DNA of 64,000 bases from an uncultured Pedobacter sp. (GTDB lineage: Bacteria; Bacteroidota; Bacteroidia; Sphingobacteriales; Sphingobacteriaceae), in contig NZ_CAJYOJ010000065.1 of the NCBI RefSeq assembly GCF_913776295.1, forward strand, positions 32,813-96,812. The letters run 5' to 3'. Position 1 is the first letter of the stretch. Each line of letters starts with the position of its first letter. The position numbers and the translations under genes are program-made. This document shows, one piece after another, positions 1 through 64,000 of this stretch. The notes under the pieces are model-generated. The model did not search any database. It was not told the DNA's origin and saw nothing but the letters and a program-made list of their open reading frames with translations.

Positions 1-294
<294 letters not shown>

Positions 295-315
295 TACATT
301 GAAAAAATTATATCG

Positions 316-349
316 AAACCTCCGGAAACATCCGGGGGTTTTGTTTTTT
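316..349 (+). terminator. Intrinsic terminator after pruA
   Basis: aaacctccgg-aaacat-ccgggggttt stem followed by a T-rich tract. Confidence 0.7.
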
Positions 350-426
350 AAAAGGATTCCTCCTTAAGAAGCAGAAAATATCTGCAAAAAAGCGATGATG
401 ACTGAAGCGCTAAATATACCACAAAT

Positions 427-454
427 AAAAGCCTGGAATTTCTTCCAGGCTTTT
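427..454 (-). terminator. Intrinsic terminator of the SulP-can operon (possibly bidirectional)
   Basis: Perfect 12-bp stem aaaagcctggaa/ttccaggctttt, 35 nt downstream of the can stop. Confidence 0.7.
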
Positions 455-489
455 CTAACAACTAAAAAAATGGCTTAATGTGCTGCATT

Positions 490-1146
490 TTATCCCACCT
501 GGAAAGCCGGAGCAACATCATCAACACAGGTACAGGTTACTTTCAGGTCTTTAATAATTCCAGTTTTTAAACTATAAACCCATGCATGTACCGCCAGTTC
601 CTGACCGTTGGCCCAGGCACTCTGTACGATTGAAGTATTGGTTACATTTGCAGCTCCTTCAATGGCGTTTAATTCCACTAAACGGTCAAATCGCTGATCA
701 GGATCTTCGATTGTTGCCATTTCGCGTTCGTGCGTGCGATATACATCGCGGATATTCCTCAACCAGTTATCAATAATTCCAACCTGTTTGTTGCCCAATG
801 CAGCTTTTACACCGCCACAACCGTAATGACCGCAAACAATAACGTGTTTAACTTTTAATACATTAACAGAATAATCGAGTACAGAAAGTAAATTCATGTC
901 TGTATGCACCACTACATTGGCAATATTCCGATGTACAAAAATATCACCCGGTTTCGTATTGGTAATCTGGTTTGCAGGTACCCGGCTGTCAGAGCAACCG
1001 ATCCATAATACGGGTGGACTTTGACCTGCCGACAATTTATCGAAAAATTCAGGATCACTGTCAATCGTATCTTTTACCCAATCTTTATTGCCTTGTAACA
1101 AGGTATCGTAAGTAATATCTTTCGTTTCTATTGTTTTTGCGCACAT
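490..1146 (-). CDS. can: Beta-class carbonic anhydrase
   Basis: Zn-ligand motifs GCSDSR and CGHYGCGG; HRNIANVV motif. Confidence 0.95.
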   Translation of the reverse strand: MCAKTIETKDITYDTLLQGNKDWVKDTIDSDPEFFDKLSAGQSPPVLWIGCSDSRVPANQITNTKPGDIFVHRNIANVVVHTDMNLLSVLDYSVNVLKVKHVIVCGHYGCGGVKAALGNKQVGIIDNWLRNIRDVYRTHEREMATIEDPDQRFDRLVELNAIEGAANVTNTSIVQSAWANGQELAVHAWVYSLKTGIIKDLKVTCTCVDDVAPAFQVG

Positions 1147-1148
1147 AA

Positions 1149-2756
1149 TTATAATTTATTAATTTCTTCTTCTACTTTAATATTTAATTTTGGTACTGTA
1201 TAATGTTTCTGGATGTTCTCCAGGGTTACGATAATACCTTTTGTATAGGCATTATGTTTATAATTGTAAATGGTTTCCAATACATCAGGATCAATATACC
1301 TGGCATTCGAACCATCAATAATTACATTTGTTTCTTTTGGGATATTCGTTAAAACTACCTGTATCGCTGCTTTATTCAGGAAAGAAACCTCTTCTGCCAG
1401 TTTAATTCTGATATTCTTTTTGTCGCCTTCATTTGTAATCCTGTAAAAGAAAGGGTTACGCATATTGGTCCGCAATAAATAAAAAATCGAGACCAACATC
1501 CCAACGGCTACCCCTTTTAACAGATCGGTAAACAATACCGCCAACACGGTAACCACAAATGGCACAAACTGATCCCATCCTTTGTGGTACATGTGTTTAA
1601 AAAGGCTGATCCGCGTTAACCTGTATCCGGTTACCAAAAGAATCGCAGCTAAACATGATAAGGGAATCATATTAATGAGTCCTGGAATAAACAACAGCGA
1701 CAGTAACAACCAGATGCCATGAAAAATTGCCGACATTTTTGTTCTGGCACCAGCATTTACATTGGCCGAACTCCGTACAATAACAGATGTCATAGGTAAA
1801 CCGCCAACCATACCACTGGTTATATTTCCTATTCCCTGCGCAATCAGCTCCCTGTTTGTTGGGGTTACACGCTTAATCGGATCAATTTTATCCACCGCTT
1901 CGATACTGAGCAAAGTTTCTAAGCTCGCTACAACCGCAATGGTGATGGCAACGATATACACATTTTTATTGGCTAACTGAGAAAAATCGGGCATTGTAAA
2001 TAACCCCAGAAATTCACCGAAGCCATTCACTACCGGGATTTTCACCATTTGATCGGCCCGTAGCGGATAATCGGTTCCGGCAAAAACAAGGGTTCCCAAA
2101 ATCCCCAAAGTAACCACCACCAGTGGCGCAGGTACAACTGACAATTTCGGAAACTTTGGCCACAAAATCAGGATAGCTATCGATAATAAACTAATCACCA
2201 CCGCAGCCAGACTGAAATGGCTTATTGCTGCAGTAATGGCAGAAAAAGTATTTTCATGATCCTGCTGAAAGAAGCCCTCATCACCGGTAAAATCGGTATC
2301 AACGCCTAAGGCGTGCGGTAATTGTTTTAAGATTAATATCAGTCCGATAGCCGCAAGCATTCCTTCAATTACACTCGAAGGGAAGTAATTACCAATGGTT
2401 CCGGCTTTAACCAAACCTAAAATCAACTGGAATACCCCTGCCAGTACAACAGCAAGTAAAAACGTAGGGTAGCTTCCCAAAGAGGTTATTGCACCTAATA
2501 CAATAACCGTTAAACCTGCGGCCGGACCACTAACACTTAATTGTGAGCCACTGAAAGAGGCAACTACAATTCCACCTATAATTCCGGTAATTAAACCGGC
2601 AAATAGTGGCGCGCCAGAAGCCAGGGCAATACCTAAACATAGGGGTAAGGCCACCAGGAACACCACAATGCTCGAAGGTAGATCTTTGCTGAGATTTTTT
2701 TTAAGAAAATATTTCTTTACATCCGAACCTGAAACGGCCGGGTTAAATTTTTGCAT
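1149..2756 (-). CDS. SulP/SLC26 inorganic anion (probably bicarbonate) transporter
   Basis: VVFLVALPLCLGIALASGAP and GGLPMTSVIVRSSAN motifs, STAS-like tail, 2 nt from can. Confidence 0.92.
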   Translation of the reverse strand: MQKFNPAVSGSDVKKYFLKKNLSKDLPSSIVVFLVALPLCLGIALASGAPLFAGLITGIIGGIVVASFSGSQLSVSGPAAGLTVIVLGAITSLGSYPTFLLAVVLAGVFQLILGLVKAGTIGNYFPSSVIEGMLAAIGLILILKQLPHALGVDTDFTGDEGFFQQDHENTFSAITAAISHFSLAAVVISLLSIAILILWPKFPKLSVVPAPLVVVTLGILGTLVFAGTDYPLRADQMVKIPVVNGFGEFLGLFTMPDFSQLANKNVYIVAITIAVVASLETLLSIEAVDKIDPIKRVTPTNRELIAQGIGNITSGMVGGLPMTSVIVRSSANVNAGARTKMSAIFHGIWLLLSLLFIPGLINMIPLSCLAAILLVTGYRLTRISLFKHMYHKGWDQFVPFVVTVLAVLFTDLLKGVAVGMLVSIFYLLRTNMRNPFFYRITNEGDKKNIRIKLAEEVSFLNKAAIQVVLTNIPKETNVIIDGSNARYIDPDVLETIYNYKHNAYTKGIIVTLENIQKHYTVPKLNIKVEEEINKL

Positions 2757-2901
2757 AACGATATCATGATCTAGTAAATTTTAACGAATAAAATCGTAGG
2801 GGATTAAAATATGGACACAAGCATCTACGTACTGCATAAAATGAACATAGCAATAACGCTTAATACGGTTGAGCAGACAATTTTTACCCCAGATATAAAG
2901 A

Positions 2902-3246
2902 CTAGATAACGTTGGGCGGAGGTGTAGGAACAGTAGGGTGGTATGGATCTACATATCTTTTGAAGTGTTCTATAAAACTGCTCTTCAAAAAGAAATGACT
3001 GGAAGAGAACTCGTAAGAAAGGATGGGATGGTTCAGCTCGATGAGTTTGAAATCAGTAAATTTTGCGCTGTCTTTGGCGGTATCTTTACCGCCTTCATGC
3101 TCTAACTCGATTTGCATGATGACAGCATTCATGATTTCCCTGTCAATACTGGTATAAAATACGGGTGCACCGGAAATGCCCATCTTCGCCATGAAGATGA
3201 CCATAAAGGTAGCAACGATTAAATACTTGTATTTCCTTAAAAACAT
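2902..3246 (-). CDS. Hypothetical protein with N-terminal hydrophobic segment and C-terminal PTPPPN motif (leader-like)
   Basis: 114-aa ORF, co-oriented with and 145 nt upstream of SulP; ends PYHPTVPTPPPNVI. Confidence 0.75.
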   Translation of the reverse strand: MFLRKYKYLIVATFMVIFMAKMGISGAPVFYTSIDREIMNAVIMQIELEHEGGKDTAKDSAKFTDFKLIELNHPILSYEFSSSHFFLKSSFIEHFKRYVDPYHPTVPTPPPNVI

Positions 3247-3280
3247 TTAAATTCTAATGCTGTTTTAATTCCTATGCATA

Positions 3281-3309
3281 CAAAAGTAAACGGATTATCG
3301 GTTTTTCAA
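3281..3309 (-). promoter_or_regulatory. Bacteroidota housekeeping promoter for the leader-SulP-can unit
   Basis: Minus-strand TActTTTG (-7 element) at 3281-3288; TTG at 3307-3309 (18-nt spacer). Confidence 0.55.
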
Positions 3310-3487
3310 TGCATTGGGCTGTAAAAAAAATGTAATTTAGGTAAAATCAGGTATTCCTCATGAAAAACAGGATACCTTATCAAGTTTGGGAAACTTTGGG
3401 TTCTGCTATTATTGCTTCATTCGGCCCCGCCGTTTCTGCCCGCAATGCAGGCTGGTACTTCAATCTTTTTGGCAAAATCAGCTGTAG

Positions 3488-3982
3488 ATTCAAAATCAAC
3501 CGAAGCCAAAAAGGATACCACTTCTGTAAATTTTAATGAACAGCGGTCTGTTTTCCAGGCACCGGCCCAGGTTAAATAAACCCGATTGCCGGGGAGAGCT
3601 TCCGGTCCTTCACCGGAACTCGTACCAGAAAGTGGGGCTGAACCTGCCAAAAGCACAGAACCAGCCGTTTCCTAACGATTAATGTTTTTTCCTTTTTGGA
3701 AATGAGCGCTCAGGATTTCATAGGTACTGAAGTCCTGCCCTACCTGCCCGTACTGTAGGTGGGCGCTAAATATTTTTGACAAAATTAGCTATAAATTCAA
3801 AATCAACCGAAGCCAGAAAGGATACCGCTTCTGTCAGGTTTATTGAACAACGGTCTGTTTTCCAGGCACCGGCCCAGGTTAAATAAACCCGATTGCCGGG
3901 AAGAGCTTCCGGTCATTCACCGGAACTCGTACCAGAAAGCGGGACTGAACCTGCCAAAAGCAAAGAACCAGCCGTTTCCTAA
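3488..3982. repeat. Two 188-bp direct repeats (3488-3675 and 3795-3982), period 307
   Basis: Aligned by eye: about 12 mismatches, no indels. Confidence 0.95.
3705..3767. repeat. Composite palindromic (REP-like) element folding as a three-way junction
   Basis: P1 agcgc/gcgct; P2 caggatttca/tgaagtcctg; P3 ctacctgc/gtaggtgg; both loops are 7 nt and contain GTAC. Confidence 0.7.
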
Positions 3983-4202
3983 TCTTGTAAACTATTCTTC
4001 CTTAAAATGTCGAAAAGCCCAGCACCGTTCATTTCCAATTCAGTACAACATACTTTTCTTTTAGGAAATGAAAGGACAGCATCTGGTAGCTATTACCCCA
4101 TCTGCTTTACTTAAATTGTATGTTCGACCGAGATAAAATAACATCCCACCCCCTTGCATTACCGCTTGTAATTTTTAATTTTAAAATCTCATAGCCTCAG
4201 CA

Positions 4203-5744
4203 ATGGACAAAAAAATAGCATTACTTAAAGATAAAATCAATCAGGCAAACCTTGGTGGCGGACAGCTTCGAATCGATAACCAGCATAAAAAAGGAAAACT
4301 TACTGCTCGGGAACGGATTCATTTTTTATTGGATGAAGGAAGTTTTGAAGAAATCGGCATGATGGTTACCCATCGAAGCACCGACTTTGGCATGGAACGC
4401 GAAAAATATCTGGGCGATGGCGTGGTAACAGGTTATGGAACCATTAATGGCAGATTAACTTATGTATTTTCTCAGGATTTTACCGTGTTTGGCGGTTCGC
4501 TTTCTGAAACTCATGCAGAGAAAATCTGTAAACTGATGGATATGGCCATGAAGAATGGGGCTCCGATTATCGGCCTAAACGATAGCGGCGGTGCACGTAT
4601 TCAGGAAGGCGTGGTTTCATTGGGCGGTTATGCCGATATCTTTTATAAAAATGTGCAGGCTTCGGGTGTAATCCCGCAGTTATCAGCTGTAATGGGTCCG
4701 TGTGCGGGTGGAGCCGTTTATTCGCCAGCCATTACTGATTTTATCTTGATGGTAGAAAATACTTCGTACATGTTTGTAACCGGACCAAATGTGGTTAAAA
4801 CGGTAACACACGAAGAAGTAACTTCTGAAGAACTGGGAGGCGCCAGTACACATGCCATCAAATCGGGTGTTACCCATTTTGCCTGCGCCAATGAAATTGA
4901 GGCCATTAACCATGTGAAAAAATTATTGAGCTATATGCCGCAAAATTGTGAGGAAATAGCCGATCACCTATTTTATGAAGCAGCTGATGAAAGCAGACCG
5001 GAACTCAACACGCTTATGCCTGAAAATGCTTCTCAACCTTACGATATACGTGAAGTGATTGCAAGCGTAGCCGATAATGATAGTTTTTTAGAAGTACATG
5101 CTGCTTACGCAGAAAATATTGTAGTGGGTTTTGCCCGCCTTGCAGGCAGAAGTATCGGTATTGTAGCCAATCAGCCCGCTTACCTGGCAGGCGTTTTAGA
5201 TAGCAATTCTTCGGTTAAGGCTGCACGTTTTGTCCGCTTTTGTGATTGCTTTAACATTCCACTGCTGGTATTCGAAGATGTTCCCGGTTTTTTACCTGGT
5301 ACAGATCAGGAATGGAACGGCATTATCACCAATGGTGCAAAGTTGTTATACGCCTTTAGTGAAGCTACCGTGCCACGCATTACCGTAATTACCAGAAAAG
5401 CTTATGGCGGTGCTTACGATGTGATGAACAGCAAACATATCGGTGCCGATCTGAATTACGCCTGGCCAAGTGCAGAGATTGCTGTGATGGGTGCCAAAGG
5501 TGCCGCAGAAATTATTTTTAAACGTGAAATTACCGCAGCAGAAAACCCGGAAGAAAAATGGTTGGAGAAAGAAAAACTATACTCAGATATTTTTGCCAAC
5601 CCTTACCGCGCTGCCGAACGTGGCTTTGTTGATGAAGTAATTGAGCCGGCACAAACCCGTGCGAAGTTGATCAGAGCTTTTAAAATGTTGGAAAATAAAG
5701 TCGTAAACAACCCGAGAAAGAAACATGGAAATATACCTTTGTAG
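4203..5744 (+). CDS. pccB: Acyl-CoA (propionyl/methylmalonyl-CoA) carboxylase beta subunit
   Basis: [25 protein letters not shown] and RKAYGGAY motifs; C-terminal [10 protein letters not shown]. Confidence 0.93.
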
Positions 5745-5749
5745 AAAAT

Positions 5750-5827
5750 AGTCATTAGTCCATAGTCAGGTAGTAATCCACTCGCCGCTTAAGACTCATG
5801 ACTGGAGACTTCCGACTCAAGACTCAA
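5750..5827. repeat. Heptamer-periodic inverted array (AGTC x3 / GACT x5)
   Basis: AGTC at 5750, 5757, 5764; GACT at 5793, 5800, 5807, 5814, 5821. Confidence 0.85.
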
Positions 5828-7018
5828 ATGCAGATTACTCAGAAACTATCCCGGACAGACATCTTGCTCATGGCTTTTTGCACAGGCCTAATTGTTGCCA
5901 ATATTTATTACTGCCAGCCATTGGTAATCTTGATTGCAAAAGATTTTGACCTTACCGAGCCTGTTGCCGGGAAGATTACCTACCTTACGCAGATTGGTTA
6001 CGCTTTAGGCCTTTTCCTTTTAGTGCCACTTGGCGATATGTTTGAACGTAAAAAACAGATCCTGGTGATTACCGGCCTTGCCATTTTAGCTTTACTGGCT
6101 GCTGCCGTTTCGCAAAGCTTTTTTATACTGGAAGCGGCCTCCATCTTAATCGGTGCCTGCTCTATTGTACCTCAGTTGATATTGCCATTGGCAGCTAATT
6201 TAAGTACCGATGAAAATCGGGGAGCCAATATTGGCATGATTATGAGCGGTTTGCTGGTGGGGATCTTAGCCTCACGCGCAGTAAGTGGCAGCATTGGCTT
6301 TTGGCTGGGTTGGCGGGCGGTGTATTATATGGCCGCCGGAATTTGTGGACTGCTTATTTTTTTAATGGCCAAACGCTTTCCTCAAAGTTACCCTCATTTT
6401 AAAGGCTCGTATAAAGAACTCATGCGTTCGATGTTTGGGTATATCAAAACACAACCTGCCTTAAGGGAAACTTCGATCATTAATTTTCTGGCTTTTGCCA
6501 TTATCAGTGCTTTCTGGACCACCATGGTATTATTTCTGGCTAATCCACCCTTTAATTTCCAAACGTTGCAGATTGGCCTATTTGGAATTGCCGGAGCAGC
6601 GGGCGCATTGGCTGCACCGCTGGTTGGAAAATTAAGCGATGGAAACAATCCGCGTAAGAACTTAATGATTGGTTTTGTACTGCAACTCATCAGTATCGCT
6701 TTGTTTTATTTTACAAACAGCCATTTGTATCTTTTTGTAATTGGTATTGTGCTGATCGACATCGGACAGCAAGCAATACATGTAACCAATCAAACCCGTA
6801 TTTACACCTTAATACCAGAAGCCAGAAACCGGCTGAACACCATTTTTATGTCGGTGAGTTTTATTGGCGCCAGCTGTGGCTCGGCACTGGGTTTATGGCT
6901 TTGGGACTAGGGCGGTTGGGCTTTATTCTGTTATGGAATGACAGGTATCATTATACTTAATATTTTAATATATCAGTTTTACGGGAAGAAAAATCACAAT
7001 TTAAACAATCCCTTATAA
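5828..7018 (+). pseudogene. MFS transporter with a premature TAG at 6908-6910
   Basis: Likely start ATG 5828 (MQITQKLS). After TAG the frame continues GGWALFCYGMTGIIILNILIYQFYGKK...* to 7018, a further hydrophobic helix. The truncated 5828-6910 product may still be made. Confidence 0.65.
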
Positions 7019-7023
7019 AGTTT

Positions 7024-7626
7024 ATGAAATCTAAAAACGTAATCAAAACACTTTCAGTATTGTTAGTCTCTCTGTCCATTTTTGGTAAAGCAAAAGCTCA
7101 AGACAGTACAAATGTAGCGCAGCCAACAGAAGTAAAATCGCTTAATAAAATAAGGTTGAGTCTTCTCTCGCTACATTATGAACGGGAACAAAAAATAGGA
7201 AAACTCATCACACTTTATGGAGGTGCAGGATTGGCTGGTACTTTTCTAATAGAATACAATTATAATTACATGGCTGGAGATAAAACCAAAACCTACTTTG
7301 ATCTGGCACCAAACCTGTACGCAGGAATCAGAAAATATTACCATTTTGATAACAGGATAAAAAAAGGAAAAAAAACCATTAATAACGCTTCTAATTATTT
7401 TGGACTAGACGTAAGCAGTTATTTTTCTCCCTTAATTAAAGGTGGCAATCTCAATCAATACCATGTGGCAAATTGGGAGATGGGAATTACCCCGCAGTGG
7501 GGTTTTCAACGCAGCATCGGCAAGAAAACAAATTTTGAGCTTTCATTGGGTCCAAATATTCGCATCAATAAATATCAAACCTATTATGGCGTTGATGGCC
7601 GGATAGGCTTTAGCTTTTTGTTATAA
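7024..7626 (+). CDS. Hypothetical secreted / outer-membrane beta-barrel-like protein
   Basis: Signal peptide ending AKAQD, alternating aromatic beta-strand pattern, C-terminal RIGFSFLL. Confidence 0.7.
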   Translation: MKSKNVIKTLSVLLVSLSIFGKAKAQDSTNVAQPTEVKSLNKIRLSLLSLHYEREQKIGKLITLYGGAGLAGTFLIEYNYNYMAGDKTKTYFDLAPNLYAGIRKYYHFDNRIKKGKKTINNASNYFGLDVSSYFSPLIKGGNLNQYHVANWEMGITPQWGFQRSIGKKTNFELSLGPNIRINKYQTYYGVDGRIGFSFLL

Positions 7627-7628
7627 TT

Positions 7629-8039
7629 ATGGTTCAAATTGAACAAATATTCCCCTCACTAACCTGGCGGATCAGGCATGAGACGATGTACCCTGAATTA
7701 CCCTTTGACAGCGTAAAGCTTGCCGATGATTTTGAGGGCATCCACTTTGGGTTATACCTCGATCATAAGTTGACAGGAGTAGTTTCTTTATTTTATGAAG
7801 GAGATGTGTATCAGTTCCGTAAACTGGCCATTTTACCCGGTGCTCAAAAAGCAGGTTTGGGTACACAGTTAATGGCTTATATCCTCGATTTTTGTAAAAT
7901 TCAAAAAGCGACAAAACTATGGTGCAATGCACGTGTAAATGCTAAGGAATTTTATTTTAAATTTGGCTTCCTTGAAACGGATCAAACCTTTTTTAAAGAT
8001 GGTTACGATTTTGTGATCATGGAAAAAGAACTATCATAA
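7629..8039 (+). CDS. GNAT family N-acetyltransferase
   Basis: FRKLAILPGAQKAGLG acetyl-CoA motif; WCNARVNAKEFY. Confidence 0.9.
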   Translation: MVQIEQIFPSLTWRIRHETMYPELPFDSVKLADDFEGIHFGLYLDHKLTGVVSLFYEGDVYQFRKLAILPGAQKAGLGTQLMAYILDFCKIQKATKLWCNARVNAKEFYFKFGFLETDQTFFKDGYDFVIMEKELS

Positions 8040-8105
8040 TCATTAACAAGACGGACAAACGCATCACGCCATGCGCTTTGCACCATGCTATAAAACAAAT
8101 AACAT

Positions 8106-9221
8106 ATGGCTAAGAAAAAAGACGAAGAAAAGAAAAAACATGTTGCAGTAGTTACCAAAAAGTCGCTGCAGTTTCTCGAAGAATACATCAATAACCCTGC
8201 TCCCACCGGTTATGAATGGGAAGGACAAAAACTTTGGTTAAATTATTTAAAACCGTATATAGACGAACATTTCATCGATAATTACGGTACTGCTGTAGGT
8301 GTGATTAACCCTAAAGCTGATTTTAAAGTGGTTATAGAAGCCCATGCAGATGAAATTTCCTGGTATGTAAACTACATTACCAGCGACGGCTTAATTTATG
8401 TCATCCGCAATGGCGGTTCTGACCATCAGATTGCACCTTCTAAACGGGTGAACATCCATACCGAGAAAGGTTTGGTTAAAGCGGTATTCGGCTGGCCGGC
8501 TATTCATACACGTCATGGAGAGAAAGAACAGGCTCCGGAATTAAAAAACATCTTTTTGGATTGCGGTTGTACCTCAAAAGAAGAAGTAGAAAAATTAGGC
8601 ATCCATGTGGGCTGTGTAATTACCTACGAAGATGAGTTTATGGTGTTGAACGACCGCTATTATGTTGGTCGCGCTTTAGATAACCGTGTGGGTGGTTTTA
8701 TGATTGCCGAAGTAGCCCGTTTATTAAAAGAAAACAAGAAAAAGCTTCCTTTTGGTTTGTACATTGTAAACTCGGTACAGGAAGAAATCGGTTTGCGTGG
8801 TGCCGAGATGATTGCCCAGCGCATTAAACCGAATGTGGCCATTATTACCGATGTAACACACGATACCACTACGCCAATGATCAATAAAAACGTTCAGGGA
8901 GATTTATCGGCAGGTAAAGGTCCTGTTGTTTCTTATGCACCAGCTGTACAAACCAATTTAAATAAACTATTGATCCAAACGGCCGAGAAAAACCACATCC
9001 CATTTCAACGTCAGGCCTCATCACGTTCTACCGGAACTGATACGGATGCTTTTGCTTACTCAAATGGCGGGGTACCATCGGCATTAATTTCGCTGCCATT
9101 ACGTTATATGCATACTACGGTAGAGATGGTGCATAAAGAGGATGTTGACAATGTAATCAGCCTGATTTATGAAAGCTTATTGAACATTAGCAACGGTCAG
9201 GACTTCAGATCATTTAAATAA
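8106..9221 (+). CDS. M42 family metallopeptidase
   Basis: AHADEI, RALDNRVG, VQEEIGLRGA, GTDTDA and YMHT metal-ligand motifs. Confidence 0.93.
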   Translation: MAKKKDEEKKKHVAVVTKKSLQFLEEYINNPAPTGYEWEGQKLWLNYLKPYIDEHFIDNYGTAVGVINPKADFKVVIEAHADEISWYVNYITSDGLIYVIRNGGSDHQIAPSKRVNIHTEKGLVKAVFGWPAIHTRHGEKEQAPELKNIFLDCGCTSKEEVEKLGIHVGCVITYEDEFMVLNDRYYVGRALDNRVGGFMIAEVARLLKENKKKLPFGLYIVNSVQEEIGLRGAEMIAQRIKPNVAIITDVTHDTTTPMINKNVQGDLSAGKGPVVSYAPAVQTNLNKLLIQTAEKNHIPFQRQASSRSTGTDTDAFAYSNGGVPSALISLPLRYMHTTVEMVHKEDVDNVISLIYESLLNISNGQDFRSFK

Positions 9222-9487
9222 TGAAAAAATTAAATCACCGGAAGATCGTGATCAACACCTTATTAAAGGTTTTGCTTATGATTGTGGTTATCTTTATCCT
9301 TAACTCCTGGCCAAGCATAAAACAGAGTTTTGCTGGTAACGCACCACCTTTGCATTACTGGCTGGATCATAGCTTTAAAGTAAGTAACATCATCCTTATT
9401 TTAGGATTTGGTGTTTATTTTTATTACAAAGATTTAATGAATCAAAAAGAACTGATTGAAAATTCAAAAGTCTCAGATCAGCATTAA
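9221..9487 (+). CDS. Small hypothetical membrane protein
   Basis: 88 aa with two hydrophobic segments; start overlaps the M42 stop. Confidence 0.75.
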   Translation: MKKLNHRKIVINTLLKVLLMIVVIFILNSWPSIKQSFAGNAPPLHYWLDHSFKVSNIILILGFGVYFYYKDLMNQKELIENSKVSDQH

Positions 9488-9808
9488 TATTAGTAAATGA
9501 GACTAAAGATGCTATATCAGGAAAAATCTCCGAATTTTTCTATCCTAAGCATAACTTTTACTAAACCTGCCAGATAATCCAGCTTCGTTCCTGTAGTTTC
9601 TCTGGCAGGTTGTCTATTTCAATACAGCCGCATTAACCTCCAAGTGTGAATTTTAAGTCGCTTGCACTGCCAATCATTCAGATGTTTTTTTGTTGATGGA
9701 GATATAATCGTAAATACCCTCATGGTTCCTGTACATTAATTTTTATTAATACTCAACAGATCTTCACATACTTTGTGTAATTTACCTTCATAGTTTATCC
9801 TTCTTATT

Positions 9809-10207
9809 ATGAAAACAAACAAGAAAAATGTTGATCTATCCGTTATTTGTGATGATCACTGGGATGTCGTATTCGACCACCTTCGCCTTGGTTTTTGGGA
9901 GCTGAGCCTAGCAACCGGTATACTTCGTTCAACCCGATCGTTTAAAGAGAATTTTGGTTACCCCCCGGATGGCGTTCTAAGCTATGAAACAGTTTTAGGC
10001 CTGATTCTGCCCGAAGACCTCGATCATGTTCAGGATGAAATAGAGCTTACCGTAACCAGAGAAAAAAACAGCTATGATGTATTATACCGGATCCGCCGCC
10101 CTGATGGAAAAATCCGGTGGATCAAAGCCGATGGAATACTTTCCCAACAGGAGGGCGAATTGCTAAAATTGATTGGAACAACTTTAGATGTTACCGATTT
10201 AAGATAA
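9809..10207 (+). CDS. Stand-alone PAS (PAS_3-like) domain protein
   Basis: GFWELSL, ILPEDLDHV and YRIRRPDGKIRWI...GTTLDVTD PAS/PAC pattern; no output domain. Confidence 0.85.
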   Translation: MKTNKKNVDLSVICDDHWDVVFDHLRLGFWELSLATGILRSTRSFKENFGYPPDGVLSYETVLGLILPEDLDHVQDEIELTVTREKNSYDVLYRIRRPDGKIRWIKADGILSQQEGELLKLIGTTLDVTDLR

Positions 10208-10219
10208 TTTCAATTTTAG

Positions 10220-10996
10220 TTACAGATCATTCAGTTCTATCCAAACAGGTCCGTGGTCGCTTGTTTTTTCCCATCCCCTAACGTTTTTATCCACTCCCGC
10301 TGATTTTAAGCGATCGCTCACCTGAGGACTCAATAAAAAATGGTCAATTCTCAATCCTGCATTTCTGCCATAAGCATTACGGAAGTAATCCCAAAAGGTA
10401 TATATGGTTTCTGTCGGATATAATTTCCTGATCGCATCTGTCCAGCCTTGTGCCATTAAATTTTGAAATGCCTGTCGGGTTTCGGGGCGGAACAATGCAT
10501 CTTCAACCCATCTTTCAGGTTTATAGGCATCCAGTTCTGTAGGAATTACATTATAATCTCCTGCCAAAACAACAGGTATATTCCGCGATAACAAAGTTGC
10601 TGCATGTGCAGCAAAGCGTTCAAACCATTGCAGTTTATAATCAAATTTAGGTCCTGGTGCCGGGTTGCCATTTGGCAGGTACAAACAACCAATTACAACA
10701 TTGTTTACCATAGCTTCTATATACCTGCTGTGCAAATCTTCAGGATCTCCATCTAAACCGCGCCTGAGTTCTTTTATTTCTACATTTCTGGCAAGTATGG
10801 CTACTCCGTTCCAGCTTTTCTGACCGTGCCAGATCGCATGGTAACCTGCATTTTTAATCGCCTCTTCAGGAAATTTTTCCTGAGGGGCCTTTAGTTCCTG
10901 CAGGCATACCACATCTGGCTGGGTTTCTTCCAACCAACGTAAAAGTACAGGCAAACGGCCATTTACACCATTCACATTATAAGTAGCTATTTTCAT
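10220..10996 (-). CDS. xth: Exodeoxyribonuclease III / AP endonuclease
   Basis: ATYNVNG, CLQELK, YLPNG, GDYNV, LRIDH and SDHGP catalytic motifs. Confidence 0.95.
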   Translation of the reverse strand: MKIATYNVNGVNGRLPVLLRWLEETQPDVVCLQELKAPQEKFPEEAIKNAGYHAIWHGQKSWNGVAILARNVEIKELRRGLDGDPEDLHSRYIEAMVNNVVIGCLYLPNGNPAPGPKFDYKLQWFERFAAHAATLLSRNIPVVLAGDYNVIPTELDAYKPERWVEDALFRPETRQAFQNLMAQGWTDAIRKLYPTETIYTFWDYFRNAYGRNAGLRIDHFLLSPQVSDRLKSAGVDKNVRGWEKTSDHGPVWIELNDL

Positions 10997-11138
10997 TTTA
11001 TAAATCTCCGCATTAAAAACCTAAAAACAGAAAATCCTTATATTTTAATCTTAAAAGCAATATTTCATACCTCAATTAACGATAATTTAAAATTTGGCGT
11101 TATCTTGCCGCTCATTTAGCGTAACCGTTCCAATAATC

Positions 11139-11597
11139 ATGTTCCAGGCAGTCATAAATAATCATTCTGCTGAGCCAAAAGAAATCTGTTGGCTTTATAA
11201 CCGATATGCTCCCATGCTGCTGGGCTATATCAATGGTATTGTACAAGACCCTAAAAAATCCGAAGATCATCTCATCGCTATTCTTACTTCATTCGTAAAG
11301 GATGTTGTCGTTTTACCAGAAAAAAGCAGGTTAAATATCTGGCTGGAACTTCGTCAATATGCACAAAGTAAATTAACTTTGTACACGGCTAAAAGCCATC
11401 AGTCAAATCTCGACCAATCAATACATAACGGTAAGCTGGATTTGTTAGATGATTTACAAAAAAAGATATTCTGTGCGGTATATTATCATGGAAAATCAAT
11501 TCAGTACCTGGCGGCAACAATTGGATGTGATGAAAGCGAAATCCGCAATCAGTTAAAATTATCAATCGATAAAATGAGGAGGGCAAGTGGAAATTAA
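11139..11597 (+). CDS. Degenerate ECF sigma-factor-like protein
   Basis: Region-2-like LYNRYAPMLLGYI..IV.D....ED and region-4-like LDDLQKKIFCAVYYHGKS..LA, but GTVKSR is replaced by SEIRNQ. ATG 11139 is preferred over the ORF-track start at 11094. Confidence 0.7.
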   Translation: MFQAVINNHSAEPKEICWLYNRYAPMLLGYINGIVQDPKKSEDHLIAILTSFVKDVVVLPEKSRLNIWLELRQYAQSKLTLYTAKSHQSNLDQSIHNGKLDLLDDLQKKIFCAVYYHGKSIQYLAATIGCDESEIRNQLKLSIDKMRRASGN

Positions 11598-12081
11598 TAA
11601 AATTATTGAGAGCGGTTTAATGGAAACCTATGTGATGGGAATCGCCACCGAAGAAGAGGTAAAGAAAGTCTTATCACTAAAAAAAGAATATCCGGCATTT
11701 AAAGACGCTCTGGAGCAGCTGGAGTATGATATGGAGCTACTGGCACAAAGCATGGGCATTGAACCACCTGCCGGCACTTTAGCTAAAATTGAGCATGGAA
11801 TCAATGAAATACAGCGCCAAAACCAATCTGTACAAACTGCCTTCAATCCAGAGTATAGCTCTGATAAAACCCAGCCAGATAACAGACAAGAAAAATATAT
11901 AGAGGTAGAATCAGAATCTAACCAAATGCACGTAAATAAAGCCTGGAAATGGGTATTTATCGCCGTTTTTGTATTGGGCAAAATATTTCTGGCCTGTGCT
12001 ATTTATTTTTATCTGGAAAACAGACAGGTGAAGGAGCAAATTAAGGAATTAAAAATAGAGATAAAACAGAAGATAAGGTAA
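11587..12081 (+). CDS. Anti-sigma-factor-like membrane protein (short)
   Basis: N-terminus IIESGLMETYVMGIATEEE resembles Bacteroidota anti-sigma domains; one TM helix, then only about 20 aa; GTG start overlaps the upstream stop. Confidence 0.7.
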   Translation: MEINKIIESGLMETYVMGIATEEEVKKVLSLKKEYPAFKDALEQLEYDMELLAQSMGIEPPAGTLAKIEHGINEIQRQNQSVQTAFNPEYSSDKTQPDNRQEKYIEVESESNQMHVNKAWKWVFIAVFVLGKIFLACAIYFYLENRQVKEQIKELKIEIKQKIR

Positions 12082-12190
12082 GATGTGCTGGATGTATCAG
12101 ACAAACCTATCTTTTTAAAACCAATACTAAACTGAAATGTTTAGTTGTTAAGATTCATTCGTGTTTGAGCGCATGTTTGAGTTTAGATAT

Positions 12191-12222
12191 GGGGATAGGC
12201 TGCTAGTCTATCCCCTTTTTTT
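12191..12222 (+). terminator. Intrinsic terminator
   Basis: ggggatagg/tctatcccc stem plus T7. Confidence 0.75.
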
Positions 12223-12226
12223 ATAT

Positions 12227-12616
12227 TCAAACCGTTTTTGTTTCTAACAATGTCTTTATTTTTTGTCGGAGGTCCGCTATCTCAAAAGGCTTTTCAATGG
12301 TATCGTCAGGTGAGCAATTTAAATTATCCATATTTACAGCTGAAAGCAATATCACCGGAACTGAGGCTGTTTGAGGATCAAATTTTAATCTATTGCAAAT
12401 ATCCCGACCATCATGTTTGCCTATAAGTATATCCAACAGAATGAGGTCTGGCAGAAAATCAGTAATGGTTTCTTTTAATTGAAATTCATCAGCATCCAAA
12501 ATGCCTTTTATATGATAATGTTCTTCCTCAAAAATTAACTTTATAATATCATGAATGTTTTCGTCATCATCAATTATAAGAATTTTCTTAACTAGCGGGC
12601 TGCTCATAGTCAACAA
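12227..12616 (-). CDS. Single-domain response regulator (receiver only)
   Basis: ILIIDDD, PDLILLD, PVILLSA and IEKPF motifs. Confidence 0.92.
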   Translation of the reverse strand: MLTMSSPLVKKILIIDDDENIHDIIKLIFEEEHYHIKGILDADEFQLKETITDFLPDLILLDILIGKHDGRDICNRLKFDPQTASVPVILLSAVNMDNLNCSPDDTIEKPFEIADLRQKIKTLLETKTV

Positions 12617-12683
12617 AGCTAGCGCAAGTGAATGGGTTCAGACAGCGTATTTATACCTGAATTTACCGAAAAGATGACCAATA

Positions 12684-13202
12684 TCAGGCAGCTAAACCTG
12701 CTTTATAATTTTTAAGCATCTTTTTCAGCAGCCCTCTAGCCACATGTATTTTAGTTTTTACCGTACCTAGCGGAATGTCTAACTCGGCAGCAATTTCGTG
12801 ATATTTATAACCTTCAAAGTAGCGGCAAAAGCAAAACCTACAGTCCTCAGGTAAGGCATTTAGTGATTTCTGTATATCCTCCATGATAAACTTGGTAGCT
12901 CCGCCATTTAAAGAGGCGCTTGGAACCAGTTGCACGGAAGTCAAATCATCTTCCTGCTGGATCATTTCATTTTTACGCTTCACTTTATAATAATGATTGA
13001 GAAAAGTATTTTTCAGGATGGTGAAAAGCCATGCCCTCACGTTGCTTCCCATTTCAAATTTGGCCGAAAACCTAAAGGCTTTCATAAAAGTATCCTGAAC
13101 TAAATCAGCGGCGTCATCTTCATCATGTGTGTACGCTAATGCGCGATCGAAAAGTGGTTGCCTGTATTGGTAAATGTCGCAATTGAAATTTAAAGTATCC
13201 AT
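12684..13202 (-). CDS. ECF sigma-70 factor (intact)
   Basis: AADLVQDTF, GSNVRAWLFTILKN and GYKYHEIAAELDIPLGTVKTKIH motifs. Start probably ATG 13202 (alternative 13226). Confidence 0.92.
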   Translation of the reverse strand: MDTLNFNCDIYQYRQPLFDRALAYTHDEDDAADLVQDTFMKAFRFSAKFEMGSNVRAWLFTILKNTFLNHYYKVKRKNEMIQQEDDLTSVQLVPSASLNGGATKFIMEDIQKSLNALPEDCRFCFCRYFEGYKYHEIAAELDIPLGTVKTKIHVARGLLKKMLKNYKAGLAA

Positions 13203-13327
13203 AATTCGTTTTAAGGCTGATGTCAATATTCAACAAACAGCAACTCCTTATGTTATTTGTAGAAATACCCGATTTTTTACGGTTTATTCTAAACACTTAA
13301 AAAAGGGCCGAAAAACGATCAAAAATA

Positions 13328-13978
13328 CTAGTCTACATAACCATTTCGCATGGCAAAACGAACTAAAGATGCGGAATTTTTTGTACCTGTTTTGCTGATT
13401 AAAGCTTCTCTTTGGCTCTCTACAGTTCGCCTGCTCAGGTATAATTTATCAGCTATTTCCTGGTTAGTTAATCCGTCAGCAATGAGTTTTAACACATTAA
13501 TTTCGCGCTCCGTAAAGTTGATTTCCGTATTCATTTTTCGCGAGAGTATATTCAACTGCATATTAAAACGCTCTAAAATGGAGATGCATAAATTAGAAGA
13601 AAGGTACCGTTTTCCCTTCATTACATGCTTTAGGCAAAACAACAGTTCGTCTTCTTCAATATCTTTTGACAGATAAGCAAAAGCTCCTGATACAAAAGCA
13701 TTTGACGCATACTTTTCATCATCTAAAATAGATAAAACAACTACTTTAGCGGTGTATTTACGTGCTTTAATCGTACTGGCCAAGGCGATCCCATCCAGCC
13801 TTGGCATTACAATATCTGATAAAATGATATCAGCTTTTATTCCTTTTTCCAAAAGCTCCAAGACTGCTAAACCGTCCGGAACTTCTGCAACAACATTGAT
13901 GCCTTCGTGTTTTTCTATAAGCGCTTTAAGTGAGGTCCGGATAATATGGTGATCATCCGCAAGAATAATGTTAATCAT
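13328..13978 (-). CDS. NarL/FixJ family response regulator (REC-LuxR HTH)
   Basis: ILADDH..SDIVMPRLDG receiver; FTEREINVLKLIADGLTNQEIADKLYLSRRTVE HTH. Confidence 0.93.
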   Translation of the reverse strand: MINIILADDHHIIRTSLKALIEKHEGINVVAEVPDGLAVLELLEKGIKADIILSDIVMPRLDGIALASTIKARKYTAKVVVLSILDDEKYASNAFVSGAFAYLSKDIEEDELLFCLKHVMKGKRYLSSNLCISILERFNMQLNILSRKMNTEINFTEREINVLKLIADGLTNQEIADKLYLSRRTVESQREALISKTGTKNSASLVRFAMRNGYVD

Positions 13979-14018
13979 AATTCAAATATAACTTACGCCG
14001 TTTTAAAATTAAAAACGA

Positions 14019-15095
14019 CTACTTAGGCAGCTCAATATAGAAGGTTGTTCCAACACCGGTTTTGCTCTCAAACCATATTTTTCCCTGATGTAAATCTACA
14101 ATGGCCTTGATTATGCCCATACCAAATCCTCCTGATTCTTCGCCCTTAAGTCCAGGCCTCAACGTTTCGGGCAAATGATTAAAAAGTCCTGCCTGCAGCT
14201 CTTCCGGAATCCCTATTCCATCATCGGCAACGGTAATCAGAACAGTACTTTCATATTCTTCGGCATGTATCGTAATATTACCATAATCGGCAGTAAATTT
14301 TATGGAGTTTGAGATAAGGTTATTAATAACCTGTATAAACTTCATAGAATCAAGACGTAGATAAATCTGTTCAGCAGAGCTGGTAAATTTAATATGCTTC
14401 ATTTTGCCCAGCTTCGATCGTTTATAGAAACGAACCACATCTTTAAGTTCCCAAACCAGATCGGCACGCTCTTTACGGATTTCGACCACAGACGATTTTA
14501 AAAATTCCTTGTTAACCATACTCCGTACCAAAAGTAGGTTACGCTCACACATATCCTGAATAAATGCCAGCGAATTGATCATCCGCTCATCACCTGTTTG
14601 TGCAATCCCCTCTTTCATAGATGAAGCAATTAATTTCATCATGCCCAGTGGTTCTTTTAAATCGTGAGCCAATACTTCCAGGGTTATGTTTTTTCGTGCG
14701 TTTATCTGTTCGATGTGGATTTTATTATGTCGCATTACCGTGATGTCTTCAACTGTACCGACTAAAAGCTTAACTGCACCATTAGTAACAGAAAATACGA
14801 TTACCCGGACATACTTCTCTCTATCTAGAAACAGTAAACGAAATTCATATTTGTTTTCCTTATCCTCTTCAAGGCATTCTTTATAACAGTTCCTTACATG
14901 CGTCAAATCTTCAGGATGCACCCTTTTTAAAAGCAACTTCGGATCAGCAATAACTTCATCAGAGTGGAGTTCCCAGATGTTACTTAATGATTTATTTAGA
15001 TATGAAAAAGTTTGCGATGTGTAGTTAAAAATAAAATATCCGTCAACAGAACGGTCGCCTAGATTACAAAAAAGCTCTTTATTCAATTCGACCAT
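14019..15095 (-). CDS. Cytoplasmic PAS-domain sensor histidine kinase
   Basis: PAS (VHPEDL), H-box LAHDLKEPL, N-box NNLISNSIKF, G1 VADDGIGIP, G2 GGFGMG; no TM segment. Confidence 0.92.
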   Translation of the reverse strand: MVELNKELFCNLGDRSVDGYFIFNYTSQTFSYLNKSLSNIWELHSDEVIADPKLLLKRVHPEDLTHVRNCYKECLEEDKENKYEFRLLFLDREKYVRVIVFSVTNGAVKLLVGTVEDITVMRHNKIHIEQINARKNITLEVLAHDLKEPLGMMKLIASSMKEGIAQTGDERMINSLAFIQDMCERNLLLVRSMVNKEFLKSSVVEIRKERADLVWELKDVVRFYKRSKLGKMKHIKFTSSAEQIYLRLDSMKFIQVINNLISNSIKFTADYGNITIHAEEYESTVLITVADDGIGIPEELQAGLFNHLPETLRPGLKGEESGGFGMGIIKAIVDLHQGKIWFESKTGVGTTFYIELPK

Positions 15096-15694
15096 GATAT
15101 AATTTTTGATAATTTGACAATAAACGATATAATAATAAATCAGCAGTCACATCTCAAACAGTAGAGGAGTGAAAATGTTTTATACAAAAAATAGGTGCGC
15201 ACTATTGCAGGAAAGGACATCCAGACCAGGATGAATTACTTTAGGGAAATTAACATTTTCCACATATTGTTTAAAAATATTTACCCAGTTAAAACCAACT
15301 ATTACCTAAATTGTTAAGCATAAAAGAAAGATAAAAAAGTCCTGTGAGCGGGAGATCCGCGGAGGGCAGGCACACCATAAGGAAGAAATAATTCCTCTTA
15401 ACAATAGCCATCATAAAAGGTGGCTATTTTGTTTATCTTTCATGTATAAAATTTTTATTTGTCTTGAGCTGTTTTATTCACTACAATTGATTCGATGTGA
15501 TGATAAATCGATCTGAAATCCCCCTACGCCTCTTCATGTTTTATTCATAAAACAAATGGCATAGAATAAAACTACAGAAAACGATTTAATCAAATAGACA
15601 AGTTTTTTTATCACAATGCCTCACTAAGAAGTTACGCAGCAATAAGTTAAATTTTACCATATTTGATCATTCCTTATTTTGAATAAAACCGGAA

Positions 15695-18112
15695 ATGATT
15701 AAAAAACTAAGCCTTTATTTATGGATAGCAGGCACTTGTATTTCGCTTCATTCTGCGGCACAAGATGCAGTAAGCTACCAAACTCCCCCAAAAGAAATTG
15801 CCGACTTATTACTGGCTAAACCAACTCCCAGCGTAAGCATAGATGGCAAAGCTGAATGGATCTTGTTCAGCGAGCGTAATTCCTATCCTTCGGTAGCAGA
15901 ATTGGCTATGCCTGAATATAGAATTGCGGGATTAAGATTAAATCCGAATAATTACTCGCCAAGCAGACAAACCTATATCAACAATTTCAGTTTAAAAAAT
16001 ATTAAATCCAATCAAAATTTTCAGGTAACCGGCTTGCCCAATCCATTGTATGCTGGCAACGTTAGCTGGAATCCATCTGAAAATAAGATTGCTTTTACAC
16101 ATACTACTCAAAAAGGAGTTGATCTATATATCATTGATCTGGCTACAAAAAAAGCGACTAAAATCAATAAGGCTTTTTTAAACGTAGTTTTAGGAAGTGG
16201 TCTTACCTGGTTAAATGATCAAACCGTTATTTACCGTACGGTAACCAAGCCTGCCAGTGCCGCCCCTACAAAACCATTAATGCCTAAAGGGCCAACCATC
16301 CAGCAAAATTTAGGAAAAGCTGCACCCAGCGCTACTTTCCAGGATCTGATCAAATCACCGTTTGATGAACAGTTGTTTGAATTTTTTGCTACCTCGCAAT
16401 TGGTTAAAAACACGGCCGGAGTAGAAACGCCCATTGGTAAGCCGGCTATTTATGGCTTAACCAGTTTATCACCCGATAAAAATTATATGATGGTTGAAAC
16501 CATCCATAAACCATTTTCCTACCTCGTTTCGGCTTATGGCTTTCCATCTACAGTAAGTATCAACGATTTGTCGGGTAAAACTATTAAGGTTATTGCCGAA
16601 CTACCATCATCGGAAGGTACGCCATCTGGTTATGATAATACACAAGACGTACCTCGGGCTTTCGACTGGAGGGATGATGAACCGGCTACATTGGTATGGA
16701 GCAAGCCTCTGGATAGTGGTTTGATTAAAAAAAATGTTCCCTATCATGATGCAGTATATGCGTTAAGTGCACCTTTTACCGGAACAGGGAAAGAATTATT
16801 TAAAACACAGACCCGTTACCGAGGTGTACAATGGGGCGATGCCAACCTTGCACTTATTATGGAAGGCCTACGCAGCAAACAAACCACTAAAGTAAGCCGC
16901 TATAACCCTACAACAGGAACGGTAGAAGAACTGTACAGCCGTAACCAAACAGATGCATATGGAAACCCAGGTTCCCCGGTTACGATCAAAAATAAATACG
17001 GCAGACAAGTAATTAAAACGGTTGATAATGGCACTAAACTGCTGATGAACAATATTGTGGGTTCATCAGAAAAAGGAGATTTACCGTTCCTGGCTAAATT
17101 TGATTTAAGCACTAAAAAGAACGAGATTATCTGGCGCAGTGCCGAAGGAACGTTCGAGTATGTAAGTGATGTAGTCAATCCTGATAAACTGATTTTAATT
17201 ACCCGTAAAGAAAGTCAAAAATTAGCACCTAATTATTTTATTAAAAACCTGTTGCTTCGTGTTGCCGACCAGCCTATCACCAATTTCACTAACCCATACC
17301 CATCGTTGGAAGGCATTACCAAACAAAAAATTTCTTATAAACGTGCAGATGGAGTTGATTTAACCGGCGATTTGTATTTACCAAGGGGATATAACAAAGA
17401 TAAAGATGGCCCGCTACCAACTTTAATCTGGGCTTATCCACGCGAATTTAATTCTGCGGCTGATGCTGCACAGATCCGCGGATCGAAAGATAAATTCACA
17501 ACCATAAGCTGGGCCTCTCCTATTTTTTGGGTAACCCGCGGATATGCTGTGTTAGATAATGCCGAAATGCCAATTGTGGCCAAAGATGGTAAAAAACCTA
17601 ATGATACCTTTGTAGATCAATTACAGCTAAATGCTGAAGCAGCGATTAATAAGTTGGCTGATTTAGGTGTTGGCGATAAAAAACGTATGGCTGTTGGTGG
17701 CCACAGTTATGGTGCATTTATGACTGCAAACCTATTGGCCCATACTCATCTTTTTGCCGCAGGTATTGCCCGAAGCGGAGCATACAACCGTACGCTTACA
17801 CCATTCGGTTTTCAGAACGAGGAACGTACCTATTGGCAGGCACCTCAGTTATATTATGAAATGAGTCCGTTTAGTTATGCTGATAAAATTAAAACACCAT
17901 TGTTATTGATCCATGGCGACTTAGACGATAATCCGGGTACTTTCCCCATTAACAGCGAACGTTTGTTCAATGCCATTAAAGGTGCAGGAGGTACAACCCG
18001 ATTTGTGTTTCTACCATATGAAGCACATAGCTATCGTGGCAAAGAAAACCTGCTGCACATGCTTTGGGAGCAAGACCAGTGGTTAGAAAAATATGTTAAA
18101 AACAAAAAATAA
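15695..18112 (+). CDS. S9 family (prolyl oligopeptidase-like) secreted peptidase
   Basis: Signal peptide; GGHSYG nucleophile motif, LIHGDLDDN and YEAHSY catalytic triad segments. Confidence 0.93.
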   Translation: MIKKLSLYLWIAGTCISLHSAAQDAVSYQTPPKEIADLLLAKPTPSVSIDGKAEWILFSERNSYPSVAELAMPEYRIAGLRLNPNNYSPSRQTYINNFSLKNIKSNQNFQVTGLPNPLYAGNVSWNPSENKIAFTHTTQKGVDLYIIDLATKKATKINKAFLNVVLGSGLTWLNDQTVIYRTVTKPASAAPTKPLMPKGPTIQQNLGKAAPSATFQDLIKSPFDEQLFEFFATSQLVKNTAGVETPIGKPAIYGLTSLSPDKNYMMVETIHKPFSYLVSAYGFPSTVSINDLSGKTIKVIAELPSSEGTPSGYDNTQDVPRAFDWRDDEPATLVWSKPLDSGLIKKNVPYHDAVYALSAPFTGTGKELFKTQTRYRGVQWGDANLALIMEGLRSKQTTKVSRYNPTTGTVEELYSRNQTDAYGNPGSPVTIKNKYGRQVIKTVDNGTKLLMNNIVGSSEKGDLPFLAKFDLSTKKNEIIWRSAEGTFEYVSDVVNPDKLILITRKESQKLAPNYFIKNLLLRVADQPITNFTNPYPSLEGITKQKISYKRADGVDLTGDLYLPRGYNKDKDGPLPTLIWAYPREFNSAADAAQIRGSKDKFTTISWASPIFWVTRGYAVLDNAEMPIVAKDGKKPNDTFVDQLQLNAEAAINKLADLGVGDKKRMAVGGHSYGAFMTANLLAHTHLFAAGIARSGAYNRTLTPFGFQNEERTYWQAPQLYYEMSPFSYADKIKTPLLLIHGDLDDNPGTFPINSERLFNAIKGAGGTTRFVFLPYEAHSYRGKENLLHMLWEQDQWLEKYVKNKK

Positions 18113-18134
18113 TATCTCTCTACCTATATCAATC

Positions 18135-18165
18135 AAAATGCCCCCATATGGGGCATTTTTTGTTT
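18135..18165 (+). terminator. Intrinsic terminator
   Basis: aaaatgcccc/ggggcatttt stem plus T tract. Confidence 0.8.
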
Positions 18166-18414
18166 ATCGTGCTTCTAAATTGCTTGCTGTGCTGTCAGAT
18201 ATTTCTATCTGAAACTGATCACATTCTGAAATCCAATATTTCAGTAGCCAGCTGTCAGCTGGTAACAACTGACAGCACATTCGATAATTTAATGCTCATT
18301 TTTTACTCTTTGCTCCATGCTACTCTCCAATTTTGCCATTGCACATTTCCACACTAAAACCTTACATTTATACAATAAAATTGAACATTCCCTTTATTAA
18401 TTTGTTAAGTCATT

Positions 18415-19308
18415 ATGGACTACATAGACTATTATAAAATCCTCGATTTAAAAAAAGATGCAACCACAGAGGATATTAAAAAAGCTTATAGAAAATTAGC
18501 CCGCAAACACCATCCGGATCTTAATCCCAATAACGAAGAGGCAAACAAAAAGTTTCAGCAAATTAATGAGGCTAACGAAGTTTTAAGCGATCCCGAAAAA
18601 AGAAAGAAATACGATAAATACGGAAAAGATTGGCAGCACGCCGATCAGCTGGATGCCCAGCAACAACAGCAAAGGCAATATCAATCGCAAGGGCAATCTT
18701 ACGGCGGAAGCAGCTATTCTGGTGGTTTTGGCGGTGAAGACTTTTCTGATTTCTTTTCTTCTATGTTTGGTGGAGGAGGAAGAAGCAGTAGAAATTCGCC
18801 ATTTAAAGGCCAGGACTATAGTGCCGAGTTACAATTGAATTTGCTTGATGCCTATACTACACATAAACAAACCTTAACTGTTAACGGCAAACAGGTACGT
18901 ATTACCATTCCGGCAGGAGTTGAAAACGGACAAAAGATCAAACTTCCGGGTTATGGTGCTCCTGGTGTCAATAATGGGCCTCCAGGCGATCTATACATCA
19001 AATTCAATATTAGTGATCATCCCAAATTCAAAAGGAAAGGGAACGATATTTACATTCAGGAAGAAATAGATCTCTATACAGCGATTTTAGGTGGCGAAAA
19101 AATTGTAGAAACCTTAAATGGCAAAGTCAAGCTTAAAGTACCGGAAGGCACACAGCCCGATACTACGTTAAGATTGAAAGGCAAAGGGTTTCCGGTTTAC
19201 AAAAAAGAAAACCAGTTTGGCGATCTGTATATTAAATGGCAGGTAAAGATACCCACTAATTTAAATGCTGAACAAAAAGAACTATTCGAAAAACTTTCCA
19301 AATCATAA
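18415..19308 (+). CDS. cbpA: DnaJ-class co-chaperone CbpA (no zinc finger)
   Basis: J domain with HPD, G/F-rich linker, DnaJ_C, no CxxCxGxG; followed by cbpM. Confidence 0.85.
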
Positions 19309-19313
19309 CCATT

Positions 19314-19619
19314 ATGGAAACTTATCTCATACCTGTAGAAGACATCTGCGCTTATCACCATGTAGAAATCAACTTTATCCATTCTCTGGAAGATTTTGGA
19401 TTGATCCAAACTACTATAAAAAAGCAATCTGTTTTTTTACCTGTTGACGAATTGACTAAACTGGAGCAGTACCTTCGATTGGCTAACGATCTCCAGATTA
19501 ACTTGGAAGGTATTCATGCCGTTTCGCACCTGCTCAATCAATTGCAAAATATGCAGCAGCAAATCACCGTGCTTCAGAACGAATTAAATTATTACAGGCA
19601 GCTTAACCATCAACCATAA
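19314..19619 (+). CDS. cbpM: Chaperone modulator CbpM (MerR-like)
   Basis: LEDFGLI...RLANDLQINLEGIHAVSHLL pattern; directly downstream of cbpA. Confidence 0.85.
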   Translation: METYLIPVEDICAYHHVEINFIHSLEDFGLIQTTIKKQSVFLPVDELTKLEQYLRLANDLQINLEGIHAVSHLLNQLQNMQQQITVLQNELNYYRQLNHQP

Positions 19620-19714
19620 ATAACCATGTATGCCATGTTTTTGGATCAAAGGGCTGAATAAAACCATAACTTTTACAAGATAAGTTTCTTAAATTGGCAA
19701 TCTAATTTTAAAAA

Positions 19715-21289
19715 ATGAGCGATCTTTCTTCAAAATTCATCGAAAAAATAAAATCATCTTATGCTCCTTCGGGTTCGTGCATTTATTTAGGCGCCGGAAT
19801 TTTAGATGGACAGGTCTATAGCGAAGCCGAAGTTAATTTGTCGTTAAAAATGATGAATAGACACGGTCTGATTGCCGGAGCAACAGGAACAGGTAAAACT
19901 CGGACCCTACAGTTACTGGCAGAGCAGCTGTCAGACGCTGGTGTTCCGGTTTTTATGTTGGATGTCAAGGGCGATTTATCGGGTTTGAACCAACCAGGTT
20001 CTGTTAATCCAAAAATCGAGGAAAGAGCACAACAGCTCAACAAAACTTTTTCACCAACAGGTTTCCCGGTCGAGATTTACTCCCTTTCAGGCAGAATGGG
20101 CGCACAGATGCGTGCAACCGTCCTGGAGTTTGGACCTACGCTTTTATCAAAAATTTTAGATTTAAACGATACTCAGGCAGGTGTTTTAGCCGTCATCTTC
20201 AAATATGCTGATGACAATAAACTGCCGATAATCGATTTAAATGATTTAAAAAAACTGGTATCGTATCTTTCAGAAGGGCCAGGCGCAGCAGAAATCAAAA
20301 GCAGTTATGGCAGTATTTCTACCGCAACAGCTGGCACCATGCTGAGGAAAATAGTAGCGATAGAACAACAGGGCTTAGGCGGTATGTTTGGTGAAAAATC
20401 TTTCGATACTGAAGATCTTTTTGAACGGATTGACGGCAAAGGGGCCATCAGTTTATTAAACATTGCAGATGTCCAGAACCAGCGCGTATTATACTCCACC
20501 TTTTTATTAAGTTTATTGGCTGAGTTATTTAATACCATGCCCGAGGTTGGCGATTTAGACAAACCAAAACTGGTATTCTTTTTTGATGAAGCCCATTTAT
20601 TGTTCAAAAACTCTTCCAAAGCATTTTTAGAACAGATAGAAACCATCATCAGGTTAATCCGTTCTAAAGCTATAGGTGTTTTCTTTTGTACACAGGCACC
20701 TACCGATGTTCCGGAAAGTGTTTTAGGCCAATTAGGCAACCGCGTGCAACATGCATTGAGGGCTTTTACCCCGAATGATGTGGATGCCCTGAAAAAGACG
20801 GTTAACACTTACCCAAAATCGGATTTTTATGAGATCGATAAAATATTAACCTCATTAGGTACGGGACAGGCATTGGTTACCGTATTAAATGAAAAAGGTA
20901 TTCCAACAGAAGTATCGGCAACCATGCTTACCCCGCCAAGGGCCGTAATGGGACCACTTACAGCTGCAGATTTCGAGCAGCTGGTAAATACCAGCCCGAT
21001 GTATGCCAAATATAAAGATTCTATCGACCCTGAAAGTGCATATGACATTTTAACTAAACGCATTAACGAACAAACTGCAGCAGCCGAACAAGAAAAACAG
21101 GAAGCTGAAGCACAAAAACAAGCCGAAAAAGAAAGCAAGCCAAAACCAGGAGAAAAGAGCCTTATTGAACAGGTAATGGGTGCAACCATCACCCGACAAA
21201 TTGGTAAAGAAATTGTCCGCGGTATATTTGGCATGCTTACCGGTAAAAAAACACGCTCAAAAACCGGTGGCGGCCTTTTTGGATTTTAA
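19715..21289 (+). CDS. HerA-like ATPase, DUF853/YjgR family
   Basis: NRHGLIAGATGTGKT Walker A; FFFDEAHLLF Walker B; RLIRSKAIGVFFCTQ. Confidence 0.9.
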   Translation: MSDLSSKFIEKIKSSYAPSGSCIYLGAGILDGQVYSEAEVNLSLKMMNRHGLIAGATGTGKTRTLQLLAEQLSDAGVPVFMLDVKGDLSGLNQPGSVNPKIEERAQQLNKTFSPTGFPVEIYSLSGRMGAQMRATVLEFGPTLLSKILDLNDTQAGVLAVIFKYADDNKLPIIDLNDLKKLVSYLSEGPGAAEIKSSYGSISTATAGTMLRKIVAIEQQGLGGMFGEKSFDTEDLFERIDGKGAISLLNIADVQNQRVLYSTFLLSLLAELFNTMPEVGDLDKPKLVFFFDEAHLLFKNSSKAFLEQIETIIRLIRSKAIGVFFCTQAPTDVPESVLGQLGNRVQHALRAFTPNDVDALKKTVNTYPKSDFYEIDKILTSLGTGQALVTVLNEKGIPTEVSATMLTPPRAVMGPLTAADFEQLVNTSPMYAKYKDSIDPESAYDILTKRINEQTAAAEQEKQEAEAQKQAEKESKPKPGEKSLIEQVMGATITRQIGKEIVRGIFGMLTGKKTRSKTGGGLFGF

Positions 21290-21409
21290 AAACTAATTAA
21301 TTAACATAATAAAGCGCTCAAATAACTAATTTTGCAAGTTGAAACTAAGATAATGTATTAGTTATTTCATCATCAAGGTCTCGACGCACAATAATATAAT
21401 AAACAATAG

Positions 21410-22309
21410 ATGAAACCCACCTTATTAATATTAGCAGCCGGTATGGCCAGCCGCTATGGAAGCATGAAACAGATTGATGGTTTTGGCCCGAATGGCGAAA
21501 CGATTATCGATTATTCAATATATGATGCAATAAATGCCGGTTTCGGTAAAGTTGTATTTATCATCAAAGAAGAGTTTGTAGATAACTTTAAAGCTATTTT
21601 TGAACCTAAACTTGCCGGAAGAATTGAAGTGGATTATGTTTTCCAAAACTTCGATTTAAAACAGTTTGGTATAGAAGAAGAAATTTACAGAGAAAAGCCC
21701 TGGGGTACTGCACATGCAATCTTATCGGGTAGAAAAATAGTTAAAGAACCTTTCTGCGTAATCAATGCAGATGACTATTATGGTTTCGATGCCTTTAAAA
21801 AAATGGTCGATTTCTTAACTACAGAAGTAACGGACAGCAACTACTCCATCATCGGTTACCAGATCGGAAAAACTTTATCAGAATTTGGTGCAGTTTCCCG
21901 CGGGGTTTGTAAGGTAGATGCAACTGGCAATCTCGAAGAGATTATCGAACGTACCAAGGTGTATCCTAAAGACGGCAAGATCTTTTATGAAGAAAATGGC
22001 GAAGAATTTCCTTTGGCATATGAAACACCAGTTTCGATGAATTTCTGGGGCTTCACACCTGCTGTTTTCAAAATTACTGAAGATCTGTTCAAAGAATTTG
22101 TGGAAGCCAATAAAGACAAGCCTAAAGCAGAGTTTTTTATTCCATTAATTGGCGAAAACCTGGTAAAAAGCAATACGGCAACCTTTAAAGTAATTCCTAC
22201 TTCAAACAAATGGTTTGGCGTAACTTATAAAGAAGATAAACCTTATGTTCAGGATAGTATTGACCAATTGGTGAAAAACGGAACATACCCGGAAAAACTT
22301 TGGGATTAA
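21410..22309 (+). CDS. Sugar-phosphate nucleotidyltransferase family protein
   Basis: LAAGMASRYGSMKQ, KPWGTAHA and INADDYYG motifs. Confidence 0.88.
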   Translation: MKPTLLILAAGMASRYGSMKQIDGFGPNGETIIDYSIYDAINAGFGKVVFIIKEEFVDNFKAIFEPKLAGRIEVDYVFQNFDLKQFGIEEEIYREKPWGTAHAILSGRKIVKEPFCVINADDYYGFDAFKKMVDFLTTEVTDSNYSIIGYQIGKTLSEFGAVSRGVCKVDATGNLEEIIERTKVYPKDGKIFYEENGEEFPLAYETPVSMNFWGFTPAVFKITEDLFKEFVEANKDKPKAEFFIPLIGENLVKSNTATFKVIPTSNKWFGVTYKEDKPYVQDSIDQLVKNGTYPEKLWD

Positions 22310-22360
22310 ATTGATTCTGAAGGTTAAAAAGCATAAGCTACAGAAAATGCAAAAATTACA

Positions 22361-22397
22361 AAATAGGTACGGTTTTAATTAACCGTACTTATTTTTT
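22361..22397 (+). terminator. Intrinsic terminator
   Basis: aaataggtacggtt/aaccgtacttattt stem plus T tract. Confidence 0.65.
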
Positions 22398-22672
22398 CTT
22401 CAGAATCATAAGAAAAAAATATTCTTCAAAACATCAATAGTTTGGCATTTAATCGCCATAAGCTATTGCAAAATACCTCAGACTAATCGCTAATTATCAT
22501 TATTTTACCTATCCTGATTAATTTTATAAAACATGTTTCGACAATTCAGCTAAGAATAAGCCTACCTTCATGACTACTGGGGTAGGGCTCCATTTTTGGG
22601 CTAAATATGTTTTTGTCTAATAAGTCTGATAGTATCTTGCAGTACAAATACTGCCAAATAAAAAAGAAGAAT

Positions 22673-22969
22673 ATGAGAATCGATAATTTTAAAGTTTGGC
22701 TTTTTATTTCTACCTCACTCCTTTTTGTCCTCTTTACTTTTATAACATTTATTGCATTTGGAGCGCTTGATGAAGGTACCTCTGGAACCAGCCCAACTAT
22801 ACAAGTAACAGCCAAATTATATTATATTTTCCGTTTCCCTACACATACGTTGTTATTTCGTTTTATGAATGGGTCGGTCTTCTTCATTGGGTTATTGCTC
22901 AACTGTCTATTTTATGGATTTTTAACTGAGCGAATTGTTTTTCTATTGAGTAATAAAAAATTAGCTTAG
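22673..22969 (+). CDS. Hypothetical membrane protein
   Basis: 98 aa with two hydrophobic helices; ATG 22673 after an A-rich tract. Confidence 0.65.
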   Translation: MRIDNFKVWLFISTSLLFVLFTFITFIAFGALDEGTSGTSPTIQVTAKLYYIFRFPTHTLLFRFMNGSVFFIGLLLNCLFYGFLTERIVFLLSNKKLA

Positions 22970-23059
22970 CAGTTTGCAATTATATAAGATATTGAGTTCA
23001 TATAAGTGATCCGAACTTTGCAGCTTTTAAACAAAAGCCATGAACAAAAAGCCCTTCTA

Positions 23060-23125
23060 CATAAACCTGACAGCAGCGGCAGCCCCGAATTTTTCATGAG
23101 GGCTACAGCGAATGGCGGGACTGCA
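23060..23125 (+). repeat. Dispersed ~65-bp palindromic repeat, copy A
   Basis: cataaacctgacagcagcgg...agcgaatggcggga, shared with the reverse complement of 60644-60707. Confidence 0.85.
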
Positions 23126-23224
23126 GTTACAGAAAAGCGCCTAACTTTCATTTCCCAAATCTCTTTAACTTTAACCCTATAAGCCATATAGGAACAAGAA
23201 GTTAAACAACCACCATTAAAACCC

Positions 23225-23260
23225 AAAAAAGCGTCCCTGAATTTAATCAGGAACGCTTTC
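23225..23260 (-). terminator. dnaK terminator
   Basis: aagcgtccctga/tcaggaacgctt stem with an A run on the plus strand. Confidence 0.75.
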
Positions 23261-23310
23261 TATATTTAGATCTTCGGACTTTACGGACCTCAGACTTTAA
23301 GACTTTAAGA

Positions 23311-25218
23311 CTATTTCTTATCGTCTTCTTTTACTTCTTCAAAATCAACGTCAGTAACATTATCGCCACCTTGAGCTTGTCCATCAGCTTGTGGTTGTTC
23401 ACCACCCTGAGGTTGCTCTCCAGCTTTGTACATTTCTTCTGATGCCACGTTCCAGGCAGCTTGTAATTCAGCCGAAGCCGCATCGATATCTGCGAAATTA
23501 CGTGACGAGTGTGCTGCTTTTAATTTCTCTAAACCAGCTTCAATTGGTGCTTTTTTATCAGCAGATAATTTGTCACCAAACTCTTTCAATTGTTTCTCCG
23601 TTGAGAAAATTAAAGCATCAGCACCGTTAATTTTATCAGCTTCTTCTTTTTGCTTCGCATCATCTGCAGCATTCGCTTCCGCTTCTTCTTTCATTTTTTT
23701 GATTTCAGCATCAGTTAAACCTGAAGATGCCTCGATACGGATTTTTTGCTCTTTACCAGTAGCTTTATCTTTAGCACTTACGTGTAAGATACCGTTGGCA
23801 TCAATATCGAATGATACTTCAACCTGAGGCACACCACGAGGTGCTGGTGGAATACCATCTAAAATGAAACGGCCAATGGTACGGTTCTGAGCAGCCATCG
23901 GACGCTCACCTTGTAAAATGTGGATTTCTACCGAAGGCTGGTTATCAGCTGCAGTGGAGAAGGTTTCCGATTTTTTAGTTGGGATCGTAGTGTTAGACTC
24001 AATTAATTTAGTCATTACACCACCCATCGTTTCAATACCTAATGATAAAGGCGTAACGTCTAATAACAATACATCTTTCACATCACCAGTTAATACACCA
24101 CCTTGAATAGCAGCACCAATCGCTACCACCTCATCAGGATTAACGCCTTTGCTTGGCTCTTTACCGAAGAAAGCTTTAACCGCTTCCTGAATAGCAGGAA
24201 TACGTGTAGAACCACCTACCAGGATAATTTCGTCGATATCACCTGTGCTTAAACCAGCGTTTTTCAAAGCAGATTTACAAGGATCGATAGTACGTTTAAT
24301 TAAGCTATCAGCTAATTGCTCAAATTTAGCACGAGATAATGTACGTACCAAGTGTTTAGGGCCACTAGCATCAGCAGTAATGTATGGTAAATTAATTTCA
24401 GTTGAAGTAGTGCTTGATAACTCAATTTTAGCTTTCTCAGCAGCTTCTTTTAAACGTTGCAACGCCATTGGATCTTTAGAAAGGTCCATGTTGTTTTCTG
24501 ATTTAAACTCCTGAGTTAACCAATCGATAATGATGTGGTCAAAGTCATCACCACCTAAGTGCGTATCACCATCGGTAGATTTTACTTCGAAAACGCCATC
24601 ACCCAATTCCAGTACAGAAACGTCATGCGTACCACCACCACAGTCAAACACCACAATTTTCATGTCTTTGTGTGCTTTATCTAAACCATAAGCTAAAGCA
24701 GCTGCAGTTGGCTCGTTAATGATACGTTTCACAGATAAACCTGCAATCTCGCCAGCTTCTTTAGTCGCCTGACGTTGCGCATCATTAAAATAAGCTGGTA
24801 CGGTAATTACCGCCTCAGTTACTTCCTGTCCTAAGAAATCTTCGGCAGTTTTTTTCATTTTTTGCAAAATCATTGCAGAAATCTCTTGTGGAGTGTATTT
24901 TCTGTCGTCGATTTCAACACGTGGTGTATTGTTGTCTCCTTTTACTACTTTATAAGGTACGCGTCCAGCCTCTTTCGCACTTTCGTCATAGCTGCTACCC
25001 ATAAAGCGTTTAATTGAATATATCGTTTTTGTTGGGTTGGTTATAGCCTGACGTTTAGCAGGCTCGCCAACTTTACGCTCACCGTTTTCTGCAAAAGCAA
25101 CAATAGACGGTGTAGTACGTTTACCCTCACTGTTTGCGATAACTACAGGCTCATTGCCCTCCATTACGCTCACGCAAGAGTTTGTTGTTCCTAAGTCTAT
25201 TCCAATAATTTTTCCCAT
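23311..25218 (-). CDS. dnaK: Chaperone DnaK (Hsp70)
   Basis: [19 protein letters not shown] and LVGGSTRIP signatures. Confidence 0.99.
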
Positions 25219-25269
25219 TGTATTTTTATTTTTCTCTTTTTAAAGTATTATAATTTCTACAGCTATTAA

Positions 25270-25284
25270 ACAATGCTTGTGCCA
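25270..25284 (-). promoter_or_regulatory. Candidate sigma-54 promoter of dnaK
   Basis: Minus strand TGGCAC-aagca-TTGT matches the -24/-12 spacing TGGCAC-N5-TTGC with one mismatch; about 50 nt from the ATG. Confidence 0.5.
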
Positions 25285-25390
25285 ATTGGTTTTTGGCAGA
25301 GATTATGAGAAAAAGACTGATAAAATGTAAAAAACAACCCAATTTGATACTGACAGCATGACAGAAAACAGGTAAGATACAGATGGATTG

Positions 25391-25418
25391 AAAGGGCAAA
25401 GTTTAAAGCTCAGGTATT
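25391..25418. repeat. Heptamer-periodic array (AAAG core)
   Basis: aaagggc aaagttt aaagctc aggtatt. Confidence 0.55.
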
Positions 25419-25481
25419 AGAGCAAAGTAAAGATTTCTTAAAATGATTTGAAAATGAAAGTCAGCAGTTCTTCGGAAACAC

Positions 25482-25537
25482 CAGCCCCGCTAACCGCTTT
25501 ACTCCGTTGCACTACGTGTTCGCTATTATCGGGTTTA
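25482..25537 (-). repeat. Dispersed palindromic repeat, diverged copy B
   Basis: Reverse complement taaacccgataatagcg...ggagtaaagcggttagcggggctg shares both arms with copies A and C. Confidence 0.65.
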
Positions 25538-25650
25538 GTTACAACGGGCCGTAAAAATCCATCCATAATTTTATATCTTTAAAGACGCAATCAATCTGGG
25601 GCAATCATTTAAATTAATTTAATCATTTAAATCTGTGTAATCTCTATCAT

Positions 25651-26010
25651 ATGCAAATAGCAGCACAAATCTTAATCGGCTTAGTAGCCTTTATTCACGT
25701 TTATATCCTTTGGTTGGAAATGTTCGCCTGGACAACCAAAGCACCACAGGTATTTAAAACCATTCCTAAAGACTTATTCGTACCAACAAAAACATTGGCT
25801 GCTAATCAGGGCTTATATAATGGCTTTTTAGCAGCGGGTTTAATCTGGTCGCTATGTATAAATGATCATGAATGGAAAATGTACGTAGCTATATTTTTTC
25901 TATGCTGTGTGATTATTGCGGGTATTTATGGTGCAGCAATGGCGAGTAAAAAAATTCTCTATGTGCAATCTATTCCTGCTTTAGTCGCATTAATCTTATT
26001 GCATTTGTAA
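25651..26010 (+). CDS. DUF1304 family membrane protein
   Basis: HVYILWLEMF, ANQGLYNGFLAAG and YVQSIPA motifs. Confidence 0.88.
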   Translation: MQIAAQILIGLVAFIHVYILWLEMFAWTTKAPQVFKTIPKDLFVPTKTLAANQGLYNGFLAAGLIWSLCINDHEWKMYVAIFFLCCVIIAGIYGAAMASKKILYVQSIPALVALILLHL

Positions 26011-26077
26011 CTAAGTTCTATTGGTCGGTATCGCACCTACCGAAATGGTGCATTACTCTTCATACCACTCATTCTCC

Positions 26078-26665
26078 ATGCAAAAGTTGTTCGTTCTCCT
26101 GGCTTTATTCACCGTCTTCCGATTTAAGCCTTTCGTGGATAATAAAGTGAGTGAAGATAGAATTGGCGAAGCATTGGTCTTCTGTAAAAAAAACAACATG
26201 GATACTTCCATTGCCATGATGGTTGACATGAGTATCCATTCCGGCAAAAACAGATTCTTCGTTTATGATTTTAAACAGAAGAAAATTATCATCGAAGGCT
26301 TATGTGCCCATGGGGTTGGAGGAGGTAGTACCCCAACGAAACCTGTCTTCAGTAATAAGGAGGGTAGTTATTGCACCTCGTTGGGTAAATATAACGTTAA
26401 AGGACGTGCGTATAGCAATTGGGGTATCCATGTGCATTATAAAATGTATGGTTTAGAGAAAACGAATAGCAATGCTTTTAAACGGATTGTGGTCTTACAT
26501 TCCTATAGTCCAGTACCTAATCAGGAAATTTATCCTCAAACCCTTTTCGGGCAAAGTGCTGGCTGCCCTGTTTTATCAGATGCCACGATGAAAAAAGTAG
26601 ATACTTTGTTGAAGAACAGGGAAAAACCAGTATTACTCTGGATTTACAATTCGTATTCAATTTAA
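26078..26665 (+). CDS. Murein L,D-transpeptidase catalytic domain protein (YkuD_2-like)
   Basis: FSN..GSYCTSLG.Y, NSNAFKRIVVLHS and GQSAGCP motifs; ATG 26078 gives a signal peptide. Confidence 0.85.
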   Translation: MQKLFVLLALFTVFRFKPFVDNKVSEDRIGEALVFCKKNNMDTSIAMMVDMSIHSGKNRFFVYDFKQKKIIIEGLCAHGVGGGSTPTKPVFSNKEGSYCTSLGKYNVKGRAYSNWGIHVHYKMYGLEKTNSNAFKRIVVLHSYSPVPNQEIYPQTLFGQSAGCPVLSDATMKKVDTLLKNREKPVLLWIYNSYSI

Positions 26666-26673
26666 TAAGGCGA

Positions 26674-26692
26674 TCGTCATTCGGAATGACGA
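26674..26692. repeat. CGTC-type mini-palindrome between convergent genes
   Basis: tcgtcattc-g-gaatgacga. Confidence 0.6.
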
Positions 26693-26698
26693 ATATTC

Positions 26699-27898
26699 TT
26701 AAAGCTCCAACAATCTTTCCAAATGATGATAGCCAATGCCAAAGTATTGCTTGCTGGCTTTAATTTTCTCTAAAATTGCTTTCTGCCCCTCAGTCTTCGG
26801 ACTTCCGACTAAAGACTTCTGACTTTTCTTCACCCCCACCACAAGCACATTTTTAGGCGTATGCGCATCAGAAATAAATTCGAGAACTTTGGTTTTATAG
26901 CCAAAATACTCCAAAATCAAAGCCCGGATGCCATCAGTAACCATTTCGGCCTGACGTTCCAAAAAGATTCCGTACTTGGTCAAAAAAGAAACATCATTCT
27001 TTACTTTGTTTTGTTCAATTTCCCTGCGGATCTGTTTATGGCAGCAGGGCGCAACTACAATCAACTCGGCATTGGCCTTAATTCCTTTATAAATGGCATC
27101 ATCTGTCGCGGTATCGCAGGCATGTAATGCAATTAAAAGGTTTACCTCTTCTGCATTATAATCTTCAATAGTGCCTTGTACAAAATTCAATTTGTGGAAA
27201 GCAGATTTTACCGCAACCTGGTTACATAAGTCAACCATATCCTGCCGGAACTCTACTCCGATTACCTCGCTTTCCAATTTTAAAACCGAATGCAGGTAAT
27301 CGTAAAGTGCAAAAGTCAGATAACCTTTGCCAGAACCCATATCAGCAACCTTTTTAATAGTGCCTTCAGGTAGTTCTTTTATCAAAGTGCTTAAAATTTC
27401 AATATAGTGATTTATTTGCTTGAATTTATCCTGCGCATTTTTAAAAACCTTCCCATCTGCATCAGTGATTTTCAATTCTGTCAAATACGAATTCGAATCA
27501 GGTTTGATCAACCTGGTTTTTTCTTTGTCGTGATTGGCAGATGGTGCCGCTACACGGGTTGCTTTACCTTTACGCAGCACAACCTTTCCATTGTTCATTT
27601 CCTCCAGTATGAGGTCGTTCTCGGTCGTAAATAGCGTAGCTATTTTAAATCCGGTTGTCAGATAATTCTCAATTAAATCGATGGCCTCATTGATCGCGTA
27701 GTTTTTAACCACATCGCGTGTTTTGTAGCGATAAGTAAGTGCCAGTCTATCTTCACGTTTAATTATCACCTTACGGATCAACAATTGTTTCAAGGCTTCT
27801 TCTGCCCCTTTATAATTCCCTAAAGAAACTTTTACAAAATTTTCTTCTTTTAAACTGGCTTTTAAAGCGGTAATAAATTGCTTGATATATTCTGACAC
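26699..27898 (-). CDS. SAM-dependent methyltransferase (Methyltransf_32-like)
   Basis: ADMGSGKGYL, LHACDTATD and APCCH motifs. GTG 27898 is preferred because a -7 promoter box overlaps the ORF-track ATG at 27919. Confidence 0.85.
   Translation of the reverse strand: MSEYIKQFITALKASLKEENFVKVSLGNYKGAEEALKQLLIRKVIIKREDRLALTYRYKTRDVVKNYAINEAIDLIENYLTTGFKIATLFTTENDLILEEMNNGKVVLRKGKATRVAAPSANHDKEKTRLIKPDSNSYLTELKITDADGKVFKNAQDKFKQINHYIEILSTLIKELPEGTIKKVADMGSGKGYLTFALYDYLHSVLKLESEVIGVEFRQDMVDLCNQVAVKSAFHKLNFVQGTIEDYNAEEVNLLIALHACDTATDDAIYKGIKANAELIVVAPCCHKQIRREIEQNKVKNDVSFLTKYGIFLERQAEMVTDGIRALILEYFGYKTKVLEFISDAHTPKNVLVVGVKKSQKSLVGSPKTEGQKAILEKIKASKQYFGIGYHHLERLLEL
26800..26824. repeat. Heptamer-periodic GACT array inside the methyltransferase CDS
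   Basis: GACT at 26800, 26807, 26814, 26821. Confidence 0.8.
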
Positions 27899-27916
27899 TG
27901 CTATTGATTTGAAATA

Positions 27917-27924
27917 CAAAGATA
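27917..27924 (-). promoter_or_regulatory. -7 promoter element
   Basis: Minus-strand TAtcTTTG. Confidence 0.55.
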
Positions 27925-28188
27925 ATCAAGTTTATCTGGAGCCGAATACTCAATGAATAATGTAACAATAGAGCGACCATATAAAAAAATGGAAGAGATA
28001 AAATGCACGAAGGATTGCCATCTTTAACCATAAAAATCGTTGGTATTGATTTAAATAGATGAATGACGTAATACGATTTAGAAACCCGCCATAGCATCAT
28101 TATCTATACTGATTCCAAAATAGTGGAACACTTTTTTTTCAAAAAATTAAATTTTAGATTAGGGTATTCAAATAGCTAATCACAATAC

Positions 28189-29925
28189 ATGAGTGACTTT
28201 CAGATAAAAAAATCGCCTACTGTATACGATGCCATTATTGTTGGCTCGGGTGCAGGTGGCGGAATGGCAGCCTATGTGCTGGCTCATGCCGGTCAAAAGG
28301 TTTTAATGCTCGAGGCCGGTCAAAATTTCGATCCTCGATTGGATTCACATCAATTAAAATGGCCGTGGGAATCACCACGTCGCGGGGCAGGAACCGTTCG
28401 CCCCTTTGGTGATTTTGATGCTTCTTATGGCGGCTGGGAACTGGAAGGCGAGCCTTATACCCAGAAAAACAAAAGCGAATTCGAGTGGTTCCGATCGCGT
28501 ATGCTGGGTGGCCGTACCAACCACTGGGGAAGGATTTCTTTACGGATGGGTCCGGATGATTTTAAGCCCAAAGATGGTTTGACTGATGCCTGGCCGATAA
28601 CCTACGCGGATGTAAAACCATTTTATGATAAAGTTGACCGCATGATCGGTATTTATGGAACAGCAGAAGGTTTAGAAAATGAACCTGACGGCATTTTTAT
28701 GAAACCGCCTAAACCGAGGTTAAACGAGCTTTTCATCAAAAAAGGTGCTGAAAAAGCCGGCGTGAAGGTCATTACCGGTCGTGGTTCTGTATTAACAGAA
28801 GCTCTACCCAATAACAATGATCGCGCACCTTGTTTTTATTGTGGACAATGTGGAAGAAGCTGTAAAGTCTATGGCGATTTTTCATCATCATCGTGCCTGG
28901 TAAACCCTGCAGTAAAAACCGGAAACCTAACGGTTATTACCGATGCAATGGTACGTGAAGTGATTACCGATAAAGACGGTACTGCAAAAGGTGTTTCTTA
29001 TGTCAACCGAAAAGATTTACAGGAATATCAGGTAAACGGCAAGCTGGTTATTTTAGGTGCGAGTGCCTGCGAATCAGCGCGAATATTATTGAATTCCAAA
29101 TCAACTTCACATCCAAATGGCCTGGCCAATAGCAGTGGTGTAGTGGGCAAGTACCTGCACGATTCTACAGGGGCAAGCGTTTCGGGCTTTCTGCCGCAGT
29201 TAATGGATCGGAAACGTTATAATGAAGACGGTGTTGGTAGTGTTCACATCTATTCACCATGGTGGTTGGATAATCGCAAACTCAACTTCCCACGAGGTTA
29301 CCATATTGAATATTGGGGCGGGATGGGCATGCCTGCTTATGGTTTTGGTGGCGGCGTAGCTCAAATGAACGGGATGGTACCTGGCAGAGATGGAAAAATG
29401 AAAGAAGCCGGAGGTTACGGAAAATCACTAAAAGATGATTATCGGAGGTTTTATGGCACTGGTGTAGGTATGGCCGGCCGTGGTACCGCTATTGCGAGAG
29501 AAAGCAATTATTGCGAAATCGATCCGAACACGGTAGATAAATATGGCATTCCGGTTTTAAGGTTTAACTATAAATGGGATAAAGATGAAATTTTACAGGC
29601 GAAACACATGCAGGAAACTTTTCTTTCGATTATGAAGGAAATGGGTGCAGTGGTAACCTCCGAAATTCAAGGTGCAGATACCAATTACGGTTTACTCAAT
29701 CCCGGAAAAATCATCCACGAGGTAGGTACCATACGCATGGGCGACGACCCTAAAAAATCGGCTTTAAACAAATACTGCCAGGCACATGATTGTAAAAATC
29801 TGTTTGTGGTAGATGCGGGTCCGTTTGTACAACAGGGCGATAAAAATGCTACCTGGACTATCCTGGCCCTGTCCATGCGCACTGCAGAATATATTTTAGC
29901 TCAAAAGAAAAAACAAAACATTTAA
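28189..29925 (+). CDS. GMC oxidoreductase (glycoside 3-dehydrogenase-like flavoprotein)
   Basis: GSGAGGG, RSRMLGGRTNHWGR, CFYCGQCGRSC Fe-S motif and IHEVGTIRMG. Confidence 0.92.
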   Translation: MSDFQIKKSPTVYDAIIVGSGAGGGMAAYVLAHAGQKVLMLEAGQNFDPRLDSHQLKWPWESPRRGAGTVRPFGDFDASYGGWELEGEPYTQKNKSEFEWFRSRMLGGRTNHWGRISLRMGPDDFKPKDGLTDAWPITYADVKPFYDKVDRMIGIYGTAEGLENEPDGIFMKPPKPRLNELFIKKGAEKAGVKVITGRGSVLTEALPNNNDRAPCFYCGQCGRSCKVYGDFSSSSCLVNPAVKTGNLTVITDAMVREVITDKDGTAKGVSYVNRKDLQEYQVNGKLVILGASACESARILLNSKSTSHPNGLANSSGVVGKYLHDSTGASVSGFLPQLMDRKRYNEDGVGSVHIYSPWWLDNRKLNFPRGYHIEYWGGMGMPAYGFGGGVAQMNGMVPGRDGKMKEAGGYGKSLKDDYRRFYGTGVGMAGRGTAIARESNYCEIDPNTVDKYGIPVLRFNYKWDKDEILQAKHMQETFLSIMKEMGAVVTSEIQGADTNYGLLNPGKIIHEVGTIRMGDDPKKSALNKYCQAHDCKNLFVVDAGPFVQQGDKNATWTILALSMRTAEYILAQKKKQNI

Positions 29926-29936
29926 AGAATTACAAC

Positions 29937-30569
29937 ATGAATAGACGTGATTCACTAAAAGCACTAGGTTTAACCGCCATCAGCACAACCGTGCTACTCG
30001 AGGCCTGTAAGCAACCTGAAGCAAAAACCGAGGTTACTGCGCCTGAAGAAGGTGCAAAAGAAGCAGGCAGGGAACAGTGGGAATTGGACCGTGATAAAAA
30101 TCTGAAATCTGAAACTTTTTTCACCAAACATGAAATGGCTACCATTACCGTTCTAGCCGACATCATTATCCCGAAGGACGAAGTTTCGGGTAGCGCTTCT
30201 GATGCCAAAGTACCAGAGTTTATCGAATTTATCGTAAAAGACATTCCCGAACATAAAACACCTATGCGCGGCGGACTGAAATGGCTGGATGTATATAGCT
30301 TTAATAAATTTCAAAAACCTTTTATTGAAGCCTCTGCAGATCAACAAATCTCTATAGTTGATGAAATTGCTTATCCTAAAAAAGCCCGACCAGAAGTGCA
30401 GGCGGGCGTAGCCTTTTTCAACAGAATGAGAAATTTAACCGCCTCAGGTTTTTACACCACAGAAATGGGCGTAAAAGATATCGGTTATGTTGGTAATGCG
30501 CCAAATCAATGGGCTGGTGTTCCTGCTGATGTATTGAAGCAGTATGGAATGGAGAATGTAAAGATTTAA
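29937..30569 (+). CDS. Gluconate 2-dehydrogenase subunit 3 family protein (Tat lipoprotein)
   Basis: MNRRDSLK twin-arginine signal, lipobox LEAC; LADIIIP, GFYTT..G and GYVGN motifs. Confidence 0.9.
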   Translation: MNRRDSLKALGLTAISTTVLLEACKQPEAKTEVTAPEEGAKEAGREQWELDRDKNLKSETFFTKHEMATITVLADIIIPKDEVSGSASDAKVPEFIEFIVKDIPEHKTPMRGGLKWLDVYSFNKFQKPFIEASADQQISIVDEIAYPKKARPEVQAGVAFFNRMRNLTASGFYTTEMGVKDIGYVGNAPNQWAGVPADVLKQYGMENVKI

Positions 30570-30572
30570 CTT

Positions 30573-30600
30573 AAAGGAGCGAACACTCGCTCCTTTTATT
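30573..30600 (+). terminator. Intrinsic terminator
   Basis: aaaggagcga/tcgctccttt stem plus T tract. Confidence 0.8.
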
Positions 30601-31447
30601 TTGTATGCAGGTCTAAATATAATAACTGCTTAAATTTCTCCTTTGAATTAACCGGTAGTTTCAGATTACCTCGTTCAGAAATTACGATAGTATAATTGAA
30701 AGTTAGTTCTTGTCCTGAAGCTAACGCGATACTGCCGGTAGTAAAATCCGAAAGCATAGAACCTCCCTTAACATTAATTTGAAAACCTTCGTTTTTCTCA
30801 TTTAACCAACCGTTTAAGATCCTATGATTGTTAACTACGGGTCGATCATCCAATCTTAAATAAAGCCCCTCCCAAACATTGCCTACCCAAAAAGCGGGTT
30901 TCGTTTTTAAACGGCTACTGAAATTCCACTTCACCGTGTCCGGACGTGCATTGCCCTTTTGGCCTAAACCAGCGAAATAGTTTGAATTGCTGATATTGAA
31001 CGGGATATGAAAACTGATATTTTGGAATTTAACCTGAACACCTGAAACAGACACTTTAAACCGAATGACTCCGTTAGCATAGGCCTTTCCAAAAACATCC
31101 TGATTCAGGCCTTCAGCTGTACTTCGCGCACGCCAGGTAACAGAATCTTTTCCAACGGCTAAAAACCTGAATTCGGTTGGAACAAATTTTAATTGTTTTT
31201 TGGAGTCGATATAATAGTGAAAATGAATAGGCTCATAAAGTATTTGATGGAGTTTAGCGATACTATCTGACAAATAGCCGCCGCCTACTTGTTTTAAAAA
31301 ACCATCTGAATTAATCTCGATTTTATGTCCTCTGATTGACAAGGTTTGACCAACTACTTTAAGTGAATGATAACTGTCAAGATCCTGGGCATAAATGGAA
31401 GATAGACAAGTAAAGAAAATAAATAATAGGCTCGCAAATACTTTCAT
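30596..31447 (-). CDS. Hypothetical secreted beta-rich protein
   Basis: 283 aa, signal peptide ending IYAQD; family not determinable from sequence alone. Confidence 0.7.
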   Translation of the reverse strand: MKVFASLLFIFFTCLSSIYAQDLDSYHSLKVVGQTLSIRGHKIEINSDGFLKQVGGGYLSDSIAKLHQILYEPIHFHYYIDSKKQLKFVPTEFRFLAVGKDSVTWRARSTAEGLNQDVFGKAYANGVIRFKVSVSGVQVKFQNISFHIPFNISNSNYFAGLGQKGNARPDTVKWNFSSRLKTKPAFWVGNVWEGLYLRLDDRPVVNNHRILNGWLNEKNEGFQINVKGGSMLSDFTTGSIALASGQELTFNYTIVISERGNLKLPVNSKEKFKQLLYLDLHTK

Positions 31448-31478
31448 AAGTGTTAGTAAAATTTCCCTTCAAGGTAAT

Positions 31479-31511
31479 AAAAAAAGTCCTGCTCTTTCGA
31501 ACAGGACTTTT
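31479..31511 (-). terminator. Terminator of the alpha operon
   Basis: aaaagtcctg/caggactttt stem with an A run on the plus strand, after rplQ. Confidence 0.8.
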
Positions 31512-31532
31512 GTATACTTAAGTCGAATAAAA

Positions 31533-32054
31533 TTATTCTCCTTTTGGTTCTTCAGTAGCAGGAGCTTCTTCAGCAGGAGCAACTTCTTCGGCAGTTTCAG
31601 CTTTTGCTTCAGCCGCTTTAGGCGCAGCCGATTTACTTCTACCACGACGAGTTGTTTTCTTCTCTTCTTTAACTTCTACATCTTTACCGTAAACTGTATT
31701 GTAGTCTACCAATTCAATTAAAGCCATCTCAGCGTTATCACCCTGACGATTGTTTAATTTAATGATACGAGTATAACCACCTGGACGGTTTGCCACTTTC
31801 TCAGCTACTTCGCGGAACAAAATAGTGATTACTTCTTTATCCTGTAAATAAGAGAAAACTGTACGACGTGAGTGAGTGGTGTCATTTTTCGCTTTAGTGA
31901 TTAATGGCTCAACATAAGTACGTAACGCTTTAGCTTTTGCTAAAGTTGTAGTAATTCTTTTTGCTTTAATTAGTGATGTAGCCATGTTAGCTAACATCGC
32001 TTTTCTGTGGCTGTCGGTTCTACCTAAGTGGTTTACTTTTTTACCGTGTCTCAT
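31533..32054 (-). CDS. rplQ: 50S ribosomal protein L17
   Basis: [21 protein letters not shown]; acidic Ala-rich C-terminal tail. Confidence 0.99.
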
Positions 32055-32124
32055 TGTTTTTTGATTAAGTGTATACCGTCTCTGTCTCAGAGGGAATTAT
32101 ACACTGTGAACTAATTGTTAATTC

Positions 32125-32159
32125 AACGCTTTGCGCTAAGCGCACGGCGCTATGCGTAC
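32125..32159. repeat. Heptamer-periodic array (GCGC core)
   Basis: aacgctt tgcgcta agcgcac ggcgcta tgcgtac. Confidence 0.8.
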
Positions 32160-33151
32160 TACTCTTCGTCTAATTTAAATTTAGACAGGTTCATACCGAA
32201 TGATAAACCTTTTGATTTTACCAATTCCTGGATCTCTGTTAAAGATTTCTTACCGAAGTTTCTGAATTTTAACATATCAGCCACATCATAAGAAACTAAA
32301 TCAGCTAAAGTACGGATATCAGCAGCTTTTAAGCAATTTAGTGCCCTAACTGAAAGATCCATATCTACCAATTCAGTTTTAAGGATTTTACGCATGTGTA
32401 AAATTTCCTCATCAACTTCTTTGGTTTCTTCCTTTGCCTGAGATTCTAATACTAAATTCTCATCTGAGAATAACATAAAGTGTTGGATCAGGATCTTAGC
32501 CGCTTCTTTTAATGCTTCTTCAGGATGAATTGAACCGTCAGTAGAGATATCTAAAACCAATTTTTCATAATCCGTTTTTTGCTCAACACGAAAGTTTTCA
32601 ATCGTGTATTTTACATTTTTCATTGGAGTATAAATCGAATCGATTGCGATTACACCTACAACAGCATCAGCAACTTTATTTTCTTCAGCAGGTACATAAC
32701 CACGTCCTTTATTGATGGTTAATTCCACTTCCAAAGTAACAGATTTATCCATATTGCAAATAACATGCTCAGGATTTAAAACTGTAAAGTTGTTAGAGAA
32801 TTTAGTGATATCACCAGCCTTAAACTGATCTTGACCATTAACGATGATGAAAACTTTTTCAGAATCACCTGAATCACCTGTTTTCTTAAAACGAACCTGT
32901 TTTAAGTTTAAGATAATGTCAGTTAAATCTTCTACAACACCTTTAATGGTAGAAAATTCGTGAGAAACGCCTGAAAAACGAATAGTAGTAATAGCATAAC
33001 CTTCTAACGAAGAAAGTAAAATTCTTCTTAAGGCATTACCAATTGTTACACCGAAACCGGGCTCTAAAGGACGAAATTCAAATGTGCCATCGAAATCGGT
33101 TGATTTCTGCATGATCACTTTGTCTGGTTTCTGAAATGCTAAAATTGCCAT
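32159..33151 (-). CDS. rpoA: RNA polymerase alpha subunit
   Basis: [21 protein letters not shown]; alpha-[19 protein letters not shown]. Confidence 0.99.
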
Positions 33152-33191
33152 TTATATTTTTTTAAATTCGTTATTGAATATATAGTAATAT

Positions 33192-33226
33192 GAAAAAAGT
33201 TAATTACCCTTTTGAGGTAATTAACT
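33192..33226 (-). terminator. Terminator-like hairpin between rpsD and rpoA
   Basis: Perfect 11-bp stem agttaattacc/ggtaattaact followed by U6 on the minus strand. Confidence 0.55.
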
Positions 33227-33236
33227 AGCTCATTTA

Positions 33237-33845
33237 TTACTTTGAGTACAACTCGATGATTAAGTTTTCCTTGATGTTTTCAGGAATCTCATCACGTTGA
33301 GGGTAGGTTAAGAATTTACCAGTTAATTCACTGGCGTTCCACTCTAACCATGCGAACTTGTTGATTGTTCTGCCTGCAACTGAGTTACTAATTGATTCTA
33401 AAGATTTAGATTTTTCACGAACAGCAACCACATCACCAGCTTTTAACTGATATGAAGGAATATTTACAACTTCACCATTCACGGTTACGTGTTTATGGCT
33501 AACTAACTGGCGTGCACCAGAACGGGTTGTTGAAATACCTAAACGGTAAACTGTATTATCTAAACGTGCTTCCAATAATTGAAGTAAGTTATCACCAGTG
33601 ATACCAGCACGTGAAGATGCTTTTTTAAACAAGTTACTGAATTGTTTTTCCAATACACCATAAGTGTATTTTACTTTTTGTTTCTCCATTAACTGGATGG
33701 CGTACTCAGATTGTTTTCCTCTTCTCTTTGAAACGCCGTGTTGGCCGGGAGGATAATTTTTTCTGTCTAACACTTTATCAGGACCGAAAATTGGTTCTCT
33801 GAATTTACGTGCGATTTTTGATTTTGGGCCTGTATATCTTGCCAT
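33237..33845 (-). CDS. rpsD: 30S ribosomal protein S4
   Basis: [21 protein letters not shown]. Confidence 0.99.
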
Positions 33846-33906
33846 TTTTTTCTGTTTTTAAAGTATCATCCAACCTGTAGCTGGAGATTCTTAGCTTTAA
33901 AATTAA

Positions 33907-34296
33907 TTAAACTCTTCTCTTTTTAGGAGGACGACATCCGTTGTGAGGAAGTGGAGTAATATCTTTGATAGATGTTACTTCTAAACCTGCTACCTGTAAA
34001 GTTCTGATTGCAGACTCACGACCTGAACCCGGACCTTTTACAAATACTTCAACTTTACGTAAACCTAAATCAAACGCAACCTTACCGCAATCTGAAGCTG
34101 CTTGACCAGCTGCATAAGGCGTGTTCTTTTTAGAACCTTTGAAGCCCATTTTACCTGCAGAAGACCATGAGATAGTCTGTCCGTTGTTATTTGTTAAGGT
34201 AACGATGATGTTGTTAAAAGTAGCATTGATATGCGCCTGACCAACAGGCTCGATTACAACGATACGTTTTTTTGTTACTTTTTTACTTTTAGCCAT
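33907..34296 (-). CDS. rpsK: 30S ribosomal protein S11
   Basis: [22 protein letters not shown]. Confidence 0.99.
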
Positions 34297-34306
34297 TTTA
34301 TCTTTT

Positions 34307-34442
34307 AGATTTTAGATATGAGACTTGAGATATAAGATCTTCTATACCCCGATACTCAGTATCCTACTTTTTCTCTTTTATTCCAGATTTGAGCAGATAT
34401 AAAAGATGTGTCATCACATCTCATATCTCACATCTCACATCT
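34307..34442. repeat. Heptamer-periodic inverted array (AGAT x5 / ATCT x4)
   Basis: AGAY at 34307, 34314, 34321, 34328, 34335; ATCT at 34418, 34425, 34432, 34439. Confidence 0.9.
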
Positions 34443-34447
34443 ATCTA

Positions 34448-34825
34448 TTATTTAGTAGCTTTTTTCTTGTTAGCAACTGTTTTTCTCTTACCCTTACGAG
34501 TACGTGAGTTGTTTTTAGTACGCTGACCACGAGAAGGTAAACCTTTTCTGTGACGTAAACCACGGTAACAACCAATATCCATTAAACGTTTGATGTTTAA
34601 CTGAACCTCCGAGCGTAAAGCACCTTCTACTTTAATCTCATCGTTGATCATGGTACGGATTGCTGATAACTCATCATCAGACCAATCTTGTACTTTTTTG
34701 TTTAAATCGATACCTGCCGTAGTTAAAATACGTTGAGCAGTTGTTCTACCAATACCATAGATATAGGTTAAACCGATCTCTCCTCTTTTGTTTCTTGGTA
34801 AATCAATACCTGAAATCCTTGCCAT
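34448..34825 (-). CDS. rpsM: 30S ribosomal protein S13
   Basis: [21 protein letters not shown]. Confidence 0.99.
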
Positions 34826-34895
34826 ATTTATTATTGTTTTGCAGTAATTCCGAACGGCGGGCCACCGTTGTACGGTAAATTACACTATTTTCTAA

Positions 34896-35012
34896 TTACC
34901 CTTGACGTTGCTTGTATTTAGGATTTTTCTTGTTGATTACGTAAAGTTTTCCTTTACGGCGAATAATCTTGCAATCAGCGCTACGTTTTTTAATTGATGA
35001 TCTAACTTTCAT
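34896..35012 (-). CDS. rpmJ: 50S ribosomal protein L36 (zinc-free type); missing from the ORF track
   Basis: Hand translation [38 protein letters not shown]. Confidence 0.97.
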
Positions 35013-35013
35013 T

Positions 35014-35232
35014 TTATTTGTATCTATAAGTAATGCGTCCTTTTGTTAAATCATAAGGAGACATTTCCAATTTAACCTTATCTCCAGGAAGGATTTTGAT
35101 GTAGTGCATCCGCATCTTTCCTGAAATATGGGCAATTATCTCATGACCGTTCTCGAGTTCTACCCGGAACATTGCATTAGATAATGCTTCCCTTATTACT
35201 CCGTCTTGTTCAATTGAGGCTTGTTTAGCCAT
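35014..35232 (-). CDS. infA: Translation initiation factor IF-1
   Basis: [27 protein letters not shown]. Confidence 0.99.
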
Positions 35233-35276
35233 ATTTTATTGATTGTTACTTAATTAGCTGCTTCTAAACAGGGTTG

Positions 35277-35284
35277 CAAAATTA
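35277..35284 (-). promoter_or_regulatory. Internal -7 promoter element upstream of infA
   Basis: Minus-strand TAatTTTG between map and infA; no clear -33 element. Confidence 0.45.
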
Positions 35285-35303
35285 AACAAAAAATTTTAAT
35301 TAT

Positions 35304-36089
35304 TTATTTTTTTTGTTGCAAAACTTCTTCTATTATAGAAAACGTCGATAAAACGTCTGCCTGGCCCTTTTTAATGGCAACTGTGTGTTCAAAATGTGCC
35401 GATGGTTTATTGTCTTTACTGGTTACCGTCCATCCATCGTTATGGAATTTAACACCGGCTACGCCTGCATTAATCATGGGCTCTATTGCAATGACCATTC
35501 CTTCTTCCAGTTTTGGTCCTGCGCCACGTTTCCCATAATTCGGAACCTCCGGTTTCTCGTGAAGTTTTATACCAACGCCATGTCCAACAAGCTCTCTTAC
35601 TACACCAAATCCATTAGTTTCTGCATACTGCTGAACGGCATAGCCTACATCACCGGTACGCATGCCAACAACAGCTTTTTCAATACCCAGTTCCAGGCAA
35701 CGTTGAGTAACCGTAAGCAACTTTTGTTTTTCAGCATCGATCTCTCCTATTGCGAAAGTATAGGCTGAATCGCCAAAATAATTGTTTTTAATTACCCCAC
35801 AATCAACAGAAATGAGGTCGCCCTCTTGTATTACATATTCGCTGGGAAAACCATGAACAACTTGTTCATTTGGCGAAATACACAATGAATAGGGAAAACC
35901 ATTGTAATTCAAAAATGCAGGAATCGCTCCATGATCACTAATAAACTCGTAGGCTAACTCATCTAACTGAATAGTAGTCATGCCTGCTTTTATCACCTTG
36001 GCCACTTCGGCCAAAGTTTTAGAAACAAGCATGGAACTTTCTCTTATTAACTCGATCTCCTCAAGAGACTTGTAATAAATTTTAGACAT
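35304..36089 (-). CDS. map: Type I methionine aminopeptidase
   Basis: VVHGFP, DCG, GDSA, GHGVG, IEPMI and HFEHT metal ligands. Confidence 0.98.
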   Translation of the reverse strand: MSKIYYKSLEEIELIRESSMLVSKTLAEVAKVIKAGMTTIQLDELAYEFISDHGAIPAFLNYNGFPYSLCISPNEQVVHGFPSEYVIQEGDLISVDCGVIKNNYFGDSAYTFAIGEIDAEKQKLLTVTQRCLELGIEKAVVGMRTGDVGYAVQQYAETNGFGVVRELVGHGVGIKLHEKPEVPNYGKRGAGPKLEEGMVIAIEPMINAGVAGVKFHNDGWTVTSKDNKPSAHFEHTVAIKKGQADVLSTFSIIEEVLQQKK

Positions 36090-36096
36090 CTTTACA

Positions 36097-37437
36097 CTAC
36101 AGCGCTGCGTTGCTACTTGCAGCAGGAACTCCTGTTCTGCCAGTAACTCTACCCGTTTTCATCAAACCATCATAATGGCGCATCAATAGATAACTTTCGA
36201 TTTGCTGTAATGTATCTAATACCACACCAACTAAAATCAATAAAGAAGTACCACCGAAGAAGTGTGCAAACTCTTGTTTAATACCAAACTTAACCGCAAT
36301 TGAAGGAAGAATAGCAATGATCGCTAAAAATACAGCACCCGGGAAAGTGATTTTTGAAATGACATCATCAATAAAAGTTGATGTTGCAAAACCCGGTTTA
36401 ATACCCGGAATAAAACCACCATTTTTCTTCATATCATCGCTCATTTGAGTTGGATTAACTGTAATGGCTGTATAGAAAAAAGTGAATGCGATAATTAAAA
36501 ATGCGAACGTTAAGCTATAAGCCAACGAAGTGGTATTGCTGAACTGGATTAACCAAGAACCCTGTAATGAAGGAACAAACTGCATTAAAGCACCTGGAAT
36601 AAACATTAACGCCTGAGCAAAAATGATAGGCATAACCCCGGCAGCATTAACCTTCAAAGGAATGTACTGACGAACACCACCAAACTGGCGGTTACCAACA
36701 ATTTTCTTGGCGTATTGTACAGGCACTTTACGTACACCTTGAACAATTAAAATGGTAAACATTACCACAGCAAATAAAGCAACGATTTCCAAAACCAATG
36801 CAACCGGGCCTCCACCTTCACTAGCCGAACCCACACGTGCACTAAACTCTTGAGAAATTGCCACCGGTAAACGTGCAATAATACCAACCATGATGATTAG
36901 TGATGTACCGTTACCAATACCTTTATCTGTAATTTTTTCACCTAACCACATTACAAATAACGTACCTGCCGTTAATACAAACGTAGACAACACTAAAAAT
37001 AAAGTATTTGGCAATAAAATAGCTTCAGCAGGAACTTGCGTTTTAACGTAACCAACAGACTGAACGATTGTGATTGCTACTGTTAGGTAGCGGGTAATCT
37101 GGTTCATTTTCTTTCTACCACTTTCGCCTTCTTTCTGCATTTTTTGGAAAGAAGGAACAGCAATACCCAATAGCTGCACCACAATCGATGCAGAAATGTA
37201 AGGCATTACCCCCAACGCCAAAATAGACACACGAGAGAAAGAACCGCCGGCGAACATATCCAGTAAGCCTAAAATTCCTGATTTCTCATTATTGCCTAAA
37301 GCAGTTGGATCTACACCTGGTAAAACCACGTGAGATACGAAACGGTATACCAAAAGAATTAAGAGCGTAAACAATATACGCTCTTTTAATTCCTGAATTT
37401 TCCAGATATTACTTAAAGTAGTAAATAGCTTCTTCAT
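36097..37437 (-). CDS. secY: Preprotein translocase SecY
   Basis: SILALGVMPYISASI, GIGNGTSL, FGGTSLLILVGV. Confidence 0.99.
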   Translation of the reverse strand: MKKLFTTLSNIWKIQELKERILFTLLILLVYRFVSHVVLPGVDPTALGNNEKSGILGLLDMFAGGSFSRVSILALGVMPYISASIVVQLLGIAVPSFQKMQKEGESGRKKMNQITRYLTVAITIVQSVGYVKTQVPAEAILLPNTLFLVLSTFVLTAGTLFVMWLGEKITDKGIGNGTSLIIMVGIIARLPVAISQEFSARVGSASEGGGPVALVLEIVALFAVVMFTILIVQGVRKVPVQYAKKIVGNRQFGGVRQYIPLKVNAAGVMPIIFAQALMFIPGALMQFVPSLQGSWLIQFSNTTSLAYSLTFAFLIIAFTFFYTAITVNPTQMSDDMKKNGGFIPGIKPGFATSTFIDDVISKITFPGAVFLAIIAILPSIAVKFGIKQEFAHFFGGTSLLILVGVVLDTLQQIESYLLMRHYDGLMKTGRVTGRTGVPAASSNAAL

Positions 37438-37444
37438 TTAATAA

Positions 37445-37891
37445 TTACAATTTTACAATAGAACCACCTGCAGCTTCAATAGCTTTTTGTGCGGTTGCAG
37501 AGAACGCATGTGCTGTAATTTCTAGATTTGCTTTAACTTCGCCACGACCTAAAATTTTAACCAAGTCGTTTTTAGAAGCTAAACCATGTGCTTGTAACGC
37601 AGCAAAATCGATAGTTGTTAAGCTATGTTTTTCAGCTAATGCTTGTAAAACGTCTAAGTTTACACCTACATACTCAGTGCGGTTGATTGGTTTGAAACCA
37701 ACTTTAGGCACACGACGTTGTAAAGGCATTTGACCGCCTTCAAAACCGATTTTGGTTTTGTGACCTGAACGAGATCCCGCACCTTTGTGACCACGGGTAG
37801 AAGTACCGCCACGACCAGAACCTGTACCACGACCAATTCTTTTACTGTTTTTTGTAGAACCTACTGCAGGTTTTAAATTACTTAAATTCAT
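37445..37891 (-). CDS. rplO: 50S ribosomal protein L15
   Basis: MNLSNLKP start at 37891; GFEGGQMPL. Confidence 0.98.
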
Positions 37892-37996
37892 CTTTTTGAA
37901 TTTGTGTTGCCCTTCGCTTTCACTAAACAGGTACAACGATTAAACATATATAAAGGTAGTACCGGCTTTTATACCCATACTACCTTTAAACTTTTA

Positions 37997-38176
37997 CTAG
38001 ATTGCTTCGATTGCTACCAAATGGTTTACTTTACGAACCATACCGATAATCTGTGGAGTAGCCTCTACTTCAACGCTCTGATTCATTTTAGATAAACCCA
38101 AAGCCTGAACGGTTCTTTTTTGGCGCTCGCTTCTGTCGATAACGCTTTTTACTTGTGTTATTTTGATCTTAGCCAT
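37997..38176 (-). CDS. rpmD: 50S ribosomal protein L30; missing from the ORF track
   Basis: Hand translation MAKIKITQVKSVIDRSERQKRTVQALGL...GMVRKVNHLVAIEAI*. Confidence 0.97.
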   Translation of the reverse strand: MAKIKITQVKSVIDRSERQKRTVQALGLSKMNQSVEVEATPQIIGMVRKVNHLVAIEAI

Positions 38177-38180
38177 AATA

Positions 38181-38699
38181 TTATCCGTTAAATACTTTGT
38201 TTAAATCTATACCACGGGTTTGAGCTACTGTATAGGCATCACGCATTTTAGTTAATGCATCAACAGTTGCTTTTACCACGTTATGCGGGTTAGATGATCC
38301 TTTAGATTTTGCCAATACGTTATGTACACCAGCACTCTCTAATACAGCACGCATCGCACCACCGGCAATTACTCCGGTACCTACTGCAGCTGGTTTGATT
38401 AAAACAAAACCACCTGAGAATTTACCGATTTGCTCATGAGGAACGGTACCATTTAAAATCGGAACTTTTACAAGGTTCTTTTTAGCATCATCCACACCTT
38501 TAGCGATTGCTTCAGTTACCTCTTTTGCTTTACCCAAGCCGAACCCAACAACGCCGTTTTCATCACCTACAACAACAATTGCTGAGAAGCTGAAAGTACG
38601 GCCACCTTTGGTTACTTTAGCAACACGTTGTATACTAACCAAACGATCCTTCAATTCGATATCGGTGGTTTTTACTCTTTTTATATTAATAGTTGACAT
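38181..38699 (-). CDS. rpsE: 30S ribosomal protein S5
   Basis: [22 protein letters not shown]. Confidence 0.99.
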
Positions 38700-38716
38700 C
38701 TTACTTTTTCTTCAGA

Positions 38717-39070
38717 TTAAAATACTAAACCAGCTTCGCGGGCACCCTCTGCCAACGATTTTACACGACCGTGGTATAAATAGCCGTTTCTATCGAAAAC
38801 AACTTCTTTAACACCTGCAGCAATTGCTTTTTCGGCAACTAATTTACCCACTGCAACTGACTGATCGCTCTTGCTTCCAGTACCAGTAAAATCTTTCGAT
38901 AATGATGATGCTGATGCTATTGTTGTACCGGTTACATCGTTAATTACCTGAGCATAAATCCCTTTATTGCTTCTATATACAGATAACCTTGGACGTTCTT
39001 CCGAACCGGTAAGTCTTTTTCTGATCCCTTTTTTAATACGATCTCTTCTTGATAATTTTTTACCTGCCAT
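38717..39070 (-). CDS. rplR: 50S ribosomal protein L18
   Basis: [23 protein letters not shown]. Confidence 0.99.
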
Positions 39071-39075
39071 GATTA

Positions 39076-39633
39076 CTATTTTTTAGATGCTGATTTACCT
39101 GCTTTTCTTCTTAACACTTCACCTACAAACTTGATACCTTTACCTTTATATGGTTCTGGTGCACGTAACGAACGGATTTTCGCTGCTACCTGGCCAATCA
39201 ATTGTTTGTCAATACTTTCCAAAATAATTTTAGGAGTCTGACCTTTTTCTGATTGTGTAGTTACTTTAATCTCTGCTGGCAACTGGAATACATAGTGGTG
39301 AGAATAACCCAAAACCAGGTCTAATGTATTACCTTGGTTTGTAGCACGGTAACCAACACCTACTAGCTCTTGAGTTAATGTATAACCTTCTGTAACACCA
39401 ACAACCATGTTGTTAAGCAATGAGCGGTATAAACCGTGTAATGCTTTGTGTTTCTTTTGATCTGATGGACGTTGAACTGTTAAAATTCCATCTTCTTGAC
39501 TTACAGTGATATCTTTATCAACTGCTTGTGATAATTCTCCTTTAGGGCCTTTTACAGTTACCACGTTATCGTTAGATACAGTAATGGTTACACCTGAAGG
39601 GATTGTAATTGGGGCTTTTCCTATTCTTGACAT
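39076..39633 (-). CDS. rplF: 50S ribosomal protein L6
   Basis: [14 protein letters not shown]. Confidence 0.99.
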
Positions 39634-39652
39634 TGTGTAGTTCTCCTAAATA

Positions 39653-40051
39653 TTAATAAACGTGACACAATACCTCACCACCAATGTTTAATTTGGCTGC
39701 TTCTTTATCGGTCATTATACCTTTAGAAGTAGATAAGATTGCGATACCTAAACCGTTTAATACTCTTGGCATATTTTCAACGCCTGCATACTGTCTCAAA
39801 CCTGGTTTACTTACTCGCACTAATGTACGAATAGCAGGAACTTTAGTAATCGGATTATATTTCAAAGCTATTTTAATAGTGCCTTGAACGGTAGTATCTT
39901 CAAACTTATAGTTCGCGATGTAACCTTTGTCAAAAAGAACTTTAGTAATTTCTTTTTTAAGGTTTGATGCAGGAATTTCTACAACACGGTGGTTGGCCTT
40001 AATGGCATTCCTTACTCTTGTTAAATAATCTGCTATTGGATCTGTATTCAT
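39653..40051 (-). CDS. rpsH: 30S ribosomal protein S8
   Basis: DPIADYLTRVRNA, STSKGIMTD...GGEV. Confidence 0.99.
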   Translation of the reverse strand: MNTDPIADYLTRVRNAIKANHRVVEIPASNLKKEITKVLFDKGYIANYKFEDTTVQGTIKIALKYNPITKVPAIRTLVRVSKPGLRQYAGVENMPRVLNGLGIAILSTSKGIMTDKEAAKLNIGGEVLCHVY

Positions 40052-40130
40052 TTTTTATTGTTTTTGATAGTGGTTTCCTTTCCTGATTCACATCGGGATG
40101 GGACCTGCTATCGGTTAAAATTCTTTTTTA

Positions 40131-40200
40131 GTATTAAGACATAAGTATCAAGTATCAAGAAACCATTCCGTCTTGATACTTGATACCCTGTACCTGATAC
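40131..40200. repeat. Heptamer-periodic inverted array with a 16-bp perfect stem
   Basis: gtattaa gacataa gtatcaa gtatcaa / ttgatac ttgatac cctgtac ctgatac. Confidence 0.9.
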
Positions 40201-40206
40201 TTTATA

Positions 40207-40476
40207 TTACCAAGATGCTTTTTTAACACCTGGTATTTTACCGTCTAGTGCCATTTCGCGGAACGTTACCCTTGAAATACCAAAGGTACGCATATATCCA
40301 CGAGGACGACCAGTTAATTTACAACGGTTGTGTAAACGTACCGGAGATGAGTTTTTAGGTAATTTATCTAAACCCTCGAAATCTCCTGCTGCTTTTAATG
40401 CCGCACGTTTTTCAGCGTATCTAGCTACCAATTTTTGGCGCTTAACTTCGCGTGCTTTTACACCTTCTTTTGCCAT
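40207..40476 (-). CDS. rpsN: 30S ribosomal protein S14 (long, zinc-free type)
   Basis: 89 aa; [14 protein letters not shown]. Confidence 0.99.
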
Positions 40477-41039
40477 TATTCTGCTGTTTTTTGATTTTTA
40501 AATGGTAATCCGAATTGTTTCAATAACTCAAGCGCCTCAACGTCAGATTTTGCCGAAGTTACGAAAGTTATATCCATCCCTAAAATTTTATTGATTTTAT
40601 CGATATTAATCTCCGGGAAGATGATTTGCTCAGTAACACCTAATGTATAGTTACCTTTTCCATCGAAACCTTTATCGTTAATACCTTTGAAATCACGGAT
40701 ACGTGGTAAAGCTACTGAAATCAAACGATCTAAGAACTCGTACATGTTGTTATCGCGTAAAGTAACACGCACACCTACCGGCATACCTTTACGTAATTTA
40801 AAGTTAGAGATATCTTTTTTAGATTGTGCCGGAACCGCTTGCTGACCAGTAATGGTAGTCAACTCAACGATAGTGGTATCCATAATCTTTTTATCTGTAA
40901 CAGAAAAACGACCAACACCCTGATTGATACAGATTTTTTCCAACTTAGGAACCTGCATTACAGTTTTGTACTGAAATTTCTCTTTTAATGCATTTACAAC
41001 TTCTTCTTTGTATTTGCTTTTTAATCTAGGTGTAGCCAT
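40476..41039 (-). CDS. rplE: 50S ribosomal protein L5
   Basis: [25 protein letters not shown]. Confidence 0.99.
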
Positions 41040-41377
41040 TATTTAATCTCCTCTCCTGAAATTTTAGCAACTCTAACCAATTTACCATCTGCGTTAAGTT
41101 TACGACCTACGCGGGTAGCTTTACCAGATTTTGGATCAACCAACATCAGGTTAGAAATGTGAAGAGCAGCTTCTTTTTTAATAATACCACCGTTTGGATT
41201 AGCAGCATTTGGTTTAGTGTGTTTAGCTACTAAATTAATGCCTTCTACAATGGCTCTGTTTTTATCTTTTTGTACTGAAAGTACTTTTCCTTGTTGACCT
41301 TTTGAATCGCCAGCAATTACTTTAACTAAATCTCCTGTACGGATTTTAAGTTTTGGTGTATTTACTTTGTTTCCCAT
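41039..41377 (-). CDS. rplX: 50S ribosomal protein L24
   Basis: KOW motif GDLVKVIAG; EAALHISN. Confidence 0.99.
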
Positions 41378-41378
41378 T

Positions 41379-41747
41379 TTATAATACCTCCGGTGCTAAT
41401 GATACGATTTTCATGAATTGTTTTTCACGTAGTTCTCTCGCAACCGGGCCAAAGATACGTGTACCTCTTGGCTCATCCTGTGCGTTCAATAATACAGCAG
41501 CATTATCGTCAAAACGGATATAAGAACCATCTTTACGACGGATTTCTTTTTTAGTTCTTACAACAACTGCTTTAGAAACTGTACCTTTTTTGATGTTACC
41601 TGAAGGTAACGCGCTTTTTACGGTAACAACTACTTTATCACCAATTGAAGCATAACGTTTGCCGGTTCCACCTAGCACACGAATTACCAATACTTCTTTT
41701 GCGCCGCTGTTATCAGCAACGTTTAATCTCGATTCCTGTTGTACCAT
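41379..41747 (-). CDS. rplN: 50S ribosomal protein L14
   Basis: [22 protein letters not shown]. Confidence 0.99.
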
Positions 41748-41748
41748 C

Positions 41749-42003
41749 TTATTTAGCTCTTTCTAAAATTTGTACCAATCTCCAGTTCTTGTTTTTACTC
41801 AAAGGACGAGTTTCCATAATTAGTACGGTATCACCGATACCACACTCATTTTTCTCGTCGTGAGCCATAAATTTGGTAGTTTTCTTTACGAACTTACCAT
41901 AAATCGGGTGTTTCACTTTACGTTCCACGCTCACTACAACAGATTTATCCATCTTGTTGCTTACCACTAACCCGGTTCTTGTTTTTCTTAATTGTCTTTC
42001 CAT
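41749..42003 (-). CDS. rpsQ: 30S ribosomal protein S17
   Basis: [20 protein letters not shown]; start probably ATG 42003. Confidence 0.98.
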
Positions 42004-42016
42004 GTCGACTCTCAAA

Positions 42017-42229
42017 TTATTTAGTTTCAGTAGCTGACTCCGTGTTTTTCACTTTAGTCAACTGAGTGTTTAAACGGGCTATGTCTTTCCTTACTTTTGC
42101 AATACGCGAAGGATTTTCGATAGCTGAAATAGTGTGAGCGAACTTTAATTTTGACAAGTTCTCTTTTTCTTCCGCAATCTTAGCTACTAATTCTTCTTTT
42201 GAAAGCCCTGTGATTTCTGAATTTTTCAT
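42017..42229 (-). CDS. rpmC: 50S ribosomal protein L29
   Basis: [17 protein letters not shown]; position in the operon. Confidence 0.97.
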
Positions 42230-42302
42230 TTTTCTTTTTCTTTTACGTTGAGTGTAGCGGTTATAATAAACAAGTATTTACAACATTCATCTCAACACTT
42301 TA

Positions 42303-42725
42303 CTATGCTTCTACGTAATCTCTACGTACTACGAATTTGGTTTGGATCGGTAATTTCTGAGCAGCTAAACGCAATGCTTCTTTAGCAACTTCCAAAGGCA
42401 CACCTTCAGCTTCGAAAATTACGCGTCCAGGTCTCACAACTGCTACCCAATATTCAGGAGCACCTTTACCTTTACCCATACGTACCTCAGCAGGTTTTTT
42501 AGTTACCGGTTTGTCCGGGAAGATCCTGATCCATACTTGGCCTTCACGTTTCATGAAACGGGTTACGGCAATACGGGCAGCCTCGATCTGGCGACTTGTG
42601 ATCCAAGTAGCTTCTAGAGATTTGATACCGAAAGATCCGAATGCTAACTCAGCTCCACGGGAAGCTAACCCCTTCATTCTGCCTTTTTGCATCTTCCTGA
42701 ACTTCGTTCTTTTTGGCTGTAACAT
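42303..42725 (-). CDS. rplP: 50S ribosomal protein L16
   Basis: [18 protein letters not shown]. Confidence 0.99.
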
Positions 42726-42765
42726 TTTATTTTGTTCTAATCGTTAAACGATGTTAATAAATCAA

Positions 42766-43611
42766 TTATTTACGAGGACCTCTGTTAGCGCCTGCGCCAC
42801 CACCTCTGTTTGCACCACCTTGGCCCGGACCACGACCGCCGCCTTGGTTTCCACCACGTCTGTCGTTACCACCGCCACGGTTATCTCTTCCACCACCACG
42901 GTTATCTCTTCCACCGAAAGCTGGTTTATCTGATGCGCCTTTTGGACCGTTGTTTGTTGCACCAATGTTTGGAGACAAATCACGTTTTCCATAAACCTCA
43001 CCTTTACAGATCCAAACTTTAACACCTATCTTACCATAAGTAGTTAAGGCTTCAGCTAAAGCGTAGTCGATATCAGCACGGAATGTATGCAAAGGCACTC
43101 TTCCTTCTTTGTACTGCTCAGTACGTGCCATTTCAGCACCACCTAAACGGCCAGAAGTCATGATTTTGATACCTTCAGCACCCATACGCATGGTTGATGC
43201 GATAGAAGATTTCATTGCTCTACGGAATGAGATCCTTGCTTCTAATTGTTTTGCAACACCTTCTGCAACTAATTGTGCATCAAGTTCCGGGCGTTTAATT
43301 TCGAAGATGTTAATTTGAATTTCCTTTTTAGTCAGTTTCTTTAACTCTTCTTTGATTTTATCAACCTCAGCACCTGCTTTACCGATTACAATACCCGGAC
43401 GAGCAGTGTGTATGGTAACGGTGATACGTTTTAACGTACGCTCGATAACCACTTTTGCTACACCGCCTTTTGCAATACGGGCAGAAAGGTATTTTCTTAT
43501 TTTCTCATCTTCAACTAATTTATCGGAGTAGTTGTTGCCACCGAACCAGTTAGAATCCCATCCTTTGATAATTCCTAATCTGGCACCTATTGGATTTGCT
43601 TTTTGTCCCAT
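42766..43611 (-). CDS. rpsC: 30S ribosomal protein S3 with RGG-rich tail
   Basis: [28 protein letters not shown]. Confidence 0.99.
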
Positions 43612-43618
43612 TTCCTAA

Positions 43619-43981
43619 TTAGTTTTGAGTTGTTTCTGTATTTTTACTATCTACAATCAGCGTTACGTGGTTAGAACGTTTACGAATTCTATATCCACGG
43701 CCTTGAGGAGCTGGACGTAAGCGTTTTAACTGACGGCCACCATCAACCATAACTGTTTTAACAAAAAGTTGATTTTCTTCAGGGCGGGCACCTTCATTTT
43801 TAGCTTCCCAGTTTTTGATAGCAGATAATAATAATTTCTCAACTTTTATTGCTGCTTCTTTATTGGTAAACTTTAAAATGCTTAATGCTTTTTCCACACG
43901 TTCACCTCTGATAAGATCTACAACCAAACGCATCTTACGCGGTGAGGTTGGACAATTGTTTAATTTTGCTACTGCTTCCAT
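43619..43981 (-). CDS. rplV: 50S ribosomal protein L22
   Basis: [15 protein letters not shown]...KRSNH. Confidence 0.99.
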
Positions 43982-43988
43982 TGTCTAA

Positions 43989-44255
43989 TTATTTTTTCTT
44001 TTCAGCGTGTCCTCTGAATGTTCTGGTTGGAGCAAATTCTCCCAACTTGTGACCAACCATGTTTTCTGTAACGTACACAGGGATGAATTTATTTCCGTTG
44101 TGTACAGCAAATGTATGATTCACAAAGTCTGGTGATATCATTGATCTGCGAGACCAAGTTTTGATTACAGACTTTTTGCCTGAATCATTCATAGAGTTTA
44201 CTTTTTTCTCTACGTTATGGTCAATATAAGGTCCTTTTTTTATCGAACGAGCCAT
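43989..44255 (-). CDS. rpsS: 30S ribosomal protein S19
   Basis: [18 protein letters not shown]. Confidence 0.99.
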
Positions 44256-45079
44256 TATTTCTTCCTTCTCTCTATGATGTAACGATTAGAATATTTTTTA
44301 AGTTCTCTGGTTTTGTAGCCTTTAGCTAAAACGCCTTTTCTTGAACGTGGGTGACCACCTGATGATCTACCTTCACCACCACCCATTGGGTGATCTACCG
44401 GGTTCATCGCTACCGGTCTGGTTCTCGGACGACGGCCCAACCAACGTTTACGACCAGCTTTACCTAACACTTCATTTGCGTGATCTGAGTTAGATACCGC
44501 ACCGATAGTAGCAAGACAACTTGTCAGAATTAAACGGGTTTCGCCTGAAGGCATTTTTAAAGTAGCATATTTACCATCGCGGGCAGCTAACTGTGCATAA
44601 GCACCTGCACTACGAGCCAATTGTGCTCCTTTTCCAGGGTGAATCTCCACGTTGTGGATGATAGAACCTAACGGAATGTTCGATAATTTTAAAGTGTTAC
44701 CTACTTCTGGTGCTGCTTTGTCGCCCGATAATAATACCGAACCAACTTGCAATCCTTCAGGAGCGATGATATAACGCTTCTCGCCATCTGCATAATGTAA
44801 TAATGCGATGCGGGCAGTACGGTTAGGATCGTATTCAACAGTAGCTACTGTTGCAGGAATATCGAATTTATCGCGTTTGAAGTCGATAATACGATAAGAT
44901 TTTTTGTGACCACCACCGATATAGCGCATAGTCATCTTACCTGTATTGTTACGTCCACCAGACTTTTTTGATGATACAACCAATGATTTTTCGGGCTTGG
45001 TTGCTGTAATCTCCGTAAAACTAGCACCAACTCTGAAGCGGGTACCTGGAGTAACTGGTTTAAATTTTCTTAAGCCCAT
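44255..45079 (-). CDS. rplB: 50S ribosomal protein L2
   Basis: [21 protein letters not shown]. Confidence 0.99.
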
Positions 45080-45099
45080 AGTTATAATGAATAATTAAA

Positions 45100-45390
45100 T
45101 TAAAGGGTTGCGTAATAATCTATTGTTTCGCCGTCTTTTAACGTTACGATTGCTTTTTTGTATTTCGGGCTACGGCCTGATACAAAACCTGCTTTAGTGT
45201 AACGAGATTTAGCTTTTCCATCAACAACCATAGTGTTCACTGCAACGATGGTTACACCGTACAATTTTTCAATAGCAGCTTTGATTTGGATTTTGTTAGC
45301 CTTGTGATTAACACTGAACGTGAAACGGTTAGATTTCTCAGATAAAGCTGAAGCTTTTTCGGTTAATATTGGTTTTTTTAAAATTTCCAT
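45100..45390 (-). CDS. rplW: 50S ribosomal protein L23
   Basis: PILTEK, KKAIVTL; start ATG 45390. Confidence 0.98.
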   Translation of the reverse strand: MEILKKPILTEKASALSEKSNRFTFSVNHKANKIQIKAAIEKLYGVTIVAVNTMVVDGKAKSRYTKAGFVSGRSPKYKKAIVTLKDGETIDYYATL

Positions 45391-45391
45391 A

Positions 45392-46021
45392 TTACTTGGC
45401 AAACGCCTCCTCCAAAGTTTTAACAGAATCAGCAGTTAACACAAGTACACCAGCGTTCAACACATCATAAGTGTTTAAATCTGCCGCAGAGATTACTTTA
45501 GTTTTCTGAACGTTTCTGCTTGATAAATAGATATTATTATTTTGTGCAGGTAAAACCAACAAAGTTTTTTGATCATCTACTTTTAAAGCAGCCAATAAAC
45601 TTGTGTAGTTTTTAGTTTTAATCGTATCGAAGTTGAAATCTTCCAAAACTACCACGTTGTTGTCTTTTGCTTTGTAAGCTAAAGCCGATTTACGTGCCAA
45701 TGATTTTAATTTCTTGTTCAATTTAAAACTGTAATCACGTGGCTGAGGACCGAAAACACGACCACCACCGTTAAATAACGGAGATTTAATGCTACCGGCA
45801 CGGGCACCACCTGTACCTTTTTGTTTGTATAGTTTACGGGTCGAACCAGCAATTTCATTACGTTGCTTAGATTTGTGCGTACCTTGACGTTGGTTAGCCA
45901 AATACTGTTTTACATCTAAATAAATCGCGTGGTCGTTAGGCTCGATACCAAATACCGATTCAGGAAGTTGCACCTTGGCACCTGTTTCTTTACCTGAAAT
46001 GTTTAATACTTTAACTTCCAT
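45392..46021 (-). CDS. rplD: 50S ribosomal protein L4
   Basis: [21 protein letters not shown]. Confidence 0.99.
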
Positions 46022-46025
46022 CTGA

Positions 46026-46643
46026 TTATTTGTCTAAGATTACGTAAGAACCTTTAGCTCCTGGAATGGAACCACTAACTACTAATAGGTTTTGCTCAGC
46101 ATAAACTTTCAAAACCTGTAAGTTTTGAATTTTTACCCTGTCTCCACCTGTTCTTCCTGCCATGCGCATTCCTTTGAATACACGTGAAGGAAATGATGAT
46201 GCTCCCAATGAACCTGGGGCACGTAAACGGTTATGCTGACCGTGAGTCTGCATACCAACACCGGCAAATCCGTGGCGTTTTACAACACCTTGAAAACCTT
46301 TACCTTTTGAGGTACCTACAACATCAACAAAATCGCCTTCTGCAAATGCATCTACAGTTACAACATCACCTAAGCTAAGTGCAGTTGTAAATGAGTTGAA
46401 TTCTACCAGCTTGCGTTTTGGAGTTGTGTTTGCTTTCGCGAAATGGCCTTTTAACGGCTGAGAAGTGTTTTTCTCTTTTTTCTCATCGTATCCCAACTGA
46501 ACAGCTGAATACCCGTCTTTTTCTTCGGTCTTTACTTGTGTAACTACACAAGGCCCAGCTTCGATTACAGTACAAGGAATGTTTCTTCCTTCTGCATCGA
46601 AAATACTGGTCATTCCTACTTTTTTTCCAATAATTCCTGACAT
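46026..46643 (-). CDS. rplC: 50S ribosomal protein L3
   Basis: [12 protein letters not shown] start at 46643; GKGFQG. Confidence 0.99.
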
Positions 46644-46720
46644 TTTATCTTTTCTTTTTAACACCCATCGAAGCAGTAGGGCTTCGTTCAAGGTGGTTGT
46701 ACATCCCCCGAAAGGGACGG

Positions 46721-46751
46721 CAAAGATAGACAAGAATTATTAATTTTCAAA
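46721..46751 (-). promoter_or_regulatory. Dedicated rplC promoter (-33/-7)
   Basis: Minus strand TTTG-N19-TAtcTTTG, the canonical Bacteroidota arrangement. Confidence 0.85.
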
Positions 46752-47020
46752 TAGTTAGCTAAATATTTTTTCAAATAAATTGCTGATATGATGGGATTTA
46801 GCCTAATAATGAAAGATAATATGCTATTAGAACATTTAAAAGGATAGCTATAAACCTGACTAAAAGCAATTTAATCCATATTTCAGGCGTAAAAAAGGGC
46901 GAATCTATTCAAATATTTGCTATCTATGATACATCACTTTTATCTGCGGCAAAAGATCAAATATTGCATTTCGCAACAAGAATATTTTAAATCTTGGTCA
47001 TTATGTAAATTATTGAAAAA

Positions 47021-47416
47021 TCAATGTGCAATCCCGCCATTCAGGCTGATGGTTATAATAGCCAAAATAATAAATCCGATCAGTACATAAAGGTAATCGC
47101 GCTCAATTAAAAAGCTAAAGATGGCGAAAACGATACGCGCAATCGGTGTAAAAATGAGCATCAATATGCCAAACTGTACAATAGCATCACCCTGAAAACT
47201 AGTTACTCCTTTAAATATAGCCAAAATAGAAGAAAGCTTACCGACTTCAGGCTTAAAAACTTTATAATCAGTAATGGCTCCTTTATTATGGATGAGGAAA
47301 ATGGCACCACCGATTAATACAATAGCCATGGAAATGATTACACCGGCACGTAACAATGTACCGAGAATTACCTGAATATCCTTATCGTTCAGATTTTCTT
47401 TTTTTGCTGTATCCAT
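47021..47416 (-). CDS. DUF1634 family membrane protein
   Basis: LLRAGV, QFGILMLIFTPIARIV, ERDYLY; coupled to a TauE gene. Confidence 0.85.
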   Translation of the reverse strand: MDTAKKENLNDKDIQVILGTLLRAGVIISMAIVLIGGAIFLIHNKGAITDYKVFKPEVGKLSSILAIFKGVTSFQGDAIVQFGILMLIFTPIARIVFAIFSFLIERDYLYVLIGFIILAIITISLNGGIAH

Positions 47417-48249
47417 TATAATCCACTTATTCCTTTATAAATCATCTGCAATGCCAGAAAGGTAACTACAATGGCAAATACCATTTTAAGTTTATCGGTT
47501 TTGGCCTTTACCAATACTTTCGAGCCAACTGTTGCGCCGGTTAAAACACCAATGCATACCGGCATGGCAATGCCAGGATCAATCTGGCCCCGGTGCAGAT
47601 AAACCACTGCACTGGCTGCTGCCGTAACCCCCATCATAAAATTACTGGTTGTGGTTGATACCTTAAAGGGTAATCGCATAATATTATCCATTGCAATTAC
47701 CTTCAGGGCCCCACTCCCAATGCCCAGCAAACCTGATAAGGTTCCGGCGAAAAGCATCATCAAAAAACCTCCCGGAACATGTTTTACCGAGTATGAACGA
47801 TTTATGCCCTTATCAGGGTAAGATCCGTTAAGCTTAAAAAATCTGGCCCATTTATCGGTATCATCCAAAGTAGTGTGATCTACCTTTTTCTTTAAAGTCA
47901 TGATTGCCGAAAAGATTAAAATACAGCCAAATAAAATAGCGATATAGTTTGCATTAAGGTAAACGGCTACAATTGCGCCGCAAATGGCACCTATAGTGGT
48001 TGCAATTTCTAAAAACATCCCGATCCGGATATTGGTGATGCCCTCTTTTACATAAGCAGCAGCCGAGCCTGAAGAAGTAGCAATAACCGAAACAATGGAT
48101 GCACCAATAGCATAGTGGATGTCAACACCTAAAGCCAGTGTAAGTAACGGTATAATAATAACCCCTCCACCTAAACCAGTAAGCGAGCCTAGTAATCCAG
48201 CTAAAAAAGCGCCTAATAAAACAATAAGGGTAAACAGCAATACCGACAT
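47416..48249 (-). CDS. Sulfite exporter TauE/SafE family protein
   Basis: GLGGGVII, SVIATSSGSA, GLLGIGSG, TTTSNFMMGVT. Confidence 0.9.
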   Translation of the reverse strand: MSVLLFTLIVLLGAFLAGLLGSLTGLGGGVIIIPLLTLALGVDIHYAIGASIVSVIATSSGSAAAYVKEGITNIRIGMFLEIATTIGAICGAIVAVYLNANYIAILFGCILIFSAIMTLKKKVDHTTLDDTDKWARFFKLNGSYPDKGINRSYSVKHVPGGFLMMLFAGTLSGLLGIGSGALKVIAMDNIMRLPFKVSTTTSNFMMGVTAAASAVVYLHRGQIDPGIAMPVCIGVLTGATVGSKVLVKAKTDKLKMVFAIVVTFLALQMIYKGISGL

Positions 48250-48326
48250 GTTGACAAATATAAGGCACTTGTCTGGGCGAAACGAAGGATCTGCGGAATA
48301 AAATAAAGTCTATATGTTATATGGAT

Positions 48327-48399
48327 GATGTAAGATGTGTGATGAAAATGGAAAAGGTTAAAATGGAAAACATAATGCCATCCATCTTACATTTTACAT
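48327..48399. repeat. Heptamer-periodic inverted array (GATG / CAT)
   Basis: GATG at 48327, 48334, 48341; CAT at 48383, 48390, 48397. Confidence 0.65.
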
Positions 48400-49655
48400 T
48401 ACTTACCCAATCTCTTTATCATCTCGGCACTCAAATCCCTGCCATCATTCAGCCGGTTGGCAAAAAATGATTTGGCCGCTTCAAAATGTTCCTTGTAACC
48501 CTTCAAATCGCCGTAACCGATAATGGATGCCCACTCATGCACCGCGGTATGGAATTCGAGATCATCGCCACGGATTGATTTGTCATATAATGCCGTATGG
48601 ATAGATTCTTCCAGCATAACCTCATTTTTAAAAAGGTATTCGGCAATGCCCAGCCTTAATTTGAAAGGCGGTGTCTGGCAGATCAGGTTATCGTAAGGAT
48701 TTACACCCATTTTATACCAGGCATACACCATACTCAATAAACTAAGGTGCGAATTGGGTTTCTGTTTATGGTCCGCATCAGACAGGCTAAACTCTTTCAT
48801 GATGTTATCATCCAGCAATAAAAGCGAACGGCTTTCATGGAAAACGAAATCGCGGGCCAGATAAATTTTCTCCCTGAATTCCTTTTCATTTTCACAGATC
48901 ATCAGCTTAAACAGTTCAGACTCTGCCTGTGCATAATATTTAACCTGTTTTTGCGCATAAGGATTTAGAATGGCCAAACCGGCATAGATGTGCGATTTAT
49001 AGCTAAAAATCCTTAGGGTAGTGAGAATCTTTACGTTATCAATTCCACCTGCATAAGCAGGATTATCCCAGGGAAAGAAACCGGCATTTTTCCAGGCAGA
49101 GCCCATGCTCTCAAAACCCATATGCGTTACCGCCTGCGTATCAGCCACAATACGGTCATGCTCGCGGTAATCATCCATCTCAATAATCTTCGATTTTAAA
49201 GATTGATAGACTTCCAATGCCTGTGCATAAACTTCATCGGTTGCGCGGTGACGCACCACTACAAGCGTTTGTCCTTCAGAGCTGAATGCCGGACCGTGCA
49301 AAGAATGGCAGGTTACAATCTGGGTATCCAGGGGAAGGTGTTTTTCAAAAGCAGCAATTTCGGGGTGTTTGACCGATGTTTGGCCCGAAACAATTGCACC
49401 ATATTTGGTGGAGCGTGCAAAAGTTGCCACCACTTCATCAATTTTCTCGGCTTCAACGCAGTAAATGATAAAATCAGATTTACGTGCCACTTCATGGCCA
49501 TCAATCAAAACCTCAATCCCTTTAGGTTCAAGCTCATTTTTTAAATCCGTAAAACGTAAAGGCATATCCGCCCCACATACCTTATAACCTGCGTTTACAA
49601 ACGAAAGAGCATATAGTTTGCCCATATCGCCCATACCAATAATTCCTATTTGCAT
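48399..49655 (-). CDS. tyrA: Prephenate dehydrogenase (long, fungal Tyr1-like type)
   Basis: GIIGMGDMG Rossmann fold, GQTSVK, CHSLHGP, HDRIVADTQAVTH; 418 aa. Confidence 0.88.
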   Translation of the reverse strand: MQIGIIGMGDMGKLYALSFVNAGYKVCGADMPLRFTDLKNELEPKGIEVLIDGHEVARKSDFIIYCVEAEKIDEVVATFARSTKYGAIVSGQTSVKHPEIAAFEKHLPLDTQIVTCHSLHGPAFSSEGQTLVVVRHRATDEVYAQALEVYQSLKSKIIEMDDYREHDRIVADTQAVTHMGFESMGSAWKNAGFFPWDNPAYAGGIDNVKILTTLRIFSYKSHIYAGLAILNPYAQKQVKYYAQAESELFKLMICENEKEFREKIYLARDFVFHESRSLLLLDDNIMKEFSLSDADHKQKPNSHLSLLSMVYAWYKMGVNPYDNLICQTPPFKLRLGIAEYLFKNEVMLEESIHTALYDKSIRGDDLEFHTAVHEWASIIGYGDLKGYKEHFEAAKSFFANRLNDGRDLSAEMIKRLGK

Positions 49656-49825
49656 GAAACAAATGTAACCTATCGTAAATAAATTTATAATAAAAGTTAG
49701 ATAAAATTGTTATTTAGAATGTTAAACCAAAATAATTTTATCGATTTGCCAAAATCTTAACCCATTTTACAGAGCGCAAAACGGATAAAAATGTAGTTTT
49801 ACATGCTAATACCTATATTTAAACT

Positions 49826-50437
49826 ATGCAAAAAATTAAACACACCTTATTGTTTTTAGGCGCTATGCTATTTTTAAACACTGCGTTTGCGCAAACCGCT
49901 CCCGACACTACAAAAAACACTGATCCTTCGCTAAATGGTCAGTATCAGTTCATGTTAAAAAAATCTAAAAGTTTGTATGGCGCGAAACTGATCAACCCAA
50001 ACCGTTTATCCGCTTTGTGGAAAAGTGTGAATGATACACTGAAAAAGGAACGCAAAAAATTGCAGGAAGCCAGGCAGGAAATTAAAGCACAAGCCGGCAA
50101 TATTTCAAGTTTAAAAGGCGAGGTTACCGGAAAAGAAAACTCACTGGCCAATGCTACAGCCTCGGTTAACGAAATTAAGTTTTTAGGAATTTCATTTAAC
50201 AAGGGCACTTATAACACCATTGTCTGGACCATTATTATTGTGCTGGGCATTGGCTTGGCTTTTGTTATTTTTCAATCCGGAAAATTAAGACATGAGGCTA
50301 AGTACAGAACTGAACTTTACCAGGAAGTAGCCGACGAATTTCAGGCACATAAGGTAAAGGCAAAAGATAAAGAAATGAAACTGGCACGTGAACTACAGGA
50401 CGAGAGAAATAAATGGGACGAAAGTAGAGGAAGATAA
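49826..50437 (+). CDS. Conserved hypothetical protein (signal peptide, coiled coil, TM helix)
   Basis: Signal peptide AFAQ, coiled coil, TM segment, cytoplasmic ARELQDERNK tail. Confidence 0.8.
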   Translation: MQKIKHTLLFLGAMLFLNTAFAQTAPDTTKNTDPSLNGQYQFMLKKSKSLYGAKLINPNRLSALWKSVNDTLKKERKKLQEARQEIKAQAGNISSLKGEVTGKENSLANATASVNEIKFLGISFNKGTYNTIVWTIIIVLGIGLAFVIFQSGKLRHEAKYRTELYQEVADEFQAHKVKAKDKEMKLARELQDERNKWDESRGR

Positions 50438-50680
50438 CATATCATAGCGCTTCCGGAACCATGCGAAATAGTTTGAATTAGTGTAAGAAGGCAACACCTG
50501 ACACCATTATACACTGATAAAAGGATTTGCTACCGGTGGTTTATCACACTTAGAAAAGTACATTTTTCCGTAAAAATGCGCTCAAAGCGAGATGCAAACC
50601 TTTTTATTCCAAATAGAAGAGAAGCACATGATGCCTTTGTAAAAACCATGACAAATGCTTTCTAAAAGATAAAAATTAAA

Positions 50681-50933
50681 AACCTGAACTCGATAATTAT
50701 TCAACTAAAATACTGCCTTATAAACGACCCGTCTCCTACCGATTCATCTTGCTAAACTTGTTTTACAAATAGAAATAATATTTTCAATGGCCTTGTAGCT
50801 ACATCGTGGTCAGCATCTTTTTAGCAGGGAAGACCCTGAAATGAATCCGGTTGCTATCGGATCAGAGTGACGGCATCTTAATCAAAAAATCCATATAAAC
50901 TACCTGGAGGCAACTATTAATCGAATTCAGGTT
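50681..50933. mobile_element. Candidate non-autonomous element (MITE-like) bounded by 14-bp terminal inverted repeats
   Basis: aacctgaactcgat (50681-50694) vs atcgaattcaggtt (50920-50933), 13/14 complementary; no ORF inside. Confidence 0.4.
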
Positions 50934-50963
50934 AAAAGCAATATCAATTATCAAGTTAAAAAA

Positions 50964-52307
50964 CTAGGTTTCAGAAGGGAACGATATTCCCTTGATATTC
51001 CGGTATAAATCTACAGCATAGAGGTCTGTCATTCCGGAAACAAAGTCTAGCACACTCTGTATAATAGAATAAATATCGGTCAAATCGGTATGATATTGTT
51101 TAGGAATAAGTTTAACCAGTTTTCTGTAATAGTGTGTATTGTTATGAATAAGTGCCGGAACAAACTCTTCCAGTAAACCGGCCATAATTTTATAACCCGC
51201 CACCTCTTTCTGTATTACTGAAGAGAAATTATATATACGCTCCACGGAAATTTTTTCTACCGCTTTCCAGGCCGAAATATAGGGTTCGGGCAGTAAATCA
51301 GTTAAGCTATAATTAAGATCACCCTTTAATAGCTTTTCTTGTTCGTTAAAGAATATCGCTGCACATTGATTTGTTAAGGTATTAATGGCTTTAGCACGCA
51401 GCAGACCAATTTTGGCATCATCATCTTCATAATCGTTTTTTAAACGTTCTTCTATAGTTGTTGAATTGGCAAAAGGCATGAGGTAACCTTTTACTTCTTC
51501 ATAAGAAAGGATCTTGAGTCGATGCGCATCTTCAAGGTCGATGATGCTGTAACAGATGTCATCTGCAGCTTCTACCAGATAAACCAGAGGATGGCGTTTA
51601 TAAATGAGGTACTCGCTGTCTTCTTTTGCCAGGCGAAGTTCGGTGGCAATCTTTTTGAAACTTTCCTCTTCCGATTGAAAGAAACCGTATTTTTTACGGT
51701 GCAGCAAACCTTTCTGTTTACCTACAATAGAAGCACAGGGATATTTAGCTATAGAGGCCAGGGTTGAATAGGTAAGCGCATACGCATCATTTCCCTTTCC
51801 TTTTAATGGATGCGTAAGGATCCGGATAGCATTGGCATTCCCTTCAAAATTAATTAAATCGTGCCATTGCGATTCACTCATCTCTTTCTGGTAAACCTTA
51901 CCATCACCATCGGTAAAATAGCGCGAAATGGCTGCTTCTCCCGAATGTCCAAATGCCGGGTTGCCCAAATCATGCGCCAGTGCAGCAGCAGCTACAATAT
52001 TACCTACTTCGTTAATTAAGGGAACATCTTTAGTGAGTTCTGGTTGATATTCTTCTATACTTTTAAGAAATATGTTTGCCATGGAACGGGCCACACTTGC
52101 CACTTCTAAACTATGTGTTAGGCGATTGTGTACAAAAACACTTCCAGGCAAAGGAAAAACCTGCGTTTTATTCTGCAACCTTCTAAATGGAGACGAAAAG
52201 ATCAACCGGTCATAATCACGCTGAAAATCAGAACGTGCCCGATCTGTACTGGCACCATATTGCTCTTGTCCGTATCTTTTATTCGAAAGTAAGTATTTCC
52301 ACTCCAT
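50964..52307 (-). CDS. dgt: Deoxyguanosinetriphosphate triphosphohydrolase (HD domain)
   Basis: FRRLQNKTQV, HNRLTHSLEV, AHDLGNPAFGHSGE, EAADDICY. Confidence 0.93.
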   Translation of the reverse strand: MEWKYLLSNKRYGQEQYGASTDRARSDFQRDYDRLIFSSPFRRLQNKTQVFPLPGSVFVHNRLTHSLEVASVARSMANIFLKSIEEYQPELTKDVPLINEVGNIVAAAALAHDLGNPAFGHSGEAAISRYFTDGDGKVYQKEMSESQWHDLINFEGNANAIRILTHPLKGKGNDAYALTYSTLASIAKYPCASIVGKQKGLLHRKKYGFFQSEEESFKKIATELRLAKEDSEYLIYKRHPLVYLVEAADDICYSIIDLEDAHRLKILSYEEVKGYLMPFANSTTIEERLKNDYEDDDAKIGLLRAKAINTLTNQCAAIFFNEQEKLLKGDLNYSLTDLLPEPYISAWKAVEKISVERIYNFSSVIQKEVAGYKIMAGLLEEFVPALIHNNTHYYRKLVKLIPKQYHTDLTDIYSIIQSVLDFVSGMTDLYAVDLYRNIKGISFPSET

Positions 52308-52445
52308 TTATCACGCTGGCATTTAAAATCTGGCGCAAGTTAAACAAAACGCGAAAATGGTAAAGCATAATGCTTTAAGTAAAATTTGTATTACATCAAT
52401 TAAAAGATATATCTATATTTGCGGCAAACAAACAAACAAACAACA

Positions 52446-53093
52446 ATGAAGAAAATCTTATTAACGCTTGCAGTCTTATGCTGCTTTACGGTTTTGACTA
52501 AAGCACAATTTGAAGGCTCAAAACAAATCTTTGAAAGTCCGAAATTAAAGGATGCGATCAAAACACACAAAACTGTAGCTATTTTACCCTTTGCGGTAAA
52601 AATCTCTTACAGAAAACAACCCAAAAACTTTAGCGCTGAAGCGAATAAAAGTCAGGAAGAATCAATGGCCAGGTCTATCCAGGCAAGTATGTATACTTTT
52701 TTGCTGAGAAAAGCTTCAGACTATACCGTAACTTTTCAGGATGTTGACAAAACAAATATCCTGTTGAAAAAAGCTGGCGTTCTGGATAAGTTAGATGAAA
52801 CAACCAAGGATGAATTAGCCAAGATACTTGGTGTTGATGCGGTGATTGGTGGTCGTTTCGAAACCGAGCAAACGAAATCAGAAGCCGGTGCTATTGCCTC
52901 GGCTGTTTTATTTGGGGGTTTTGGAGGAAAATCCGGAACAGGCACCATGTTCTTAACCATCAATAATGGATCAGACGGTGAATTGTTATGGCGTTTCTTT
53001 AAAACAATGGATGATAACATTATGAGTTCTACCGATGATATGGTGGAACGGATGATGCGGAAAATATCTCGGAATTTCCCTTATAGAAACTAA
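52446..53093 (+). CDS. Hypothetical secreted protein
   Basis: MKKILL signal peptide; VAILPF..LGVDAVI alpha/beta pattern. Confidence 0.75.
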   Translation: MKKILLTLAVLCCFTVLTKAQFEGSKQIFESPKLKDAIKTHKTVAILPFAVKISYRKQPKNFSAEANKSQEESMARSIQASMYTFLLRKASDYTVTFQDVDKTNILLKKAGVLDKLDETTKDELAKILGVDAVIGGRFETEQTKSEAGAIASAVLFGGFGGKSGTGTMFLTINNGSDGELLWRFFKTMDDNIMSSTDDMVERMMRKISRNFPYRN

Positions 53094-53099
53094 AACAGG

Positions 53100-53126
53100 A
53101 GGCAGATAGAAATATCTGCCTTTATT
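53100..53126 (+). terminator. Intrinsic terminator
   Basis: aggcagata-gaaa-tatctgcct plus T-rich tract. Confidence 0.7.
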
Positions 53127-53201
53127 GTTTACCAGCTTTACTGATTGATTATAATCAAACCATTTAGCTTCTGCCCTGTTTATTGATAAAATGATACAGA
53201 C

Positions 53202-53564
53202 ATGAAAACGAGTATATACAACAAAAAGGAACATATGGAGGGATATGTAGGGTCAGGTGATGAGCAATCTGAAAAATCAGACGTGCAAAAAGCTTTAGAA
53301 CAAGCCAATGATACAAATATAGTAACGAGTTACGGCAAAGAACCTGGTGAATTGATTAAAGGAAATCCTTCAGCGAGAGATGGCAGAGATAACTCTGGTA
53401 CGCAAGGTAAAGATTCACTTAGTGATGATGCCTACAACAGCGTGGATAAAAACCCAACATTAAAGAGTGCTGAAAGTCATACCGGAAGTTCGTCTGAAGA
53501 TTTTAAAACAAAGCCCGATATTAATGAAGCTGATGAAAACCACGCATTAAATACTGGCATTTAA
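53202..53564 (+). CDS. Small acidic hydrophilic (likely disordered) protein
   Basis: 120 aa rich in D/E/S/G/N with almost no hydrophobic core. Confidence 0.75.
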   Translation: MKTSIYNKKEHMEGYVGSGDEQSEKSDVQKALEQANDTNIVTSYGKEPGELIKGNPSARDGRDNSGTQGKDSLSDDAYNSVDKNPTLKSAESHTGSSSEDFKTKPDINEADENHALNTGI

Positions 53565-53899
53565 CACCATAAGATTACTAAAACAGCATTGAGTTTATCA
53601 GTAAGATTCAGGATATATGGATAAAACAATTAAGCCATAATAACGATTGTGATCATGTCTACCTTATGTTTTTGAATCACAACCAGATATCAATTAACAT
53701 CTTAAAAAATTGACATATATCAATTCATTAAAACCATATCTCTTGCGTTTTGATGATAAGTTATTGAAATTAGCTCTGCCTTAGGATTCGCGACAAGCTA
53801 AAAATTAGAGAAGAACTATTAAGGGCTTTAGCTAGTTAATTGACACAATTCGGTTGTTGAATTCTAGATTACTTCCATCTACCGGGAAAGGCATAAACT

Positions 53900-53935
53900 T
53901 ATAAAGGGATTGTCAATGAGGATAATCCCTTTATA
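53900..53935 (-). terminator. Hairpin, probable terminator
   Basis: Perfect 12-bp stem tataaagggatt/aatccctttata next to the stop at 53942. Confidence 0.55.
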
Positions 53936-53941
53936 ATTAAT

Positions 53942-54235
53942 TTACAGATCTTTTCCATGTAAACCTTTGTCGTCGTTCTTATTTCTGTTTCCTATATCTT
54001 CACCCTGACTTAAATTCGCATTATTCAGACTTCCATTTACGTCTTGATTAACATCATCCTCTGCGCTTTTGTGAGCGGCCCCGGGTTCATCCTTACGCTT
54101 AAAATCAGCCCTTTTATGCCCGTAAGTAGCTTCTCCGTTATCCCACTCTATATCCTCCTCATTGTGATTAATCTCCTCATTAGGATTAATATTATTATTT
54201 TCATGATTTTCCATAGCGATTGATTTTGTAGACAC
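53942..54235 (-). CDS. Small acidic hydrophilic protein
   Basis: N/E/D-rich, 97 aa (alternative start at MENHE). Confidence 0.75.
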   Translation of the reverse strand: MSTKSIAMENHENNNINPNEEINHNEEDIEWDNGEATYGHKRADFKRKDEPGAAHKSAEDDVNQDVNGSLNNANLSQGEDIGNRNKNDDKGLHGKDL

Positions 54236-54333
54236 TCTTTTATAGGAACAATAGATACGACAGAAAGGTTTAATATTGAAACAATTATATACTCCAAGCC
54301 TTTGCTCTCTTCTATCGCCTTTAGTTAATTGTG

Positions 54334-54579
54334 CTAATTCACCCCTTTGCTTTGATCTATTGCTGTTTCACTATCCAAATCATCTTTCGTCAAACCATTT
54401 TCATCGCGGTGTTCCGGTGGGTTTTCCATCCTGCTTTCTTCCAAATCTGAAAAATCACTACCTTTCTGATTGGCTACTTCACCATGTGAAGAAGGCTTAT
54501 CTTTCCCTTCTTCCTTAGGATCAGCAAAATCCTGTCCTTCAACAGGTAATGCTTCTTGCTCTTTATCTTTATTCATCAT
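54334..54579 (-). CDS. Small acidic hydrophilic protein
   Basis: MMNKDKEQE..., D/E-rich; the ORF-track extension to 54630 runs up to the rpsJ terminator. Confidence 0.72.
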   Translation of the reverse strand: MMNKDKEQEALPVEGQDFADPKEEGKDKPSSHGEVANQKGSDFSDLEESRMENPPEHRDENGLTKDDLDSETAIDQSKGVN

Positions 54580-54628
54580 ATCAGTACAACCAGCCAGCTC
54601 AAGTTTTGTTTTAGAATTCGGGCTATAC

Positions 54629-54660
54629 AAAAAAAGGCCCCGATGTGCATCGGGACCTTT
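54629..54660 (-). terminator. Terminator directly after rpsJ
   Basis: aaaggccccgat/atcgggaccttt stem with an A7 run on the plus strand. Confidence 0.8.
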
Positions 54661-54679
54661 CCTGTTCTTTTAAAATCAG

Positions 54680-54985
54680 TTAAACTTTGATTTCAACTTC
54701 AACACCGCTAGGTAATTCAAGTTTCATTAATGCATCAACAGTTTTAGAGTTAGAGCTATAAATATCCAATAAACGTTTGTAAGCGCATAGTTGGAACTGC
54801 TCTCTAGCTTTTTTGTTTACGTGTGGAGAACGTAAAACAGTAAAGATTTTTTTCTCTGTAGGAAGTGGAATAGGACCACTCACCACTGCACCTGTAGGTT
54901 TAACAGTTTTTACAATTTTCTCAGCAGATTTATCTACTAAATTGTAATCGTAAGATTTTAACTTAATTCTGATTCTTTGGCTCAT
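54680..54985 (-). CDS. rpsJ: 30S ribosomal protein S10
   Basis: [31 protein letters not shown]. Confidence 0.99.
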
Positions 54986-55048
54986 CTTATTTTTAATTAT
55001 GGCTTCCTGTTAGAGCTATTAACAACAGAAACCGGATTTATCTTTAAA

Positions 55049-55123
55049 AAGGCGAATGGTTTAAGGTGTAAAGTTTAGGGCTTGAAAACCTTATACCTTA
55101 CGCCCTTTACCTTATACCTTAAT
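55049..55123. repeat. Heptamer-periodic inverted array (AAGG x5 / CCTT x5)
   Basis: aaggcga atggttt aaggtgt aaagttt agggctt / ccttata ccttacg cccttta ccttata ccttaat. Confidence 0.88.
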
Positions 55124-57237
55124 TAGTCTTCAGTTTTAATTCTTCCTTTAGATTTAGCTACCACTTCGTCCTGTACGTTTTTAGGCGCTGGCTCATAGTG
55201 GTCAAATTCCATTGTAGAAGTTGCACGGCCTGAAGTGATGGTACGTAACTGTGTTACATAACCAAACATTTCTGAAAGTGGCACCAATGCTTTGATTACC
55301 TGAGATCCGTTACGGGTATCCATACCTTGCAACTGACCACGACGACGGTTCATATCACCGATCACATCACCCATGTTTTCTTCAGGGGTTAAGATTTCGA
55401 TTTTCATGATTGGCTCCATCAAAGCAGGTTTACATTTAGGTAAAGCCTCACGGTAAGCCATACGGGCTGCAAGCTCGAATGATAAAGCATCTGAATCGAC
55501 TGCGTGGAATGAACCATCAATCAAACGTACTTTCATATCAGGAAGCGGATAACCAGCTAAAACACCATTTGCCATTGCAGATGCAAATCCTTTTTCTACT
55601 GAAGGGATGAACTCACGAGGAATAGCACCACCTACAATTTCGTTTACAAACTGCAAGCCACCTTTTTCAAAATCAGCATCAATCGGAGAAATCACCACTT
55701 TGATATCGGCAAATTTACCACGACCACCTGATTGTTTTTTATAAACTTCGCGGTGTTCTGAGGTACCGAAGATCGCCTCTTTGTAAGCTACTTGTGGTGC
55801 ACCCTGGTTAACTTCTACTTTAAATTCGCGTTTTAAACGGTCAATTAAGATATCTAAGTGAAGCTCACCCATACCAGAGATAACCGTTTGGCCAGTTTCC
55901 TGATCAGTTTGTACCCTGAAAGTAGGATCTTCCTCTGCTAATTTACCTAACGCTAAACCTAATTTATCAACGTCAGCCTGAGTTTTGGGCTCAATAGCTA
56001 AACCGATAACCGGATCAGGGAATACCATTGATTCCAGAACAATTGGATTTTTCTCATCGCAAAGGGTATCACCAGTTTTGATATCTTTAAAACCTACTAC
56101 CGCAGCAATATCACCAGCACCTACGTTAGGAATTGGATTTTGCTTGTTAGCGTGCATCTGGAAGATACGTGAAATACGCTCTTTGTTATTTGAACGGGTA
56201 TTGTACACATATGAACCCGCCTCTAAGTTACCTGAATAAACACGGATAAAGCATAAACGACCTACGAAAGGGTCAGTTGCAATTTTAAATGCTAATGCTG
56301 CAAAAGGCTCTTGTTCAGATGGTTTTAATAAAACTTCCTGATCTGTATTCGGGTTAGTACCTACCACACCTTCAGAATCCAAAGGCGAAGGCAATAATTC
56401 CATCACATAATCCAACATGGTTTGTACACCTTTGTTTTTGAAAGATGAACCACAAACCATAGGAACAATTTTAGCATCCAATACAGCTGCACGTAAAGCA
56501 TCTAAAATTTCGCGCTCAGTGATTGAGTTTGGATCTTCGAAGAATTTCTCCATCAAAGTCTCATCATAATCAGCAACTGATTCTAACAATTTCTCTCTCC
56601 ACTCTGCAACCTCATCTAACATATCATCAGGAATTGGCACTTCAGTAAAGGTCATACCTTTATCGTGCTCATTCCAAACGATACCACGGTTGTTGATCAA
56701 ATCAACCACACCTTTAAAGTTATCTTCAGAACCAATAGGTAATTGCAATGGAACTGCATTGCTACCTAACATATCTTTCACTTGCTTAACAACTTTTAAG
56801 AAGTCGGCACCAGAACGGTCCATTTTGTTAACAAAACCGATACGGGCAACATTGTAGTTGTTAGCTAAGCGCCAGTTGGTTTCTGATTGTGGCTCAACAC
56901 CATCAACTGCAGAAAACAAGAATACCAAACCATCTAATACACGTAATGAACGGTTTACCTCTACGGTAAAATCTACGTGTCCAGGTGTATCGATAATGTT
57001 GATGTGGTATTTGCTACCACGGTAGTTCCAGTTTACGGTTGTAGCAGCAGAGGTAATAGTGATACCACGCTCTTGCTCTTGTGCCATCCAGTCCATTGTT
57101 GCGGCACCTTCGTGCACTTCACCAATTTTGTGACTAACACCAGCATAATAAAGGATACGCTCAGTAGTGGTCGTTTTACCAGCATCAATGTGAGCCGCAA
57201 TTCCAATATTTCTTGTAAATTTTAAATCTCTTGCCAT
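55123..57237 (-). CDS. fusA: Elongation factor G
   Basis: [27 protein letters not shown]. Confidence 0.99.
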
Positions 57238-57254
57238 TATGTTTTTAGTATTGA

Positions 57255-57345
57255 TTCCACCGATTTAAAAGATTTCACCGATTATTTTGTGTAATCGGTG
57301 AATTCAATTTTATCTGTGTAATCCTATAATAATCTGTGTAATCTT
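57255..57345. repeat. TGTGTAATC-type repeat with an 11-bp palindrome
   Basis: ttcaccgatta/taatcggtgaa stem; tgtgtaatc at 57288, 57315, 57335. Confidence 0.75.
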
Positions 57346-57364
57346 ACTGGTCTGTTAATTCTAA

Positions 57365-57832
57365 TTAGAACCTGAAGTGAGAGAACGCTTTGTTAGCCTC
57401 AGCCATTTTGTGCGTATCCTCTTTCTTTTTAACAGCAGCACCTTCACCCTTAGCAGCAGCTACGATTTCACCAGCTAATTTTTCTTTCATCGTTTTTTCA
57501 CCACGACGACGAGCATATAAAATTAACCATTTCATACCTAAAGCTGTTTTACGCTCTGGTCTAACCTCAGTTGGAACCTGGAAGTTGGCACCACCAACAC
57601 GACGGGATTTAACCTCTACAGCTGGCATAATGTTAGTTAATGCACGTTTGAACACCTCTAAACCGTTTTCACCTGCTTTTTTCTCCGCAATTTCAACAGC
57701 ATCGTAAAAAATGGAGTAAGCGATAGATTTTTTTCCATCGTACATCATGTTGTTTACAAAACGGGTTACCTGAACATCATTAAATTTTGGATCAGGAAGA
57801 ATAATTCTCTTTTTTGGTTTTGACTTTCTCAT
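57365..57832 (-). CDS. rpsG: 30S ribosomal protein S7
   Basis: [29 protein letters not shown]. Confidence 0.99.
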
Positions 57833-57849
57833 TTCTTATTTCCTCCCGA

Positions 57850-58263
57850 TTATTTTTTCTTTCCTTTTGCAGGTGCGGCAGCTGCCTGACCTGGTTTAGG
57901 ACGTTTAGTACCATATTTAGAACGACGTTGGTTACGACCAGCCACGCCTGATGTATCTAACGCACCACGAATGATGTGGTAACGTACACCTGGTAAATCT
58001 TTAACACGACCACCACGGATCAATACGATGGAGTGCTCCTGTAAGTTGTGACCTTCTCCAGGGATGTAAGCATTCACCTCTTTACCGTTCGTTAAACGAA
58101 CACGGGCTACTTTACGCATTGCTGAGTTTGGTTTTTTAGGGGTAGTGGTGTACACACGTGTACATACACCTCTTCGCTGTGGACAGCTGTCCAACGCTGG
58201 AGACTTACTCTTGAACTCCAGTGCTACTCTACCTTTTCTAACTAATTGTTGAATGGTTGGCAT
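57850..58263 (-). CDS. rpsL: 30S ribosomal protein S12
   Basis: [17 protein letters not shown]. Confidence 0.99.
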
Positions 58264-58340
58264 TGTGCTTTTTTATGTTTTTTATTTAAAAAATTTACCG
58301 CTCCCCCGGCATCCTTACAGATAGCCCATAAAACGGACTG

Positions 58341-58371
58341 CAAAAGTAGAACAATTCTTTTTAAAAATCAA
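58341..58371 (-). promoter_or_regulatory. rpsL (str operon) promoter
   Basis: Minus strand TTG-N20-TActTTTG. Confidence 0.75.
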
Positions 58372-58385
58372 GGGGTTAGCATAAA

Positions 58386-58427
58386 AAGTTTTAAGTTGGC
58401 AATTGTTGGTTTTCAGTTGATGGTTAA
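58386..58427. repeat. Heptamer-periodic array (GTT core)
   Basis: aagtttt aagttgg caattgt tggtttt cagttga tggttaa. Confidence 0.7.
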
Positions 58428-58561
58428 GGTTTTGCCGTCGAGTCTGCAGTTAAGACTTTCTAGTCAACAGCTCACGCTTCAAGTTCTCTATGACAAATAC
58501 TTAATTGTTTTATATGCCGTTATGTAAAACTCATTATCTTTATTAAAAACCAATCTAAAAA

Positions 58562-59110
58562 ATGAAGCTAATCGTCATCACAATCATGCTTTGCAACCTT
58601 GCAATTCTATGTAATGCACAAACCACACCTCCTAAAAGAAAGGCTAACGTAGATTTTGAGGCTTATGAAAAACTTATACCAAAGGTTAAAGCACACCGTA
58701 AAAATAAGCTGGTTGATCTCCCCACATTTCTGAAAATGGCGGGAGAGAAAGGCACGGTTATTTTAGATACCCGTTCAGATAGCCTTTTTAAAAGAAAGCA
58801 TATTAAAGGGGCGATACATTTAAATTTTGCTGATTTTACACAGCAAAACCTGTTAAAGATTATTCCCCATGCAGAGGTCAGAATACTAATCTACTGCAAT
58901 AATAATTTTATTGATGATCAGGTAAATTTCGCCAGCAAAGAAGTTGTGCCTGATTTGATAAAGAAAAAAATAGCACCCATTTCATTGGCCTTAAATATCC
59001 CTACATATATTAATCTATATGGTTATGGCTATAGAAATGTATACGAGCTTTCTGAATTGGTAAGCACAAATGATAAAAGAGTAACCTTTGAAGGAACGAA
59101 TAGCCGATAG
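58562..59110 (+). CDS. Rhodanese-like domain secreted protein
   Basis: ILDTRS..F...HIKGAIHL, ILIYCNNN; signal peptide. Confidence 0.8.
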   Translation: MKLIVITIMLCNLAILCNAQTTPPKRKANVDFEAYEKLIPKVKAHRKNKLVDLPTFLKMAGEKGTVILDTRSDSLFKRKHIKGAIHLNFADFTQQNLLKIIPHAEVRILIYCNNNFIDDQVNFASKEVVPDLIKKKIAPISLALNIPTYINLYGYGYRNVYELSELVSTNDKRVTFEGTNSR

Positions 59111-59229
59111 TGGTCAATACTTATTAAAAGAGACTGATTCCGGGACTGAAACACATAACCTAAGTCAATTCATTATTGTCCAGACGATATAAAAAAAGTC
59201 TTCCAGTTTTACCTGAAAGACTTTCCTTA

Positions 59230-59400
59230 TTAAACTTTGGCTACTTTGTGTGTGTGTTTATGATGATGATGTTTTTGATGACTTTTTTTAGTCTGTGATT
59301 TTTCTGTAGTTGGTTTTGCATGCGCTACAGTTTTTGCATTAACGGTTGCGAAGGTAAACATGGCTAATAAAGCGATGCTTAAAACTTTAATTGCTTTCAT
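59230..59400 (-). CDS. Small secreted His/Lys-rich peptide (Asr-like composition); missing from the ORF track
   Basis: Hand translation MKAIKVLSIALLAMFTFATVNA-KTVAHAKPTTEKSQTKKSHQKHHHHKHTHKVAKV* (56 aa); terminator-like hairpin at about 59193-59224. Confidence 0.85.
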   Translation of the reverse strand: MKAIKVLSIALLAMFTFATVNAKTVAHAKPTTEKSQTKKSHQKHHHHKHTHKVAKV

Positions 59401-59665
59401 TTTCAAGTGGATTTAATAATGAATAAACCTTGTTATTTTGTTGATTTAAATCTCGAAAATCAAAATGAAGATTTTATGAACTATGGTCAGTCAAATTTAA
59501 AAGTATAATGGGCCTTTTCCTGCTCAAAATATTTAGAAATAATATTCCCGTTCAAGAGGGTTTTATTATGATGACGGTCCAAGTAAAGTTTGCAAAGGAA
59601 ATGATTGAATGAGCGAATATTGGATTAGACTAGATTATTTTATCCTGCTAAACTCACTTATTCCA

Positions 59666-59887
59666 TCATTTATTAAAAGTGTCTAGGTATAAATCTTCTA
59701 CTTTTTTTCTTGCCCAGGGCATACGTCTTAAAAATTTCAAGCTCGATTTGATGGATTGATTGTTATTAAAACAATCGATCCTGATTAACGATCCCAATTT
59801 CTCCCAGCCATAATGTGCATGGAGGTCAGTTACTATTTTCTCTAAAGTGATACCGTGTAAGGGGTTGTTCTTTTGCTGTTCGGCCAT
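59666..59887 (-). CDS. VF530/DUF2132 family DNA-binding protein
   Basis: [36 protein letters not shown]. Confidence 0.9.
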
Positions 59888-59896
59888 GGAACAAAG

Positions 59897-60517
59897 TTAA
59901 AGGAATTTATTGGGTTTGTGCTTTGCCATCCAAACATTTGCGCCACCGCAATCAGGATCGTTTACTTTGTGTTTGAGCAACTCAAATTGGTTTTCCTGTA
60001 ATAAATTCTGATATTCAGCAGTAGCTAAAGAAGCATGAAAAAGATTTTCGCCCCCGTTCAGCCCCCATACTTCTCCCCGTTCCGTTCCGGATGTAAACAG
60101 TAAAATACCGCCGGCCTTTAAGTGATGCTTAAAAATGGTAAACATATTCGGTTGGTCATCAGCCGGAAGATGAAAAAGACTATGCCAGGCAATAATCGCA
60201 TCAAATTTTTCATCAAGATCCAGTTCTCGCATATCCTTAATCAGAAACCTCACTGCTGGGAAGTTGGCCCTGGCCAATTCGATCATTTGCGTACTGGCAT
60301 CAACGCCTAAAACATTTATACCATGGTTAATGAAATATTCCAGTATCGGCTTCCCATTACCACAGCCCAGGTCCAAAACCTTTGCATCCGCCGGAAGGTA
60401 TCCGAGAATATCATCTAAGTAAGCTTTTTCCACCAAATCGGCATAACGATTTTCAGCAAACCAACGCCCAATTTTATTGTAAACCTTATAAACGTTTTTG
60501 CGCTCTCCTTTTTCCAT
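59897..60517 (-). CDS. Class I SAM-dependent methyltransferase
   Basis: VLDLGCGNG, GVDAS, FDAIIAWHSLFHL. Confidence 0.9.
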   Translation of the reverse strand: MEKGERKNVYKVYNKIGRWFAENRYADLVEKAYLDDILGYLPADAKVLDLGCGNGKPILEYFINHGINVLGVDASTQMIELARANFPAVRFLIKDMRELDLDEKFDAIIAWHSLFHLPADDQPNMFTIFKHHLKAGGILLFTSGTERGEVWGLNGGENLFHASLATAEYQNLLQENQFELLKHKVNDPDCGGANVWMAKHKPNKFL

Positions 60518-60643
60518 CCTTAAAATTCCGATTAATGTTAGTGTAGAGATTTAAAACATCCAGCAGTTAGCGATGCCTTTGCAACACTAAGTTAATCATA
60601 TTTCTATTTTTTTGGAAACGAACGTGCAGTGGCGCTTGGCCAT

Positions 60644-60707
60644 TGTAGCCCCGCCATTCGCTTTATTCCGATGAAAAATCGGAATGCCCGCTGCTGTCAG
60701 GTTTATG
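60644..60707 (-). repeat. Dispersed ~65-bp palindromic repeat, copy C
   Basis: Reverse complement cataaacctgacagcagcgggcattccgatttttcatcggaataaagcgaatggcggggctac. Confidence 0.85.
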
Positions 60708-60781
60708 ATGAAAAGCCTGTCCAGCATACCGCAAAATAACAAGCTACGTTTCCAAAATATAATTTCAACCTGATTTAGAAA

Positions 60782-61175
60782 TTAGCCAATGGCCGTAGCG
60801 TCAATCTCGATCAACATGCCGTTTAAGGCTACTCTCGGACTGGAATAAGTGTATTTACGGGAAATCGCTGATCAGGCCATATCTTAATCGATTCTTCGAT
60901 CAACACCTCGTGCTTCTCCTCATCGTAATCGACCACCAAAGTGGTTAACTTAGCGATGTTCTCCATTTTTAAGCCTCTGCTGGCTAATGCAATGGCAATG
61001 TTTTCAAATACGATGGCAACCTGGGTCCTGAAATTGCGACTTAAAACACCATCGCTTTTGCTCCTCCCTGACCCGCAATAAATACCAGTTAACTCCAGAC
61101 CGGAACGGCAGCAACATGCGAATAGCCATCTGGTCGGGGATCAGAAATAACTTCAGGATTGTTTATTTCTATAAG
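60782..61175 (-). pseudogene. RidA/YjgF (Rid family) pseudogene; missing from the ORF track
   Basis: Fragments NPEVISDPRPDGYSHV..*LVFIAGQGG / FRTQVAIVFENIAIALASRGL...KLTTLVVD...FPVNTLIPV / VALNGMLIEIDATAIG*; one nonsense codon and two frameshifts; start uncertain. Confidence 0.85.
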
Positions 61176-61246
61176 AGAAGTGCCAAGTTGGTATAATTTT
61201 GATGCTACACCAACTGATATCCGAAATTTAACCGTCGGTGCTTTGC

Positions 61247-61281
61247 AAAAAAAAACCTCCTGATCTTTAAAATCAGGAGGT
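61247..61281 (-). terminator. Terminator of the M1 peptidase gene
   Basis: acctcctgat/atcaggaggt stem with an A9 run on the plus strand. Confidence 0.85.
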
Positions 61282-61302
61282 CTGGAATGATTTAATGTGC
61301 GC

Positions 61303-63288
61303 TTAGTTTCCCGCGGCCGTCCAGGTATCGTTATCCGGATTTGAATCTGGCAATACTTTATCCGGATCTAAAGTAACGGATTCAATTTCTTCAGTTGTTG
61401 GGAAACGAACTAACCAACTGGTATTTTTCATCCAAACATCAACGGGAACTTTCACGGTCTCCGTTTTTCCACTTTTGGTTTTGATCTGAAGAATAATTGG
61501 CATCGGCATTTTTTCCAGGTTCACCACTCTGATATTATAGCTTACCAGTTTCCCGTCTTGCTTAACAGCCTCAACACCAGCGATACCCTGATCCATTTTC
61601 CAGCTATTTAACCACCAGCTTCTCCAGAACCAGGCTAAATCTTCTCCTGCCCCATTTTCCATCGAACGGAAGAAATCAAATGGTGTTGGGTGTTTAAACG
61701 CCCAGTTTTTGATGTATTGGCGAAAAGCATAATCAAAACGGTCTTCCCCTAAAATCTGGTTTCTCAAAATGTCAAGTCCCCAACCTGGTTTGCTGTATAG
61801 GTTAACGCCGATGTTTCTTTCGGCCATCCCATCAGGCATTTGCATAATATTTTCGTAAATCGGGTTACCGATCACACTTCTGCCGATCCTGTGTAAATCA
61901 GCCGGAGGACTGGCGTATTCGCCATTATTAAAATTTTTCTTCGAAATGCCATTAATGAAAGTATTGAAACCTTCATCCATCCAACCATATTTACGCTCGT
62001 TGGATCCCACAATCATTGGAAACCAGGTATGGCCAAATTCATGATCGATTACGCCCCATGCGCTGGCTTTTTTTGCCTTCCAGCCACAGAAAACAATGCC
62101 CGGATATTCCATGCCACCAATATTAGTGGCTACATTAACAGCCATTGGATATGGGTATTCGAACCATTTTGATGAATAATGCTCGATAGTGGTTTTTACA
62201 TATTCCACACCACGACCATAAGAATCGACTCCATTGCTCTCTACTGGTTGTGCAGAAACCGCTAAACCTGTTTTACCACTTGGCAATTTATACCTTGCAG
62301 CATCCAATACAAATGCTTTTGACGAAGCCCAGGCCGCATCGCGTGCATTAATGATTTTAAACTTCCAGGTTAATTTATCTTTAGCCGGACGTGATTTTGG
62401 ATCGGTTACCTCTGCTTCGCTACGGATGTGTACAGTAGCATCACTTTGTTTAGCCGCATTCCATCTTTTTAACTGCTCCGGTGTAAAAACTTCGGCAGGG
62501 TTTAACAATTCACCAGAACCCATTACGATATGGCTGGCAGGCGCAGTAATGGCAAAGTTGATATCGCCGTATTCGCAATAAAACTCACCACCTCCCCAAT
62601 AAGGCAAAGTATTCCAGCCAATTACATCGTCATACACACACATGCGTGGAAACCACTGTGCAATGGCAAAAATTTCGCCGTTTTTGGTGGTTAAATGTCC
62701 GGTTCTATCCGATCCTTCTTTAGGTACGATATACGAATAATCCATTTTGATGGTCACCAAATCGCCATTCGGGGCCAAAGGCTGATCTAATCGGATCTGC
62801 ATACGGGTATCCTCAACTATGGAGGTAAATTTTACTGCACCTGCTTTTTGCGCTACACTAATGTTCTGGATTTTATATCCGCCATCAAACTTTTCACCCT
62901 GCGCGCCATAACGGCTGCGTGATGGGGTAATGGCGTAACCGCGTGAAGTTTCTTTAAAGGTATTTTGATCTAACTGCAACCATAGATAGGGCAATTTATC
63001 GGGGCTATTGTTTTTATAAGTAATCGTAACGGTTCCACTCACCATGTTTTTGGTTTCATCCAGATTGGCAGTAATGTTATAATCAACCCGGTTTTGCCAA
63101 TATTTCGGACCTGGTGCACCATTGGCAGAACGAAACTCATTCCCGTTTTGTGTATAAAATAGTGGTCCAAACGCTTCAGCAGGATTATAGTTGGTTGCTG
63201 GTGCAGGGGGTGTAGTCTGTTGAGCCGATGCAGAAAAAGCAAAAACACAACAAACTAAGCCAAAGTTAATCAGTTTAGTCAATTTCAT
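61303..63288 (-). CDS. M1 family (gluzincin) secreted metallopeptidase
   Basis: GGMEYP, HEFGH(x18)E (WMDEG); signal peptide from ATG 63288. Confidence 0.93.
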
Positions 63289-63383
63289 GATGATAATAAG
63301 ATTGTAATCGGCGGTAAATATAAAAAATAACCACATATAGATTTACATGTGTTTAATAATGTTACCAATAGCAATATGTGATG

Positions 63384-64000
63384 TTAATTCGCTTTCAACT
63401 TTGGAAGATCCTGGAGTTTTCTCTCCTGAGGCGTTAATTTATTCCAGGAGGCAAAGGCCCGTGAAATATAAAAAGCATAGCGGAATGGCCTTTCGCCCTT
63501 TACAGCCTCGATTGAAGGCCTATAAATGATCATAAAGTTTTTAAGCTCCTCACCTTCCAGTTTAGTCAGATCGGTAATGGCCTTTGGGGTAAAATTTTCA
63601 TCTATTTCATCCTGATACATTTCTCTTTCTTCCAAATCTGCTTCTTTGCGCTGTTGCCTCTTATATTTACCATAACCAAGATTTAGACTCAAACCCCCAA
63701 CTTTATCAGTCATGCGTTTACGGTTCAGGTTTCCGCCCGTACTCAATAGCGTATATTTCTCAGCTAACGGATCTTTAGCATCCGTAATCTGACTATTCAT
63801 CCTTACTGCGGTGATATCCACATCTTTTAAGCTATTCGTTTTAGCGGGTAAATATATGGTTCTGTTCAAAAGGTTGGTCAGGTATAGCGTATCGGTGTGA
63901 TAGCCTACGGCAGAAAACTCTAAAAGATCTCCAATATTGGCACTTATCGTATACTTTCCATCTTTATTTGTACTGGTTGATTTTTTACTGTTCAGGTTTC
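63384..64000 (-). CDS. Carboxypeptidase-regulatory-like domain protein (5'-partial)
   Basis: The frame stays open to the window edge: STNKDGKYTISANIGDLLEFSAVGY; the ORF-track TTG start is internal. Confidence 0.8.
   Translation of the reverse strand, partial: NLNSKKSTSTNKDGKYTISANIGDLLEFSAVGYHTDTLYLTNLLNRTIYLPAKTNSLKDVDITAVRMNSQITDAKDPLAEKYTLLSTGGNLNRKRMTDKVGGLSLNLGYGKYKRQQRKEADLEEREMYQDEIDENFTPKAITDLTKLEGEELKNFMIIYRPSIEAVKGERPFRYAFYISRAFASWNKLTPQERKLQDLPKLKAN

Follow-up and report, generated by a model that had tools for sequence, protein, structure and literature searches.

Heptamer arrays in the gene junctions of the window

The window, a stretch of 64,000 nucleotides from an uncultured Pedobacter sp., contains genuine arrays of heptamers with a 7-base period. 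The phased features are the following:

5747..5770, plus strand: 5' arm AATAGTC ATTAGTC CATAGTC AGGTAGT, beginning 3 nt past the stop of a carboxyltransferase gene (4203-5744)
5792..5826, plus strand: complementary start-proximal arm AAGACTC ATGACTG GAGACTT CCGACTC AAGACTC, ending 1 nt before the ATG (5828) of an MFS gene
23270..23312, minus strand: AAGTC array without partner, spacing 8/8/7, immediately past the dnaK stop
25391..25418, no strand assigned: AAAG three times, in the divergent dnaK/DUF1304 region; marginal
26793..26827, minus strand: five AAGTC heptamers, in frame and coding, in the C-terminal linker of a methyltransferase (26699-27919)
32125..32158, minus strand: self-complementary GCGC heptamers TAGCGCC GTGCGCT TAGCGCA AAGCGTT, immediately past the rpoA stop
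34403..34447, minus strand: rpsM-rpsK stop-proximal arm TAGATAG ATGTGAG ATGTGAG ATATGAG ATGTGAT with a short local fold-back, KAGATNT family
34342..34402, minus strand: interior between the rpsM-rpsK arms, conserved in Pedobacter, with an internal stem that shows compensatory changes
34307..34341, minus strand: complementary rpsM-rpsK arm ATCTTAT ATCTCAA GTCTCAT ATCTAAA ATCT, its end 10-11 nt short of the rpsK ATG
40131..40206, minus strand: AAGTATC/GATACTT hairpin immediately past the rpsN stop (5' arm 40171-40203, loop, 3' arm 40131-40160)
48314..48398, minus strand: TGTAARA units facing about eight CATnnnn units, immediately past the stop of an oxidoreductase gene
55046..55122, minus strand: arm of five TAAGGTA units and partner arm of ACCTTAN units, immediately past the fusA stop and 64 nt upstream of the rpsJ ATG
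58386..58427, no strand assigned: seven units upstream of rpsL, six of them with GTT in phase; a marginal case, no significant structure

Beyond the array that follows dnaK, at ~23225-23262, lies a terminator hairpin of canonical form, complete with a U-run.

The exact 7-nt phasing described in the sequence-only reading is present at most of its sites, namely AGTC three times from 5750, GACT five times from 5793 and four times from 26800, GCGC/CGC four to five times at 32127-32157, AGA(T) five times from 34307, ATCT four times from 34418, GTATC/GATAC at 40136 and 40177, ATG/GATG five times at 48314-48345 opposite CAT units, and AAGG/CCTT at 55049-55123. Its list has to be trimmed elsewhere: the array at 23277 has a period of 8/7 and is unpaired, while 25391, 58386 and 18302 are marginal, lack a partner or structure, and fit the ~2 loci expected by chance; the AAAG units at 25391 may be just such a chance occurrence. 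Seven of the nine solid arrays begin 0-7 nt past a stop codon on the transcribed strand, and five are followed downstream by a complementary array, giving imperfect hairpins in polycistronic mRNA. The other four, which include 32125 with its self-complementary core, the unpaired 23277 and the in-frame genic 26800, have no such array downstream.

The arms flanking the carboxyltransferase-MFS spacer are predicted to form a weak stem of 4-bp cores only. The two rpsM-rpsK arms together fold at -49.3 kcal/mol (z -6.1) in the sense strand versus -31.4 in the antisense strand, and the region between them is probably a separate regulatory RNA lying outside the repeat proper. The rpsN hairpin belongs to a family dispersed over many sites and has a folding energy of -30.8 kcal/mol (z -6.2); at 48314..48398 it is the antisense strand that pairs and folds better. 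The arrays had been described as filling spacers of highly expressed operons; they do lie in spacers of housekeeping operons, those for ribosomal proteins here and, for the same family elsewhere, sdh, atp and rpoBC junctions, but the array at 26800 is coding. At the position of the latter, the methyltransferase linker of P. punctiformis bears AAAG heptamers, so that coding arrays with differing cores are found in two species, and the methyltransferase of locus L083 has no heptamers and is 7 aa (21 nt) shorter.

With the criterion of a 4-mer recurring at least three times at an exact lag, ten loci were detected in the window at lag 7 versus 1.9±0.9 in 30 dinucleotide shuffles, which bears out the observed period. 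In the same test lags 5, 8, 10, 11, 13 and 14 are at background and multiples of 3 are elevated, the latter being attributed to coding periodicity; no non-coding lag other than 7 is enriched. A detector free of the demand for a contiguous core recovered 162 arrays at lag 7 from the window and related loci, versus 21, 2 and 0 at lags 8, 10 and 11, and a separate 637 kb yielded 144 at lag 7 versus 10-26 at other lags. TRF independently called period 7 at most of the listed sites. Plain lag-7 autocorrelation over all intergenic DNA, a check of the kind that had been proposed, gives a small signal (z=2.8), because the arrays are a minor share of that DNA. The arrays are degenerate and of 3-8 units; under unbiased detection they have 2.44 conserved columns versus 2.23±0.06 expected, and a layout of a 4-nt core plus 3 variable positions is only a mild trend. 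As many as 45 canonical heptamers occur in 65 arrays, many families being singletons, and the period-7 trait is patchy across lineages.

Pairing, position and polarity across related loci

Across a wider survey of ~90 related loci, lag-7 arrays are 4-5-fold enriched just past stop codons. As had been claimed, many arrays are paired with a reverse complement, although not all are: a partner with the reverse-complement core lies within 250 nt of 44 of 147 arrays (30%), versus 8-11 of 147 (5-7%) in controls that scored a reverse, complement or same-core array within the same distance. The core of the 5' arm lies a median of 6 nt past the stop (10 nt or less in 27 of 33 pairs) and the 3' arm falls within 20 nt of an ATG in 15 of 31, while 60-137 nt separate half of the hairpins from the next start. 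In 29 of 33 pairs the leading arm is the one richer in G, and this order holds for 15 of 16 taxa (p=5e-4); G exceeds C in post-stop arrays (43 vs 7) and is exceeded by it in pre-start arrays (28 vs 7). Array-free spacers show the same polarity more weakly. In long spacers the folding z of the opening 60 nt is -1.66 where arrays are absent and -3.05 where they are present, and that of the closing 60 nt is -0.6 to -0.9. At a locus from Chloroflexota (L077) the sense folds reach -39.9 and -33.1, versus -23.5 and -19.1 for the antisense.

The earlier suggestion that the arrays act as RNA stems is plausible, because of their position at stop codons, the precedence of the G-rich arm and the strong sense folds at some loci. 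Several results nevertheless tell against selection at the RNA level in general: at the level of the cores G·U and C·A combinations are about equally frequent (10 vs 8), with no overall preference for the sense strand, no register-specific covariation was found in the arms, and the sense-over-antisense energy bias is the same in spacers with and without arrays. No stem can form from the AGTC array of L090 or from the arrays at 23277 and 26800, since a complementary partner is missing in each case. No U-tracts were found 3' of the heptamer hairpins, and these are not read as terminators.

Dispersal, turnover and possible origin

Several sequence families can be distinguished, at least two of which, AAGTATC and KAGATNT, have evidently been copied among many unrelated junctions, given that they are multi-copy and common to different sites, species and genera. 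The AAGTATC (GTATC) hairpin occurs in 83 metagenome stretches and at least 37 upstream-gene clusters or junction contexts, with sdhA, atpA, atpD, rpoB, fusA, rpsN, iscU, tpiA, tkt and ndk among the upstream genes and sdhA-sdhB, atpA-atpG and rpoB-rpoC among the junctions. Near-identical hairpin cores of 40-50 nt are shared by the rpsN-rpsH junction of the window, the fusA-rpsJ junction of L094/L095 and at least 35 more contexts. A stop codon adjoins 54 of 73 copies, the next ATG follows 6-16 nt past the hairpin in 31 of 51, and nearly all copies lie between co-directional genes, with one of 73 between convergent genes. KAGATNT arms recur in three spacers of a Mucilaginibacter (L003) and at other Pedobacter sites. 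The view that the arrays are not one mobile element is right in that there are many families, but individual families are themselves dispersed. The loop differs at every AAGTATC site, a poor fit to simple copy-paste transposition; the hairpin families yielded no sign of a mobilising enzyme, a target-site duplication or a master copy, and no single insertion explains the conserved site-specific interior within some arm pairs.

In orthologous spacers, whose comparison had been proposed as a check, presence, core family and unit number all vary between relatives. The rpsN-rpsH spacer carries GTATC, AAAGC or a plain hairpin; the rpoA-rplQ spacer GCGC or, in other Pedobacter, CAGTT (as TTCAGTT/AATTGRA arms), five AGTC units or nothing; the fusA-rpsJ spacer any of five families or none; and the rpsM-rpsK spacer either the element or just 18 nt. 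Hairpin segments give way in relatives to unlike sequence of similar length at the same place: 73 unlike letters stand in for the 76-nt fusA-rpsJ segment. The array at 48314..48398 is replaced by 446 unlike letters. With no change in the flanking proteins, orthologous sites exchange one family for another or are left without the element, as in L083, L093 and L098, which have identical S10 or S11 proteins and no element. Arm length shifts in whole units, with 7-nt indels between strains and an arm grown to at least seven perfect TTGATAC copies in L170, in agreement with the slippage suggested earlier.

We see about an even chance that the arrays are REP-like intercistronic palindromes with heptanucleotide microsatellites as arms, lodged in gene junctions. 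Their typical layout comprises the upstream stop, a G-containing array within 0-10 nt, a loop or site-specific interior, a complementary G-poor array and, for roughly one element in two, a start codon after another 6-20 nt. The arrays may arise and grow by heptanucleotide slippage, a general prokaryotic bias noted by Mrazek (2007), and inverted pairs may stem from fold-back or template-switch copying or from an unknown mobilising activity, being REP-like in that sense; slippage alone does not explain the enrichment of period 7 only or the patchiness across lineages. The elements would be transcribed inside polycistronic mRNAs, with the base of the stem inside the footprint of the terminating ribosome, and the order of a G-rich arm first and a G-poor arm by the start agrees with the general spacer polarity of these organisms. 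A compact stem would hold stop and start close, preserving translational coupling, and would shield long spacers from Rho or RNases. Because it keeps the stop near the start, such hairpins would at least be tolerated and are probably kept.

An unlikely alternative is that the hairpins are purely functional RNAs evolving in situ, a selected stop-adjacent stem serving as translational-coupling switch or mRNA stabiliser whose arms change by 7-nt slippage with no copying between sites. It is favored by the rpsN-rpsH hairpin, which is present in 12 of 12 Pedobacter loci, in L083 as a non-heptamer version, and whose stem displays a compensatory A-U to G-C change (L082) and two G·U-compatible changes (L081 group), as well as by the generality of stop-adjacent structure in these spacers, the strand-specific polarity and the strong sense folds. 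However, near-identical cores at non-homologous sites are beyond the reach of in-situ evolution, and the loss of the element beside identical proteins and the want of a general wobble or covariation signal also argue against it.

It is quite unlikely that the arrays are periodic binding sites of a protein whose 7-nt or 7-bp footprint sets the period. At the DNA level the candidates would be ribbon-helix-helix dimers such as the omega repressor of pSM19035, whose sites are adjoining 7-bp heptads, both direct and inverted; at the RNA level they would be cold-shock-domain or S1-type OB folds, one per heptamer. Consistent with this, S1, Csp or CsrA were proposed as binders of TAACTGA repeats and CspB was reported to bind heptamer repeats with one protein per heptamer (PMC4679880), the enrichment is confined to period 7 and does not spill over into neighbouring periods, and partnerless G-poor arrays lie immediately upstream of start codons in L012, L047, L061 and viral contigs. 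Yet the heptamers comprise dozens of unrelated sequences, an array and its complement are not both recognisable by one sequence-specific protein, column conservation is just mildly clustered, and arrays occur in coding DNA too.

Neutral heptanucleotide microsatellites gathering where selection is weakest, with pairing and position as by-products, are very unlikely to be the whole account. The long simple repeats of many prokaryotes are predominantly heptanucleotide, which has been ascribed to polymerase slippage (Mrazek 2007, as relayed in PMC4679880), and the 7-nt indels, the perfect expansion, the many singleton families and a coding array that is tolerated only in frame in a variable linker all fit; but reverse-complement partners at 4-5 times the control level, the tight adjoining of stop codons, the strand-specific polarity and the recurrence of the same families at many sites do not, and neutral decay would spread mismatches evenly instead of leaving slightly clustered conserved columns. 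Chance or a compositional artefact of AT-rich intergenic DNA, compatible with the three weakest sites and the low global autocorrelation, is refuted by the shuffles and by the counts at other lags, those from the independent 637 kb included.

Relationship to known repeat systems

As REP-like palindromes, the present elements resemble the REP/BIME/REPIN sequences of Proteobacteria in being short, imperfect, multi-copy and extragenic near gene 3' ends, in falling into genome-specific families, in being transcribed in mRNAs and in varying in presence among relatives. They differ in their tandem-heptamer arms, site-specific loops and near absence between convergent genes, and we know of no RAYT transposase for them. 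With MITEs and Rickettsia palindromic elements they share inverted-repeat ends and a dispersed, small, non-coding nature, and like the one array here Rickettsia elements can sit in frame in genes; unlike these, they have no recognised target-site duplication, their interior differs between copies, and no parent insertion sequence is known to us. Translational-coupling stems are found in, for example, E. coli ribosomal-protein operons and phage MS2. There too a stem joins the end of the upstream cistron to the next initiation region and would be opened by the terminating ribosome, but in the present hairpins coupling is only proposed, half end well before the start, and repeat-built arms and rapid family replacement have no counterpart in the known cases.

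The link drawn earlier to the STRR of heterocystous cyanobacteria is apt: these too are tandem heptanucleotides, mostly intergenic, with several families per genome. The present arrays are short, degenerate, of other sequences, found in Bacteroidota and Chloroflexota, anchored to stop codons and in ~30% of cases provided with a complementary partner. Heptanucleotides are the most abundant unit among long simple repeats of 5-11 nt, for which slippage was proposed (Mrazek 2007, via PMC4679880); that class likewise has period 7 and units that are not multiples of 3 kept out of genes, but comprises near-perfect repeats, and pairing, position and dispersed families do not enter its definition as given there. 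TAACTGA heptamers were described from Beggiatoaceae, Cyanobacteria and five Bacteroidetes (MacGregor 2015, PMC4679880), so that the pattern, which had been called unexplained, is in part already published. As with the present arrays, they lie in gene junctions including ribosomal-protein operons, often immediately upstream of starts, with indels in 7-nt increments; TAACTGA units occur in L042 of our survey and no TAACTGA repeat is in the window. They were almost only direct repeats, 169 sets versus one inverted (PMC4679880); arm polarity, a turnover of families between orthologous spacers and inverted pairs anchored to stops, all shown by the present arrays, are not described in that study. 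On the whole, the best reading is that the phenomenon belongs with the known STRR, TAACTGA and heptanucleotide-repeat class, an old unexplained class of bacterial heptamer repeats that is here extended to the Pedobacter group.

Period-seven arrays in the window and their genomic setting

The seven-nucleotide phasing that the sequence-only reading had reported at a series of sites is visible when the sequence is set in rows of seven, and TRF calls period 7 at most of these sites; those at 25391, 58386 and 18302 proved marginal and devoid of structure. Scoring loci in the window in which a non-homopolymer 4-mer occurs three or more times at one exact lag gave 10 loci at lag 7 versus 1.9±0.9 in 30 dinucleotide-preserving shuffles, with lags 5, 8, 10, 11, 13 and 14 at the background level and multiples of three elevated because of coding periodicity. 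The lag-7 autocorrelation of intergenic DNA, which the same reading had proposed as a check, also showed an excess, albeit only of z=2.8, because the arrays make up a small share of the spacers. An unbiased detector, whose sole requirement is that 64% or more of the positions match at the lag across five units, recovered 162 arrays at lag 7 from the window and related loci, as against 21 at lag 8, 2 at lag 10 and none at lag 11, and related metagenome contigs, an independent set of 637 kb, yielded 144 at lag 7 versus 10-26 at lags 5, 8, 10 and 11. Taken together, the shuffles, the other lags and the 637-kb counts establish that the period-7 excess is robust and sharp.

The initial impression of a 4-nt core with three free positions faded to a mild trend once the detection bias was removed. 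The notion that such a core plus three random positions is the mark of templated-plus-untemplated synthesis was abandoned, as conserved columns cluster little under unbiased detection. A stop codon in every heptamer, providing stops in all three frames, was likewise too weak a pattern (34 phased stop triplets versus 19 of their reverse complements, with GAT and GTT equally frequent).

Seven arrays or array pairs of the window are anchored at stop codons, each (7/7) starting 0-7 nt past the stop on the transcribed strand:

5747-5826, array pair occupying the spacer from a carboxyltransferase gene to an MFS gene
23270-23312, array after the dnaK stop, ahead of a normal terminator
32125-32158, array after the rpoA stop
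34307-34447, array pair occupying the rpsM-rpsK spacer
40131-40206, array hairpin after the rpsN stop
48314-48398, array pair after the stop of an oxidoreductase gene
55046-55122, array pair after the fusA stop

Not every array is intergenic: that at 26793-26827 lies in frame inside the C-terminal linker of a methyltransferase.

The source organism is, to judge from its S11 protein, Pedobacter-like: S11, encoded at 33907-34296 on the minus strand, is 99% identical to that of Pedobacter punctiformis, and the identical protein is encoded in many Pedobacter assemblies. The window has a GC content of 0.39 and carries the str/S10/spc/alpha ribosomal-protein operons on its minus strand, at about 31.5-58.3 kb. 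Approximately 8 kb of unrelated genes (46734-54679), including those for an HD-domain protein, an oxidoreductase, TauE, DUF1634 and several ORFs with no Pfam match, lie between rpsJ (54680-54985) and rplC (46026-46733), indicating that the S10 operon is split in this organism. The rpsG-fusA spacer (57238-57364, minus strand) is not heptameric; besides copies of GATTACACAGAT set 18 nt apart, it contains the hairpin TTCACCGATT..AATCGGTGAA, and in related strains 93 of its letters are exchanged for 93 unlike letters. A plain 12-bp hairpin with a T-run behind it (33198-33226, minus strand), situated 11 nt past the rpsD stop and directly upstream of rpoA, resembles an attenuator or terminator within the alpha operon. 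Conserved leader elements, all on the minus strand, precede rpsH (40052-40125; TTTTAACCGATAGCAGGTCCC..GGAAACCACTATC), rplQ (32055-32112), rpsJ (54990-55045; CTGTTGTTAATAGCTCTAACAGG) and rpsK (34342-34402, with an internal stem showing compensatory changes). They are retained across Pedobacter, also where the heptamer hairpin is missing, have no match in Rfam, and are probably sites at which ribosomal proteins bind for autoregulation.

Pairing, polarity and folding

The comparison set comprised 80 loci around rpsK (one genome per species), 10 Pedobacter loci with an identical S11 and 10 loci with an identical S10. The lag-7 excess among them is patchy, being strong in Pedobacter, Mucilaginibacter, Chitinophagaceae, Larkinella, several uncultured Bacteroidota and two Chloroflexota, and missing from most of the fetched Flavobacteriales and Bacteroidales and from the other phyla fetched. 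Across 902 post-stop regions, 4-mers recur at lag 7 with a frequency of 2.5% within 20 nt of the stop and of 1-1.5% further downstream, as compared with 0.5-0.6% at lags 5, 6, 9 and 10. The inverted pairing noticed at the outset is borne out, in that 44 of 147 arrays have an array with the exact reverse-complement core within 250 nt, versus 8-11 for three control transformations. In the 33 pairs located between co-directional genes, the first core starts a median of 6 nt past the stop (within 10 nt in 27), and the spacing between the second arm and the following ATG has two modes, at most 20 nt in 15 of 31 cases and 60-137 nt in the remainder. The pairs are also polar: of the two arms, the one nearer the stop is richer in G in 29/33 pairs, and 15 of the 16 informative taxa agree (p=5e-4). 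Likewise, G exceeds C in arrays just past stops (43 versus 7) and C exceeds G in arrays just ahead of starts (28 versus 7), and array-free spacers display the same polarity in weaker form.

In long spacers, the first 60 nt fold better than shuffles both with arrays (mean z -3.05) and without them (z -1.66), an advantage that is missing from the last 60 nt (z -0.6 to -0.9). Structure beside the stop is therefore general in these spacers, with heptamer arrays as one means of building it. The predicted folds of individual sites vary widely.

Predicted RNA folds of array-bearing spacers, sense and antisense
rpsM-rpsK: sense -49.3 kcal/mol (z -6.1); antisense -31.4 kcal/mol
rpsN-rpsH: sense -30.8 kcal/mol (z -6.2); antisense -27.8 kcal/mol
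fusA-rpsJ: sense -23.4 kcal/mol; antisense -25.0 kcal/mol
48314-48398: sense -14.9 kcal/mol; antisense -23.7 kcal/mol
5747-5826: sense weak (z about -0.9); antisense weak
Chloroflexota locus L077, spacer 1: sense -39.9 kcal/mol; antisense -23.5 kcal/mol
Chloroflexota locus L077, spacer 2: sense -33.1 kcal/mol; antisense -19.1 kcal/mol

The arms of L077, TTGGARN and TCTAACN, pair via G·U, which argues for pairing at the RNA level in that lineage. A general argument from RNA alone was dropped, since core-level G·U and C·A pairs number 10 and 8, giving no sense-strand wobble bias, and the sense-over-antisense energy bias of array-bearing spacers is no larger than that of array-free ones. Permutation of unit order in 19 pairs gave no signal of register-specific covariation of the variable triplets on either strand. 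A role as terminator or attenuator was rejected because no U-tract, which in an intrinsic terminator follows a G+C-rich stem, lies behind any heptamer hairpin; a terminator scan matched the rplQ and rpsD-rpoA hairpins and no heptamer hairpin as a whole. Rfam returned no match at gathering score in the entire window, and just two irrelevant sub-threshold ones in 31000-58600. Among Logan contigs of related strains, one probable RNA contig covers the rpsM-rpsK spacer.

Arrays also occur in other settings. In an AT-rich Bacteroidota MAG (L012), AACTTTA arrays at 5998-6025, 4351-4373 and 9226-9250 lie directly upstream of start codons; this unit resembles the 'epsilon' translational enhancer of phage T7 gene 10 (UUAACUUUA), a likeness that may be coincidental. 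AGATNTG arrays appear, suggestively, in 39 IMG/VR viral contigs, some of high GC, none of which contains a complementary partner array. Many of them read on the opposite strand as (CANATCT)n directly upstream of an ATG; some contigs have several sites, and some arrays exceed 15 perfect units.

Dispersed families and turnover at orthologous junctions

Individual families occupy many sites. The AAGTATC/GATACTT hairpin of the rpsN-rpsH junction (the GTATC family) shares a nearly identical 40-50-nt core with the fusA-rpsJ hairpins of two loci with identical S10 (L094 and L095), and a strict pattern for it found 83 metagenome stretches, behind 37 different upstream genes (clusters), including sdhA (16 contigs), fusA (12), atpA, atpD, rpoB, iscU, rpsN, tpiA, tkt, ndk and thrB. 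A stop codon overlaps the hairpin or lies within 10 nt of it in 54/73 copies, and the next ATG follows after 6-16 nt in 31/51. These copies are mostly placed between co-directional genes of one operon, with only one copy between convergent genes. Their arms are conserved and their loops differ at each site. After ndk in contig L170, from about position 1254, the 3' arm consists of at least seven perfect TTGATAC units reaching the contig end, a perfect STRR-like array that extends a degenerate hairpin arm. Arms of the KAGATNT type, present in the rpsM-rpsK spacer of the window, are found again at three further spacers of a Mucilaginibacter locus (L003) with unrelated interiors, and as a short hairpin past fusA in two loci with identical S10 (L096 and L097). 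Single families are similarly found at several spacers elsewhere, namely TTGGA in L077 and L071, AATT in L047 and AACTTT in L012, and L042 has two near-identical TCAGTNN/TAACTGA hairpins. Thus, the view that the arrays are 'not one mobile element' is correct only in so far as many families exist; sequence has been copied between sites.

At orthologous sites the arrays are present, absent or replaced even among close relatives. In the Pedobacter loci with identical S11, the rpsN stop is directly followed by a hairpin with either AAGTATC/GATACTT or AAAGC/GCTTT arms or, in L083, by a plain hairpin without heptamers; the spacer is conserved in its 3' half. The segment past rpoA consists of GCGC heptamers, of TTCAGTT paired via G·U with AATTGRA, or of five AGTC units without a partner, or else is missing. 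In the rpsM-rpsK spacer, KAGATNT and ANATCTC arms flank a conserved interior in all these loci except L083, where the spacer is 18 nt, and arm lengths differ between strains by 7 nt, that is, unit-wise. Among the loci with identical S10, the segment past fusA belongs to one of five heptamer families, and in L093 and L098 it is missing, the conserved rpsJ leader hairpin alone being kept. Contigs of related strains, whose genes are 95-97% identical, have hairpin segments exchanged for unlike sequence of similar length (76 letters for 73 at 55046-55121; 106 for 110 at 34339-34444). The methyltransferase linker has AAGTC heptamers in the window, AAAG heptamers at the same place in P. punctiformis, and none in L083, where it is 21 nt shorter; the arrays therefore arise at the DNA level and survive within genes only when in frame.

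Interpretation and relationship to known systems

The best-supported reading is that the arrays form a REP-like class of intercistronic palindromes with heptanucleotide-microsatellite arms. They may have originated by heptanucleotide slippage combined with fold-back or template-switch copying, or through a mobiliser, and would be retained because a compact stem, starting within the footprint of the terminating ribosome, keeps stop and start codons close and long spacers structured. A first rival, that they are purely in-situ functional stems, has the stop-adjacent structure in its favour and the recurrence of families at separate sites against it. A second invokes a protein with a 7-nt register. 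Omega-type operators, in which contiguous 7-bp units in direct or inverted orientation are bound by a cognate ribbon-helix-helix dimer at promoters or centromeres, have a similar geometry; the location of the present arrays, inside operons and past stops, differs. A third, that of neutral microsatellites, is favoured by the unit-wise length changes and opposed by the stop anchoring and polarity.

A bolder proposal, which we consider unlikely, is that these are 'stop-to-start zippers' of heptamers, a dedicated device widespread in Bacteroidota and Chloroflexota and possibly in Cyanobacteria and Beggiatoaceae, with masking, coupling and writing by a 7-nt ruler all included. The G-poor array beside the start codon would serve as a Shine-Dalgarno-independent translation leader, which the complementary G-rich array at the upstream stop would mask until melted by the terminating ribosome, and the arrays would be written or propagated by an activity with a 7-nt ruler rather than by generic slippage. 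If true, stoichiometric translation of the subunits of complexes such as the ribosome, ATP synthase, SDH and RNA polymerase would be enforced.

Bacterial heptanucleotide repeats have been known since 1990, and we know of no accepted origin or function for them. Our literature search found no description from Sphingobacteriaceae, only one closely related study (PMC4679880), and no published account of stop-anchored inverted heptamer pairs, their arm polarity or their turnover. New relative to the published descriptions found are the stop anchoring, complementary partners, G-rich-first polarity, multi-site families with site-specific loops, and replacement at orthologous junctions despite identical ribosomal proteins. 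Through these rules, a loosely defined 'repeat class' yields hypotheses that can be tested (coupling switch, Rho/RNase shielding, selfish palindrome, 7-nt protein ruler); the rules apply in culturable soil bacteria and flag very fast, unit-wise evolution within the most conserved operons of the cell.

In the related study, MacGregor (PMC4679880) described TAACTGA direct repeats in Beggiatoaceae, Cyanobacteria and five Bacteroidetes, often immediately ahead of start codons and within ribosomal-protein operons, with 7-nt indels between strains and proposed binding of S1, Csp or CsrA. TAACTGA units occur in locus L042 and not in the window, where TAACTGATAACTGA has no match at up to two mismatches. 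Mrazek 2007, as summarised in PMC4679880, found long simple repeats (LSSRs) to be dominated by heptanucleotide units in many prokaryotes and suggested that about 7 nt perhaps contact the polymerase. LSSRs have units of 5-11 nt and are longer or more frequent than composition would predict; the present arrays likewise exceed shuffles and other lags. Most of them are imperfect, a perfect example being L170. The tandem 7-nt unit of STRRs is likewise shared (TRF period 7; lag-7-specific excess), but STRRs proper are near-perfect, many-copy named sequences of heterocystous cyanobacteria, whereas the window arrays comprise 3-8 degenerate units of other sequences in a Pedobacter-like host. MITEs combine terminal inverted repeats with a target-site duplication and have a conserved interior derived from a parent insertion sequence; the arms here are inverted repeats, the loops and interiors differ at each site, and no target-site duplication was clearly recognisable between filled and empty fusA-rpsJ sites. 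REP/REPIN elements are associated with a RAYT (Y1 transposase) and a conserved flanking tetranucleotide; no transposase was present among the 20 window proteins scanned. Like those elements, the arrays include short imperfect palindromes that recur many times at extragenic sites unrelated to one another, as seen in the GTATC family and, in two genera, the KAGATNT family.
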